Assembly: GCA_051313645.2 (NCBI GenBank)
Contig: JBNRSN020000028.1
Span: 65,038,001-65,102,000 of the forward strand
Reading direction: 5' to 3'
Length of the DNA stretch: 64,000 nucleotides
Source of the DNA: Centroscyllium fabricii
Taxonomy: Eukaryota
The notes under the pieces were generated by a model. That model saw only the letters and a program-made list of their open reading frames with translations, was not told where the DNA came from and did not search any database. Shown here in pieces: positions 1 to 64,000 of this stretch (positions within the stretch are counted from its first letter, which is position 1; every line of letters begins with the position of its first letter). A program made the translations under genes and the position numbers.

Positions 1-367
1 GGTACAGTGCGGAGTTAGGAAAGAGACAGGGATGCATCTGTATGTGGTGAGAAATGGGGGAGCTCCACTACTGGGACTAGAGTGGATAAGAAAGATAAAA
101 ATCGGTTGGAGCGTAAAACGGGGCGTACAAGTCGACGGTGACCAAGTTGATGTACTCACTGCAGCCAAACTATAGAGGAATCAGAGGAATATTCTGTACC
201 TCGACAAAGACGTACAAGACATCAGAAAACAAATCAAAAAGGTGCAGGGCAGACAAACCATGCTAGATCAACAAAACATCGAAATGCATGAAAATACACG
301 CTCCGCATTTCAGGCTACAGAATGTCAACTGTGGCAGGAAAACGATTGCTAGAGGAGTGAGTTTGAG

Positions 368-764
368 ACATAGAGACATAGAAACTAGGAGCAGGAGTAG
401 GCCATTCGGCCCTTCGAGCCTGCTCCGCCATTCAATGAGATCATGGCTGATCATCCAAACCCAGTACCCCACCCCTGCCCTCTCCCCATATCCCTATCGA
501 GCCTCCATCAACACATATCCCACCCTATCCCCGTAACCCCACCTATTTAATCCCCCTAACACTAAGGGTCAATTTATCATGGCCAATCAACCTAACCCCG
601 CACATCTTTGGACTGTGGGAGGAAACCGGAGCACCCGGAGGAAACCCACGCAGACACGGGGAGAATGTGCAAACTCCACACAGATAGTACCCGAGGCTGG
701 ATTTGAACCCGGGTCTCCAGTGCTGTGAGACAACAGTGCTAACCACTATGCCACCGTGCTGCCC
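368..764 (-). mobile_element. tRNA-derived V-SINE (HE1-like) with CR1-derived 3' tail
   Basis: Minus strand has a tRNA-like head (gggcagcacggtggcatagtggttagcact...ggttcaaatcc) and a V-domain (gtttgcacattctccccgtgtctgcgtgggtttcctccgggtgctccggtttcctcccacagtccaaaga). Its tail matches the 3' UTR of the CR1 ending at 58993. TGAG TSD at 364-367 and 765-768. Confidence 0.9.
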
Positions 765-1020
765 TGAGGCAAAACTTCTGCAACACAAAGCATTCATCGA
801 ACAACAGATGCACAGGTTGCGCTTACAAGTTAACATCACGTTATGAGATGGGCGAGTTATAAAAGGAAACAACCAGTATGAATAAAGATCTGAAAAAGGA
901 AGTGGACAGAGTGGAGGCTCTGACAAAAGCACTGAGCCAAATGGACATAAATAAAAAGGCTACCACTCCATCAGAATTACAATGGCCAAGCGATGCTGGT
1001 CCTGAACCGCCTGTGAAACC

Positions 1021-1105
1021 AGCCAACCGTGAGTGTGAGCAAAAATCACGCCAACCGTGAGTGCGAGCAGAGATCACGCCAACCATGAGTGTGAGCAGAG
1101 ATCAC
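1021..1105 (+). repeat. Tandem repeat, about 28-bp unit x3 (gccaaccgtgagtgtgagcagagatcac)
   Basis: Three adjacent copies visible in the sequence. Confidence 0.9.
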
Positions 1106-1486
1106 CGGAAGAATAAAGAAGAGCCTTATGTTTGACTTGTCAAATTGTAGAAATTGTTAGAATAGATTAAAAAGATATAAAATGATGTAAACTGTATTAA
1201 GAAATTATGGTAGTAACACAAATGGTGAAAGACTGTGCCAGACAAATTACTGTGTTAACAAAGATAACAAGGAACCTAAATTACCAGAAGACTTCAAATG
1301 GACACTAACTATAATTGTCTTTAAGGTTACTCCCGTGGTAAGGGTAGATCAGATGAATCATATTGGAGCATTTGAAATTTGTTGTAGATACTAACTTGAA
1401 TCAAACCATGTATGTAACTATTGGTTAAATGTGGTAATACTTGGACATGCTGCTTATCGTACATGATAAAATTAAGAAGGGAGGAA

Positions 1487-2596
1487 TGTTATGTATGTGC
1501 CTATGGGGATTAATACACTGGGTACTACTTTGTATAGGGCAGTAATACTGTAATACCACCCCTGGCCACAGCTGTATAAAAGGCCAGGAGCGCACTGATT
1601 TCGCCAGTTCCACGTTCTGTAATAGATCAATAAACAAGTTGTTCATCAAGTCTGAACTCTTTCCATTATTTACTAGTTAAATAGTGCGGACATAATGGGC
1701 CCTGTTTTCCTATGACCCGATTGCTGCGGGTGCGCGCTCACGTGCACCCGCGGCGCACGCGCACGTCATTTTTTTTTTTTTCTGACGGCAATTTCCTGTG
1801 GAAAATGCCGGGTTTTTTTCCAGCGTAGGGGTCTGGTTTTTTTTGGTGCGTGGTGCAAGCCACGCCCACTGAGGTCGGCTTTCCCCCCGCACAAAGCACA
1901 GAATCGGCCTCAGGACAAAGAATATCGGGTAGGAAGCACCTTTTTTTTGGTTTTTTTAAGTTTCTAGGAAGCTGTTTTTTTTAAGTTTCTGCCTTTTCTG
2001 CTGTTAGGGTTTTTTTTTGCTGGAAGTGAAAAAAACACATTTAAAGGTAAGTTTTTTTTGATTCCTTTGCAGATATTTGTCTGTGGTCTTTCAGCTTGTA
2101 AATGGGTAGGGTTTTTTATTTTTTGGTGAAAGTGAAAAAAAAAAGGGGTTTTAACGCGAATTAAGCAGCCGTGGTGGCCATCAGAGCTGCTGACATCGCG
2201 TTCAAAACCCATTTTTTTTTCACTTTCACCAAAAAAAAAAACCCTACCATTCAAAAGCTGAAAGACCACAGACAAATATCTGCAAAGGAATCAAAAAAAA
2301 CCTTACCTTTAAATGTGTTTCTCCACTTCTCAAAGCTGCTGCAGCACCTCTAAGACTGCTTTTTAAATGTGCAGCTGAAGAGAGACTTGCCCACGTGATA
2401 CACACGCATTTTGAGCAGCTGCCTACAGGAAATCGGCAGCTCAAGTCTTCCTGGGTAGGAAGCTGAAGCCCCTTGCCCATCAGCACAGGAAATTCACGTT
2501 TCTGGTAATCACCCGAGCTGCACCCCCACGAGGCATTTCTGACCCCCCTTCATGGGCGTGCAGCTCTTCTGGAGCACAGGAAAACAGGGCCCAATA
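1487..2596 (+). repeat. 3' LTR of the Gypsy remnant, interrupted by a MITE near its end
   Basis: Termini TGTTATG...CATAAT[MITE]A (decayed CATAACA). TATAAAA at about 1576, AATAAA at about 1629. Confidence 0.7.
1697..2592. mobile_element. PIF/Harbinger-type non-autonomous DNA transposon (MITE)
   Basis: Perfect TIRs gggccctgttttcct / aggaaaacagggccc. 3-bp TSD AAT at 1694-1696 and 2593-2595. No coding capacity. Confidence 0.9.
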
Positions 2597-4733
2597 CCAT
2601 CGACGAGGTGAGGAGGAAGGTGGTACAGGAGCTACTTGCCCTGACCACAGTAATGGGGGTACGATCCTTCCTGGGACTCACAGGGTACTGCAGAGATTTC
2701 ATAGAGGACTATGCTGCTACGGCAGCTCCTCTACTCTGGCTCGTCCAGAAGGGAGTGGGCTGGGAGTGGGATGAGGACTGCATGGCAGCTTTTAGGCATC
2801 TGAAGAGAGATCTGCAGACCGCACTGGCTTTAGGAGTGATTGATGGAGGAAAGGAGTTCTTTTTGGAGGTAGCTGCCACAGGGGACAGTTTGAGTGCAGT
2901 GCTGCTCCAGGAGCGGCATGGCAAGCTGAGCCCTGTGGTATACTCATCAAGAATCCTCACAGACGTAGAGAGGGGGTACCCCAATTGTGAGAGGCACCTG
3001 CTTGCCACAATTTGGGCTGTGAGGAGATCACAAATCTTCATGGGGGCATCCCCGATAACTCTCTTAACCCATCACACACCCACTCAGATACTTCTGGATG
3101 GGAGGTTAAAGGATGGCATGGTGAGCAGTGCATGCATTGCTCGCTGGACTTCATTGCTGTCTCAGATGAATTTGAATGTGAAAGGCCTCTGTGAGCCCAA
3201 GCTCGCCGCAAATTTGATCTACCCAGGGGTGGCCCACAAATGTTCTGTTGAAGGGGTATGGGACGTAGACATAGGGTTTTGGGCTGGGATCCATCCCATG
3301 GGCTGTGAGATCTATGTAGACGGGTCCAGTACAGTAGTGGCCGGGGAACGACTCACTGGATGTGGGATGTTTGACCCAAAGGCAGGCATTGCCAAGGCCA
3401 TTAAACTCCCGAGCACCATGAGTGCCCAGCACGCTGAACTGTCGGCGGTGGTGTATGTGGTTACCCACCCCGAAGAGTTCCCTACACCCTACACGATTTG
3501 CTTGGACAGCATGTTCACTTGCAACTTGTGCACAGAATATTTAGCCATTTGGTCTCATGATGGGTTCAGATCTGCAGACGGGAAAGCCCTAGCAACCAAA
3601 TCATTGTTGCAGCAGACCATAACATCGATAGGAACCCAGTGGGATTTCTATATCCACAAGGTCAAAGCCCATTCTAAGACAAAACCCTGTGCAGAGGGCA
3701 ATCAGCAGGCCGATGTGCTGGCCAAAGAAGGTGCTCGAACGGGCACGTTTTGGGATCCAAATGGGTTGAGTCTGGTAGCAGTGATCAGAGACAGAGGTGG
3801 GACCCAAGGGAGTGCAGGGGTAGCATTGGCCCCGGACCTAAAGATGGACCAGGCACGGGATCTCGCCCTAAAGACTATTCTGGAGACGCTGGCTAAGGGA
3901 GATAAGGTCCATACGGAGTGGCAGGTATTATGGTAAAGGAAGAAGCCTTCCCATGCTGAATAGGGATGAATAAGGATTCTAGTGAGGGAAGTGTTCTCTA
4001 GGTGGGGGCGACCACAGTATGTGGAGTCCGATCAGGGGAGTCACTTCACAGGGGCAATTATGCAGGCAACTCTGAAGATGCTGGGTGTAGAGGGTAAATG
4101 GCACATTGCACACAACCCACAGTCATCGGGGATTGTGGAGCGGATGAATAGGACCATCAATGAAAGGAGATGGGAGACTTGCCTAGAAAATAGGCGGAGG
4201 TCTTGCCGTTAGTTCTGATGGGGGTCTGAGCCAGCCCATCTAGAAGCACAGGGTATTCCCCGCATGAGCTCGTGATTGGCAGGGTCATGAGAATGCCCAG
4301 CCACGTACTGGCCCTGGTTCTCACAGAAGGTCATTTGAGAGAGGTGAACCAGGACAGGTTTGTTAAGAATTTGCTTGAGCCTCTCAGACAGATCCATTGG
4401 CAGGCTGCCAGTAACATGGGGAAGCAACATCGTAGAAATCGTTTATTGCTTGAGTCTCAGAGGCACCACGAGTGGAAGGTCGGAGATCAAGTAATGGTTA
4501 TAAACTTCGCGAGGGTAGGGACTTTTGAACTGCTATACATGGGACCGTACAGTATCGTGGATAGGGCGAGTCCAATGGTATATGCGGTCAAAATGCCCCG
4601 ACGCACTAAGTGGTTCCATATCAATCAGTGCAAGCTTTTTAACCCTGGGGAAAGAGCTGATAAGAGGAGAAAACAGCAGGGAGTGGTGAGCTGCGCTACA
4701 GGTGTGGGTCTCCAGCCCATAATCTGGGACTGA
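2597..4733 (+). pseudogene. pol: ERV-A pol: RT thumb/connection, tether (degenerate RNase H), RNase H, partially deleted integrase
   Basis: Motifs VRSFLGLTGYCRDFI, YSSRIL...ERHLLA, IYVDGSS, SAQHAEL, KVKAH...GNQQAD, ESDQGSHF, NPQSSGIVER and GPY. The HHCC zinc finger of IN is missing relative to ERV-B. Frameshifts present. Confidence 0.9.
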
Positions 4734-5080
4734 GAGGAGCCCACAGAGGGACCAGTCGTTCCACCTGTGGGGGCAGGAGTGAGAAATAATGCCAGCCGAG
4801 GGTGCCGTGGACGCCTCCTTACACACTGGTGAACGAAGGAGACCGGAGTCGTAAGAGGCCCAGGGTCAAGGAGACCTAGTGTGGTCACCCGGAGACGGGT
4901 GGAGCTGTACATAACTTATTTTTCTCCTGTCTGTTGCCTTAGCTTGTCTGTATAGTTTGGATTTACATGTATGCTGCAGATGCCAAATGTAATCGTGTGT
5001 AGCTGCGTCTGGAAAGGTGAGGCATCACCCAAGGACAACGTTGCATTCTGTGTGTTTTTCAGGGAACGCCTAAGAACAAG

Positions 5081-5837
5081 ATGAAGTCAGCCATGGTAGT
5101 CCTGATCGTCATGATTGAAGCCAGTATGAGTCACAGGGATGACACCGAGGAATCGGTTGTCTTCGGCTGCACTGGCGGAGATGGACCGACCGTGACCACT
5201 GGAGGTGGCATGAAGGATGGAGCGAGCATCTTTCTCCATGAGGGAAGATGGCCTGGATGGCTGGGGTTGAATTCCACCCGTTATTCCAGCCATGACAAGT
5301 TCACCTATGGTGAAGTGTCCATCTCATGCCCGAGAATAGGGGTTACCACCTCCAGGGTGAGGGTAACAGAGGGTAAATGGGTGTGTCTTAGCTGTGGGGG
5401 ACACATTCCACTGGAAAGGTGGTGGTGGCTCAGGAAACTGAGCATGGAAACAAGGGACCAGACAGCTGACTGGGAAAGACTATGTAATGACATGTACCGG
5501 ATGATCACGGGTTCTCAGGGAGGAATGAATGTGTGTTGGGATAAGTGTTGGGAATCCGAGGAAGGGATTTATGTGTGTATGTGAGGGTCGGAAAAGATCT
5601 GCCCAGCGGGTGTGTCGATCGCGTTTAACAGGCGATGGCAGGACGCCGGGGGTGGGATCGGTTGGGATTGGATTGTGGACTCCTGTGTGATCCCAACACC
5701 CCTGAACATCATCAACGCCACAGAGCTCATCTCATACACCAGGAAGCCCCAGCCAGAGCCCCGACGGTACAGACGACTATAGATGGGTGTCCCACCACCA
5801 CCAGTGGTCCAGGGAATTGGTTGGTGTTAATCCCTAC
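5081..5837 (+). pseudogene. env: ERV-A env segment 1: signal peptide, N-terminal region, putative Ig-like domain
   Basis: Starts MKSAMVVLIVMI, preceded by splice acceptor ttttcag at about 5063. Contains VRVTEGKWVCLSC...WWW...EEGIYVC. Ends LVLIP and continues as TDKVLF after the Gypsy insertion. Confidence 0.8.
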
Positions 5838-6409
5838 TGTAAGGGTTCGGTTTTGAACCCAATTGCAGAACACCGGAGACAGTCTATAGTAAATAGGTGC
5901 TTTATTCCTAATTATCACAACAGTGGATATAGATATCAAAACACATAGAGCATAATACACATAGCACAACAAAGAAAACAATAGTCCAATATACCGAGAG
6001 CCGGTAAGCCAGAGTTCAAATATCCAAACCCGAATTCTTGGTGGTTGAAAAAGCAAGGCCCAAAAGTCTGGTGCAGCAGTACTCCCAATAATCCACAGTC
6101 CAGGAAAGGACACTCCTTGTTCAGTGTAACAGGTAATCCAACACGACAGGAACCAGGAATCCAAAACGATTGGAATCGAATACAAATATATAATACCAGA
6201 AATAACAGGATACAGGAAATACAGAACTCTTCAATAAGCGACATAGAAATAACACTCCGACAAAGTCATAGGGCTAACAGGTGGTTTATATTTAGCTCCA
6301 GTAACCAGTATGCTAGAATTAGACCAATCAGATGTGACACATGACAATAGGTAATAATCCAATAATGAACTGCAGCCTAGAGGTTTAAAGTGACAGTCCA
6401 CCCATGACA
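5838..6409 (-). repeat. 3' LTR of sushi-like Gypsy
   Basis: TG...CA termini. Direct repeat of 10935-11506. Purine tract (minus-strand aagggggggg) adjacent at about 6413-6422. Confidence 0.95.
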
Positions 6410-6487
6410 GAACCCCCCCCTTAAGGGACGCCACCTGACGTCCCCAAAACCCAAACCGCCGAAAACCGGGTTGGCGGGGAGGAGGAA

Positions 6488-9400
6488 CTAACAATTCTCG
6501 GGTCTCTCGTCAATGTCCATCTCCTCATCTGATTGAACAGAATCCTCCTGCACCATCATTTCAGGGCCCTCGTCATCCGATGCCACCCTATCGTCCAGGT
6601 CCTCCTGACTCAAAATGGGGTCGAAAACCTGTCCAGATCTCCTAGGAATCGCCTTCCCCTTTCTCGGTTGACCAGGGTGTTGTTTGCGAAAGTCGGAAAT
6701 GAGCTTGGGATCCATGATATTCCGAGCAGGGACCCAGGACCTCTCCTCAGGACCATACCCCTCCCAGTCCACTAGGTACTGAAGTCCCTTCCCTCGGCGA
6801 CGGGAGTCAAGCAAACGACGGACCGTGTACACTAATCCACCGTCGAGCATACGAGGAGGTGGAGGGGGTGCGGAAACGGGTACTAAGGCACTCTCCTGAG
6901 CAGGCTTGATGCGCGACACGTGAAAAGTCGGGTGGACCCGCATGGAACTGGGGAGCTTGAGTCGTACCGCAGCAGGGTTAATGATCCTTTCTACCACGAA
7001 CGGTCCGATAAACCTTGGAGCAAGTTTCTTGGACTCCACTTGTAGAGGCAGATCCTTTGTGGAGAGCCAAACCTTCTGCCCGACCCGATACTCCGGAGCA
7101 GTAGAACGACGACGGTTGGCCGAAGCCGAGTATCGATCCGCCGAGCGAAGCAGCGACATCCGCGCCTGATCCCATGTCCTGTGGCATCGTTGGATGAAGT
7201 CTTGGACGGACGGACAAGATACCTCCTTCTCCAGATCCGGAAACAATGGAGGCTGGAACCCATAAGCGCACTGAAAGGGCGAAAGTCCTGTAGCGGAACT
7301 GGTCAGCGTGTTGTGCGCATACTCCACCCATAATAGTAATGTGGACCAGGAAGAGGGATTTTTGGAGACCATGCACCGAAGTGCCTTCTCCATCTCCTGA
7401 TTCATCCTCTCCGATTGTCCATTGGACTGAGGATGGAATCCCGACGACAGACTGACCTTGGCCCCGATGAGACTGCAGAATTCTCTCCAAAATATAGAAG
7501 TAAATTGGGGACCTCGATCAGAAACCACATCCACCGGAAGCCCATGAAGCCGAAACACGTGCTGCAACATGAGCTCTGCAGTTTCTTTAGCAGAGGGCAG
7601 CTTAGTTAAGGGTATAAAATGTGCCATCTTGCTAAACCTGTCAACCATCGTTAGCACCGTGGTCAGTCCCTTGGATGAGGGTAGTCCTGTGACAAAGTCC
7701 AGGGCTATGTGAGACCAAGGCCGATGGGGTATAGGTAATGGTTGTAGCAGGCCAGCAGGTGCCCGACGAGAAGACTTGTGCTGGTTACAAATCGGACAGG
7801 CATTGACGAACCTCCGAGTATCCTCCTCTAGCGTGTCCCACCAGAACCTCCGCAAAATCACCTCCTTGGTCCTGAGTGCCCCAGGATGGCAGGACAGCTT
7901 GGACGCATGAGCCCACTGAAGGACATCCGATCGAATGTTCTTCGGCACAAACAAACGGTCGGGAGGACAACCGCTGGGCCCGCCCTGCTCCCCCGCAGCT
8001 GCTCTTACCCTCTCTTCGATCTCCCATGTGACCGCAGCAATACGGCAGGAGGCTGGCAAAATGAGGTCTGGTCCTGGAGCGGAACCCTCCTCCCTCAGAA
8101 ATAGGCGTGATAGAGCATCGGGCTTGACGTTGCGGGAGCCAGGCCTGTAGGAGAGAGTGAAGTGGAATCGCGTAAAAAAAAGAGACCACCTAGCCTGACG
8201 TGAATTTAGTCTTTTGGCCGTACGTATATACTCCAAATTCTTTTGATCCGTCCAAACAAGAAATGGCAGCTTGGTCCCCTCCAGCCAGTGGCGCCACTCC
8301 TCTAAGGCCATCTTGACCGCCAGCAATTCTCTGTCTCCGATATCGTAATTCATCTCTGCCGGTGAAAGACGCTTGGAGAAGAAGGCACATGGATGGATCT
8401 TCTGGTCTGAAGCTGACCTTTGCGACAAGATGGCTCCAACTCCCACATCCGATGCATCCACCTCTACGACAAACTGCTGATCCGGATCAGGCACCTGCAG
8501 AATGGGAGCCGAAGTAAAACGGGACCTCAGTTCCTTAAACGCCTCTTCAGCAGCGATAGACCATCTGAATGGCACCTTAGATGATGTAAGCGCCGATAAT
8601 GGTGCCGCTACCGTGCTATAGCCCCGAATAAATCTCCGGTAAAAGTTAGCGAAACCCAAGAACCGTTGTAATTGCTTGCGATTCTCCGGACTAGGCCAAG
8701 ACGTAACGGCTGTCACTTTCTCCGGGTCCATTCGCACGCTCCCCTGCGCAATGATATAACCCAGGAATGAAACGGTGGTTACATGAAATTCACATTTCTC
8801 GGCTTTCACAAATAAGGAGTTTTCTAGGAGCCTTTGTAAAACCGTCTGTACGTGATGGACATGCTCCTCCTGAGTCTTGGAAAATATTAGAATATCGTCC
8901 ATGTACACAAATACAAAAATATTCAGCATGTCCCGAAGAACGTCGTTGACCAGGGCTTGAAATACCGCCGGGGCGTTGGTTAACCCGAACGGCATAACGA
9001 GATATTCGTAATGGCCAGACGGAGTGTTGAAAGCGGTCTTCCACTCATCGCCCTCCCTTATCCGGACCAGATGGTACGCGTTGCGCAGATCCAACTTAGA
9101 AAAGATGGTAGCTCCCTGAATTAACTCAAATGCTGATGAGATAAGAGGCAGAGGATACCGATTCTTGATAGTGATTTCATTAAGTCCTCTATAATCGATA
9201 CAAGGCCGGAGCGAACCATCCTTCTTACCTACGAAGAAGAATCCTGCCCCTGCTGGTGAAGAGGAAGAACGGATGATCCCAGCAGATATTGAGTCCTCGA
9301 TATAGGCCTCCATGGCCTTCCTCTCAGGTGCCGATAGTGAATACAGGCGCCCCCTAGGTGGAGAGGAGCCTGGTAACAACTCAATAGCACAATCGTATGG

Positions 9401-10030
9401 GCGATGTGGAGGTAGCGAAGTGGCTCTAACCTTACTAAATACCTCCCTGAAATCATGATACTCGGTGGGAACCGCAGAGAGATCAGAACTGGGAAGAGGT
9501 GTGACCGACTGACGGCCTCCAGTGGCTTGTTTTAAACAGACTTGGTGACAGGAGTGACTCCAACCCAAAATGGCTCCCGTGTTCCAGTCAATGTGGGGAT
9601 TGTGACGACGAAGCCACGCGTGTCCCAAAATAAGAGGAAGCTGGGGCGAATCCAGGATATGGAACCGAATGCTTTCGTGATGATTCCCTGAAAATAATAA
9701 GTGAATGGGCGACGTCTGATGAGTCACCGTTCCCAGAAGGTGGCCATCAAGAGCGTTGGCAGCAACCGGTTGCGGCAGTGGACACCGGTCGATCCCCAAC
9801 TGTGTAACCAGCTCCTTATCAATAATATTAACATCCGCCCCAGAGTCGATGAATATGGCAAACGTCCGAGATCCTGACGGCAGAAGAAGTCGGGCCTGGC
9901 ACAAAGGCCGTGAATTTGAAGAGAGTCTAATCGGAGTTCGGCTCACCAGTACGACTCCCTCTACTGGTGAGTCTGGTCTTTTACCGGACACCTTACGACA
10001 AAATGGCCGGCCTGACCACAGTATAGGCAT
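6488..10030 (-). CDS. pol: Pol polyprotein PR-RT-RH-IN-chromodomain, probably expressed by frameshift from gag
   Basis: Motifs [32 protein letters not shown] core, GPF, and chromodomain [15 protein letters not shown]. Uninterrupted 1180-aa ORF. Confidence 0.95.
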
Positions 10031-10917
10031 AAACCCTTCCTGCGGCGCCGACTCCGCTCTAATGGCGAGATGCCTGTGCGGCCCAACTGCATGGGTTCGG
10101 GAACCCCTGACGTGGCCGAATCTCTGGGCGCCACGAATCTCTCCTGAACCCGTTTACCAGGATGATGACCCGTTTCTCCCAGTCCTCTCTCACGCTGCCG
10201 TGCTTGGATCCTTAGATCGATCCTCGTAACCAGGCTGATGATCTCATCCAAGGTGGAAGGGAGATTATGTGATACCAACTCATCCTTGATGTACCCAGCC
10301 AATCCATGAAGGAAAACCTCACATTGGGCAGCCATGTTCCAATTGCTCCGACGAGCCTTAATCCGAAAGTCAATGGCATAATCTACCACAGTCTGATTTC
10401 CCTGGTTCATACTCATGAGGCCCTCAGCCGTTTCCACCTCAAAGGCTACCCTGCCAAAAACCCTTCTTAACTCCTCAGAAAATGCTCTGAATGAACTGCA
10501 TGCCGGAGTATCTCTCTCCCACTCGGCAGTACCCCAGAGTCTAGCTCTCCCCGAGAGATGGTTGATCGCAAACGCTACTCTTGCCCTCTCGCTGGCAAAG
10601 GTGCGTGGTTGTAAGGAAAACAAAATAGAGCAGTTCGTAATGAATGGGTCGCACTGTTCTGGTTCACCAGCATAACGCTCTGGTACCCCAACTCGGGGCT
10701 CGGGTGTGAAGCTCAGTAGTAGAGGCATGGAAACTGATTCGGCTGTTGAATCTGGTTCCGGTGTGGAAGAAGTCCCTGCTGGGTTCGATACTGCGAACGC
10801 CCTCATGTCGGAGGTTAGCCGTTCTACTTTAGAGAACATATCCCCAAAGGCCCGACCCTGATGCGTTAGGACCTCCTCCATGCGTGCCAGACGTCCCGGT
10901 GTGTCCGCTGGGTTCAT
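9961..10917 (-). CDS. gag: Gag (PEG10/sushi-like capsid with CCHC zinc knuckle)
   Basis: Likely start MNPAD. Motifs [27 protein letters not shown] and [14 protein letters not shown]. Confidence 0.9.
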
Positions 10918-10934
10918 GATAGGTCGGAGTGTTC

Positions 10935-11506
10935 TGTAAGGGTTCGGTTTTGAACCCAATTGCAGAACACCGGAGACAGTCTATAGTAAATAGGTGCTTT
11001 ATTCCTAATTATCACAACAGTGGATATAGATATCAAAACACATAGAGCATAATACACATAGCACAACAAAGAAAACAATAGTCCAATATACCGAGAGCCG
11101 GTAAGCCAGAGTTCAAATATCCAAACCCGAATTCTTGGTGGTTGAAAAAGCAAGGCCCAAAAGTCTGGTGCAGCAGTACTCCCAATAATCCACAGTCCAG
11201 GAAAGGAAACTCCTTGTTCAGTGTAACAGGTAATCCAACACGACAGGAACCAGGAATCCAAAACGATTGGAATCGAATACAAATATATAATACCAGAAAT
11301 AACAGGATACAGGAAATACAGAACTCTTCAATAAGCGACATAGAAATAACACTCCGACAAAGTCATAGGGCTAACAGGTGGTTTATATTTAGCTCCAGTA
11401 ACCAGTATGCTAGAATTAGACCAATCAGATGTGACACATGACAATAGGTAATAATCCAATAATGAACTGCAGCCTAGAGGTTTAAAGTGACAGTCCACCC
11501 ATGACA
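10935..11506 (-). repeat. 5' LTR of sushi-like Gypsy
   Basis: Direct repeat of 5838-6409. Minus-strand TATAAA at about 11385. Confidence 0.95.
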
Positions 11507-11512
11507 CCCTAC

Positions 11513-11909
11513 TGACAAAGTGTTGTTTCAGAACGTGGACTATGCCGTGGCATCCGTGATCCTGAACCTGACTGAAGTCCATCTGCCTGTGTGGTATCCA
11601 AGGAAGATGGAGAAGCTTTATGAAACTCTGTTAAAAGTGATGTTTCAGGAATTTTATGAACTGGACTATGGAAATGTAGAGAAAGGACAGCTTTATAATC
11701 TTAATGTTGGGGTAGTGTGGGGTCCGGGAGGCAGAGAAGAGAGACCTGGAATGATGTAGCCACAGCGTTTAGTACAGGAACGGGTATTGTTAATAGTATG
11801 GATGATGCACAACTCCAGATGCAGATCACTGGGTTAAAGAACCAACTGCATATGATTCTAGGGGAAGAGAATACAATGGTGGGTTCAGAGTTTCATGAGG
11901 ACCAGCAAT
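11513..11909 (+). pseudogene. env: ERV-A env segment 2: F2-like region, furin site RQRR, fusion peptide/heptad repeat
   Basis: DKVLFQNVDYAVASVILNLTEVHLP...RQRRETWNDVATAFSTGTGIVNSMDDAQLQMQITGLKNQL, homologous to ERV-B env. Confidence 0.8.
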
Positions 11910-13389
11910 TGTAGGACTCTCAAAATTCCCACATTTCCCAAGTTATTATTAAGGGACCTAAAGGACAAGTTATCAATAAAGTGACCCCTGAAGGGAATGG
12001 CTTTTGGACATCATGGCAATACCTGCAAGGTTAAAGTAGGGCCCTGCAGACATGATGTCAAGTTCAAAAGCTTAAAACTTGGCATGCCTGGGCCTGTAGG
12101 ACACAGCTTTAGAAACCAGACAACTGGATGAGACAGAATAAACATTCTTCCCTTTTAACAAATCAACTCAGGAAAAGACTTAATCTTGCACAAACCTAAA
12201 GCCCATCAAAACTATGCAGAAATAATTGCTTACAGTTCAAACTAGCTACCAAGCCAGGATGATACCAAATAACATTATGCATAACAAACACCCAAGACAT
12301 TAAAGCCATTTAGCAATGAGATAACTGCCCCAAAACCAGTTAAGGTGAATGGCTATAATCACCTTAATGAGTTTGCCAAAAATCAGACAAAGAATTAACC
12401 CTGATTTGGTGCGCAGATAACAAACTCAAAAACAGTATAACTGTAGGCCCCCTCATAACCAAGGAAGCATTTTCGAGTGGAAGCATTCGGGAAGCATGCT
12501 AGCTAGCGACACGACACCAGAAGGAACCGAGTGAAGCCAACAGGAAGGCTCACGCAACATCACGGTGAGAGGGCACGGTGGGGCAGGCTCGACCGAAGAC
12601 AACAAGTTCACAACTGCAGCTCTACATGAGGACTGACCACAAGCACCACGGTAACAAAGGGCCAGAAAAACGATACCTTCAGATCATTACCACTACACAG
12701 GTAATGATCTCGGCCACCACGACCATGCTGAAACCGAAGACCACCAACCGAAAACCAACTGCAACAAAACTCAACAACCAGACCACCACCGGAAGAACAA
12801 AACCTGAAGTTTTCCACTCTACAAGCTAAAGTACCCAACAAAGACTTTATTCTCCCTATTTCTAACTGAGAAAAGTGGGTACTCACCAGACAAATCCACA
12901 ACTGTGCCCAACCGCATCAGCGGACTCCACCAAACTGAAAAACCTTCGCAGATTCTAAGACTAGTAACACTTGGAGATGGCAGGCCCCAAAAACGCAACT
13001 GGCTTAACTGACAGGATTCGAACTGTCAAGTTGGTGAGCATGATCCCTGGCCCTTTTAGTACAATTTAGTTAGATATTGGGGGTGGGACAGGGTCGGGGC
13101 ATTATTAATGTGATTGTTTTCCCTCATTGTGCTGTGTGTTCCCCATTCCTGATTAAGTGTACTCTCGAATGTCTGTAACTATTACAGTAATCTAGGTGTA
13201 ATTTTTCAATGTTATAATTTTATTGTGACTCTAATAAAACACAGTTTTCTTGCACCAAACCAGTTGTCTGCTCCAATTTTGTATCACAGCCTGCACCCAA
13301 GTCCAGAGTCTAGAGCCTAAGGGGTGTGGGAGCGATTCAAACCGCTCAGACAGTCAGAGGCAAAGCTGACCCACAGGCCACCCCCTACA
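11910..13389 (+). repeat. ERV-B 5' LTR (about 1.48 kb)
   Basis: Direct repeat of 34028-35505 with scattered substitutions and indels. AATAAA at about 13234. Confidence 0.95.
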
Positions 13390-13393
13390 GAAA

Positions 13394-13413
13394 TGGTGAC
13401 CGCGGCAGGACTC
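13394..13413 (+). promoter_or_regulatory. Primer-binding site, tRNA-Arg-like
   Basis: TGGTGACCGCGGCAGGACTC begins 4 nt after the LTR. It matches, from memory, the complement of a vertebrate tRNA-Arg 3' end (TGGCGACCGCGGCAGGACTC) with one CpG-type change. Confidence 0.8.
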
Positions 13414-13464
13414 TGGCAACAGGGGTGTGATACAGTAGGCACTGATTCGGAAGAGAACATTTTA

Positions 13465-15191
13465 ATGGAAGAAAGGATTTCAAATTATGTTTTCAGTAAA
13501 GTGAATATCACCAAGAAGTGGATCACTAATCTGTTAAAGGCTGAGCGTCCAGTAGATGCTGCGGCTAAGTGGACAGAAGGGAAGGATCACAAGAAATCCA
13601 TAGGGAAATCAGTCTGGCTGATGTGCTTCAAGAAACAGGTCCAGCTTTTGGGCAGGATCATTGAGGTACAGGCAGCTGAGATACGGGAGTCAGCCCTGGA
13701 AGCCCAAGCAAGGGCTCCAGCAGGGGAGAGGTTACTGGCAGGATTTAAGGCTCTGAACAAGGAAAGGGTGCAGTTACTGGGGGAGCATAAGACCAGGCAG
13801 GAGTATTTACAGTGTCAGGTGAGTTTGTGGAAAACGAATGCCCGCCTAGCAAGACAAGTAAGAGAGCAGGAGGAGAATGTAAAAGACATATAGGCAGCCT
13901 ATAAGATAGCGAGCGCACAGGGGTTTGAGGATGCAGATCATGGCCCTTGCCAGAAACAGATAGAGAATCTTAGCCTTGCTCTAAGGAAGGCAAAATACAT
14001 GGTGTGCCTCATAAGCCTGAGTGCAGCCCAGGTCGACTTTACAGGGAAACTGGGGAGAATGGTTCAGACACCATTGGCAGTGCCAAGGGATGACCTGGTT
14101 GAAAAACAGGAGGACACACGACCACCACCCGTAGCGCCAAGTTTCAGCAAAGTCTGGCAGCAAGTGGGGTGGAGTTAGGGGTAGATGCTGAGGTGGAAAA
14201 ACCCCCGCAAGAGAGGCTGGGACCGGGGCCGATGTGCCCGGCCCGGCAGCAAAGGTTTGGCCCACCCGCTGATAACGGGGATGAGGGACCCCTTCAAAAC
14301 CATTTTGTAGTTCCCCACGGCACCCAACAGCTTAGGGCTATGGTAACCTATATAACAAAACTCACAGCAAATGGGGACCCCTCGGTCCACTTCAGGGAAG
14401 TGGAACAGGCAGCAAGCATCAACGAGTGCGATGATGCTGAACAGGCCAAAATGCTGCTATTCTCCCTGGCGAGTAAGCTCTTCCAGCCCCTCTCTGACCA
14501 GTGTCAGAGGGGACAGAGCAAGTGTGGGGAACTCAGGGAGGAAGTTTTTGAGGCCATGGGGATGAATGAAGGAAGTCCTTTCTCCCGGGTGGAGGAAACA
14601 GTGCAGCTCACAGGGGAAACCCTGCAGGTTTTCGCAGACAGGTTGTGGCCGGTGTATAGGAGTGCCTGTAATGGGGCACCTAACCGGGCTAACCTGGACC
14701 AGGATCAGCTGGCCCACTGGCTCCATTGCCTGGGGGCAAACAGCTTGCCATAGGTCAGGGCCAAGGCAGAAATGTGGTTTGACCCAAAGCATCCCCTGAC
14801 TACAGAACAGATAGCGGTCAGACAATTGACCCTAGCTTCCTGGAATGGTAAGGGAACCGATGAACACTCGCCTAAAGGGAAGGTGCATGAAATGAAACCT
14901 GGCCAGGGTTGGAAGGGGTAGCATCAGGAAGGGAATAACCCTTCCAGCACAAAGCTTAACTGTTATGGGTGTGGGAAGGATGGACACTGGAGGAAGGAGT
15001 GTAGAAATCCTTGGAACGATAACAAGGGAAAGGATTCCTCAGCCCCAGCCCAAAAGACAGAGACAAGAATCCCTCCCACCACGGTCGAGTCATTTTTGGA
15101 CCACATAAGGACCCTATTGACTGGCCCAGGGAAGGTAGCAGCCATTACCGGTGCTCTGACCCCATCGGCCCCATCTAACCCACCGACCTGA
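13465..15191 (+). pseudogene. gag: ERV-B gag: N-terminal coiled coil, capsid, CCHC zinc knuckle
   Basis: Starts MEERISNY with a long heptad-rich region. Capsid-like GDPSVHFREVE and QLTGETLQVFADRL. CYGCGKDGHWRKEC at 14961. Internal stops and frameshifts. Confidence 0.85.
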
Positions 15192-16334
15192 CTAGAGTCA
15201 GCGCAGCCTGTTTACCTGTGTTCCCTTAAGTACGACTTATGGAAGAGACCTCTCGTTGAGATGGAGGTAGAAGAGGTAAAAGAGACCTGTCTGTTGGACA
15301 CGGGAGCATCATGCACCATGATCCATTCAGCTAACCCCACCACCTCACCTCTATGTAATGGGGTCCCATACAGCCTGTCGGGATTCACAGGTAAAGAACA
15401 GGCTGGCTCATTTTCCATCCCGCTGTCCATTCATTTAGGAACACTCTGCTCTAAGTGGACCTGTATCCTAATGAAGTGGGAAGTGGAGGGTGGGAAAGGG
15501 ATCCTGGATCCAACTTTATTGTAGGCCACAGGATCCTAGTGGATTTAAGAAATCACTGCCTATGGGGGGTGACTACAGGAAAGGAAGGCAGAGTAGTAGC
15601 CATGCCAGGGAAACAGGGGAAGGGGACCCTGTGCACCATGAAGCCTAAAGAGGGTTATAATCTCAAACTCATGGTCAGTAATACCCGAAGGGAGTTCCAG
15701 GCATTTGTGCAAGCCCACCTAGCCACATTTGCCACACACAAGCACGACTGTGTGAGTGTCAATGGGTTCAAGGTCAGTGTGGATGGGAACCCTATGGCCC
15801 GACCACAAAAGCAGTATAACTTCCCCAGGGAAGCGGAGCCAGCCATGGAAGCAGCCATGTCCTCCTTAGTGTAACAGGGAGTCCTGAGACCGATAGCCAC
15901 CCACGTAAACTCTCCATTGTGGCTGGTTAGAAAACCGAACAACTCCTAGAGGGCCACAGTGGACTGTCGGGTGCTCAACAGTAACATCCCAGCCTGTGCA
16001 CCCATGGTAGCAGCAGTTGCCGACCTGATAGGAAGTAACCCAGCATCCGCAACCACTTTCACAGTGCTGGATATTTCCAACAGGTTTTGGTCCATCCCTT
16101 TATGGAGTGAGGGTTAGCACAAGGTTGCCTTTACTTTTAAAGGGCAACAGTACACCTGGAACTGTTTGCCTCAGGTCTTCCACAATAGCCCTAGCATTTT
16201 CCACCAATGTATGGCAAACAGGTTAAATGGCTTCAGCCAGCCCAGGCAGCTGGTACAGTAGGTGGATGACCTGCTACTCTTCATGGATTCGAGAGAGGAG
16301 CATGGCTCACTACTAACCGAACTGCTGGAACTGC
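15192..16334 (+). pseudogene. pol: ERV-B pol segment 1: protease and RT
   Basis: Motifs LLDTGAS, NSPLWLVRKP, VLDISNRFWSIPL, LPQVFHNSPSIFHQ and LVQ*VDDLLL (YVDD with a stop). Confidence 0.9.
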
Positions 16335-16641
16335 TGTGGTAATCATATTACCATTGTATATAGTTGAGTTACACTACAGACCAGCATGTATAGTGACTGG
16401 GTGCACTGTATATAGTATTGTATAAGGACACTGTCGCGAGGTCAGGTCAGCCACACCTCTAACTCCTCCCCTCAGGTGAGAGCCTTATAGGTGAGGTCTG
16501 ACCTGCCCCCATTCATTCTGTACTCGATGTTCGACTGGAGGCTAGCTCCATTCTAAAGTGATTAAAAGCCTATAGTTAAGGTAACTACTCGTCTTTGTCT
16601 TATTGACGATACGTCAATTTAAATCACTTTAATTTTTCGAA

Positions 16642-18054
16642 ATGGAGAGCGGCGCTGTGAAGCCCAAAAAGCTGGATATTAATCCACAGGAACCAGACGC
16701 CGCCAACACGTTTGAACATTGGTTCAGCGTTGTTGAGGCCTACATGGCGGCCGCCAAGGCGACGACCGATGGGGACAAATTACACGTCCTCTCGTCCAGG
16801 ATCACCAGCCGGGGGTACTCCTTCATCCGTGGCACCACAACGTACGTAGAGGCCGTGGAGAAACTGAAGCCATGCTACGTGCGCCCGGTCCACTCGGTCT
16901 ATGCCAGACACGTGCTGGCGACCAGACAACAGCGGCTCGGCGAGTCGAACGAACAGTATCTGTTGGCGCTTCAAGCCCTCGCCCGGGCCTGTGACTGCCA
17001 GCCACGAACGGCGCAGGAGGAGACGAATCTCCTCGTTCGAGATGCTTACGTGACAGGAATCAGGTCCAGCCAGGCCCGCCAGCGGTTGCTGGAAAAAGAG
17101 ACTTTATCACTGGAGGAGGCGATCTCCATCTCTAACGCAGAGGATGGAGCACGCCACAGGCTAGAGGCGTATAGCGGCCAAGGCCCACAAGACACCCTCG
17201 ATCCCTGGGCGGCCCCACGACAGGTCGAGAACCCCACGATGGCAGTGGCAGCTGCGAAGACGCCGTCGGACAGAAAATGTTACTTCTGCGGCAAGGGACA
17301 GCATCCGCGAGCGAAATGCCCCGCGAGGACCGCGGCCTGTGAGAGATGTGGCAAAAAGGGACACTACGCCAGGGCCTGCAAATCGGCCCCAGCGCCCAGC
17401 TCCAGACACAACAGCGTGGCCTGCGAGAGCTCCAACGTCATCCCATGGCCTAAGGTAAGCTGCTGTTGCAGCGCGACCCAGCAGCGGTCCGGGGGTAGAT
17501 TACAGGCGCCCCCGTCTCCCACCCCTATACGGCAGAGGCCGGCCGCGCACACAGCACGGGCACTGCCACGCCAAAGACGGCCGCGGCCGGCCATGGGTGA
17601 CTCCCCAACGCCGGCATCTCGCCCAGCGCGGTCCGCTGCATGCGAATCATGGGGGCCGCCAACTCGGCCACCGCGGTCCGCCGCGTGCGAGCCACGGGCA
17701 CCGCCATCGCGTCCACCGCGGCCCGCCGCGTGCGAACCATGTGCACCGCCATCGCGTCCACCGCGGCCCGCCGCGTGCGAATCACGGGCGCCGCCATCTC
17801 GTCTTCAGCGGCCAGCCATGTGCGACTCCCCGGCGCCGCCATCTACTCTTCAGCGGCCAGCCATGTGCGACTCCCCGGCGCCGCCAACTTGTCTTCAACG
17901 GTCAGCCATGTGCGACCCCCCGGCGCCGCCACCTTGTCCACTGCGGTCGGCCGCGTGCGAACCATGGGCGACGCCATCTTGTGCACGGCCCCAGCTAGCG
18001 GAGGGCCCCCACACACACACACACTTCGGCCTCAGCCATTGTCGACCAGGCTAG
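16642..18054 (+). CDS. gag: Gypsy Gag with two zinc knuckles and a C-terminal 15-aa repeat tract
   Basis: RQQRLGES, CYFCGKGQHPRAKC and CERCGKKGHYARAC. Confidence 0.85.
   Translation: MESGAVKPKKLDINPQEPDAANTFEHWFSVVEAYMAAAKATTDGDKLHVLSSRITSRGYSFIRGTTTYVEAVEKLKPCYVRPVHSVYARHVLATRQQRLGESNEQYLLALQALARACDCQPRTAQEETNLLVRDAYVTGIRSSQARQRLLEKETLSLEEAISISNAEDGARHRLEAYSGQGPQDTLDPWAAPRQVENPTMAVAAAKTPSDRKCYFCGKGQHPRAKCPARTAACERCGKKGHYARACKSAPAPSSRHNSVACESSNVIPWPKVSCCCSATQQRSGGRLQAPPSPTPIRQRPAAHTARALPRQRRPRPAMGDSPTPASRPARSAACESWGPPTRPPRSAACEPRAPPSRPPRPAACEPCAPPSRPPRPAACESRAPPSRLQRPAMCDSPAPPSTLQRPAMCDSPAPPTCLQRSAMCDPPAPPPCPLRSAACEPWATPSCARPQLAEGPHTHTHFGLSHCRPG
17625..17990 (+). repeat. 45-bp GC-rich tandem repeat (about 8 units) encoding (R/P)xAxC(E/D)xxAPPxxx
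   Basis: Repeated ccgcgtgcga...gccgccatct units. Confidence 0.85.
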
Positions 18055-18076
18055 GCCGCACACCCTATCAAATTCC

Positions 18077-20923
18077 ATGATGGGGATTAAAGTTAACGGC
18101 CACATCACCAACTGCCTGTTCGACACCGGAAGCACAGAGAGCTTCATTCACCCCGACACAGTGCAGCGCTACGCACTGCAGACCCTGCCCACGCACTACC
18201 AAATCTCCCTTGCTTCAAAGTCCCACACGGCGGACGTCACCGGCTATTGCTCCGTCACGCTCACGGTCAGGGACTGGGTGTACCGTAATTTTAAACTGTA
18301 CATCCTCCAGCAGTTGTGCGCACCAGTCTTACTGGGACTGGATTTCCAGCGCAACCTGAAGAGCGTGACAATGGAGTTCGGCGGGACCCTGGCTCCCCTC
18401 GCCGTCAGTAGCCGGGACAATCCCTTCCTAAAGCGGAGCCCGACTTGCGGCCTATCCACCCTGAAATTCGACCCCCCCTCGCTGTTCGCCAATCTCGACC
18501 CCAACTGCAAACCCATTGCTACCAAGAGTCGGCGTTACAGTGCGGGGGACCGGGCATTTATCAGGTCGGAAGTTGGGCGTATGCTGCAGGAGGGGATAAT
18601 TGAAGCCAGCACCAGCCCCTGGCGGGCCCAGGTCGTAGTGGTTAAGACTGGCGAGAAACTGCAGATGGTGATCGATTACAGCCAGACCATTAACCGCTAC
18701 ACCGCGCTCGACGCCTACCCCCTTCCCTGCATCTCGGACATGGTTAACCAGATCGCCCAGTATAAGGTCTTCTCAACAATCGACCTTAAGTCGGCGTATC
18801 ACCAACTCCCGATCCGGAAAGCCGACCGCCAGTACACTGCCTTCGAGGCGAACGGTCGGCTCTACCACTTCTTCCGGGTCCCCTTCGGCGTGACCAACGG
18901 AGTGTCGGTATTCCAAAGGGAGATGGACCGTATGGTTGACCAGAACGGGTTGCAAGCCACTTTCCCCTACCTGGACAACGTGACCATCTGCGGCCATGAC
19001 CAGCAGGACCACGATGCCAACCTGGCCAAATTCCTCCACACGGCGAAACGGCTCGATCTCACTTACAATAAAGACAAGTGCGTCTTTAGTACAGACCGGC
19101 TCGCCATCCTCGGATACGTGGTGGAAAACGGGGTCCTCGGCCCCGACCCACAGCGTATGCGTCCCTTACAGGAACTGCCCCTACCTCACAACCCCAAAGC
19201 CCTGAGGAGATGTCTGGGATTTTTCTCCTATTACGCGCAATGGGTTCCCCAGTTCGCGGATAAGGCCAGACCGCTCCTCAAGGCTGACGTCTTCCCCCTC
19301 TCGGTAGAAGCCCAAAAGGCGTTCACCCTGATTAAGTAAGATATTATCAAGGCGACCATGCACGCCGTTGATGAGTCCATCCCTTTCCAGGTGGAGAGTG
19401 ACGCTTCGGACTTTGCCCTTGCCGCCACCCTGAATCAGGCAGGCAGGCCCATAGCGTTTTTCTCCCGCACCCTACAGGGACCCGAAACTCGCCACTCTGC
19501 AGTGGAAAAGGAGGCCCAGGCCATCGTGGAGGCCGTGCGCTACTGGCGTCATTACCAGGCCGGTAAGTGTTTTACCCTGCTCACCGACCAACGGTCGGTC
19601 GCGTTTATGTTTAACAATAAGCAAAAGGGTAAAATCAAGAATGATAAGATCCTGCGGTGGCGGATCGAGCTCTCGACTTACGAGTACGACATTCTTTACC
19701 GTCCAGGCAAACTCAATGAACCCCCGGACGCACTGTCCAGGGGAACGTGTGCCAGTGCCCAGCTAGACCGGCTGAAGGAACTCCACGATCGCCTCTGCCA
19801 CCCGGGTATCACCAGACTTGCCCATTTCGTTAAATCCCGTAGCCTCCCCATCTCCATCACAGAGATCAAGGCTATGAACCGAGAGTGCCCTGTTTGCGCC
19901 GAGTGCAAACCCCAATTTTACAGGCCAGACACGGCGTACCTCAATAAGGCCACCCGCCCCTTTGAACGTCTAAGCGTGGACTTCAAAGGCCCCCTCCCCT
20001 CCACCGACCGCAACTCGTACTTCCTCACGGTCGTGGACGAGTTCTCCTGCTTCCCCTTCGCCTTCGCCTTCCCCTGCCCAGATATGACGAGCGCAACAGT
20101 GATAAGACACTTCACCACGCTGTTCGCCTTTTTCGATCTCCCCAGCTACATCCATAGCGACCGGGGGTCGTCGTTCATGAGCGACGAACTGCGTCAATTT
20201 CTGCTTCAGAAAGGGTTTGCCTCAAGCAGAACGACCAGTTACAACCCCTGGGGGAACGGCCAGGTAGAAAGGGAGAACGGGATCATCTGGAAGGCGGTCA
20301 GCCTGGCCCTGAAGTCCAGAGGCCTTCCAGTGTCCCGTTGGCAGGTAGTCCTCCCAGACGCGCTCCACTCCATCCGCTCTCTGCTGTGTACGGCTACAAA
20401 TGCCACACCTCATGATTTATTATTTTCATTCCCCAGGAAGTCGACTTCGGGGACGGCACTCCCACCGTGGCTCACGATGCCAGGGCCAGTCTTACTTAGG
20501 AAACATGTCCGCGGTCATAAGACCGACCCCCTGGTGGAAAAGGTGCAGCTGCTGCATGCCAACCCGCAGTACGCCTACGTGCAGTTCCCGGACGGGCGCA
20601 AGGACACAGTTTCCATCAGGGACCTAGCGCCCGCCGGGAGCACTACAGCAGAGCCCCTGGTCGAGCCTCAGCCTGACCAGCCACCGCCTACCGACCACTG
20701 GCTTACACACCAACCACCACCTACCGGATACTGGCCTATGCACATGCACACACCGGGGCCCCCGACACTATCAGCTGAGGACCCAGGACCAGACGCCACA
20801 CCGCAGGCACAGTCGCCGCAGGACCCGGCCCCGCCGCCACAACCGGCACCAGCGCCGCTACCGGAACCTCGGCGGTCCTCACGGCAGACACGACCACCGG
20901 AGAGACTCATCGAGAACTGTTGA
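18077..20923 (+). pseudogene. pol: Gypsy pol PR-RT-RH-IN, interrupted by one in-frame stop at about 19337
   Basis: Motifs FDTGS, YLDN, ESDASD, HHCC, SDRG and NGQVER. ORFs 18077-19339 and 19358-20923 are in the same frame. Confidence 0.9.
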
Positions 20924-21291
20924 TCTGGACTCATACAAATCTTTTTGCACTAACCGTTTCTGTCCATTCACCCCGCCGGACTCAATTTTCAAAGAAGGGG
21001 TGAATGTGGTAATCATATTACCATTGTATATAGTTGAGTTACACTACAGACCAGCATGTATAGTGACTGGGTGCACTGTATATAGTATTGTATAAGGACA
21101 CTGTCGCGAGGTCAGGTCAGTCACACCTCTAACTCCTCCCCTCAGGTGAGAGCCTTATAGGTGAGGTCTGACCTGCCCCCATTCATTCTGTACACGATGT
21201 TCGACTGGAGGCTAGCTCCATTCTAAAGTGATTAAAAGCCTATAGTTAAGGTAACTACTCGTCTTTGTCTTATTGACGATACATCAACTGC

Positions 21292-23964
21292 TTAGGCAGG
21301 AAGGCTTTAAAGTGAACCCAAAGAAAGTGCAGATCGACCAGCAGGAGGTGAAATTCCTGGGCCTGACAGTATGCGCTGGGGAAAGGGACGTGGATAAAAC
21401 TAGAAGGGAAGCAGTACAGGAGTTCCCAGTCCACAACACATTCATGGGAGTGAGATCTTTTCTAGGGCTAACCGAGTACTGCAGAGATTTTATTGAGGAC
21501 TATGCAGCAACAGCAGCCCCTCTGGTCTGACTCCTACATAAGGGAATGGAGTGGAGTGGGTTTGGGATGAGGGTTGCCAGGCAGAATTTGTCAGGCTCAA
21601 GAAAGATCTGCAGACCGCACCAGTTCTAGGGGCCATAGATGGGGGGAAAGAGTTCATCCTGGAGGTAGCAGCCTGCTGGGACAGCCTGAGTGCTGTGCTG
21701 CTCCAAGAGCGGCATGGCAGGCTGAGACTGGTGGTCTACACCTCCAGGATACTCACGGATGTGGAGAAGAGCTACTCCAATTCTGAGAGGCTCCTCTTGG
21801 TCATACATTGAGCTGTGAAAAGATCGCTGATCTTCACAGGCACCTCTCCCATCACCCTCCTCACCCATCACATGCCTACACAGATGTTCCTGGATGGGAG
21901 AATCAAGGATGGGACAGTGAGCAGTGCCTGCATTGCTCACTGGACCCTGCTTCTCTCACAGATGGAACTGAAAGTAAAAGGGCTCTGCAAGCCAAAGCTC
22001 ACAGCTAACTTGCTCTATCCTGGAACAGCCCACTGGTGTTCCATAGAAGGGGTTTGGGAAGTAGACATTGGTTTGCGGGCCGCGATACACCCCACAGGCT
22101 GCAAAATCTATGTGGATGGCTCTAGCAAAGTATCTACTGGTGAGCGACTCACAGGGTGCGGAGTTTATGACCCAGAGGCAAACATTGCCCTTGCAATTAA
22201 GCTCCCCAGCATCATAAGCGCCCAGTAGGCTGAACTGTCCACAGTAGTGTACATTGTTACACACCCCGAGATCTTCACCACCCCATACACGATCTGCTCG
22301 GACAGCATGTTCACATGCAATTCGTGTATGGAGTACCTGGCCGTCTGGTCCCACCGTGGATACACCTCCGCTGACGGGAGACCCGTCACAGTGAAACCCC
22401 TGCTGGAAAAAAACTTAGCTGCAGTGGGGGAGGAAGGGGAGGTTTTCATCCATAAGGTGAAAGCCCATTCCTCCACAGAACCCTGTAGTAAGGGCAACCA
22501 GCAGGCTGATGTGCTAACTAAGGAGGGTGCATGCACAGGCACTTTCAGGGACCCATATGGGTCCAGTCCTATAGCAGCAGTCAGGGGTAGGAATGGGACA
22601 CAAGGGCGTGCAAAGTTAGTTTTAACCCCGGACATTAAGACGGCCCAAACTCAAGACCCCGTCCTCAAGGCAGTCCTCCGTGCAGTAGCTGAGGGGAAAA
22701 CGGTAGAGGGCCCTTATGCACAGCAGCCCTCTCTGTAAATGAAGGCATGCTGTTTAAGGGAGTGCAATGGGTGGTACCACAGCAGCACAGGAGGGAATTC
22801 CTTCAACTGGCCCATGAGGGTTCAGGAGCGGGGCATCCCAGGCCTGAGACCACCTGGCAGCGGGTGGAACAGGTGGAATGGTGGCCAGGACTCAGGGAAG
22901 ATATCCGTGAGTTCTGTGCCAGCTGTCTGGTGTGTGCAGCTAACAACCCTGACCCCCCACAAAAGGAAGGTACCTATGGGACACATCAGGAGGGTAGAGG
23001 GAACATGGCAGTCACTCCAGGTCGACTACATCAGGCCCCTACCCACCACCCAGGGAGCCTATAAGTATTGCTTAGTCCTGATGGATGTGTTCACAAAGTG
23101 GGTAGAAGCCTTCCCCTGCCAACCAGCCACAGCTCTGGGTACAGTCAGGATCCTGGTCAGGGAGGTGTTCTCGCGATGGGGGCTACCACAATATGTGGAG
23201 TCCAACCAAGGGAGCCATTTTACTGGACAGGTCATGCAGAATACCCTTATGGTACTCGGCATTGAGGGGAAATGGCAAGTTGCGCACAACCCACAGTCCT
23301 CAGGGATTGTGGAGAGGATGAACATGACCTTGCAAGAAAGGCTGAGGAAAGAGACGGTAGACTCACCTAGAAAGTGGGTGGTGGTCCTACCATTGGTCCT
23401 GATGGGGAGCCGAGCCAGCCAGTCAGAAAGCACGGGGTATTGCCCACACGAGCTGATGACTGGCAGAGTTCTGAGAACTCCCACCCATGTACTAGCCCCG
23501 GTGCTCACAGAAGGTCAGCTCAGGGAGGTGAACCAGGACAGTTTTGCCAGGAACCTATTTGAGCACCTTAAATAGGTCCACGGGCAGGCGGCTGGGAACA
23601 TGAGAAAACAGCATTGGAGTAACCGATTGCTGTTAGAACCCTGAACACACCACGAATGGGAGATAGGGGATCAGGTTATGGTTGGAAATTTTGCTCGGGT
23701 AGGAAGTTTAGAACCGTTATACATGGAGTCCTACAGCATTGTAGACAAGGCAAGCCCCATGGTATACGCCATAAAGATCCCTCAGCGCATCAAATGGTTC
23801 CACATTAATAAATGCAAATTGTTTAAGCCCGAGAGAAGGGAACAGCCAGTTAGGGCAAGGTCTGAGGATCGAAGTCCTCAGTCTGCAGCAGAAGCAAACT
23901 CACAGACTGCACAGGCGGGTGCAGTGGCTTATTTTAAGGGAAGGGCCATCCCCCCCACTGTTTG
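21292..23964 (+). pseudogene. pol: ERV-B pol segment 2: RT end, tether, RNase H, integrase
   Basis: VRSFLGLTEYCRDFI, IYVDGSS, KVKAH, AHEGSGAGHP...CASCLVC, DVFTKWVEAFP and QSSGIVER. Several stops and frameshifts. Confidence 0.9.
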
Positions 23965-26900
23965 AACATAAGAAATAGGAGCAGGAGTAGGCCAATTGGC
24001 CCCTCAAGCCCACTCCGCCACTCAACAAGATCATGGCTGATCTGATCCTAATCTCAATTTTACTTTCACTCTCCATCCTGCCCAAACCCATGTGATCACC
24101 CGGGAGAGGCGAAAAACCAGATAAAAAACCCAGTGACCAATTTGGGAGAAAAAATCTGGGAAATTCCTCTCCAACCCATCTAGGCGATAGAAAACTGGTC
24201 CAGGTGATCACATGGCCGATCTGAACCTAGCCTTAGGTCCACTTACCTGCCCGCTCACCATAACCCCTAATACCCTTTACTTCCAGGAAAAACTGTCTAT
24301 CTCTGTTTTAAATTTATTCAATGTAGTAGCTTCCACAGCTCTCTGGGGCAGCAAATTCCACAGCCCCACCACCCTCTGAGTGAAGAAGTTTCTCCTTATC
24401 TCAGTTTTGAAATGGCAGTCCCTTATTTTAAGATTATGCCCCCGAGTCCTAGTTTCACCCACCATTGGGAACATCCTCACCGCATCCACCTGATCAAGCC
24501 CGATCTGGAATTCCTCACGGTAATGTGCAGACCCTTTTACCTGCCTCGGGAATTCACGGCCGTCATCTTCACTGCGGTCTACATCCCTCCCGGTGCTAAT
24601 GCCAAACTGGCACTAAAGGATCTCCACAGGGCCATCAGCGAGCAGCAGACCGCGCATCCGGAGGGAGCCTTTATCGTGGCGGGGGACTTCAACCACACTA
24701 ACCTCAAATCCGTACTCCTGAAATTCCAGCAGAATGTCTCCTGCCCCACGAGGGGCGAGAACACGCTGGACCAGGTTTACACCAACATTGCAGAGGCTTA
24801 CAAGGCCATCCCCTGCCCCCACCTCAGGAAGTCAGACCACCTTTCACTGTTCCTTGCCCCAGCATACAAACCACTCATCAAAAGGGTGACAGTTCCAGTC
24901 AAATCAGTTAGGGTATGGCCAGAAGGGGCAGTCTCAGAGCTACAAGACTGCTTCGAACGCACTGAATGGAGCATGTTTGCTCACACGGACATCGAGGAAT
25001 ACGCATCCACATTACTATTCTACATCAACAGCTGCGTTGAGGTGGCCACTACCCAAAAAAACATCAAGACATAACCCAACCAGAAACCCTGGATGAACAG
25101 GGAGGTCCGCTCGCTGCTGAAAGCATGCGACGCAGCTTTCAGATCTGGTGACATGGTGGCTTACAGCACAGCCAGGGCCAACCTAAAGAGGGGAATCAGG
25201 TCTGCCAAACGCAATCAGGCACTGAAGATAGAGGAACACTTCTACAACAACTCGGAACCTCGGCATATGTGGCAAGGCATCCAGTCTATCACGGACTACA
25301 AGTGCAAGAACACCAGCTCCCTGACCAGCGATGCCTCCCTACCGGAGGAACTCAACAACTTCTACGCTTGCTTCGACAGGGACAACAGGGAGCCAGCCAC
25401 CAAAGTCTTGCCATCTCCAGATGACCAGTTACTAATACTGTCCTCCTCCGACATAAGAGGTGTGTTACATGGAGTGAACGCACAGAAGGCCGCGGGTCCT
25501 GACGGCATCCCTGGCCAGGCACTCAAAGACTGTGCTGACCAATTGGCTGAGGTCTTCACCGACATTTTCAACCTGTCACTAGCTAAGGCAGCTCTCCCTA
25601 CCTGCTTCAAGACCGCCACCATCATCCCTGTGCCCAAGAAAACAGCTGTGACGTGCCTGAACGACTACCGCCCTGTCGCACTCACACCCATAATCATGAA
25701 GTGTTTTGAGCGGCTGGTCCTGGCCCACATCAAAGCCAGCATCCCCACCGCCCTCGACCAATAGCAGTTCACATATCGAGGAAACAGATCAATGGAAGAT
25801 ACAATCATAACGGCTCTTCACTCTGCACTAAACCACCTGGATAGCAAAGAGACCTATATCAGAATGCTGTTTATAGACTACAGCTCAGCATTCAACACTA
25901 TCGTCCCCAGCAAGCTGTCTACCAAACTCCTCACCCTTGGCCTGAACACCTCCCTCTGCAACTGGATCCTGGGCTTCCTAACCAACAGACCACAGTCTGT
26001 GAAGTTAGGCAACCTCACCTCCCCCCGCCTTACCCGGAACACGGGGGCCCCACAAGGCTGTCTGCTGAGCCCCCTCCTCTACTCCCTCGTTATCCACAAC
26101 TGTGTGGCTGTTCACGGCTCCACCAAGATCATCAAGTTTGTGGACGACACCACGGTGGTTGGCCAGATCACCAACAATGATGAGTAAGCCTACAGGGATG
26201 AGATTCAGTGCCTTGTGGGATGGTGTGCCGACAACAACCTGGCACTAAACACCAAGAAAACCAAGGAGATCATAGTGGACTTCCGGAAGACTAAAGGCAG
26301 AAGACACACCCCAATCTTCATCCAAGGGGCTGAGGTGGAAAGGGTGTCCAGCTTCAAGTTCCTCGGGGTCCACATCTCAGAAGACCTCTTCTGGTCACTA
26401 AACACCTCCTCGCTGATAAAGAAGGCCCAACAGCGCCTATACTTCCTAAGGAAGCTGAAAAAGACCAAGCTGACAGCCGGCATCCTCACCAACTTCTACC
26501 GCTGCACAATTGAGAGCATACTGACAAACTGCATCACAGTCTGGTATGGAAACTGTACCATCTCACACCGGAAGGCCCTGCAGCGGGTAGTCAAAACTGC
26601 CCAACGAATCACCGGCACCCAGCTACCATCAATTGAAAGCACCTACCTGAAACGCTGCCTACGGAGGTCTCAGAACATTATTAAAGACCCCACACACCCC
26701 AGCCATAGTCTATTCACCCCCCTGCCCTCTGGGAGACGCTACAGATCAATTTGCACCCGCACGACCAGATTCAAGAACAGCTTCTTCCCCAGGGCTGTCA
26801 GTCTCCTGAACTCTAACAAAAAACTCCATTATCTGCACACCTGAAATGTACTTTATTGTATGCAACCCATGTAACTTATTTGCGCTACTCTCAGGAGCGG

Positions 26901-27110
26901 CGAGTCTATGTTTCGTTGTATTGTACTAGTACACTGCAATGACAATAAAATTGAATTGAATTGAATTGAATTTTAGCCCTTTCACAATCTTATATGTTTC
27001 AATACGATCGCCTCTCATTCTTCTGAACTCCAATGAGTAGAGGCCCAATCTACTCAACCTCTCATCATATGTCAGCCCCCTCATCCCCGGAATTAACCTA
27101 GTGAACCTTT
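23965..27110 (-). mobile_element. 5'-truncated CR1 LINE fragment, split by a Rex1/Babar insertion
   Basis: Minus-strand C-terminal peptides QRFTRLIPGMRGLTYDERL and RRNFFTQRVV. CR1 tail gaacataagaaataggagcaggagtaggcc on the plus strand. Confidence 0.85.
24502..26974 (+). mobile_element. 5'-truncated Rex1/Babar-type non-LTR retrotransposon (EN-RT pseudogene)
   Basis: CRPFYLPREF..VYIPP, AGDFN, NDYRPVALT, PQG, KFVDD (YADD-like) and FLGVHI. (TTGAA)n tail. AGCCC TSD. Confidence 0.85.
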
Positions 27111-27119
27111 GGGACAATC

Positions 27120-27568
27120 CCCCACTTATCTGAGACTTAGACGAGGTGGGACCTTTGGGCAGAGGCCCTCAGCCTGCAGCAGAGGTGGGATGTGTGGGCA
27201 AGGACCCCCAGCCTGCAGCATCAGGCTACGTAGAGGTTCCTGTCCCTAGCACACGTTTAGGAGTGGTAATGCTTGAGGATAAAAATCCCCAGCCAGCAGT
27301 AGTGCAAAGTTTACAGACTGCACAGGAGGGGGCAGTGGTTCGTGTTAAACCCCCACCAACCAAAGTCCCTAGAAGGTCCCCACGAACGCCACGGCCAAAG
27401 AAACCATGGTCACTGGCTCCCCAGCTTAAAAGGGCAGCCTCTCAAGTCAGGAATCAATCTGAGGACAGAGGTCCCCAGCCAGCAGCCACAAGCTGCAAGG
27501 GACCAAAAGTACAGGACAGGGCAGCCTCACCGAAGGGAGTTGTGTGCTGCAACCCGAACGGGGATTAG
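27120..27568 (+). other. ERV-B post-integrase repetitive extension (xxxPQPAA repeats)
   Basis: Repeats GRGPQPAA, GKDPQPAA, EDKNPQPAV and EDRGPQPAA. A similar unit (EDRSPQSAA) lies before the CR1 insertion at about 23865. Confidence 0.6.
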
Positions 27569-27809
27569 CCTGGCCACTCGGAGACGGGCAGCAAATGCAC
27601 ATAGCTTCTGTTATTTAATTTTGGGATCGTTAAGTTTGGGTGTTTTAGTTTAATTTTAAACAAGGTGATTGGTAGTTTAAGTATTATTGTTTCAAGAGTG
27701 TTTGTATTGAGTCGAGGTCGCAAGACCCGACTATGCTTTACCCCAGCCAGCGAATCTTCTCGGGACCTGGCTATATGCTCTTACGTCTCCTTACAGAAGG
27801 GATTCCAAA

Positions 27810-28731
27810 ATGAAGGGGGACATGCTCCTATTTGCCCTGATAGGAAGGAACACTGGGAGGTGAGGAGACGTGGAGGACTCCCACATTTATGGGTGCTCAG
27901 GAGAAAGAGCATCGGTTATGACTGCTGGGGGAGGCGAACGAGGCATGGAGGAGCTCGCTATCTATTCCCATGAGGGAAGATGGCCAGGATGGCTGGGATC
28001 TAACTCCACCCGGTACTCCAGCCAGACCGGGTTCACCTACGGGGAAGTCTCCCTCCCCTACCCCAGCATACGGATTGTGGCCACACGGATTGGGGTCACT
28101 GAGGGGAATTGCGTGTGCCTGACCTGCAGAGGACAGATTCCCCTGGGAAGGATGTGGTGGCTCAGGAAACTGAACAGAGACACGGAGGACCGTACAGCTG
28201 ATTGGGAATGACTGGGGAACGACACCTACTGGACGATCACAGGGACCCAAGGGGGAGTTAGTGTATGCTGGGATAAGTGGTGGGAGTCAGAACAGGGAAT
28301 TTATGTCTGCATGTGGGGTCTCAGAGGGTCTGCCCCACGGGCATATCCATCATATTTTCCGCAGCATGGCAGGATAAGGGGAAGGGGGTGGAATGGGATT
28401 CCCACCTATACACTTGCATAGTCCCACACTCACCAGCCCCAGTTAAAATCACTGTGGCATGCGCCCAAAAACCCCTGACCACGACCCAGACAGCAAGGAC
28501 ATACATAGAGAGGTGCCCTGCCACCACCAAGGGACTAGGATGGACTGGTGCTAGTGCCGACCGAAAAGGTGCTATACCGGGGGTACACTATGCGGTAGCT
28601 TCCGTGATTCTAAAAAACCTTACAGAGGTACACTTACCTGAGTGGTGCCCCAAGGAGACAGAACAGCTATACCAGGCCCTGTTAAGAGAAATGTTTAGGA
28701 AATGCTACGAGACAAAACAGAACTGTACATT
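27810..28731 (+). pseudogene. env: ERV-B env segment 1: signal peptide, putative Ig-like domain, start of F2-like region
   Basis: Starts MKGDMLLFALIG after acceptor ctccttacag. Contains HEGRWPGWLG, GVTEGNCVCLTC...WW...EQGIYVC and VHYAVASVILKNLTEVHLP. Collinear with ERV-A env. Confidence 0.8.
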
Positions 28732-31700
28732 GGTGCCTCCCTGGTGCCAGGGTCCGGGATGTCACGGATCGGCTGCAGGACATCTTGAGGGGGGAGGGGA
28801 ACCAGGTAGAAGTTGTGGTCCACATTGGCACCAACGACATAGGAAAAAAAGGGGACGAGGTCCTGCAAAGAGAATTTAGGGAGCTGGGTAAAAAGCTAAA
28901 AAGCAGGACCCCAAAGGTTGTAATCTCTGGATTACTCCCAGTGCCACGAGCTAGTGAGTATAGGAACCGTAAGATAGAGCAGCTTAATTCGTGGCTAAAA
29001 AGTTGGTGTAGGAAGGAGGGTTTCAGCTTTTTGGACAATTGGTCTTGCTTCTGGGGTAAGTGGAACCTGTACATGCCGGACGGGTTGCACCTGAACCGGA
29101 ATGGGACCAATATCCTTGCGGGAAGGTTTGATAGTCGGGTTGGGGTGGGTTTAAACTAAATTGGCAGGGGGAGGGGACCCAGAGTGAAGGCATAAAGGGT
29201 AGGGGAATACAACCTAATAAAGGAAAGCAGACTAGACAGCAAAACAAGGTAGTATTAGGTCAGAGAATGAAAGGTATATATTTTAACGCAAGGAGTCTGA
29301 CTAACAAGGTGGATGAGTTAAAGGTATTGGTTGACACATGGGAATATGATATAGTAGCTATCACGGAGACGTGGCTGAAGGAGGGGCAGGAATGGCAGCT
29401 AAATATTCCGGGGTATAGAATTTTCAGGCGGGACAGAGACGAGGGAAAAAGGGGAGGGGGGTAGCGATACTGATTAAGGATTCAATCACAGCCATCAGGC
29501 GGGTCGACCTAATGGATGATTCCTCAAACGAGGCACTATGGGTGGAGGTAAAAAATAAAAAGGGGGGTGCACCTTACTGGGAGTATATTATAGACCACCA
29601 AACAGTAAAGGGGAGATGGAGGGTAAGATATGTGAGCAAATCACGAAGATAAGCGAAAATAACAAAGTAATAATATTAGGGGACTTTAATTTCCCCAACA
29701 TCAACTGGGATTGTCAGAGTGTGAGGGGCACGGAAGGTTCAGCATTCTTAAAATGCAGCCAAGAGAGTTTTTTGAAGCAATATGTTGGGTCACCTACAAG
29801 GGGGGGGGCGGTACTAGACCTAATACTTGGGAACGAAGACGGGCAGATAGAGGAGGTAACAGTGGGGGAGCACTTCGGGGATAGCGACCACAATTCAGTT
29901 AGTTTCAAGATTGTAATAGAGAAGGATAAAAATGGACCAGGGGTAAAAGTACTAAACTGGGGGAAGGCGGATTTCATTAAAATTAGGCGCGATGTAGCCG
30001 CAGTAGACTGGGGCCATCTTCTCAGAGGAAGATCTGCATCAGAGCAGTGGGAGGCCTTCAAAGGGAAGGTCGGGAAGATACAGGAGGAACATGTTCCTGC
30101 AAAAATCAAGGGCGGGGGAGGTAAACAAAGGGAACCTTGGATGTCTAGGGATATATGTAAATTAATGAAGAAAAAAAGGGGGGCCTTCAATGAATATAAA
30201 CGGCTAAAAACTGAGGAGGCGCTAGGGGAGTATAAGAAGTATAGGGGGGAATTAAAGAAGGAGATAAGAAAAGCCAAGAGGGGTCATGAGATTGCAATGG
30301 CCGGCAAAATCAAGGATAAACCTAAGGCATTTTACAGTTATATAAAAAACAAAAGGATCACGAGGGAAAGAGTGGGGCCCATTAAGGACGATAGCGGAAA
30401 GCTGTGCGTCGAGCCCGAGGCGGTGGGGGAGGTACTAAACGAATTTTTCTCTTCAGTATTCACAAGAGAGAGGGACGGAACCAACATCGTAATCGGACAG
30501 AGTGTAGGGGGGGTAATTGAGGATATTACCATTACAAGGGAAGAAGTACTAGAAATCTTGGGAAGCTTAAAGGTAGACAAATCACCAGGGCTGGACGCGA
30601 TGTTCCCCAGGCTGCTGTTCGAGGCCAGGGAAGAGCTTGCGGGCCCCCTGTCTCAAATTTTCAGGTCCTCTCTCGCGTCAGGGGAGGTACCCGAGGACTG
30701 GAGAACGGCTAATGTAGTACCCCTGTTTAAAAAGGGTAGTAGGGACAAACCGGGTAACTATAGGCCAATCAGTCTTACATCTGTAGTGGGGAAAGTAATG
30801 GAAAAAATTCTGAGGGACAAAATCAGTCTGCATTTGGAAAGGCAGGGTCTGATAAGAGATAGTCAACATGGCTTCGTCAAAGGTAAGTCGTGCCTAACTA
30901 ATCTCTTGGAATTCTTCGAAGAGGTAACAAAAAGGGTGGATGAAGGGAGTACGGTCGACGTGGTGTATATGGACTTCAGCAAGGCTTTTGATAAAGTCCC
31001 ACATAGGAGACTGATAACAAAGGTAAAAGCACATGGGATACAGGGCAACGTGGCACAGTGGATTCAAAATTGGCTGGGGGACAGGAGACAAAGGGTAATG
31101 GTAGAGGGCTGCTTCTGTGACTGGAAACCAGTAACCAGCGGTGTCCCCCAAGGATCGGTTTTGGGACCCTTACTGTTTCTAGTATACATTAATGATTTGG
31201 ACACAGGAGTAGGGGGTACGATCAGCAAATTTGCTGATGATACGAAAATTGGAAGGGTGGTAAATAACGATGAAGATAGTAAAAGGCTCCAGGAAGATAT
31301 AAATGTAATGGTTAGTTGGGCAGAAAAATGGCAAATGGAGTTCAACCCAGAGAAATGCGAGGTCATACAATTCGGCAGACCAAATGGGGTAAGGGAATAT
31401 ACCATGAACAAAAAAACGTTAGGTAGGACCGAGGAACAGAGGGACCTGGGGGTACAGGTGCACAGCTCCCTGAAGGTTGCTGGACACGTAAACAAGGTGG
31501 TTAAGAAGGCATACGGAATTCTGGCCTTTATTAACCAGGGCATAGTGTACAAAAGTAGGGAGGTAATGTTAAACTTGTATAACACGCTGGTGAGACCTCA
31601 GCTGGAGTACTGTGTGCAGTTCTGGTCACCGCACTTCAGGAAGGATGTGGTTGCCCTGGAGAGGGTGCAGAGAAGGTTTACCAGGATGATACCTGGTCTG

Positions 31701-32162
31701 GGGGACTTATGCTACGAGGAAAGGCTGGACAGGCTGGGGTTGTTTGCCTTGGAGAAGAGAAGATTGAGGGGTGACATGATCGAGGTATACAGGATCATGA
31801 GAGGACACGATAAGGTGGATAAAGGGGCATTGTTTCCCTTGGTGGGAGAGTCAAGTACCAGGGGACATAGATTCAAGATTAGGGGGGGGAGGTTTAGGGG
31901 GGAGGTAAGGAGAAATTTCTTTACTCAGAGGGTGGTGGAAGTGTGGAACTCCCTGCCTGTAAGGGTGGTGGAGGCAGAAACCATCGCAACATTTAAAAAA
32001 TATTTGGACCAGCACATGAAGGACCGTAACATACAGGGTTATGGGCCAGATGCGGGCAAATGGGGTTAGTATAGTGAGGAGTTTCCTGGGCCAGTGCGGA
32101 CTGGATGGGCCGAATGGCCTTTATCCGCACTGTAAAGTTTCTATGATTCTATGATTCTATGA
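28732..32162 (+). mobile_element. CR1 LINE: ORF1 esterase part plus ORF2
   Basis: ORF1 SGNH motifs VHIGTND and DGLHLN. ORF2 EN motifs YFNARS, ITETW and GDFN, RT motif FADD. (ATTCTATG)n tail. Confidence 0.95.
29267..32069 (+). pseudogene. CR1 ORF2 (APE endonuclease-RT), frameshifted in EN, with an 817-aa open RT portion
   Basis: ORFs 29267-29464 and 29616-32069. Confidence 0.9.
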
Positions 32163-32690
32163 TTGCACACACTGAATACTTCAGCAATGCAGGGAGACAA
32201 AGAAGGGCAACCTGGAATGATGTTTTCACTGCATATAATACAGGATCTTTTGTTATAAACAGCCTAGTTGACATAGAATTGCAGACACAGATAAATGGTT
32301 TAAAAACACAATTACGAAAAATCTTAATGGAGGAAAATACAGTAGTAGGCTCACATGAGGACCAAGCTATGATGGTCCATTTAAAAGAGATTATTGCTGA
32401 GCTGGAGAGGCATGCAAAGGCAGCAAATGCACTCATTTGGGAAGACAGGAATGCTTCAGACCAGGCTGCACAGAACGAGGTGTGCGTACTCTACGGGGCA
32501 TGGTTGCTAGGCGAGGGCCAGAGTAACCTGGAGGATTTAAAGCAAGGTTTAGTCCCCTCCTGGATCAGCAACAAGCACCTTGCAGCCCTCTACCCATTTG
32601 AGAATTCATTAAGCCCATGTCAGCTCCACCTAGCCTCTAAGGCTTACCCTGTCCCAGTAGATTGTGGGCGCTCCAATCACACTGTCATGG
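32163..32690 (+). pseudogene. env: ERV-B env segment 2: furin site and F1-like N-terminus
   Basis: GRQRRATWNDVFTAYNTGSFVINSLVDIELQTQINGLKTQL...NEVCVLYGAWLLGEG...VPSWISNKHL. Confidence 0.85.
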
Positions 32691-33237
32691 CCTCCAACAT
32701 GCTGAAGGTCTAACTTTCTCCCTAGGGTGCCCAAGATTAGTGGCCACAAAACTTACCTTCCAGCTGCTTCCAGTGCTTCACAGATTACGCGCTACATAGC
32801 TGTCAAGAGCCTGCCAATGAAGCAATGCACCTGTCAATCATTGAGTTTCTGTTAGTTTCTGTTGACAGTGGATTCTGACATCAGAATTCACTGAAACCAC
32901 AAACAAACAGAACAGACTAGTTAGAGCTGTCAATTATCGAGTTGCGGTTACAATCTGTTGACAGTGGATTATGATGTCACAATGCCCTGAAGCCACAGAA
33001 AGAAAAACACCAGACCACTTAGAGCTGCCAATCATCAGCTCTGCTGCTTACACAGTGGGAAGGCCGCTGGCTTCCTAAGTAAAATCAATCAATTGGCAGG
33101 GGCTTCCCACACTTGGAGATTTAATTGGCCAATTGAGCCAAAATTGTGTGGGGCTTCCACACCCTTTACAAAGTGGAAAGATAAAGTGATCAGCAGGGAA
33201 CCCACCCATTTCTCACATCCTGAGGAAAATTGACCCC
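32691..33237. mobile_element. Right-hand remnant of a Harbinger-type MITE with internal repeats; left end and adjacent env deleted
   Basis: Ends ggaaaattgacccc followed by ATT. Internal agagctgtcaat...tctgttgacagtggatt repeats. Confidence 0.6.
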
Positions 33238-33720
33238 ATTGTGTCACCACAAGTGCGCCCCACTGCCAGCTTGGCCAGCCTAACTGGTGTCTGGTAAGTG
33301 ACAGCAGTTCAAGTGGCCCAGGAATGGAGAGTCACAATTCCTGAACTGTAACAGAAAAGTTTACCAACCTGCAAAAATATGTAGCACATTTCGGCCATGA
33401 AATATCTCCTCTACTGGAACATCTTACCAAGTTACTCAAAGCTGTAGAGATATCACAAAAGCATTTCTGCACTTTAGAACAGAAAACAAGATAGAGGGAG
33501 AGATTCAATATATCACAGTCCTACCCTGATAGGACATTTTTGAAAACATAGATGTCCCTTCATGGGTTAGAATGGCTTCCAAAATCCTCGTGGTTTGCCA
33601 GCTGGGAATATTATTGTACCTGTTGTGCATTCAGTACAAGAGAAAAGGCAAAGCACTAGAATGCCAAAACAAAAGGATTTGGAAGAAACATTATGTTAAG
33701 GTGGAGAGATATACCTGTTT
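33238..33720 (+). pseudogene. env: ERV-B env segment 3: C-terminal ectodomain, transmembrane helix, basic tail
   Basis: CVTT..., EHLTKLLKAVEISQKHF and VPSWVRMASKILVVCQLGILLYLLCIQYKRK. Confidence 0.75.
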
Positions 33721-34027
33721 AAATCTTTTTATTTTCGTGTTTCTGAATAAGGATTGTTGTTTTTTTACTAAAGACTTTGATGTGTTTTTTGTAATAAAGA
33801 TATATGTGTACCAAGTGGTGCAGGGGTTTTGGAACCCCCTCCATGCTTGGATGTGTGTAAATAACTTTTTTGCTTATGTACGCTGCATTTTTAAAGAATG
33901 GGGAATGTATGTGTCATGGGATTTTAGACAGGTAATTACAGGGAACATTGGCTATGGAGGGTCAGGAATTGTGCTCACCTTTGAAAGTATGCTATTTGAA
34001 GCGAGTTTCAGTATCACAGTGGGGTAA

Positions 34028-35505
34028 TGTAGGATTCTCAAAATTCCCACATTTCCCAAGTTATTGATAAAGGGAACCCTGAAGGGAATGGCTTTTGGAC
34101 TTTATGGAATACCTGCAAGGTTAAAGTAGGGCCCTGCAGACATGATGTCAAGTTCAAAAGCTTAAAACTTGGCATCCCTGGGCCTGTAGGACGCAGCTTT
34201 AGAAACTAGGATGAAATGGAATATGCATTCTTCCCTTTTAACAAATCAACTGAGGAAAATACTTAATCTTGCACAAACCTAAAGCCCATCAAAACTATGC
34301 ATAAATAATCGCTTACAGTTCGAACTAGCTACCAAGCCAGGAAGACACCAATTAACATTATGCATAACAAGCACCCAAGACATTAAAGCCATTTAGCAAT
34401 GAGACAACTGCCCCAAAACCAATTAAGGTGAATGGCTATAATCACCTTAACGAGTTCGCCAAAAATCGGACAAAGAACTAACCCTGATTTGGTGCACAGA
34501 TAAAGAACTCAAAAACCCATAACCAAGGAAGTATTTTCAAGATAAAGCAATTGGGAAGCATGCTAGCTATTGACACGACACCAGAAGGAACCGAGTGAAG
34601 CCAACAGGAAGGCTCACGCAACATTACGGTGAGAGGGCACGGTGGGGCAGGCTCGACCGAAGACAACAAGTTCACAACTGCAGCTCTACATGAGGACTGA
34701 CCACAAGCACCACGCTAACAAAGGGCCGTAAAAACAATACCTTCAGATCATTACCACTACACAGGTAATGATCTCGGCCACCACGACCATGCTGAAACCG
34801 AAGACCACCAAACGAAAACCAACTGCAACAAAACTCAACAACCAGACCACCACCGGAAGAACAAAACCTAAAGTGTTCCACTCTACAAGCTAAAGTACCC
34901 AACAAAGACTTTATTCTCCCTATTTCTAATTGAGAAAAGTGGGTACTCACCAGGCAAATCCACAACCGCACCCAACTGCATCAGCGGACTCCGCCGAACT
35001 GAAGAACCTTTGCAGATTCTAAGACTAGTACCACGTGGAGACAGCAGGCCCCAAAGGACACAAAGAGTGAACCCCCAAAACTCAACCGGCTTAACTGATA
35101 TGATTTGAACTGTCAAGAAACCCTTGTTGGTGAGCATGATCCCTGGCCCTTTTAGTACAATTTAGTTAGATATTGGGGGTGGGACAGGGTAGAACATAAT
35201 AAGAACATAAGAAATAGGGGCATTATTAATGTAATTTTTTTCCCTCGTTGTACCGTGTATTCCCCATTCCTCATTAAGTGTACTCTTGAATGTCTGTAAC
35301 TATTGAGTAATCTAAGTGTAATTTTTCAATGTTACAATTTTATTGTGACTCTAATAAAACACAGTTGTCTTGCACCGAATCAGTTGTCCACTCCAATTTT
35401 GTATTGCAGCCTATACCTAAGTCCAGAGTCTAGAACCTAAGGGGTGTGGGAGCAATTCGAACTGCTTAGACAGAGGCAAAGCTGACCCACAGGCCACCCC
35501 CTACA
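34028..35505 (+). repeat. ERV-B 3' LTR
   Basis: Direct repeat of 11910-13389. Confidence 0.95.
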
Positions 35506-35509
35506 CAAT

Positions 35510-37539
35510 GACTGTTCATTTAAAGGAATTCATTGCAGAGCTGGAAAGGCATGCAAAAACTGTTAATGATTTGATACGGGAGGACAGGAACGCCTCGGAG
35601 CAGGCTGCACGGAATGAGGTGTGTGTGTTGTATGAGCATGGTTGCTGGGCGAGGGCCGCAGTAACCTGGAGGACCTGAGGCAAGGTCGCGTCCCTTCATG
35701 GTTAAGCAATAAGCATCTTGCTGTGCTGCACCCGTATAGCAATTTGTTGAGCCCATGCCAGCTTCATTTAGCCTCTGAAGCCTACCCTGTCCCTATAGAT
35801 TGCAGGTGGTCCAACCATACAGTGATGGGAATTGTAGTGAGGATGCCGGTAATGGGCGGGTCATCCTGGCTGGCGCCGTTATACAGGGTTGAGAATATCG
35901 GGGTCATTCGTGGAGGAGTGCATGTTCGTTTTAAAGTGGTCCCGCTGTTTGTCATAAAGTGGGAGCATTCTATGACAGGCACTGACCTCTCCAGATGCCA
36001 GAGCTGGGGTGCACAAATAATACTATGTCCCCAGCACCTGAATGCTTTTGCACGACCAGAATGTGGGTTTGCTTCTGCAGGTGCGGAACCTATCAATTGC
36101 ACCATGGAAGTGATGGCACCACATCATGTACCTCCACAGGTAGCATACGTAGGGAGTGGGACATATTGGGCCAGAAATTCCAGTCTGCCGGTTTGTGCGG
36201 GTGCAAGGATCATGCGGACACCTTTAGCACCGCACCAGAATCGCACATTTTTTATGGCCATAACTTCCTGTTGGCTCCGCCCCGTTCCAGGGCTGTGTGG
36301 CAGTCCAGCCACGCTAGTAGTGCTGTATATCCGCTGCCGTCGTGCGTGCGTAGCAGTGATGCCCCGCCCACAGATCCCTAATTTAAATAAAAAACGCCCC
36401 CTGCTTCACAGTCGGACTTCTTAGAGAGCAGGGACGTGAGGCCGTTATTAGGACCACGCCCACTGCTGCACCCACAGACTCGGCAGTGAGCACCGCGGCC
36501 AGAGCAGCTTTTCAATGGGGGTAAGTCTTAGCGATTTTTTCTCTTAGTTTTTTAAATTAAGGAAATAGTTAAAAATTTCAGAACTTTAAATTTAAAAATA
36601 AGTGATTTGGAATAGGTATAACAATTGAAATTCGGATTTTTAATTTTTTTAAAAAACTTTAACAGCCAAATTTAATGATAGCGATCTGGCCACATTACTC
36701 CAAAAAATTGATAAAACTTAAAATTAAAGGTAAAAAAGTCAATTACCTTGTTTAGGAATGCACTGCTCTCACCAACGCACAGGTTACGACTCCTTTTTTC
36801 CCGTGCAGCTCCAAGCCCATTTGCCCACAGATGAACGCACAGAATCACACCCAAAAACATCAGGATTTTTGGGTGCAATTCTTTTGTGCATTCCATGCTG
36901 AGGCCTCTTCTCCCTCAGCATCAGAAAGCTTCGATCCATGGGCATGCCCCGTGCGATCATTGCACGGGGCATATTGGCACCCTCCGTGCGGGTGCAAGTG
37001 GTACTAGGCACCCGAATTTCTGGCCCATTGTGTCACCACAATGAACTCTGCCACTGGTACAGCCAGGACATGTGGTGTCCGGTGAGTGAGAACAGTTTTT
37101 GCTTCAAACCCAAGGCTGAGGTTCAAGTGGCACAAGAGCGAATTACTCCCATCCCCGAACTCTCAACCATTCACCTTACTGTGAACAACACCTTCACGTG
37201 TCTCCAGGACTATGTGTAACATTTCAGATACCAGATTCCTTTCTGCCAGAACACCTCACTGAGTTAATAAAGACCATTGAGCTCTCCCAGAAACATTTTT
37301 ACACTTTTGTGCAAAAGACAGTAGTAGTGGGGGAGGAGATCAAGGGGATTGTCTCACCACCATGGTGGGATATCGGTCTGAGTATAGAGATTCCTCCCTG
37401 GATCCGCACCTGTTCCCATGCATTAGTTATCATACAATTGTTGCTTGTCAACTACTTGTTTTACACCAGCTGCAGGCAACGGAGCCAAATGCTCCGAGCG
37501 CGGTGGCAAGGGGTGTTAGATCGATCCGGAAAGGTGTAA
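35510..37539 (+). pseudogene. env: ERV-A env segments 3-4 (F1-like cysteine-rich ectodomain and TM), split by the MITE at 36168-37026
   Basis: VPSWLSNKHL, VMGIVVRMP, LYRVENIG, DLSRC...ILCP...ECG...NCT, GTY|CVTT and TM CSHALVIIQLLLVNYLFY. Confidence 0.85.
36168..37026. mobile_element. PIF/Harbinger-type MITE
   Basis: TIRs gggccagaaattc / gaatttctggccc. ATT TSD at 36165-36167 and 37027-37029. Confidence 0.9.
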
Positions 37540-37934
37540 TTGATTTATGTTGATGATGGTTTTCTCCCTGCCAAAACTTGTAATGTACTGAAGTTCTGTA
37601 AGCAAGCGTATTGTATTTTGTTTATAGGTTTTACACTCTATATTGAGCGATGTGCACGGTGACTTTTTGGTAACGTCCTGTGGATCTTATTAATGTTCTG
37701 TCTTTTAACTTGAATTTTGCTAGTGGGAATTGGAACCTAGCTGTTTGAATGTGTTAAGAAACGGTTTTGCTGATGTTTTGACTCGGTAGAAGGGAACTAT
37801 GATGCGCAGTAAGGGGTAAAGTTCTGGGGTTTCAAAATGTAAAATTAGGGAAACCGCTTCACTTGTGGGAGACTTTGGCCTTTGCTCTGTCGTCTAGTGA
37901 TGCTTTGTGGATAGAAAAGCATCAAAAGGGGGAC

Positions 37935-38700
37935 TGAAGAGATCGTAAAGTCTCTGTTTGAAAAATGGACTCAGTCGAGAATATTTTTGTGCATTTTATG
38001 GGATTTTTCTGGGGCATTTTCCCTGTGGTGGGATCGTCCTGTGCAGATGCGTGGGGGGCTGGTTTGTTGAAATTCCAGAGAATGCATGACAGTTGGCTAT
38101 GACAAAAGAACTGTCAATCATCCAGATTGTATGGGTTCACCCAACAGTCCTGGAAAAAGGAAGGGGGCCATTGAACTTGAACTTATTAGAAAGCCATTCT
38201 AATATGGAAAAGCACTTTTCACCTCCATCTCAGAAGAGAAGCAGAACAATGAACCCACTGGCTTCAGCCAGCCAAAGCGGAGACAGTTTTTTGCCAACAC
38301 AAAGGCCGAAAGATATGTCCCAGACTTAGGGCCATTAATCTAATCACAGAATACTCATGGGTCTGATGATGACACATCACTGATTAAGCACTGGAGTGCT
38401 TAGAAACAAAAGGATTTTAAAGATTGGTGGGAATGATAGGGGTAGCCAGACTCCTATAAAGATAGATTCTTTTCCACCATTCTCTCTCTCTCTCGCTCCC
38501 GCTCCAACAAGATCGACCTAACAAGAAGTACCAGAGAAGCCGCCGAGCGGAGCGATCAAAACTGACCGCGTGTGGGGGTAACCATAGTCTCGAGTATCCC
38601 AAGCCAGTAACCCAATATCCCAGGCGAGCTGGGTGAGTTGTAAGGGCTCTCAGAAGTGAAGTTTTCAGTACTGAGCAACACTTTGCAGGTTCATTTTGAT
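37935..38700 (+). repeat. Putative ERV-A 3' LTR (3' end unresolved)
   Basis: Follows PPT aaaaggggg-ac and starts TG. TATAAA at about 38455 followed by (TC)n. No partner LTR in the window. Confidence 0.55.
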
Positions 38701-38769
38701 TTGACCTTCCTTGCATCGATTTAGAAGAGACTATGAGGGCTGGACGCTGAGCTCTTTCCGGCAGATTTG

Positions 38770-39110
38770 ATGTACAGGTCTCTCCAGGCCAAGGTTCAAG
38801 GCTGCAATGAGTAGGGTGTGGATGGAGAGCAAGATCGACCCTTCCCTTTAAAAACTGACCAGCGCCAGTGTGTCTGTGTTCCATTGCTGACTGACATCAC
38901 ATGAGCTTTGCCAGCGCTCTGAGGTAGCGCCTCGCTCCTTGACGTTAGCACCTTAAGAGAGGTGTGTAGCGCCTATTTTAGCGCTCAAATCACCTCCAGG
39001 GGCGATAGAAGCCAAGTTTGCAGTCAGAGGCGATAATTAGCGGCAGGCGCTAAACTTTGCACCTGGCCGATAATTGGACCCCAAACGGGGCGATACCGAA
39101 TTTCTCCCCC
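38770..39110. mobile_element. Harbinger-type MITE fragment (right end)
   Basis: Ends gaatttctccccc plus ATT, like the other GGG-AAATT-type termini in the window. Left boundary is approximate. Confidence 0.5.
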
Positions 39111-39299
39111 ATTCTTTATGAGAACTGCACTGGCTAGGGTAGTTAGTAAATTATGAACAATTAACTGAGTCCCCTTGGTATTAACAATTAATAGATAAAG
39201 ATAAAAACAGTCAGGAACATTTTACAGTGGCTGAGAAGGCAAAGGAGATTCTTTAATGTAAATTTCCACCCTTGCATATTTTTCACAACCTGAATTGAC

Positions 39300-39518
39300 C
39301 GGGAAGGGTGAGCGAGCGCCAAAGGTGTCAAGTGTTTGGGTTTCTGCTTTTTAGTGTTCTACCGTGCGCTCCGGGCCCTGGGGAGTGTTCTACCGCACGC
39401 TCCGGGCCCTGGGGAGTGTTCTACCATGCGCTCCCCCCGAACCTTCAGTGGTTCGGAATTTTCAGTGGTCTGGCACTGGCCCGGTCCCAAGGGTGCCGGA
39501 TTAACGGTGCTCAACCAG
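39300..39518. repeat. Short element with about 31-bp tandem units and a Tc1/pogo-like right terminus
   Basis: agtgttctaccgYRcgctccgggccctgggg repeated about 2.5 times. Ends ccggattaacggtgctcaaccag plus TA. Confidence 0.45.
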
Positions 39519-39877
39519 TACTATCAAACTGCCATTTCATGAGTGATGACTCCATTGATGAGTCATTTCCATTTGTAAATTCTTTACATATAATAGCTGA
39601 GTATTGACCATAATTTGAGAAAAGAAACTACAGAGCTGCAGTCATATGATATTATGGAACGATACAAACAGAGAGAAATAAAAAGGCAGAAGTATAATAC
39701 AGTGAAAAAGAGAATGTGTAAATTAGGGCAGTGCAGGCAGTCCTGGTGCAGCTTGAAACTGCTAACTTACCGAAATGTACAGTTGCTTTAAGAATCTGTT
39801 CAAATGGGTTTTAACACAAGGTCTAAAATATAAACATCTTGTAACATCTATGAGTTTGGTGTCGGGCAAATAACAAT

Positions 39878-40871
39878 GGGCCATATTTTCCGATCGGAGG
39901 CTTGCTGCGCGTGGAGACCACCAATCTGGAAAAAATCTATGCTCTTAACTGAGGGCTCCCGAGGTCTGGATACTTCCGCTCCTGGGCCTCTCCTACTCGA
40001 AATGCACAGGGGCTACGTATCCCAGAGGCGCATCTGGTTCGCGAGCGTCCCTGAGATCACGTGGGCCATGGGGAGCCAATCAAAGAAGGGAATCCCTCTT
40101 CATACACTTCACAGATAGACCTGTCAGCTATATGAATGGAGATCACCCCAAAAACACTGTAAAACATTAAATATTTTTATTTTTAAATCTCCTTTTTAAA
40201 ACTAGTCCAAATTACAATAAATTAAATATTTTAAACAAAAATGTAATTTTTTGAAAAAAATAAAAATAAATTACAGGGTGTGGCGGATCGCCAGCTGGCG
40301 AATCCACCTCGGGAATACTGCGGGGCATAGCCCCGCCCACCGGGTGACGCGATGACGTCATCACGTCTCAGCGTGACGACGTCAGAGGTCAGGGGTTGCA
40401 GAGCGGGGGTTTTAAAAGAGCCTGCTCCTCGTGGCTCAGTCTCTTTCTGTTTAGGTTTTGTTGAATAAAGAAGTGTTGATTGTACCTCTTCGGCTCCTGC
40501 TTGATCCTTGGGTCCTGTAAGCACTACAGGGGCTAAAATAAACTTACCTTTTTCAAAGCACTTTTAAATTAAAAAATGATAAATGAGTGAAAAAAATATT
40601 TTTTTTTTACTTTTTTCAAATCTTATGCTTTTACCAGGCGTAAGATTTCGAAGGGTTTTCTGCGGGCAGAGATTCTCCAGAAAGCGAAACTATCTGCCCG
40701 CAGAGGCCCTTCTCCAGGGCAGGCGTCCGATCTGTCAAGAGGATTCTTGAGAGATCGGAAATGCCGGTTTTCAGCACATGCGCTGTGCATACCTGAAACC
40801 GGCATTTCTGATGTCCCTATGGGTGTGTACACAGCGCATACACACCTGCAGGGATCGTAATGTCAAGCCCC
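39878..40871. mobile_element. Degenerate Harbinger-type MITE containing a solo LTR
   Basis: Left AAT plus gggccatattttccgatc. Decayed right end gatcgtaatgtcaagcccc. Confidence 0.55.
40279..40528 (+). repeat. Solo LTR related to the Gypsy at 47172-51594
   Basis: TGTGGCGG...CTACA, clearly homologous to 47172-47406. Flanks are AGGG and GGGG. Confidence 0.85.
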
Positions 40872-40873
40872 AT

Positions 40874-42883
40874 ATCATAGAATCATAGAATCATAGAAAC
40901 TTTACAGTGCGGATAAAGGCCATTCGGCCCATCCAGTCCGCACCGGCCCAGGAAAATCCTCACTATACTAACCCCATTTGCCCGCACCTGGCCCATAACC
41001 CTGTATGTTACGGTCCTTCATGTGCTGGTCCAAATATTTTTTAAATGTTGCGATGCTTTCTGCCTCCACCACCCTTATAGGCAGGGAGTTCCACACTTCC
41101 ACCACCCTCTGAGTAAAGAAATTTTTCCTTACCTCCCCTCTAAACCTCCCCCCCTAATCTTGAATCTATGTCCCCTAGTATTTGACTCTCCCACCAAGGG
41201 AAACAATGCCCCTTTATCCACCCTATCGTGTCCTCTCATGATCCTGTACACCTCAATCATGTCACCCCTCAATCTTCTCTTCTCCAAGGCAAACAACCCC
41301 AGCCTGTCCAGCCTTTCCTCGTAGCATAAGTCCCCCAGACCAGGTATCATCCTGGTAAACCTTCTCTGCACCCTCTCCAGGGCAACCACATCCTTCCTGA
41401 AGTGCGGTGACCAGAATTGCACACAGTACTCCAGCTGAGGTCTCACCAGCGTGTTATACAAGTTTAACATTACCTCCCTACTTTTGTATACTATGCCCTG
41501 GTTAATAAAGGCCAGAATTCCGTATGCCTTCTTAACCACCTTGTTTACGTGTCCAGCAACCTTCAGGGAGCTGTGCACCTGTACCCCAAGGTCCCTCTGT
41601 TCCTCGGTCCTACCTAACGTTTTTTTGTTCATGGTATATTCCCTTACCCCATTTGGTCTGCCGAATTGTATGACCTCGCATTTCTCTGGGTTGAACTCCA
41701 TTTGCCATTTTTCTGCCCAACTAACCATTACATTTATATCTTCCTGAAGCCTTTTACTATCTTCATCGTTATTTACCACCCTTCCAATTTTCGTATCATC
41801 AGCAAATTTGCTGATCGTACCCCCTACTCCCATGTCCAAATCATTGATGTATACTAGAAACAGTAAGGGTCCCAAAACCGATCCTTGGGGGACACCACTG
41901 GTTACTGGTTTCCAGTCACAGAAGCAGCCCTCTACCATTACCCTTTGTCTCCTATCCCCCAGCCAATTTTGAATCCACTGTGCCAAGTTGCCCTGTATCC
42001 CATGTGCTTTAACCTTTGTTATTAGTCTCCTATGTGGGACTTTATCAAAAGCCTTGCTAAAGTCCATATACACCACGTCAACTGTACTCCCTTCATCCAC
42101 CCTCTTTGTTACCTCTTCAAAGAATTCCAACAGATTGGTTAGGCATGACTTACCTTTGACGAAGCCATGCTGACTATCCCTTATCAAACCCTGCTTTTCC
42201 AAATGCAAACTGATTTTGTCCCTCAGAATTTTTTCCATTACTTTCCCCACTACAGATGTAAGACTGATTGGCCTATAGTTACCCGGTTTGTCCCTACTAC
42301 CCTTTTTAAACAGGGGTACTACATTAGCCGTTCTCCAGTCCTCAGGTACATCCCCTGACGCGAGAGAGGACCTGAAAATTTGAGACAGGGGGCCCGCAAG
42401 CTCTTCCCTGGCCTCGAACAGCAGCCTGGGGAACATCGCGTCCGGCCCTGGTGATTTGTCTACCTTTAAGCTTCCCAAGATTCCTAGTACTTCTTCCCCT
42501 GTAATGGTAATATCCTCAATTACCCCCCCTACACTCTGTCCGATTACGATGTCGGTTACGTCCCTCTCTCTTGTGAATACTGAAGAGAAAAATTCATTTA
42601 GTACCTCCCCCACCGCCTCGGGCTCGACGCACAGCTTTCCGCTATCGTCCTTAATGGGCCCCACCCTTTCCCTCGTGATCCTTTTGTTTTTTATATAACT
42701 GTAAAAAGCCTTAGTGTTATCCTTGATTTTGCCGGCCATTGCAATCTCATGACCCCTCTTGGCTTTTCTTATCTCCTTCTTTAATTCCCCCCTATACTTC
42801 TTATACTCCCCTAGTGCCTCCTCAGTTTTTAGCCGTTTATATTCATTGAAAGCCCCCCTTTTTTTCTTCATTAATTTACATAT
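40874..42883 (-). mobile_element. 5'-truncated CR1 LINE, near-identical to 28732-32162
   Basis: 580-aa ORF almost identical to the RT portion of the 29616 ORF. Same tail. Confidence 0.95.
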
Positions 42884-44833
42884 GTTTAACAGCTATGAAA
42901 ATCACCACCAAATATCAGTGTTATGTTACTAGACTTTCTCTTATTTAATTTTGATAATGCCTGGCAGCCGTTAGATCATGTATCATGGTGGATTAAAAGC
43001 CTTTGGAATTTGAATTGATTGAACAGTGGGCATTAACTAGAAATGACTGTCGGTTACAATAGTTTCTGGGAAATGTAATGCTGTAGATTTACATGTGATG
43101 TTGTTTTCGTGTTTTGGGTATCTTCTCCCTCACAGAGGGCAGACAATTGTTAGCAGTCAACCTCCTTCCTCCTCTGGTTCACAACAATATGTTTTGAGTA
43201 AGCACAAGACACTTTGTAGTGTAGTATATGGAACAGACTTTATTGATACACAGTACAGGTGATCAGCCTAACTGTATACAGAGAGTGGCTTTTCAGCTTC
43301 AAATCTATATTTTAAACCCTCCAAATGCTGAAAACCATGCTCCTTTATACACCATATTTTGCCTACATTAAAGGTAAATGTCATAGATAAGACTGCACAA
43401 CATATCTATTCCCAAATCCTTTGAAGACAGACTATTCATGTAAAGATTTGTAGTTGTTTCCCCTAAACAAGCTACTTCCCCTAAACAAGACTTCCTGATG
43501 TAACAGTCACTAACATCTTTGAAAAATAGACTTTATCAACCATCATCTTTTTATACTGTAGCTAATGGATACCTCTACCTATGTTTATTACCCTAGCTAC
43601 GTTTATTACCCTAAAGTTACACTTTAATCACTCATGGCTGACATCATTACTGTCATGTATTTCCTTACACAAGCACTTCTCGTATCAGAAAACAAGCTAT
43701 GCTTCCTCTCACAGAACTTCAAAGCCATCCTGTTTATATTGGCAAGCCTGTTGCTCCAAGATACAAAGAAGTTTGACTGTTAATCCTTTAACTCTCCACA
43801 ATGTCCAAAAACAATGAGAAGGGAGTAGTACCTAAATTAGCAACTACAGAAACAGCAACAATCTGCATTTATATAGCACCACTAACATAGAAAAACGTCC
43901 CAAGGCACTTTACAGAGGTGTAATCAGACAAAAATGAATCAGCTGTGAAGTGCAATTAGGAACCAGTTGAGCACCTGAACTAGACACAGGGAGGCAAAGC
44001 TAGTTGTTGGCTCACCAAATTGCTACAGGTCTTGCTATGACTGCCTGAGAAAAGACAGGTTAATTGGCCAAGACATGAAACCCTTCTGCGAGGACTCAGA
44101 GAGAAGTTACACATTTAATAGGGCTGATGGCCACCCATCCCTTCTCAGAAGTGTTCATTATATCGGGCATTGCAGGAAGTAGCTTAAAGCAGGTAACATT
44201 AATCAGGCAACAGTCTGATGTAGCTCATTCACATGCAGTGCTCTCATGATGCACAGTTCAGAGGACCTAGGGCTACCAGAATCCCAGTAATTTTTTAGTG
44301 AAACCTTGCAGCCATTCAATACACTTAGTCCTTTCATAAGGGAGTCAAAAGAAGGTATCATGCAGCTGAAAAAAAAGTTCAACACTGTGCCAGCTCAAGT
44401 AGCCAACATAACACATATTACAAAATAAAGGAAATAAAGGTTGATTTAAATATTGTGCTGATTATTTTTTTATCATTGGTTGCAATGCAGCAGGAGCCCA
44501 GCTAAGAAAGCAATAAATGGTTAATGAAGTAATGGCCAAAAAATGTAGGGCACACTCGTTTGAACATAGTTAATTGGCAGATGAGGTTGACCCTTTTAAG
44601 AAATGTTACATGGTTGTATTCCTTGAAAGACATCTAGATCAGCGGAGTTTTGGTGGGGCGATACTTCCAAACAAACTCAGTATCTGCCCAGCCATGACCT
44701 TTTTTCCTGGGTTGGGGTTTATTCAAGATGCATGGTGGGCTCCTGGAAGAATTTATGCTGCTAAGAGAGAGCTTGCAAATGCCAGACAAAAAACTCCAGT
44801 GGTGCCTTCAACAGGCAAGTCTCTTGAATCATT

Positions 44834-45157
44834 TCATAGAATCATAGAATCATAGAATCCCTACAGTGCAGATAGAGGCCATTTCGGCCCATCGAGCCTG
44901 CATTGACACATATCCCACCCTATCCCCGTAACCCCACATATTTAATCCTCCTAACACTAAGGGTCAATTGATCATGGCCAATCAACCTAACCCACACATC
45001 TTTGGACTGTAGGAGGAAACCGGAGCACCCGGAGGAAACCCACGCAGACGGGGAGAATGTGCAAACTCCACACAGATAGTCACCCGAGGCCGGATTTGAA
45101 CCCAGGCCCCTGGCGCTGTGAGGCAACAGTGCTAACCACTATGCCACCATGCCGCCC
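44834..45157 (-). mobile_element. V-SINE (HE1-like) with an alternative CR1-derived tail
   Basis: Same head and V-domain as 368-764. The tail resembles the 3' end of the CR1 at 32100-32162. Confidence 0.85.
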
Positions 45158-45574
45158 ATTTGGTGGGAGGTGAGCTCACTCCATTTGGATATTTACCACT
45201 CCACTTGGGGCCTACCGTCACCTTCCACATGGTGGGCCCAGGATGTGACAGCAAGTGTGGTGGAGAACAGGAAAATGCCCTGCGGCCTCAGGCTCTGCCA
45301 CCACTTACATATACCAGGGTCCACGGTAAGTGCAAACATGGGAACTCCGGAGGTGAGTGACCAATTCATGAAGTGGGGGTGGAATCCTATCAGGGGAGGC
45401 CTACAATCTCCTTGCAGCATCTGGAAGAGCACTCGTGTTCTTATATTGGTTCCTGAATTGCCTCTTACCTCTGGGCATCCTACTTTTATTGTGGCATTAT
45501 TTTCTGGAGATGGGAAAGGAGCAAAATATCACATGGACAGACAAGCCCTGCCCATTCTCCATAACCTGTCTACA

Positions 45575-45780
45575 TCATGGTGACTACACTTCAAAAGTAA
45601 TACATTGACTGCAAAGTGCTTTTAGACTTCCTGAGGACATGAAAGGTGTAAAGCCTGTTGCTCCAAGATACAAAGAAGTTTTACTGTTAATCCTTTAACT
45701 CTCCAAAATGTTCAACAACAATGAGAAGGGAACAGTGCCGAAATTAAAAACTACATAAGGTATAAATGCAAAGTCATTTT
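45575..45780 (+). mobile_element. DeuSINE/SacSINE-like or L2 3' tail remnant, interrupted
   Basis: gtgactacacttcaaaagta...gcaaagtgctttt...gaaaggtg ... tataaatgcaaagtc. A minus-strand remnant of the same tail lies at about 43846-43920. Confidence 0.55.
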
Positions 45781-46539
45781 TCTTTACATGTGGCAGAGTG
45801 GGCAATGGGCAGGTGACTTCAGCAGCCATCAAAGTGGACGGAGGAAAATTCCAGTGGCCTTTTTTGGGGTGACAGTTTGCTGGAAAGCAGACCTGCTCCA
45901 TTTTCACTTACTATCTACTTTGGCATAACCCATTTTCTGGAAGTAAAACTGAAGAAAATTCCCCTTATTAGTCTAAAACATTAACAGATAAAGTTAGCAC
46001 TCCTAGGGGATCATCTTAACCTAACCTACTTGGTGGGAAACTGACTTCAGTGGAAAGTAAAATTGGGTGGAGTGTAAAATGGGTGGCTGATTCAGTGCCA
46101 TCAGTTTCCCACCTGGCAAGTTGGGTTAAAAGTACCCACAAGATCTTAAAAGCTTTGTCCCTGTACTAATAGGATTTTTCTACGTTTGTGAAGAGATGGA
46201 TGCTCCTGAACTGGTTTTCTATCTTTGTATAGTTACTAATTGATCTGAGAAACATCTGACATGTTTCAAAGTTGTTATTTTAACTAGAGAAATTTATAAA
46301 GCACAATAGTGTAACATTAAAAAAAAAATTACAGCAATTATAGAGCATTCTTCTAAAACAACATGTGCTTCAAAGCAGAATGAAAGCCTTTTTCCCAGGA
46401 TTAATGAGCTTGCTGTTATTAAGACTGCATAGGTAGGTGAACCCACACCTCCCATCTTATAATTCCAGAATCCGACTTGAACCCCTTCCGGGTGGAGTAA
46501 AATGGTCAAGGCTCACAATCTCAGTACAACTCAGTATGT

Positions 46540-46665
46540 TAGCAAAATACTGCGGATGCTGGAAATCCAGTTCTGATGAAAGGTCTTCGACCTGAAACGT
46601 TAACTCTGTTTCTCTCTCCACCGATGCTGCCTGGCCTGCTGAGTTTCTCCAGCGTTTTCTGTTGT
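46540..46665 (+). mobile_element. Penelope-type short insert carrying a minimal hammerhead ribozyme
   Basis: CTGATGA-a-aggtc-ttc-gacct-GAAAC-GTTA core at 46573-46602. Flanked by the 15-bp direct repeat tacaactcagtatgt. Confidence 0.8.
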
Positions 46666-47171
46666 TACAACTCAGTATGTCTTTAACTATTTATAGTACT
46701 ACGAATAACATACAAATATTAATGCACTGTTCCCTTATAACTCCAAACAATACTAACATACACCGTTCCCTTTAACTGCTTAATTTCAAACACCACTCAC
46801 CCCGGCGATCAAGTGGAGGAGTCTGTTTCCATCTGTACGGGTGATCAAACCGTCCGCAGGTTCCTTGCAAGTTGCTACCCTCTGTTTCCAAACTCACCCT
46901 TTTATAATACAAAAGATCAAAACCTGTGACAATTGACGCAAACCCTTCCCCTTTTGATTGAACCATCTTAATCTCGTCTTTCTGACATTCTGTTCGATTT
47001 CAAACCATAAAATACAAAAAGTAATGTCTTCCTCCTGTTTGATGTTTGACCATTATCACACAAAGAAATGTCTTGGTTAGACACTCCCTTCCTTATCATC
47101 AGCTTGAAAGGTTAATGAACGGGTTTCAATCCAACGACAATCCTGTCATTAATATTTCCAAAAGATGAGGG

Positions 47172-50100
47172 TGTGGCGGTACCACGACTGACAAATCCGC
47201 CTCGGGAGTTCTGCGGGGCATAGCCCCGCCCACCGGGTGACGCGATGACGTCACCACGTCTCTCGGCGTGATGAGGTCACTAAGCGGGTAGTTTAAATAA
47301 GCCTGCTCCTCGTGGTTCAGTCTCTTTCTTGCTATGTAGTGCAATTAAACAAGTGTTATCTGCCTCTCCGGCTCCTGTGTGGTTCTTGGGTCCTGCAAGC
47401 GCTACAGTGGTGACCCCGACTTGGAACGTCTTCCAAGGAGAAAACAGCAGCTACATGACTGAAAACCAAGCAGCCTCAGAACACTTTCAAAAAAACAACT
47501 TGTCTTCAAGAAACCAAGCTTCTCGATCACAAGGACTTGGCCAGAACCCCGGGCACAGACTGACCCTACCGGAGTTCTGGGAGCAACGCCCGGCAGCGTG
47601 GTTTATGTGTATAGAGACCAGCTGCCGCACACATGGCATCCAGGGGGACGACCGCTACGACCTGGTCTTCTCGGCCCTACCGCAATCTACGATAGATCGG
47701 ATGTGGTCGAAGCTACAGCGCGTGCCCGCAGCAGGCAGGTATGAGTTCCTCAAGGCCGCGCTACTAAAAAATTTACCCCCTCCCAGTTCGAGCGCGACTG
47801 CCAACTCCTTAACCTCCCCGAACTCGGGGACGCAGACCCATCGGACCTTTGGGGCCAAATGCAAGCGCTCACCGCCGATCCCGCCTCCCTGTTCCGCACT
47901 ATATTCCTCCTTAAACTGCCCCGCTCCATCAGACCGGCCCTGGCGGCCTTCTGCCACTGGAGCGGGGACGAGCTAGCCGAGGAAGCCGAATGGCTCATGA
48001 CGGCCGAGCGCACCCGCTCCGCCACGTGCGACCTCACTGCCGCGGCAGTCGAGCACAACCACTCGCCCCCCAGGTCCAACCCAACGCCTGAACCCAGGCC
48101 CCCGCGCACTCCCAAGCTACTGCGTCCATCAAGCACCGGTTGGTGCTACTACCACACGCGGTTCGACACCAAAGCGCACCGCTGCGTCCAGCCCTGCACA
48201 TTCAAGCCACGGCCCGGCCCAGCCCCCACTATGTCTGTAGGACACACCGGAGCACTGCTCTACGTCACAGACAGCGGCACAGGTCTCTGGTTCCTCTGCG
48301 ACACAGGCGCACAGCACAGCATCGTGCCAGCCTCCCCCGCAGAAGCCAAAAAAGGCACCCGGGGCCCACCACTCGCAGCGGCCAACGGCTCAGATATCAA
48401 AACATACGGCACCCGCAAGCTCACAATCCAGCTCGCCAGCCACACGTACCACTGGGAGTTTGTTACGGCCCAGGTCACTTCACCCCTCCTCGGGGCAGAT
48501 TTCCTCTGCGCCCACGGCCTCCTGGTCGACATGACCCGGCGCCGCCTGGTCGACATTCACAATATGTCGACCATCCCATGCTCCACAGGGCCCGCACTCC
48601 TGGCCCATGCGGCGGCACAATGCCGCGCCCGGAACTCTGACGCGTACGGCACGCTCCTCGCTGAGTTCCCAGCCCTTACCAATCCCACCTTCACGGCCCG
48701 CACGGCCAAACACGGGGTGGAACACTTCATCACCACCACCGGCCCTCCCGTGCATGCCCACGCCCGCAGGCTGGACCCGGCCAAGCTGGAGATTGCGCGC
48801 ACCGAGTTCCGCACTATGGAACAACTCGGCATAATCCGCCGCTCCAGCAGCCCCTGGGCGTCTCCCCTCCACATCGCCCCCAAGCCGGGCGGGGGTTGGC
48901 GCCCCTGCGGCGACTACCGCCGCCTCAACAACGCCACCACACCGGATAGGTACCCCGTACCCCACATCCAGGATTTCTCCGCCAGGCTAGCGGGCTGCAC
49001 GATCTTCTCCAAGATCGACCTGATGCGTGGCTACCACCAGGTCCCGGTGCACCCGGCGGATGTCCCTAAGACAGCCGTAATTACCCCCTTCGGCCTGTTC
49101 GAGTTCCTCAGGATTCCCTTTGGACTCAAAAACGTGGCCCAGGCCTTTCAGCGCCTAATGGACTCGGTCCTACGGGACTTGCAGTTCATTTTCGTCTACT
49201 TAGCTGACATCCTCGTGGCCAGCACCTCCCCCCAGGAGCACCTCCTGCATCTCAGGACCCTGTTCCAGTGCCTGACCGAACACGGCCTCATATTAAGCCC
49301 CTCTAAATGCAAATTCGGCCTAGAGATCATAGGCTTCCTCGGCCACCGCATTTCCAAAACCGGGGCCATACCCCTGCCCTCCAAAGTGCAGGCAGTTCAG
49401 GAATTACCCCGCCCGCACTCCATTAAGTGCCTGCAGGAGTTCCTCGGGATTGTTAACTTCTATAACCGCTTCATCCCAGGTGCAGCCGCTCTCATGGCTC
49501 CCCTATACCAGGCCACACGCGGGCAGTCCGGCAAAACTGCGGTCGAGTGGACGGCCAACGCCGCCTCGCCTTTACCACAACCAAGACCACCCTGGCCAAC
49601 GCCACCCTCCTAGCCCACCCCAGGCCCAACGCCAGAGTGGCCCTCACCACTGACGCCTCCGACCACGCGGTCGGGGCCGTTTTCGAACAGTGGACGGGCA
49701 ACTCCTGGCAGCCCCTGGCCTTTTTCAGCCGGCAACTACGGCCCCCGGAGGTTAAGTACAGTGCCTTCGACAGGGAGTTCCTCGCTCTCTACCTCGCGGT
49801 GCGCCATTTTCGCTTCCTCCTGGAGGGCCGTCCCTTCACAGCTTTCGTCGATCATAAGCCACTCATTTTCGCAATGTCTAAGATCGCCGAACCCTGGTCG
49901 GCCAGGCAGCAGCGCCAACTCGCAGCCATGTCGGAGTTCACTACCGACATCAAACACATCTCCGGCCGCGACAACGTGGTTGCTGACTGCCTGTCACGTC
50001 CCACAATTAACGCCGCCCAAATAGCGGTCGACTACACCAAGCTGGCAGCAGACCAGCTGGCAGACCCAGACCTGCTCGACCCAGCAGAAAACCTCCCTGG

Positions 50101-51594
50101 CCTACGCTTGGCCAAAATCGCACATGGCCCCGCGGCCACCATAGTCTGCTGCGACGTATCGTTACCGCAGCCCAGACCCGTCGTCCCCCACGCATGGAGG
50201 CGGCGCATTTTCGAGACCCTCCATGGCCTGTCCCACCCCGGCTCCCGCGCCTCCATTAAACTTATTTCAGCCCGTTTTGTGTGGCACGGCCTACGCAAAG
50301 ACGTCCGCGCCTGGACCAACGCCTGCATCGCCTGCCAGCGCGCCAAGGTGCACAAGCACATCAAGGCCCCGCTGGAAACATTTACCGTGCCGACCAGACG
50401 CTTCGACCACGTCCATGTCGATCTCGTCGGACCACTACCGCCATCCCGGGGCCACACACACGTTATGACCATGGTCGACCGCAACACTCGCTGGCCAGAA
50501 GCAGTCCCCCTGGTTGCTATCAACACCACGGACTTGGCCAGGGCGTTCATCGCCACTTGGGTCGCCCGTTTCGGCATGCCCACCGACATCACGTCGGACA
50601 GAGGTGCCCAATTTACGTCGGCACTATGGGCGGCCATCGCCCGCGACCTCGGGGTGACCCTGCATCGAACCACCGCATACCACCCACAAGCTAACGGGCT
50701 CTGCGAAAGGTTCCACCACTCCATGAAAGCATCACTGCGGGCCAACCTCAAAGACGCATCATGGACTGACCGTCTTCCGTGGGTACTGCTCAGACTACGC
50801 TCGGCGGCCAAAGAAGATCTACACGCCTCAGCAGCGGAACTCGTCTACGGCCAGACTTTAAGAGTGCTGGGCAAGTTCCTCGCCGAATCAAACGCTCCCT
50901 GGTCGGCCGACCAGTTCCTCAAGGACTTTGCCAACCCGGCACGAGCGTTCACACCCTTACCGGTGGCCCGGCACGGAGAGCCGGCGGCACGTGTACCGGA
51001 CAGCATCAAGCACGCAAAGTACGTGTTTGTCCGGCACGACGCCCATCGCTCACCACTACGGCCACCCTATGACGGCCCCTACAGAGTGCTTCGGGCGGAA
51101 TCCAAAGCTTTTCAGCTACAGCTGGGCAATCAGACAGAAACTGTCTCTATCGACCGGCTAAAACCGGCACACGTTATAGCGGGCGACGCGACAGTCCCCG
51201 CCCAACCACCTCAACGCGGACGCCCTCCCGCACCAACACCCGCCCACACTCCACCACAGAACCAGGAGCAACGCACGACACGTGCCGGCCGCATCTTACG
51301 GCCACCACAACGCCTCACATAGACTCTTTCTCCTCTCGGACGGATTCTGGGGGGAGCTGTGTGGCGGTACCACGACTGATGAATCCGCCTCGGGAGTTCT
51401 GCAGGGCATAGCCCCGCCCACCGGGTGACGCGATGACGTCACCACGTCTCTCAGCGTGATGAGGTCACTAAGCGGGTAGTTTAAATAAGCCTGCTCCTCG
51501 TGGTTCAGTCTCTTTCTTGCTATGTAGTGTAATTAAACAAGTGTTATCTGTCTCTCCGGCTCCTGTGTGGTTCTTGGGTCCTGCAGGCGCTACA
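47172..51594 (+). mobile_element. Full-length but defective Gypsy LTR retrotransposon
   Basis: 235-bp LTRs at 47172-47406 and 51360-51594 with about 7 differences. AGGG TSD. tRNA-Trp-type PBS TGGTGACCCCGAC. PPT ggggggag. Confidence 0.95.
47455..51322 (+). pseudogene. pol: Gypsy gag-pol with frameshifts; RT catalytic motif reads YLAD
   Basis: LPEFW..PAAWF, CYYH...C..PC, CDTGA, WRPCGDYRRLN, TDASD, HHCC, SDRGAQF and GPY. Confidence 0.9.
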
Positions 51595-51826
51595 AGGGAG
51601 CCGTTTCAGACTCGGTGGAACCAATTGTAAGTCTGGTTAACAGCTGGGCCAAGGAGTTTCACTGGAAAGGATAGTCAGTTGAATTTACACAAACACATGC
51701 CATTGTGCCATTCTGTGGTTTGATTGTTCCAGCCATTTCCTTGGTTAGCATATTCATGAAGTAAAAGGAGTAATTTCTGTGGTTCTCATCCCGTTTAATC
51801 CAGAGCATGTATTACAAATTCCTTTT

Positions 51827-53245
51827 GCATGATCTTTGCCGCACGTCAATTACAAGAGAAATGTAGGGAACAGCACCTGCCGCTGTACATGGTCTTCTTT
51901 GATCTCACAAAGGCCTTCGACATTGTCAACCGTGATTATGGAGTGTCCTCCTCAAAATCAGCTGCCCTCAAAAGTTTGTCACCATCCTCCGCCTGCTTCA
52001 CAACAACATGCAAGCTGTGATCCTGACCAACAGACTCAATTCACGTATGAACCGGGGTCAAGCAAGGCTGTGCCATTGCACCAATGCTCTTCTCGATCTT
52101 CCTTGCTGCAATGCTCCATCTCACCCTCAGTAAGCTCCTCACTGGAGTGGAGCTTATTTACAGAACAAACGGGAAACTGTTTGACCTCCGTCGCCTCCAC
52201 TCCAGATCCAAGGTCGTCCCATCCTCTGTCATTGAATTACAGTATGCAGACGATGCTTGCGTCTGCGCTCGCTCGGAGGTCAAACTCCAAACCATCGCCA
52301 ACACCTTCACTGAAGCATACGAGAGCATGGGCCCTACACTAAACATCCATTAGACAAAGGTCATCTACCAACCTGCCCCCGCCACACAGTACTATTCCCC
52401 AATTATCAAAATCAAAGACAAAGCCTTGGATAAGGTGGACAATTTTCCATATCTCGGGAGCCTACTGTCAACAAGGGCAGACGTTGACAACGAAGTCCAA
52501 CGCCGCCTTCAGTGTGCCAGTGCAGTCTTCGGTCGCCTGAGGAAGGGAGTGTTTGAAGACCAGGACCTCAAACCCGGTACTAAGCTCATGGTCTACAGAG
52601 CAGCAGTGATACCCGCCACGCTGTATGCCTCAGAGACATGGATCATGTACAGCAGGCTCCGCAAAGCACTGGAGAGGTACCACCAACGCTGCCTCCGCAA
52701 GATCCTGCAAATCCATTGGCAGGATAGGCGCACCAATGTCAGTGTTCTTGCTCAGGCCAACATCCCCAGCATCGAAGCTTTGACCACACTCGAACAGCTC
52801 CGATGGACGGGTCACATTGTCCGCATGCCCGATGCAAGACTCTCAAAACAAACGATCTACTTGGAGCTCGACATGGCAAGAGAGCCCCAGGTGGGCAGAG
52901 GAAACGCTTCAAGGGCAGCCTCAAAGCCTCCTTGAAAAAGTGGAACATCCCCATCGACACCTGGGAATCCCTGGCCAAAGACAGCACAAAGTGGAGGAGA
53001 TGCATCCGGGAAGGCGCCGAACACCTCGAGTCTCTTCGCCGGGAGCAAGCGGAAGCCAAGCGCATGCAGCACAAGGTGCGCATGTCAATCCAAGCACCCC
53101 ACCCACCCGCTGCTGCAACCACCGTCTGCCCCACCTGTGACAGAGACTGTAGGTCCCGCATTGGACTTATCAGTCGCCTGAGAACTCATTTTTAATGTGG
53201 AAGCAAGTCACCATCGGTTCTGAGGGACTGCCTAAGAAGAAGAAG
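51827..53245 (+). mobile_element. 5'-truncated RTE (BovB-like) LINE
   Basis: MIFAARQLQEKCREQ..FDLTKAFD, YADD, FPYLGS and C-terminal CPTC..SRIGL. (AAG)n tail. 16-bp TSD attacaaattcctttt. Confidence 0.92.
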
Positions 53246-53526
53246 ATTACAAATTCCTTTTAAAAGTCTTGTTGGTTCCTCAGGTGTTCAGTTTCTTATG
53301 ATTGGTCAATTTCACAAAACTGCATTTACAGTCCAGCTGTTTGGCCCTGTAATGTTGGTATAATTTAATTTGAATGCGTTCTTGCTGCAGGAACTGGCTA
53401 CAATTGTCTCATTGAAATGAATGAAGGAAAGTCCTTACATAATTTGAACAGCCCATCAGACCACCACACCGCCTCGTCCACTCCTCTTAAGCGGATTCTG
53501 GGGGAACTCTGTGGCGGGTCGCCACC

Positions 53527-55930
53527 TGAAGCGCGAATAACTGCTAGCGGAGGCCATCTTATAAAAGCAATTAAAGGCTTTTATTATATCTTAGAACTAG
53601 ACGTGGTCCAACAGAGCTCGGTACGAATCTGGCCCTCAGGTAGCGAACCAGAGGTTATAAGCCTGTCCTGAGGGGAGGAGTTGAGGGTGAAGTCCGTTGG
53701 GCCACGTGATCACATTACCTGGGGTGAGTCACACATAACATATTTACATACAGTCTCAGGCAAAGTGAGTCACCCCTATTATACACAACACAATGAGTGA
53801 TAAATGTACAGATTATGGTTCCCTATTATATACAACACGATGAGTGATAAATGCACAGATTATAGTTTATCAAATTCACCCCTTTCTAAAAACTGAGTCC
53901 GGTGGGGTGAATGGCCACCACGCCCCCCCCATCGTCCTTCAGAGCCTCTCCGGAGGCTTAATGGTCCTTGAAGAGCGACGAAGGGCTGGCTGCGGCAGCG
54001 GGGATGCCGGTAGTGGGTCAGCCTGCGTCATCGGCTCTCGGCGGGGCGGTTCGCAGGTCGAGTCGGAGTCAGGGGGTTCCAGCGGGGGGCTAGCGTTGAC
54101 CAAGCAGGGGGAAGGCCAGGGCTGGAACGGGCCGGTTACGACGGGTATGCGCCGGGGGTGGTGTCGGGGGCGGGCGGTGGCCAGGGCTCCTCAATCGAGA
54201 TCCCCGCGGGGGCTAGGTCCCGGATGGGGACCATGTCCTCCCGGCCGTCCAGGTACACCACATACGCGTATTGCAGATTTGCGTGAAGCAGATGTACCCG
54301 TTCGACCAGGGGGTCGGTCTTGTGGCCCCGGACATGCTTTTTAAGCAAAACCGGTCCCGGGGTGGTCAGCCCCATCGGGAGCGGCGTCCCAGAGGTCGAT
54401 TTCCTGTGGAAGGAAAACAGGGCATCGTGAGGAGTGCAGTTCGTAGCTGGACACAAAAGCGAGCGGATAGAGTGAAGCGCATGAGGTAGTACCTCGGGCC
54501 ACCGGGAGGTCGGGAGACCTCTAGACTTGAGAGCTAGAGTGATGGCCCTCCAAACCGTCCCATTCTCTCTTTCCACCTGTCCATTCCCCCAGGGGTTGTA
54601 GCTGGTGGTTCTGCTCGAGGCAATCCCCTTCTGGAGCAGAAACTGGTGAAGCTCGTCACTTATAAATGACGACCCCCGGTCACTGTGGACGTATTTGGGG
54701 AAGCCAAACATGGTGAAGAGAGAATTGAGGCATTTAATGACCGTCATGGTGGTCATGTCTGGGCAGGGGTAGGCAAAGGGTAACCGGGAGTACTCATCGA
54801 CCATCGTGAGGATATACGTACTCCGGCCAGCGGAGGGGAGGGGACCCTTAAAGTCGATGCTCAGACGTTCGAAGGGTCGGGTGGCCTTGATGAAGCGTGC
54901 TCGGACCGGCGTATAAAAACGGGGTTTGCATTCTGCGCAAACCGAGCACTCCTTGGTCATGGACCGAATCTCTTCTATGGAGTAGGGGAGGTTGCGGGAT
55001 TTGACAAAGTGGGCGAGCCTCGTATCCCCAGGGTGGCAGAGGAGGTCGTGGAGGGCTCGTAATTTGTCGATCTGTACACTGGCGCATGTACTCCGGGATA
55101 GGGCGTCCGGGGGCTCATTGAGCTTACCGGGCCGGTACAGAATATCGTACTCATAGGTGGAGAGTTCGATTCGCCACCTAAGAATTTTGTCATTCTTAAT
55201 CTTACCCCGCTGTTTAATATCAAACATATACGCTACCGAACGTTGGTCGGTGAGCAGGGTAAAACGCTTCCTGGCCAGGTAGTGGCGCCAGTAACGGATG
55301 GCCTCCACAATGGCTTGGGCCTCCTTCTCGACGGAAGTGTGTCGGGTTTCGGGGCCTTGGAGGGTGCGAGAGAAGAAGGCGACGGGCCGGCCTGCCTGGT
55401 TAAGGATGGCGGACACGGCGAAGTCGGATGCGTCGCTCTCCACCTGGAAGGGGAGTGACTCGTCAATGGCCTGTATAGCTGCCTATGGACGTTTGATGGA
55501 CGCGAATGCCGTGTGGGCTTCGGCCGGGAGTGGGAAGGTGGTGCTTTGAGGAGTGGCCGGGACTTGTCCGCATATTGGGGCACCCACTGGGCATAATACG
55601 AAAAGAACCCTAAACACCTTTTCAGGGTTTTCGAGTTAGCTGGCAGGGGCAGCTCTTGGAGAGGGCGCATGCGTTCGGAGTCGGGACTAAGGACACCATT
55701 CTCCACCACATAGCCCAAGATGGCCAGACGGGTGGTGGAGAAGGAGCATTTGTCCCGGTTATAGGTGAGATTCAACCGTTCCGCTGCCCGGAGGAATCTC
55801 TGCAGGTTCATGTCGTGATCTTGCTGATCATGGCCGCAGATCGTGACATTGTCAAGGTAGGGAAAAGTAGCTGTCAGGGCAAACTTATCGACCATCGTAC
55901 GCTGGAACACCGACACCCCATTCATAACAC
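53527..55930 (-). mobile_element. 3' half of a Gypsy element (same family as 16335-21286): RT-RH-IN, PPT and LTR
   Basis: ORFs 55233-55925 and 54136-55443 closely resemble 18077-20923. Minus-strand PPT agaaaggggtgaa at about 53875-53887. LTR at about 53527-53870. Confidence 0.85.
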
Positions 55931-55934
55931 CAAA

Positions 55935-58900
55935 TCGACACCGGTGCGCAGCAGAACATTGTTCCCGCCTCCGCCCTCAAAATTCAAAAAGGGCGCACGA
56001 GGACCGGCACTCGCTGCTGCAAACGGGTCAGACATCGTGATGTACGGCACCCGTACGGTCACATTCGACCTCACCGGTCGCCGCTACCTATGGGGGTTTA
56101 TCGCAGCTAAGGTACTCTCACCCCTCCTCAGTGCGAACTTCCTGTGCACACACGGCCTACTGGTCGACATGCCCCGGCGCCACCTCGTGGACATGAACAC
56201 CATGTCCCCCATCCCTGGCACCATGGCCCCTGCCCAGCCCGCCGACATGGCGGCACAGTGCCGCGTCCAGACCACAGGTGTCTACTCGGCACTCCTGACT
56301 GAGTTCCCGGCCTTCACAGCTGAGGTCGCCAAGCACGGGGTGGAACATTTCATCCCCATCACAGGGCTGCCAGTACATGCCCACACCCGCAGGCTGGACC
56401 CAGCCAAACTGGAGATCGCGCGGAACGAGTTCGCCATGATAGAGCAACTCGGTATCATCCACCGCTCCAACAGACCCTGGGCCTCCCCACTCCACATCGC
56501 CCCCAAACCCGACACCACCACACCTGATCGGCACCCCTACCGCACATTTAGGACTTTTCGGCTAGACTGGCCGGCTGCTCAGTCTTCAACCAAAGTCAAC
56601 CTGGTGCGCGGATACCACCAAGTCCCCGTCCACGCCAACGACATCCCGAAGACGGCCGTAATCACACCCTTTGGCCTGTTCGAGTTCCTGAGAATGCCCT
56701 TCGGCCTCAAAAATGCAGCCCAGGCATTCCAGCGGCTAATGGGTTTGGTCCTATGGGACCTGAAGTTCCTGTTGATCAACCTAGATGACATCCTGGTAGC
56801 CAGCTCCTCCAAACAGGAGCACCTCGAACACCTTTAAACCCTGTTCAAGCGCCTCAGCGAACACGGGCTCATCCTCAGCCTGGCCAAGTGCCAGTTCGGC
56901 CTGGACCGCATCGACTTCCTCGGCCACCACATCACCCAGGCCAGGGCCTTCCCCTGCCCACCAAGGTGCAGGCCATCCAGCAGTTCCCCCGCCCCAACAC
57001 CATCAAGGGCCTACAAGCACCAGACCTGAAGATTGGGAACAGTTTAGGATACAACAAAGGAGGGCAAAGGGATTAATCAGGAGGGGAAAAATAGCGTACG
57101 AAAGTAAGCTGGCGGCAAACATAAAAACTAACTCCAAAAGCTTTTACAAGTATATTAAGAGGAAAAGACTGGTGAAATCCAAAGTCGGTCCATTACGGTC
57201 AGATTCTGGGGAATATATAATGGGAAATAAGGAAATGGCAGACCAATTAAATGCATATTTTGGGTCTGTCTTCACAAAGGAAGACACAAAAAACCTCCCT
57301 GAGATATCGGGAACCATAGGGACAATTGCAAGGGAGGAACTGACAAAAATCAATATCTCTAAGGATATGGTGTTGGGGAAGCTAAAGGGACTAAAGGCTG
57401 ACAAATCCCCAGGGCCTGATAACATGCATCCTAGGGTACTCAAGGAGGTGGCCCTAGAGATAGCAGAGGCGTTAAGTATAATTTTCCAGAATTCGATAGA
57501 CTCGGGAACAGTGCCCATGGATTGGAGGGTAGCTAACGTTACCCCACTGTTTAAAAAGGGGGGTAGGGAGAAAGCGGGTAATTACAGACCTGTAAGCCTT
57601 ACATCGGTGGTGGGCAAAATGTTGGAGTCCATCATTAAGGATGTAATAGCAGAGCACTTGGCAAATGGGGACAGGATAGGACAGAGTCAACATGGATTTA
57701 CAAAAGGTAAATCGTGCTTGACGAATCTGTTGGAATTCTTTGAGGAAGTAACTGGTAAAATAGATGGGGGAGAGCCAGTAGATGTGGTGTACCTGGACTT
57801 CCAAAAAGCCTTCGATAAGGTCCCACATAAAAGATTAGCATGTAAAATCAAGGCGCATGGGATAAGGGGAAAAGTATTGACGTGGATAGAGAACTGGCTG
57901 GCAGATAGAAAACAGAGAGTTGGAATAAACGGCTCATTTTCTGAATGGCAGGCAGTAACAAGTGGGGTACCTCAGGGATCTGTTCTGGGTCCCCAGCTGT
58001 TCACAATTTATATTAATGACCTAGATCAGGGAATCGGATGCAGCATCTCCAAATTCGCAGACGACACTAAACTAGGAGGGGGGGTAGGCTCAGAGGAGGG
58101 GATCAGGAAGCTCCAGAGCGATTTGGACAAATTGGGGGACTGGGCAGATACATGGCAAATGCACTATAATGTGGATAAGTGTGAAGTTATCCACCTTGGG
58201 GGCAAAAACGGGAGGGCAAATTATTATTTAAATGGCAATAGATTGGGAGATGGGGAAGTACAGCGAGACCTGGGTGTTCTTGTGCACCAGTCATTGAAGG
58301 CGAGCATGCAGGTGCAACAGGCGGTCAGGAAGGCAAATGGTATGCTGGCCTTCATATCAAAAGGGTTAGAATACAGGAACAAGGACACCTTACTACAGCT
58401 GTACAGGGCACTGGTGAGACCACACCTCGAGTACTGTGTGCAGTTTTGGTCGCCTCATCTGAGGAAGGATGTTCTTGCCATGGAAGGAGTGCAGCGGCGA
58501 TTCACCAGGCTGATACCAGGAATGGCAGGAATGACCTATGAGGAGAGACTATGTAGTTTGGGGATGTACACACTGGAGTTTAGAAGATTGAGAGGGGATC
58601 TCATAGAAACATATAAAATTCTGACAGGCCTGGACAGACTAGATGCAGAAGGAATGTTTCCGATGGCAGGAGAGTATAGAACTAGGGGACACAGTTTAAG
58701 GATAAGGGCTAAACCATTTAGGACAGAGATGAGGAGGAATTTCTTCACCCAGAGAGTGGTGAACCTGTGGAACTCACTGCCACAGAGGGCAGTGGACGCC
58801 AGCTCATTAAACATATTTAAGAGGGAATTAGATATATTTCTGCAGGCAAAAGGGGTTAAAGGTTACGGAGAGAAGGCAGGGACGGGATACTGAACTGAAG

Positions 58901-61218
58901 GATCAGCCATGATCTCATTGAATGGCGGAGCAGGCTCGAAGGGCCGAATGGCCTACTCCTGCTCCTATCATCTATGTATCTATGTATCTATGTAAGAGTT
59001 CCTGGGGATGGTGAACTTTTACAATGATGCTTCATCGCCAAAGCGGCATCCCTCATGGGCCCCCTCTACCAGGCCCTCCGTGGCAAGAGTGGCAAGATGG
59101 CGGTCGAATGGACGACGGACGCCTCCTCCGCCTTCGCTTCCACGAAATCGGCGCTAGCCGACGCCACTCTGCTCACACTTCCACAGCCCAAAACCAAAAT
59201 AGCGCTCACCACGGACGCCCCCGCCATGCATGAGCAGTGGGTCAATGGCGCCTCACAGCCCCACGCCTTTTTCAGTCGCCAACTGCGCCCCCCGGAGGTG
59301 AAATACAGCACCTTCGGCCACGAGCTCCTCGAGATGTACCTGGCGGTCTGCCATTTTCGGTTCTTGCTGGAGGGCCACCCCTTCACCGCGTTTGTCGACC
59401 ACAAACCCCTGACATTTGCAATGGCAAAGGCAACCGACCCCTGGTCCGCCAGACAGCAGCGCCAGCTCGCAGCCGTGTCCAAATTTATCATGGACATCCA
59501 GCACATCTCCGGTCGAGACAACGTGGTAGGCGACTGCCTCTCCCGCCCAGCCATCCACGCCACACACCTGGCAGTCGACTACGCCCAGCTCGCAGTGGAC
59601 CAGCTCACAGACCCTGACCTGCTCTCCGCACCCACCAGCCTACCTGGCCTGCAGTTGGCCGACGTCGCCTACGGCCCCACCGCGGTCGCAGTTAAATGCG
59701 ACGTGTCCCTGCCCCAACTCCGGCCCATCGTCCCGGCATCCTGGCAGTGGCAGGTCTTTGACATAGTCCACAGCCTGTCCCACCTCGGCACCCGCGCTTC
59801 AATCAAAATGGTGGCCATCGTTTTGTCTGGTGCGGCCTTAGCAAAGATGCGCATACTTGGGCCAACTCCTGCATTGCCTGCCAACAGGCCAAGATGCAAC
59901 AGCACACCAAAGCACCCCTCGGGGGTTTCGCCATTCCCGCACGGCGATTCGACCACGTCCACGTGGACATCGTGGGACCTCTGCTGCCATCACAAGGCCA
60001 GACCCACTTGTTCACCATCGTGGACCGCACCACGCGCTGGCCTGAAGCGAGACCACTGGCCTCCACCACCAGGGCAGACCTCGCCAGGGCCTTCGTCAGC
60101 ACGTGGGTTGCCCGGTTCGGCGTCCCCGCCGACATGACATCGGACAGAGGCCCTCAGTTCACCTCTACACTATGGACTGCGGTTGCTCACAACCTCGGGG
60201 TGACCTTACACCGCACCATGGCATACCACCCACAAGCCAACGGACTGTGTGAACGTTTCCACAGATCCATGAAGGCTTCCCTGCGAGCCAGCCTTACAGA
60301 CAATACGTGGACAGACTGCCTCCCATGGGTTATTCTCGGCCTACACTCCGTGGTCAAGGAGGACCTCCACGCTTCGGCAGCGGAACTCGTGTACGGCCAG
60401 CCGCTGCGCGTACCCGGTGAGTTCCTGCCCACCGCCACTACGCCCTGGTCAGCCAACCAGCAACGTCTCGACTTCGCTGCCTTGACACAACGGGTCGCCC
60501 TGGTGCCCGTGGCCCGGCACGGCGAACCAACATCACACATCCCGCCTGGCCTGCACCAGGCGCAGTTCATTTTCGTCCGCCATGACGCTCACCGCGGACC
60601 TCTACAACCCCTGTACGACGGGCCCTATGAGGTGCTACAGGCGGGGGCCAAGTGCTTCAAACTGCAGGTGGGCAACAGAACTGAAACTGTGTCAGTCGAC
60701 CAACTCAAGCCGGCACACACTGAACCCGGCAAACCCACTGCAGTGGCCTGCCCACTGTCACGCGGGCACCCCCCCGGCCAACCAACTCGCCCAGCCTCTC
60801 CTCGTCCACCGACGCCATGCAAGAGCGCAGCTCCGGCCAGCCCATCAGACCACCACACTGCCTCGTCCACTCCTCTTAAGTGGATTCTGGGGGAACTCTG
60901 TGGCGGGTCGCCACCTAAACGGGCGGATCCGCTTCGACGTCCACGGACGCCTCACCAGGCAACACGCTTGCAAGACTCTGCTCGTTCAGAGCTCTGCTGC
61001 TGGCGCACTGCCATCATCACGCAGCCGTACCGGTATGCGCGCTGATGTCATCACGCAGCCACACCCGCTTACAGGCTGACGTCATGACGCAGCCCGCCCT
61101 GTATATATTTGAACGAAAGAGCGCGAATTGCTCACTCTGTTACGTGATGCTATTAAAGTAAGTTCTGTTTAACTCATTTGGTCTTGGCCTCTACTCGTGT
61201 CTGCCAGCAGCCTCAACA
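55935..61218 (+). mobile_element. 5'-truncated degenerate Gypsy (same family as 47172-51594), split by CR1; 3' LTR at 60899-61218
   Basis: DTGAQQ, NLDD, IKGLQ|EFLGM across the CR1, SDRGPQF and GPY. PPT gggggaac followed by TGTGGCGG...CA. Confidence 0.85.
57018..58993 (+). mobile_element. 5'-truncated CR1 LINE (second family) with a 573-aa open RT ORF
   Basis: NYRPVSLTS, PQGS, FADD and RRNFFTQRVV. (TATCTATG)n tail. Confidence 0.93.
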
Positions 61219-62489
61219 ACATTCTCTTAAGCAGCAGTTAAAAGTGTATGTGGATACGCTAGGAGTGTACTTGCTGATACAAATGGATAAATTATTTCAA
61301 AACTACTTTAAAGGGTGAAATCTAGAAAGCTACATCAGCTGAATGGTCTTTACACATTCCTGATTCCCTTTTTGATCCTCCATTTGACATCAGGATCCTA
61401 GTACTTAAGACTTACCAAGACTGTGTTACTGGAACAAGTAAGTGAAACGCTGTCACACACACAAGCAGCTGATATGGTGCTGTCAGTTTTCTCACGAGTA
61501 CTAGAATGAATTAGTCAATCTACTTTGGATAAACTGTTTGTAGCACATAGGAAATATTTGGCGCCCGCACCTCACCAGCTGCATATCAAAGAGGCCGTGC
61601 CCTCAAAATGGACTGGACCTCCACCGGAGGGATCGGGCAGTCGGCTGTGCTCCGTCAGTTGGCTGCTCGATTGTGAAAATCTACCCCCTTATGTCGGAGG
61701 CTGCTCCAAGATGTACTGACTTCATTGGAGCAACTCGAGTGACTCGCTAAACATGAGGGAAGCCTTAAATACAGGGCCTCTGTGACAGAGAAAGTGAATT
61801 TAATAAACAAAGCTTTCTCCGACAGAAGAGGAATTACTTGCAGGATACTTTTCAAACTACACACAGATGGGGCTGAATTAGTCTGTACACCCTTTTTCCG
61901 ATAGGTTGGGGTACATTTTACAGCTACGGGAATTCATCTCACCAGTTTGGATTGTGTAAGTATGTTGTGTTGTGAGTTTTTTGTTCATAAATTATAAGGA
62001 TTTTCTTACTTAAGGCATATACTGCATCTTTGGCTAATAGATCCTAAAAGGTGCATGCATAGTACTAAAGGAATAAGACTGAGAAAATGTACCTTACAAT
62101 CCTACAATTAAAAGCTAAAGTATTTTGGGGAGAACACACTTGATTTATTTCCTTTTTATCGGAATTTTTTTTTGTCCAAAAGAACAAGGTGACCTCCTTA
62201 AAGCCCTCCATCAATGCTGCTTGGAACTGGCTGATAAAGGTATGTGAGGCTTGCCTTTCATGGCCTTGTCTAGGGTTTTCCTTCAGCCCTGTGAGGGAAC
62301 ACCTGTCACCTGCTTCCCCAAGATGACAAGGCTGAGATCATAAATTCCCATGTGGTAAGATCAAGGATACAAACCCACATCCTACCACTTTGAGGCACAG
62401 TGGTCCATTTTGACTTTGTGCGACAATGTAAAACAGGTGATAGTGAGTCTGCAGCCCGTTCGACATCTCTTCCGATTTTTATTTGGGGG

Positions 62490-63630
62490 ATAGACAGGCA
62501 TTTCTGAAATCACTGACGTGAGTCTTGCATGGTGTGTTGCCTCCCTGGTGCCAGGGTAAAGGATGTCATGGAATGGGTGCAGAAAATTCTGCGGGAGGAA
62601 AGGAACGGCCAGAAGTCATGGTCCATGTTGGAACCAATGACACAGGAAGGAAAATAGTTGAGGCCCTACAGCCAGAGTTTCAGGAGCTAGAGAAGAGACT
62701 AAGGAGCAGGACCTCAATGGTGGTAATCTCGGGATTACTCCCAGCGCCACGTGCTCGTGAGTATAGGAACGGCCAGATAAAGCAGGTTAATGCATGGCTA
62801 GAGAAATGGTACAGGAGGGAGGGCTTCAGATTCTTGGGGCATTTGGGACCAGCTCTGGGGCAGAAGGAACCTGTTCAAGGTGAACGAGTTGGACCTGAAC
62901 GGGGCTGGGGCCAATTTCCTCGCGGGAGGTTAAGTAGTGCACGGAGGAGGGTTTAAACGAATTTGGCCGGGGGAGGGGAAGCACGATGAAGCATCAGAGA
63001 GAAGAAACAAGGTGCATAGAGGATTGGGAGAGACACAAATGTGTTAGAATAAAGAGTAGTCCAGAAAGCAGAGGAATCAGACATTGGAGAATTGCAAAGT
63101 AGACTAAGGTGAGTTTGGAGTGCATGTGCGTAAATGCACGGAACGTGGCAAATAAGGTTGTGAGCTGCAGGCACAATTTGCCACGTAGGATTATGATAAA
63201 GTAGCAATAATGAAGACCTGGTACAAACAAGGGCATGAATGGGAACTTGACATTCCTGGCGACGCTGTATTCTGGAGGAATAGGGAAGGAAAAATTGGAA
63301 GGGGTGTGTGTGGGGGGTGGGTTGGGTGGCAGTGTTGATCAAAGTTACTGTTGCAGCCCTGGAAAGGTATGGTGTGGATAAGGATTCAAAGACAGAATCT
63401 ATTTGGCTCGAGTTAAGGAGCAGAATGGGAGTTGTTACGCTGCTGGGTGTGTACTGTAGACCACCAAGTAGTGGGAAGGAGATAGGGGAGCAAATCTGCA
63501 AGCAGATTTCAAAAATATGTAAAAAGAGTAGAGTAGTGATAATGCGGAACTTCAATTATCCTAGAATGGACTTGGATAAAAACAGTGTAAAGGGTAAGCA
63601 GGGGAAGGAATTCCTGAACTGTGTACTGGA
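62490..63630 (+). mobile_element. Old degenerate CR1 fragment (ORF1 esterase and start of EN)
   Basis: VHVGTND, VISGLLP, GVYCRPP and NFNYP. Many disablements. Confidence 0.8.
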
Positions 63631-63889
63631 AGGAAGTGGAGCACCTCCAGTATGGGTGGGTGGGGCGGGGGTGGGGTGCCGAACCCGGAAGCAAGTGCAG
63701 GGCATCTGTTAGTGGCTTTTTAACTCAGCCACCTCATTATCATTTTACTTCCTTGTTTCCCATCCAATTAGTGTTAGCTGGCGTGATGACAGCCTGCATA
63801 GCGATTTCAAATCCAGTATTTAAAGGGAACTCCAAACACGCAAGTTGAAGGAGTTTGGAATTGTGATGGAAAGACAGAGACTTATTGGA

Positions 63890-64000
63890 ATGGAATTGAC
63901 ACAGGAAAAGGCTGCGCCCCGCTTCAGCGATGCCTCCTTGGATGTACTGCTGGGGTCTGTAAGGACCCGGAGGGAGATGCTGTTCCCTAGTGATGGGAGG
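63890..64000 (+). CDS. N-terminus of a Myb/SANT-like (NAIF1/MSANTD-type) protein, probably Harbinger ORF1; runs off the window
   Basis: MELTQEKAAPRFSDASLDVLLGSVRTRREMLFPSDGR fits the RxPRFS...L...V..R...LF helix-1 pattern. Confidence 0.65.
   Translation, partial: MELTQEKAAPRFSDASLDVLLGSVRTRREMLFPSDGR

Follow-up and report, generated by a model that had tools for sequence, protein, structure and literature searches.

An Immunoglobulin-Like Domain on a Predicted F-Type Envelope Protein in an Endogenous Retrovirus Family of Cartilaginous Fish

Nested Proviruses at the Locus

The window, i.e., the whole 64,000-nucleotide stretch of Centroscyllium fabricii DNA that was analyzed, contains two decayed proviruses, ERV-A and ERV-B, the latter lying within the env gene of the former. 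On the forward strand, ERV-A retains a pol remnant encoding the end of the reverse transcriptase (RT), the tether, a second RNase H, and the integrase (2509–4733), and the 5' piece of env (5081–5837), which encodes a signal peptide, an N-terminal arm, an immunoglobulin (Ig)-like domain of the V/I-set (5330–5608, end approximate; cysteines at 5393 and 5576), post-Ig strands, a Thr/Pro linker, and the start of an F2-like segment with a CP motif at 5788. This piece is interrupted at 5582 by an in-frame stop, and its frame shifts farther downstream. It ends at a Ty3/Gypsy LTR retrotransposon on the reverse strand (5838–11506; LTRs identical at 574 of 576 positions; TSD CCCTAC), beyond which a second, frameshifted env piece (11507–11909, forward) encodes a further F2-like part, the RQRR site (11729–11740), and the fusion peptide with the start of HRA. 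ERV-B occupies the next interval, and is followed by a third forward-strand env piece with the central helix and Cys-rich ectodomain (35506–36167), a MITE or DNA-transposon-like insertion with terminal inverted repeats and no assigned strand (36168–37026), and the 3' piece of env (37027–37539, forward) with an HRB-like helix, the transmembrane segment (TM; 37417–37464), and the cytoplasmic tail. The polypurine tract of ERV-A is at 37924.

ERV-B (11910–35505, forward; TSD CAAT) has LTRs at 11910–13389 and 34028–35505, which are identical at 1320 of 1416 positions (93%), and a primer binding site (PBS) at 13394–13411; its body is broken up by Gypsy, L2-like, and CR1-like elements. The 5' piece of its env (27810–28711, forward) encodes the signal peptide, N-terminal arm, Ig-like domain (28062–28330, end approximate; cysteines at 28125 and 28308; interrupted by an in-frame stop), linker, and F2 start, with stops at 27861 and 28209 plus frameshifts. 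After a forward-strand CR1-like LINE (28712–32160, boundaries approximate) with a microsatellite tail, env continues in the same orientation with RQRR (32195–32206), the fusion peptide, and the heptad and central helices (32174–32689). Non-env sequence at 32690–33344 replaces the Cys-rich ectodomain, and the 3' piece (33345–33703, forward) contains the TM (33581–33628).

The first-pass annotation had reconstructed a collinear env in both copies by removing insertions through their TSDs. The pieces of both do lie in order on an intact 783-aa Env, and TSDs flank the Gypsy element and ERV-B, but stops and frameshifts also break both genes and the CR1-like element has no clear TSD. The full domain order described for both copies holds for ERV-A, whereas ERV-B has no match to env residues ~304–319, at the CR1-like site, or to residues ~494–656, and thus lacks the Cys-rich ectodomain that had been assigned to it as well. 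A Thr-rich linker is indeed present in ERV-B, but it is not confined to that copy, since ERV-A also has a Thr/Pro linker. The conserved HEGRWPGWLG motif was recovered in both, at 5237–5266 in ERV-A and at 27969 in ERV-B.

We found the LTR-gag-pol-env plan with a tether and second RNase H (Pfam RT_RNaseH, RNase_H, H2C2, and rve; LTRs and PBS), a layout common to all retroviruses. The RT/tether of the window copies is 73–80% identical to that of a young family copy, and their Ig regions are 64% identical to each other. Both proviruses are best explained as degraded copies of one large, partly young, SnRV-related ERV family of cartilaginous fish. They had been described as independent proviruses; because they belong to the same family, they represent separate insertions, yet do not provide independent evidence of capture.

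Intact Env Copies and Selection

Elsewhere in the genome, unbroken natural copies of the 783-aa Env are present, full-length at 12 of 20 selected loci. In these, the signal peptide, Ig-like domain, linker, F2, RQRR, F1, and TM are encoded in a single frame, which bears out the expectation that the Ig domain shares one ORF with the fusion part; the possibility that the Ig region is a separate ORF was therefore rejected. The N-terminal head comprises ~220 aa, with the Ig core at aa ~85–175 (natural copy numbering) and eight conserved cysteines, and a 25-residue Thr/Pro linker lies between the head and the core. In the stretch after RQRR, annotated as a fusion peptide, hydrophobicity is no more than mild (best 19-residue Kyte-Doolittle mean 0.77).

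The Ig-like domain is under purifying selection, with pN/pS of 0.10–0.18: the value among 11 young intact copies was 0.10, the lowest of five regions, and the comparison between ERV-A and ERV-B that had been proposed as a check gave 0.18. This strong conservation of the head is compatible with a structural role as well as with receptor binding.

The Ig-Like Domain of the Head

The Ig-like pattern occurs where it had been claimed, with a B-strand Cys at 5393 and 28125, a WWW run, and E-x-G-I-Y-V-C ending at 5578 and 28310, with 60 residues between the cysteines. This agrees with the V/I-set hallmarks of the Ig superfamily (IgSF), i.e., B-F cysteines 55–75 residues apart, a C-strand Trp, and D/E-x-G-x-Y-x-C. 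The positions are conserved among family members (C106 in 24/26, W116 in 25/26, G163 in 21/23, Y165 in 19/22, and C167 in 22/23), and shuffling produced an Ig-type motif 3 times in 20,000 trials with the whole intact Env and never in 20,000 trials with its N-terminal extension.

In searches of PDB with a profile built from viral sequences only, the IgV domain of CD8-alpha was the top match (E 4.7e-4, with 89 of 96 positions covered), and 59 of 60 among the matches listed were IgSF proteins, with one non-Ig protein at E 0.005. The best matches, CD8-alpha and CRTAM, are immune IgSF V domains, and the register with IgV is full-length, so that the cysteine pair and the C-strand Trp are aligned along with the D/E-x-G-x-Y-x-C motif. 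Alignment to host I-set domains (hhalign) gave a probability of 63% and a score of 30.4, vs. 19.6 for the best of 40 shuffles and 10.2 for FN3. The viral HMM scored above 5 bits on 9/26 host V and 9/30 I-set domains, and on 0/24 FN3 domains. Pfam Ig_3 matched 3 of 10 trimmed pieces (E 7e-4 to 8e-3), but all Pfam Ig matches were below the curated cut-off and 9 of 17 spanning pieces were left without an Ig match; moreover, the trimming of the A4 alignment had been guided by the Ig reading. One homolog carries the UniRef entry name "Ig-like domain-containing", and for a skate homolog in the ESM Atlas the ten best family matches all belong to the Ig clan (0.88–0.89), although a third of shuffled proteins agree likewise, so this serves as a lead only.

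The proposed structure-prediction check yielded no confident model of either the head or the whole Env. The AlphaFold2 head model (26 rows; pLDDT 37) is all-beta, with the sheet prolonged by post-Ig strands, and was not used as evidence; Foldseek and VIA-align on this weak model returned nothing significant (best Z 5.9 for bacterial Ig-like folds and 4.1 for an obscurin Ig). The Trp-rich E-F segment of the head is unusual. Overall, the sequence profiles uphold the V/I-set assignment, and we regard the architecture, in which the predicted head core is an Ig V/I-set domain on an F-type Env, as real. A captured host receptor domain had been suggested, but no traceable one was recovered: neither the 56 host V/I domains nor a protein search contained a close paralog, and the best host V domain reached just 17.7 bits and itself has no close PDB relative.

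The Fusion Part of Env

Env has a signal peptide, a basic cleavage site, a coiled coil, and a TM. A deep Env profile matched "Envelope glycoprotein gp130" best in PDB (8RM1/8RM0, foamy-type, E 0.0018), which we take to be simian foamy virus Env. A single-sequence PDB search with full Env gave no matches, Env did not directly match PF00523 or paramyxovirus F, and PF00523 against the genome gave one non-significant match. The AlphaFold2 model of full-length Env (51 rows, pLDDT 31) was not used as evidence.

A homotrimer model of aa 238–570, in which helix 418–441 packs on F2 helix 283–303, scored 0.57, vs. 0.00 for the best control, on a scale that is not calibrated for trimers. Across runs, at least 34% of contacts are shared, and the partner pLDDT is 51 or higher. 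The mark applied to such models was reached by 21/30 solved pairs and 0/23 single chains from microbes, and by 7/16 from animals. This result may reflect memory of solved F trimers. Given the homology to lokiretrovirus, foamy-type, and SnRV Env and the supported trimer model, the F-type identity first proposed holds, and Env is probably a trimer-forming fusion protein of the F type (class Ib).

Placement among Retroviruses

The RT was compared with 29 references, in which two loki-type RTs were labeled by their match to published rows, ERV-L and epsilon references are absent, and branches are long. Within this set, identity was highest to SnRV (45%), vs. 34% to loki-type RT. A clade with lokiretroviruses was rejected (AU test, p-AU 0.027), whereas a tree constrained to SnRV was 0.4 log units better than the free tree (p-AU 0.54), which does not reject that clade but is no proof of it. 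The virus is thus placed nearer SnRV than lokiretroviruses on RT sequence, and the lokiretrovirus label originally given to these copies is not supported.

Env comparisons likewise recovered SnRV. Alignment with SnRV Env (hhalign) gave a probability of 94.8% (E 5e-8, 318 columns; score 66 vs. 25 for the best of 10 shuffles), and the Env HMM finds SnRV Env among the four ORFs of the SnRV record (E 2e-7). Both proteins have a long N-terminal extension ahead of the same CP..GP motif, but that of SnRV is ~500 aa long and alignable to this head only over a 14-column motif. Its first domain resembles a small I-set Ig (perlecan Ig match, E 0.078); this piece has no significant match in the C. fabricii genome, and the window PBS has no match in the SnRV record within 3 mismatches. 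The sections consulted of papers on SnRV and SnRV-like ERVs, including CmiERV lineage I of the elephant shark (PMC4422223; PMC12193657), do not mention an Ig domain or F-type homology; SnRV spread is described there as requiring Env (PMC12193657).

Visual comparison shows that lokiretrovirus Env shares GP-x-x-G-(I/L)-V-L where F2 begins, the basic cleavage site, L-x-x-G-x-(I/V)-P, and Y-(R/K)-(L/V)...N-(V/I)-G, and lokiretroviruses also have a dual RNase H and a similar tether. By contrast, their signal peptide runs straight into the F2 motif in all 22 published Envs that include an N-terminus (PMC7947760; 23 of 24 Env entries covered), so that, within this set, an N-terminal module is no standard part of lokiretrovirus Env, and the RT here has LPQGF, not CPFGY. 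Lokiretroviruses were reported in none of three chondrichthyan genomes in the material seen from that study (Wang and Han, PMC7947760).

The integrase matched foamy integrase best in PDB (E 3e-32). Identity as a spumaretrovirus was not supported: this RT falls outside the clade in which foamy-sized references are united with 100/100 support, the Env signal peptide is short, and there is no insert between F2 and RQRR. The likeness to foamy viruses includes the Env profile match and, in the model, a trimer formed via the central helix with an F2 contribution. Foamy Env differs in that, in the part of the source consulted, its receptor-binding domain (RBD) adopts a distinct fold of its own and forms an insert within the N-subunit (PMC11468914), whereas here the module is Ig-like and N-terminal, a position also found in the coronavirus spike.

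Role of the Ig-Like Head

Heads vary among relatives: several are Ig-like, one is non-Ig, and some Envs have none. P0052 and P0054, like lokiretrovirus Env, are without such a head, which makes the head dispensable for fusion across the wider family. P0038 had no Ig match in PDB, and pairwise profile tests between different family heads were not significant save for P0020-P0047 and P0013-P0027.

The most likely role of the Ig-like head, as judged from sequence, is cell attachment. We consider it reasonably probable that a single env gene here encodes an F-type fusogen with an Ig attachment head that was derived from a host long ago and is exchangeable. In the proposed mechanism, furin would cleave at RQRR, the head would stay joined to F1 via the F2 part (C282-C425 is the candidate bond), the Ig domain would bind a molecule on the cell surface, an IgSF adhesion protein being the probable target, and attachment would release HRA and the fusion peptide. 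The head would be an exchangeable module standing in for the separate attachment protein of paramyxoviruses, and its uptake from a host IgSF gene would lie so far back that no donor can be named.

Alternatively, a genuine Ig domain may have a structural role, capping or clamping the prefusion trimer to stabilize it or shielding its core, with the receptor site elsewhere. Its pN/pS, as low as that of F1, fits such a role, as do the eight conserved cysteines, which might anchor the Ig core within a larger rigid unit, and the prolonged sheet of the weak model. However, the Thr/Pro linker parts the head from the core, and relatives that are headless or have unrelated heads fit an optional add-on, so we regard a purely structural role as unlikely. 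The resemblance to CD8-alpha and CRTAM could also point to an immune decoy or modulator, mimicking a CD8/CD2/nectin-type receptor on infected cells or virions and not acting in entry; these matches are just family-level, however, no close host paralog was found among the 56 host V/I domains or in the protein search, and the fusogen N-terminus is the usual site of an attachment domain, which makes this reading quite improbable. That the segment is a virus-born beta-sandwich with Ig likeness by convergence, as the lack of a confident 3D model, the Trp-rich E-F segment, and the sub-threshold or missing Pfam matches might suggest, seems very unlikely given the full-length IgV register, the negative FN3 and shuffle controls, and the UniRef name.

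Known Precedents and Significance

The attachment-head reading has precedents for each of its halves. In section 10 of Fernandez et al. (PMC11468914), F is described as a scaffold that carries receptor modules at its N-terminus. The sections consulted of Hotzel (10.1101/2024.03.17.585361) describe the IgV-like RBD-C of gammaretroviruses and a SIRP-derived captured RBD of alpha-like Env. As here, these are Ig V-type domains at the Env N-terminus acting as receptor-binding modules, with host capture proposed or shown, but they are mounted on class Ia orthoretroviral Env. No close host donor is detectable in our case, and the paper does not mention shark, loki, or paramyxo. Thus, the first impression that the architecture is foreign to described retroviruses does not extend to N-terminal IgV-like RBDs on gamma- and alpha-type Env, but it stands for F-type Env in the material seen. 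No report in the open literature covered ascribes an Ig domain to a retroviral Env of the F type or treats SnRV Env as F-like. The novelty would lie in joining two known ideas, Ig heads on Env and F as a receptor-module scaffold, a pairing that we did not find in print.

If correct, this would be an F-type fusogen carrying a built-in Ig attachment head. The finding also assigns an Env of the F type to the SnRV-like lineage and is thereby relevant to the origin of retroviral Env, a question that Wang and Han left open. More tentatively, and less probably than not in our view, the three deep retroviral lineages (loki, SnRV-like, and foamy) may have in common an F-type (class Ib) Env that is the ancestral retroviral envelope, to whose N-terminus the SnRV-like lineage would repeatedly have grafted various host IgSF domains as interchangeable heads for receptor binding (V-like in elasmobranchs, CD2/I-set-like in P0038, and perlecan-like in SnRV); such grafting, if true, would parallel the coronavirus spike, but with host-derived modules. 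With an exogenous relative in culture and numerous unbroken natural copies at hand, both the structure of the isolated head and its binding partner are open to direct testing.

One Env with Head and Fusion Part

The Ig-like head on an F-type Env is a real architecture of this family. In 12 of the 20 copies sampled through fusion-part matches, an unbroken Env of 780–783 aa carries both in a single open frame, as the first-pass annotation had read them, and the head is not a separate ORF. Candidate relatives number in the thousands across the 7.2 Gb of the genome (9,166 and 10,781 at first look); we sampled 20 of 150 head matches and 20 of 84 fusion-part matches, mostly picked for long open frames; in older copies, too, the frame is open from the head through RQRR. 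In the intact Env, a signal peptide is followed by an arm (18–84), the Ig-like core (85–175) and post-Ig strands, a Thr/Pro linker (216–236), an F2-like part from CP at 238, RQRR at 327, F1, and a TM segment at ~735–757. Eleven intact copies are 93–99% identical in DNA, indicating recent spread of one subfamily.

In the window, two related proviruses are present, with ERV-B nested within ERV-A; both have an env and the Ig-like pattern lies where it was first placed, but they are not independent as had been proposed. ERV-A env runs from 5081 to 37539 and holds three insertions: a Gypsy element (5838–11506; TSD CCCTAC, LTRs identical at 574/576 positions), the whole of ERV-B (11910–35505; TSD CAAT, LTRs identical at 1320/1416) and an inverted-repeat insertion (36168–37026). 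The ERV-B PBS, at 13394–13411, appears complementary to a tRNA-Arg 3′ end. A CR1-like LINE splits ERV-B env (27810–33703), in which residues ~304–319 and ~494–656 (intact-Env numbering) are missing, and both env genes contain stops and frameshifts. In ERV-B, the Cys-rich ectodomain gives way at 32690–33344 to sequence that is not env and contains a duplication of ~100 bp. A Gypsy element inside ERV-B carries at least eight tandem repeats of 45 bp (17538–18034) in its gag-pol region.

The same head is also present in homologues from a skate (Rhinoraja) and a sawshark (Pristiophorus), with related ones in Chiloscyllium and Scyliorhinus, a distribution that points to an elasmobranch host. The Ig regions of the skate proteins P0005 and P0007 are 76–79% identical to the young family, nearer than ERV-A or ERV-B, suggesting either that the hosts are related or that infection crossed between species. 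In the Pristiophorus proteins P0006 and P0009, Env pieces are fused into predicted host genes (Niban-like, zinc-finger); these may be annotation artefacts or exonisation.

Ig Assignment of the Head

Cysteines, a Trp and D/E-x-G-x-Y-x-C are conserved in the family. Of 17 single sequences spanning the region, 8 gave a weak Pfam Ig_3 match at a shared position, all under the cut-off; 3 of 10 trimmed pieces also matched (best E 7e-4). The best match of a profile of 26 family heads was the CRTAM IgV domain (E 0.04). A deeper profile, built from viral sequences only by adding two divergent viral families, matched mouse CD8-alpha over 89 of 96 positions (E 4.7e-4); among the best 60 of its 81 matches (E up to 10), 59 were IgSF proteins and the other a dynein light chain (E 0.005). 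Against host domains of the same genome, hhalign gave an I-set probability of 63% and a score of 30.4, vs 19.6 for the best of 40 column shuffles, 13.2 for the reversed profile and 10.2 for FN3; the host V-set matched over just 17 columns. The Ig domain originally claimed is thus upheld by sequence profiles but not by a confident structure, as AlphaFold2 gave no confident model of either the head or the full Env, and fold searches with the head model returned no significant match. On the profiles, the head core very probably has an Ig fold.

Evidence for an F-Type Fusion Part

PF00523 did not match the fusion part. A 28-row profile including distant relatives placed two entries named "Envelope glycoprotein gp130", 8RM1 (E 0.0018) and 8RM0 (E 0.013), at the top of 28 matches; we take both to be simian foamy virus Env. 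The fold of that Env is described as shared with paramyxo- and pneumovirus F (Fernandez et al., PMC11468914). By eye, motifs of published lokiretrovirus Envs, which PMC7947760 reports as PF00523-like, agree with this Env. A three-copy model of aa 238–570 passed with a score of 0.57 vs 0.00 for the best control, at a mark calibrated on pairs rather than trimers (met by 21/30 solved pairs and 0/23 single chains in microbes, 7/16 in animals), and the pass may reflect memory of solved F trimers. In this model, the F2 helix 283–303 packs on the central helix 418–441 (contact agreement between runs at least 34%, partner pLDDT at least 51). The snakehead retrovirus (SnRV) Env aligns with the fusion part over 318 columns (probability 95%). 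Foamy-type match, lokiretrovirus motifs and trimer model together make an indirect but consistent case that the fusion part is F-type.

Placement of the Virus

The pol gene encodes PR, RT, tether, RNase H, and IN, and in RT and tether the window copies share 73–80% identity with a young copy. Scanning the viral collection with RT brought up a single relative, a 10,688-nt record whose RT matches the published SnRV row and whose length is that reported for SnRV (PMC12193657). Over ~255 residues, RT identity was 45% to SnRV, 38–40% to gamma-sized, 32–37% to foamy-sized, 34% to loki-type and 22–29% to Gypsy references, the class labels being taken from viral sequence length and motif; for this comparison, 43 rows were gathered and reduced to 30 by removing near-duplicates, and one was dropped for a stop. 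A clade with SnRV was not rejected (p-AU 0.54), whereas a clade with lokiretroviruses was (p-AU 0.027), so that the lokiretrovirus label of the first-pass annotation is not supported. RT placement and Env homology therefore point to an Env that works like that of lokiretroviruses in a virus that is not one. SnRV-like ERVs were already known from elephant shark (PMC4422223). The young-family pol has a long acidic, low-complexity extension past integrase (compared stretches L127:4020–4715 and L129, integrase tail), without a Pfam match; SnRV pol is likewise long.

Constraint and Possible Role of the Ig Domain

Between ERV-A and ERV-B, the Ig region (86 codons, 64% identity) gave dN 0.23, dS 1.25 and a ratio of 0.18, with dS close to saturation there and saturated for F1/F2. 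Among 11 young copies, pN/pS, approximated from non-independent pairs, was 0.10 for the Ig core, 0.14 for F1, 0.17 for F2, and 0.30 and 0.40 for the flanks. Comparing ERV-A with an old member of the subfamily it belongs to gave 0.8 for the Ig core, as decay after insertion would lead one to expect. The low ratios thus indicate that Env, including its Ig core, was needed while the family multiplied, a constraint that would fit spread by reinfection.

The Ig domain would most likely serve a self-sufficient fusogen as its attachment module; cleavage, trimer formation, a disulfide link, binding to a receptor and triggering are all presumed. F has been described as a minimal scaffold with receptor modules placed N-terminally (spike) or internally (foamy) (Fernandez et al., PMC11468914), and class Ia (gamma/alpha-type) Envs have IgV-like N-terminal RBDs, one of them SIRP-captured (Hotzel, 10.1101/2024.03.17.585361). 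That the domain instead forms a structural cap is unlikely, and its service as an immune decoy somewhat more so. Ig resemblance by convergence is improbable.

In the open papers searched, we found no retroviral Env of F-type described with an Ig head, and no account of SnRV Env as F-like. New here are the SnRV placement, the Env homology to foamy-type viruses and SnRV, and the family-wide variety of heads.

Variety of Heads Among Relatives

Among 23 published lokiretrovirus Envs compared, the F2 motif directly follows the signal peptide in 22 of 22 entries with an N-terminus (the 23rd is a fragment); an Ig domain is thus not standard there, in line with the first reading. Among 52 database matches compared, P0052 and P0054 are headless, the head of P0013/P0027 is Cys-rich and not Ig, that of P0038 is I-set-like (probability 73%), P0015 is Ig-like by UniRef name, and the frog heads P0020/P0047 are weakly, not significantly, V-like. 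The first domain of SnRV Env resembles perlecan Ig (E 0.078), which was not confirmed as Ig on follow-up search nor found stated in the literature searched. The SnRV env frame spans L131:6131–9532 (SnRV record), with lokiretrovirus/foamy/F-type homology from residue ~515. In a quick Env tree, Ig, non-Ig and headless forms are interspersed, which implies repeated gain, loss or exchange of heads, in directions that the tree does not give.

A second family in the same genome has the Cys, Trp and W-x-x-(F/W)-W..E-G-x-Y pattern in common at 21% identity. One of its copies (L171:1459–4011, minus strand) retains an open env frame of 851 aa without breaks, which encodes a head of divergent Ig-like type. 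Between this frame and its integrase sits a Gypsy element, and other copies of the family have stops; co-option is possible. P0015 of Chiloscyllium and P0071 of Scyliorhinus are long, apparently intact Envs from sharks of different orders, 86% identical without gaps, and their closest copies in Centroscyllium fabricii are broken; they are candidates for a domesticated env gene or cross-species spread. The P0047 cluster (Mantella), sixteen members of the same Env superfamily, mostly of 677 aa, suggests a family in amphibians that is young and active and bears its own head.

What the first reader, a model, noticed from the sequence alone, without database searches (positions are those of the whole stretch)
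11910..35505. Reconstructable lokiretrovirus-like provirus in a probable cartilaginous-fish genome
Seen: LTR, PBS, gag (long coiled coil, CA, CCHC), PR, RT (LPQxFHNSP, YVDD), a degenerate RNase H tether plus a second retrovirus-type RNase H, IN, F-like env and LTR. Known: dual RNase H, coiled-coil Gag and F-like Env characterise lokiretroviruses. As I recall (unverified), their reported hosts were lampreys, bony fish, amphibians and reptiles. Inference: the SINE/LINE context suggests a shark or ray, so this may be a new host class or lineage.
Basis: partly seen in the sequence, partly recalled or inferred. Interest (0 to 1): 0.85.

Follow-up and report, generated by a model that had tools for sequence, protein, structure and literature searches.

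The report
Decayed snakehead-like shark endogenous retrovirus
This is an old, broken retrovirus insertion in a shark genome that belongs with the snakehead-fish retrovirus group rather than the lokiretroviruses, and its envelope gene looks like a paramyxovirus-type fusion protein with an immunoglobulin-like arm, which bears on how retroviruses first got their envelope.

Summary
The provirus is real, with exact ends (11910-35505): 1.48-kb LTRs, 4-bp target duplication, tRNA-Arg primer site, gag, pro, RT, tether plus RNase H, integrase, env. Only 11.5 of 23.6 kb is viral; the rest is nested transposons. Every gene is broken. The host is a cartilaginous fish, probably a shark.

It is not a lokiretrovirus. 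RT falls inside Retroviridae, outside the Loki clade; forcing it with Loki is rejected (p=0.002, 0.0005), with snakehead retrovirus (SnRV) not (p=0.39). Its RT motif matches SnRV, not Loki. The supposed Loki hallmarks are shared with SnRV. SnRV-like ERVs are already known from elephant shark (Han 2015), so the host class is not new.

What remains: this family has an F-like Env with a probable N-terminal Ig-like domain, as SnRV seems to, whereas the elephant-shark member has a gamma-type Env. I found no paper saying so in 10 searches; the scan noted an Ig-like shark/skate Env before on other DNA (e1-7806881). My AlphaFold models failed, so the fold rests on language-model evidence. Verdict: new variant of class III (SnRV-like) ERVs.

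The parts
11906..11909 (+). left target-site duplication CAAT (repeated at 35506-35509)
11910..13389 (+). 5' LTR, 1480 bp, TG..CA, AATAAA at 13233
13394..13411 (+). primer binding site, tRNA-Arg(TCG), 17 of 18 nt
13465..15191 (+). gag: helical N-terminal half, probable capsid, one CCHC knuckle; one frameshift and three internal stops; ends in a TGA in frame with pro
   Evidence: CA and coiled coil not confirmed
15192..15521 (+). aspartyl protease (LLDTG), followed by a frameshift
   Evidence: RVP E 4e-4
15527..16334 (+). RT, N-terminal part; four stops, one at the catalytic motif
16335..21286 (+). inserted Ty3/Gypsy LTR element, LTRs 283 bp, K2P 0.011, 5-bp TSD
21287..22735 (+). rest of RT, tether (degenerate RNase H, about 21563-21960) and retroviral RNase H (about 22103-22530); one frameshift, two stops
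22774..23965 (+). integrase: HHCC, DDE core, SH3-like end; one frameshift, two stops
23966..27105 (.). inserted repeats: reverse-strand CR1-type tail pieces around a 5'-truncated LINE (24460-26960; Rex1/Babar-like by recalled motifs)
27106..27568 (+). proline-rich tail of pol, contiguous with 23965 in another copy
27810..28711 (+). env N-terminal part: signal-peptide-like start, probable Ig-like domain (about 28060-28320), rest of surface subunit; stops and a frameshift
28712..32168 (+). inserted CR1-type LINE (esterase ORF1 remnant, ORF2), 97% identical to an inverted copy at 40874-42883
32169..32690 (+). env: RQRR cleavage site (32195-32206), fusion peptide and heptad region of an F1-like subunit
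32691..33236 (.). non-viral 546 bp with a 96-bp tandem duplication, in place of about 110 env codons
33237..33700 (+). env C-terminal part with transmembrane helix (about 33580-33640), frameshifted
34028..35505 (+). 3' LTR, 1478 bp; K2P distance to the 5' LTR 0.071 over 1421 sites
2581..4645 (+). pol (tether, RNase H, IN) of an older relative, 72% identical
5193..37540 (+). env of that older relative in pieces: 5193-5837, 11507-11909, 35506-36170, 37027-37540; split by a Gypsy element (5838-11506) and by the provirus described here

Best explanation
A defective endogenous retrovirus of the class III, snakehead-retrovirus-related grade (clade Huo of Xu et al. 2018), from a multicopy family in a shark genome. 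When active it most likely worked as a simple enveloped retrovirus: LTR-driven RNA, tRNA-Arg priming, Gag-Pol by read-through of the in-frame TGA at the end of gag (inferred, as for SnRV), RT with an inert tether and a second RNase H, integration with a 4-bp duplication, and entry by a furin-cleaved class I fusion protein of the paramyxovirus-F type, with an Ig-like N-terminal domain probably binding a receptor (inferred). It inserted into the env of an older relative, decayed, and collected at least four later insertions. It now does nothing as a virus.
For: Shown: boundaries, TSD, PBS, domain order; uninterrupted layout in a second, also defective copy; 55 matches at 75-94% (main ones 79-90%) from 40 scored of 7445 candidates; 10 of 10 fetched pol copies have 2-14 stops. 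RT tree of 51 rows: Loki 100/99, separate from a 100/98 retrovirus clade holding the element; AU p 0.002 and 0.0005 against union with Loki, 0.39 for union with SnRV; RT identity of the 79% relative P0001 is 42% to SnRV, 34-37% to three Loki-type RTs; LPQGFH occurs 3 times in the Loki supplement (both passages shown are the SnRV row) against CPFGY 71 times. SnRV (L030) has an Arg PBS (anticodon assignment recalled), an in-frame TGA junction, one CCHC. CmiERV lineage I shows the same RT motifs, read by eye. Env: Atlas 0.92 to Fusion_gly/Baculo_F clusters, TM 0.55-0.58; Ig_3 E 1e-4 to 0.03 in 4 of 4 copies tested. Host: LDH-A exons 56/58 and 39/40 identical to PDB 1ldm/6ldh (dogfish, recalled); Env 56-79% identical to Pristiophorus japonicus proteins.
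Against: A clade of the element with SnRV is not supported, only not rejected: the base of the retrovirus clade is unresolved. Tether and IN are more similar to Loki (88-101 and 201-212 bits) than to SnRV (55 and 129 bits). Gag and Env show no significant sequence match to SnRV Gag or Env. No Pfam Fusion_gly hit; both AlphaFold models had pLDDT about 35 and the fold search gave nothing at E<=0.001. Ig hits lie under Pfam's cut-off. The trees lack Odin, ERV-L, CmiERV-I, CGIN1 and the published Loki consensus sequences.
Confidence: 0.85

Rival explanations
1. A lokiretrovirus in a new host class.
For: F-like Env; tether and IN score higher against Loki than SnRV; Loki was found in 0 of 6 chondrichthyan genomes, so it would be new.
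Against: RT, tether and IN trees keep it outside Loki; AU rejects; Loki RT motif absent from the element, and 0 exact matches of a degenerate Loki motif in the host genome; Gypsy RNase H domains also outscore SnRV's tether (up to 72 against 34 bits), so that likeness is ancestral; Loki-Bsp Env has a short surface part, with no room for the long N-terminal arm seen here (by eye).
Confidence: 0.04
2. A lineage of its own near the root of Retroviridae (shark, frog and coelacanth members), distinct from both SnRV and Loki, that has so far been lumped into class III.
For: A 10-row clade with Xenopus, bullfrog and coelacanth proteins has 97/88 support without SnRV; in the IN tree these rows form a grade around the Gypsy/Loki attachment point; Loki-like tether and IN.
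Against: Union with SnRV is not rejected; Han 2015 grouped the elephant-shark member with SnRV on whole Pol; shared Arg PBS and Env layout with SnRV.
Confidence: 0.2
3. A recombinant: class III RT joined to a Loki-derived integrase and/or Env.
For: Domain-wise similarities disagree; env exchange is common in anamniote ERVs (10.1101/2021.11.23.469661, parts read); the IN tree groups Loki with three frog/coelacanth relatives at 87-94% bootstrap, unstarred.
Against: The element's own IN lies on the retrovirus side of a 97/83 branch, away from Loki; tether follows RT.
Confidence: 0.08

Closest known systems
CmiERV lineage I of elephant shark (Han 2015, PMC4422223; main text part 1 and supplement dataset 1 part 1 read)
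   Same: Chondrichthyan host; same pre-RT and RT motifs (HKHDCG, LDISNGFWSIP, LPQGFHNSP, read by eye from the DNA); one CCHC; described as clustering with SnRV.
   Different: Its env has the gamma-type ISD and CX6CC motif and its PBS looks like tRNA-Ser (by eye; PBS label recalled); ours has an F-like env and an Arg PBS. Not placed in my tree.
Snakehead retrovirus, SnRV (locus L030/P0038, identified by its RT matching the SnRV row in PMC7947760 dataset S2)
   Same: RT motif LPQGFHxSPxIFHQ, QYVDD; Arg PBS; in-frame TGA between gag and pol; one CCHC; helical Gag N-terminus; F-like TM by Atlas (0.91-0.92) and a weak Ig hit at the Env N-terminus (V-set E 0.14).
   Different: RT only 42%, IN 36%, tether 26% identical; no detectable Gag or Env sequence match; LTR 1.5 kb; no SnRV-like extra Pol domain or accessory ORFs seen.
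Lokiretroviruses (Wang and Han 2021, PMC7947760; parts 1-3 of 4 and supplement parts read)
   Same: gag-pol-env, tether plus RNase H, F-like Env with RxxR site; tether 34-39% and IN 42-45% identical.
   Different: Outside the Loki RT clade; no CPFGYxNSP motif; short PR-RT spacer; long Env surface part with Ig-like domain; no smc gene seen.
Foamy virus Env (Fernandez et al. 2024, PMC11468914; title, abstract start and keyword passages only)
   Same: A retroviral Env structurally linked to paramyxo/pneumovirus F.
   Different: RT is far from foamy viruses (32-33%; separate 100/100 clade); Gag has a CCHC knuckle; no Env sequence match.
'NYNRIN-like' gene models of Xenopus tropicalis, bullfrog and coelacanth (P0004, P0014, P0005)
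   Same: Closest named Pol relatives, RT about 50%, IN 48-50%; the Xenopus model P0003 ends in a weak Ig_3 hit (E 0.06).
   Different: Annotated only as host gene models; not XtERV-S, which has YIDD and dUTPase (PMC8278194 passages).

Membership tests
Lokiretrovirus | RT within the Loki clade, sister to other retroviruses | tested here: not met
   Loki references were 4-5 database proteins labelled by motif and host
Lokiretrovirus | RT motif C/T-PFGYxNSPAEF | tested here: not met
   element has LPQxFHNSP
Lokiretrovirus | tether plus second RNase H | tested here: met
   shared by all retroviruses, not diagnostic
Lokiretrovirus | Env similar to Mononegavirales F (PF00523) | tested here: inconclusive
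   Atlas 0.92 but no Pfam hit and failed folds; SnRV scores alike
Lokiretrovirus | IN in the Loki/CGIN1 group | tested here: not met
   outside the 100/99 Loki group; CGIN1 not available
Class III SnRV-like ERV (clade Huo) | RT inside Retroviridae, outside class I, class II and foamy clades, near SnRV | tested here: met
   excluded from the 98/94 foamy+class I+II clade, as is SnRV
Class III SnRV-like ERV (clade Huo) | monophyly with SnRV | tested here: inconclusive
   not recovered with support, not rejected (p 0.39)
Class III SnRV-like ERV (clade Huo) | gag and pol in frame, separated by a stop; single CCHC | tested here: met
   PMC2717909 passages
Class III SnRV-like ERV (clade Huo) | coiled-coil Gag N-terminus | tested here: inconclusive
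   helical, charged composition, but no coiled-coil family hits
Class III SnRV-like ERV (clade Huo) | grouping with CmiERV-I and ERV-L in a tree | not testable with these tools
   these sequences exist only in paper supplements; motif comparison by eye only
Ty3/Gypsy (Metaviridae) | RT among Gypsy clades, single active RNase H | tested here: not met
Odin retrotransposons | RT sister to Loki, no env | not tested
   no Odin sequence in hand; an env is present and Loki kinship is rejected
Gamma-type Env | ISD and CX6CC motif in a short TM | tested here: not met
   absent from P0011, P0012, P0195 and window pieces; no match of the env profile to 44 retroviral loci

The most novel reading that the evidence does not exclude
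This shark family and its frog and coelacanth relatives form an early branch of Retroviridae that kept a Loki-like tether and integrase and an F-type Env with an Ig-like arm. With SnRV, foamy viruses and Loki also F-like, the F-type fusogen would be the ancestral retroviral envelope, and gamma-type Env a later replacement that also invaded this clade (elephant-shark lineage I). That favours the single-origin scenarios among the four left open by Wang and Han.
Probability: 0.3. Interest if true: 0.75.

Novelty: new variant of a known kind. Interest (0 to 1): 0.45.

Why it matters
The Loki host-range claim falls away. What is left is a large, apparently undescribed shark ERV family whose Env type differs from that of its described chondrichthyan relative, and a hint that SnRV's own Env is F-like. 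Whether retroviruses got their envelope once or several times is open (PMC7947760, PMC9040795); F-like Envs inside class III give a direct test by structural phylogeny. It also warns that F-like Env, dual RNase H and coiled-coil Gag do not diagnose lokiretroviruses. The locus itself is dead DNA.

Tried and rejected
AlphaFold on P0012, alone and with a 10-row alignment: pLDDT 35-36, unusable; BFVD search of that model: 0 hits at E<=0.001. Env profile against PDB and against 44 retroviral loci: nothing. Pairwise Env and Gag against SnRV: nothing; the Ig-like stretches of the element and SnRV align no better than shuffles (428 of 2000). Globin exon for host class: uninformative. Protein-mode search of the own genome gave no usable answer three times, so no protein-level census, and true Loki elements in this genome were tested only by one exact motif. 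Sequencing runs: no RNA holder listed, names coded. Hart et al. 1996 on SnRV is not held; its Arg-PBS statement is recalled. P0004 is not XtERV-S and not Loki-Xtr by motif. P0140 was wrongly labelled foamy; it groups with L040. Of 95 RT extracts 92 passed the length filter and 51 went into the tree (41 dropped as redundant); AU tests used 28 rows, quick search, LG+G4. Literature: 10 searches; those pairing SnRV or shark ERVs with fusion/paramyxovirus terms returned 0 papers. Subscription papers, Repbase, the last 18 pages of the Loki supplement, the Odin supplements (listed, not read) and bioRxiv supplements were not seen and may describe this family.
Full report
Anatomy. The element runs from 11910 to 35505, starts TGTAGG, ends CCTACA and is flanked by a duplicated CAAT. 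The LTRs (1480 and 1478 bp) differ by K2P 0.071 over 1421 sites. That is 16 My at the mammalian rate used in PMC7947760 and about 160 My at the tenfold lower rate assumed in PMC4422223; the true rate is unknown. Four bases after the 5' LTR lies a primer site matching, at 17 of 18 nt, the 3' end of a tRNA-Arg(TCG) gene of the same genome (ARAGORN called 1 of 5 loci tRNA-Arg). Pfam finds in order a CCHC knuckle, protease, RT, an RT-type RNase H-like domain, a second RNase H, and integrase HHCC and core. By inspection, the first RNase H-like domain lacks the acidic catalytic residues and the second keeps them, so the first is a tether. gag ends in a TGA in frame with pro. All genes are broken: 11 stops over the eight gag-pol stretches counted, several frameshifts, and a stop at the Y of YVDD.

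Nesting. Only 11,501 of 23,596 bp are viral. A Gypsy element splits RT, CR1-type pieces with a LINE split the pol tail, a CR1-type LINE splits env, and 546 bp of unrelated DNA replace about 110 env codons. A second copy elsewhere in the genome, itself defective, is contiguous across these points, which confirms the layout. The provirus inserted into the env of an older relative of 72-75% identity, which a very young chromodomain Gypsy element also hit. The family is large: 55 matches from 40 scored of 7445 candidates; 10 of 10 pol copies fetched carry 2-14 stops.

Host. The genome has 7.2 Gb. Two LDH-A exons are 56/58 and 39/40 identical to PDB 1ldm/6ldh, the top hits in both searches (these are dogfish structures, recalled). 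The closest named Env proteins are from the sawshark Pristiophorus japonicus, 56-79% identical. The host is a cartilaginous fish, most likely a shark; I did not go below that level.

Phylogeny. Wang and Han found Loki in 0 of 6 chondrichthyan genomes, so a shark Loki would be new. But their Loki RTs carry C/T-PFGYxNSP (75 occurrences), while LPQGFH occurs 3 times, the two passages shown being SnRV (first 300 of 318 pages). A search with P0001, a 79%-identical relative, returned an SnRV Pol (P0038, locus L030), Loki-type Pols from Labeo and Synaphobranchus, WEHV-1 and many Gypsy proteins; foamy and other retroviral references came from IMG/VR, labelled by motif. In a 51-row RT tree the five Loki rows form a 100/99 group, and the element lies in the 100/98 group of all other retroviruses, in a 97/88 clade with Xenopus, bullfrog and coelacanth proteins, outside the 98/94 clade of foamy, class I and class II viruses; SnRV sits unresolved at the same level. 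AU tests reject union with Loki (p 0.002; 0.0005 for the wider clade) and do not reject union with SnRV (p 0.39). Against this reading, tether and IN resemble Loki more than SnRV. Trees of both still keep the element outside Loki, and Gypsy RNase H domains also outscore SnRV's tether, so this looks like retained ancestry in a slowly evolving, early branch. A degenerate Loki motif has 0 exact matches in the host genome, a weak negative.

Known relatives. Han 2015 described CmiERV lineage I of elephant shark as clustering with SnRV. Its printed DNA, read by eye, has the same HKHDCG, LDISNGFWSIP and LPQGFHNSP motifs, but an env with the gamma-type ISD and CX6CC motif. Xu et al. 2018 call the SnRV-related clade Huo and report it in all major vertebrate lineages (passages). 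SnRV has a coiled-coil Gag, one zinc finger and stop suppression (passages), and L030 shows an in-frame TGA and an Arg-type PBS (tRNA assignment recalled). So neither the host class nor the hallmarks point to Loki.

Envelope. Env has a signal-peptide-like start at 27810, a surface part of roughly 300 residues, RQRR, a long cysteine-rich subunit and a TM helix. The sawshark homolog P0012 scores 0.92 to Fusion_gly and Baculo_F clusters in the ESM Atlas, with TM 0.55-0.58 to the two best models; shuffled proteins reach 0.9 in 4-10 of 100. The SnRV TM region scores 0.91-0.92 to the same kinds of cluster. By eye, the element, SnRV and Loki-Bsp share the spacing of motifs after the heptad region. 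Pfam, BLAST and my two AlphaFold runs did not confirm the fold, so I put F-type at about 80%. Prompted by an earlier scan note, I found a C..W..Y-x-C module near the N-terminus that hits Ig_3 in 4 of 4 copies tested (E 0.032, 3e-4, 1e-4, 0.024; all under the cut-off), with weak antibody-domain hits in PDB. SnRV Env and the Xenopus model P0003 give weaker Ig hits, though direct similarity to SnRV's is at chance level. Receptor binding by this domain is inference.

Mechanism and verdict. Shown: a provirus with retroviral domain order, integrated with a 4-bp duplication, now dead. Inferred: Arg priming, Gag-Pol read-through, F-type fusion, Ig-mediated attachment. It works like SnRV and fails the Loki membership test. 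The Pol clade is known from Chondrichthyes; the pairing with an F-like, Ig-armed Env was not found in 10 literature searches, of which three aimed at it returned nothing; subscription papers and Repbase were not searchable. Foamy Env is also F-related (PMC11468914, title and abstract start). If SnRV-like, foamy and Loki Envs share one origin, F-type is the ancestral retroviral envelope; I give that about 0.3. New variant of a known kind, interest 0.45.

Papers seen: PMC7947760 parts 1-3 of 4 plus supplement parts 1, 8, 11, 68 and searches; PMC9040795 part 2 of 4; PMC4422223 part 1 of 2 and supplement 1 part 1; PMC12440569 part 1 and passages; 10.1101/2021.11.23.469661 parts 1-2 and passages; keyword passages only of PMC6001957, PMC11089739, PMC2717909, PMC4977317, PMC5210030, PMC10435555, PMC8278194, PMC11468914, 10.1101/2023.10.26.564294, 10.1101/2024.03.25.586437; Hart 1996 not seen.

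Noticed in passing
window 5838-11506 (- strand): Very young Ty3/Gypsy chromovirus-type element: 572-bp LTRs differing at 1 site, open gag (339 aa) and pol (1221 aa, chromodomain).
   Followed up: partly
window 17538-18034: 45-bp tandem repeat (8.4 copies) inside the gag of the nested Gypsy element, read as a Pro/Arg/Ala-rich repeat.
   Followed up: no
window 28712-32168 and 40874-42883: Two CR1-type LINE copies, 97% identical over 2 kb, in inverted orientation about 9 kb apart; ORF1 has a GDSL esterase domain.
   Followed up: no
window 40275-40532, 47168-51598, 48299-51172, 54184-57015, 58996-60718: Further nested Gypsy-type elements and a probable solo LTR (LTR pair 47171/51359, 97%).
   Followed up: no
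window 2023-2329: A 307-bp near-perfect palindrome, possibly a MITE.
   Followed up: no
P0199: A Pristiophorus japonicus gene model named 'protein Niban 1-like' starts with about 250 residues of this family's Env surface and fusion region; a mis-joined model or an exapted exon.
   Followed up: no
L030 6131-9535: SnRV Env appears F-like (Atlas 0.91-0.92) with a weak N-terminal Ig hit; not found stated in the papers searched.
   Followed up: partly
P0014 cluster (24 members): Many full-length 1218-aa Pol proteins of the same clade in bullfrog and leopard frog, annotated NYNRIN-like; suggests a young family there. Env type unknown.
   Followed up: no
G000 C811:24.56-24.73 Mb and C922:4.0-7.9 Mb: Dozens of exact matches to the tRNA-Arg(TCG) 3' motif, many spaced about 1.9 kb apart on C811: probable tandem tRNA gene arrays.
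   Followed up: no
L028 3181-3192: The second copy's 5' LTR is preceded by a purine tract like its PPT and lacks a matching TSD, suggesting a tandem or recombined arrangement.
   Followed up: no
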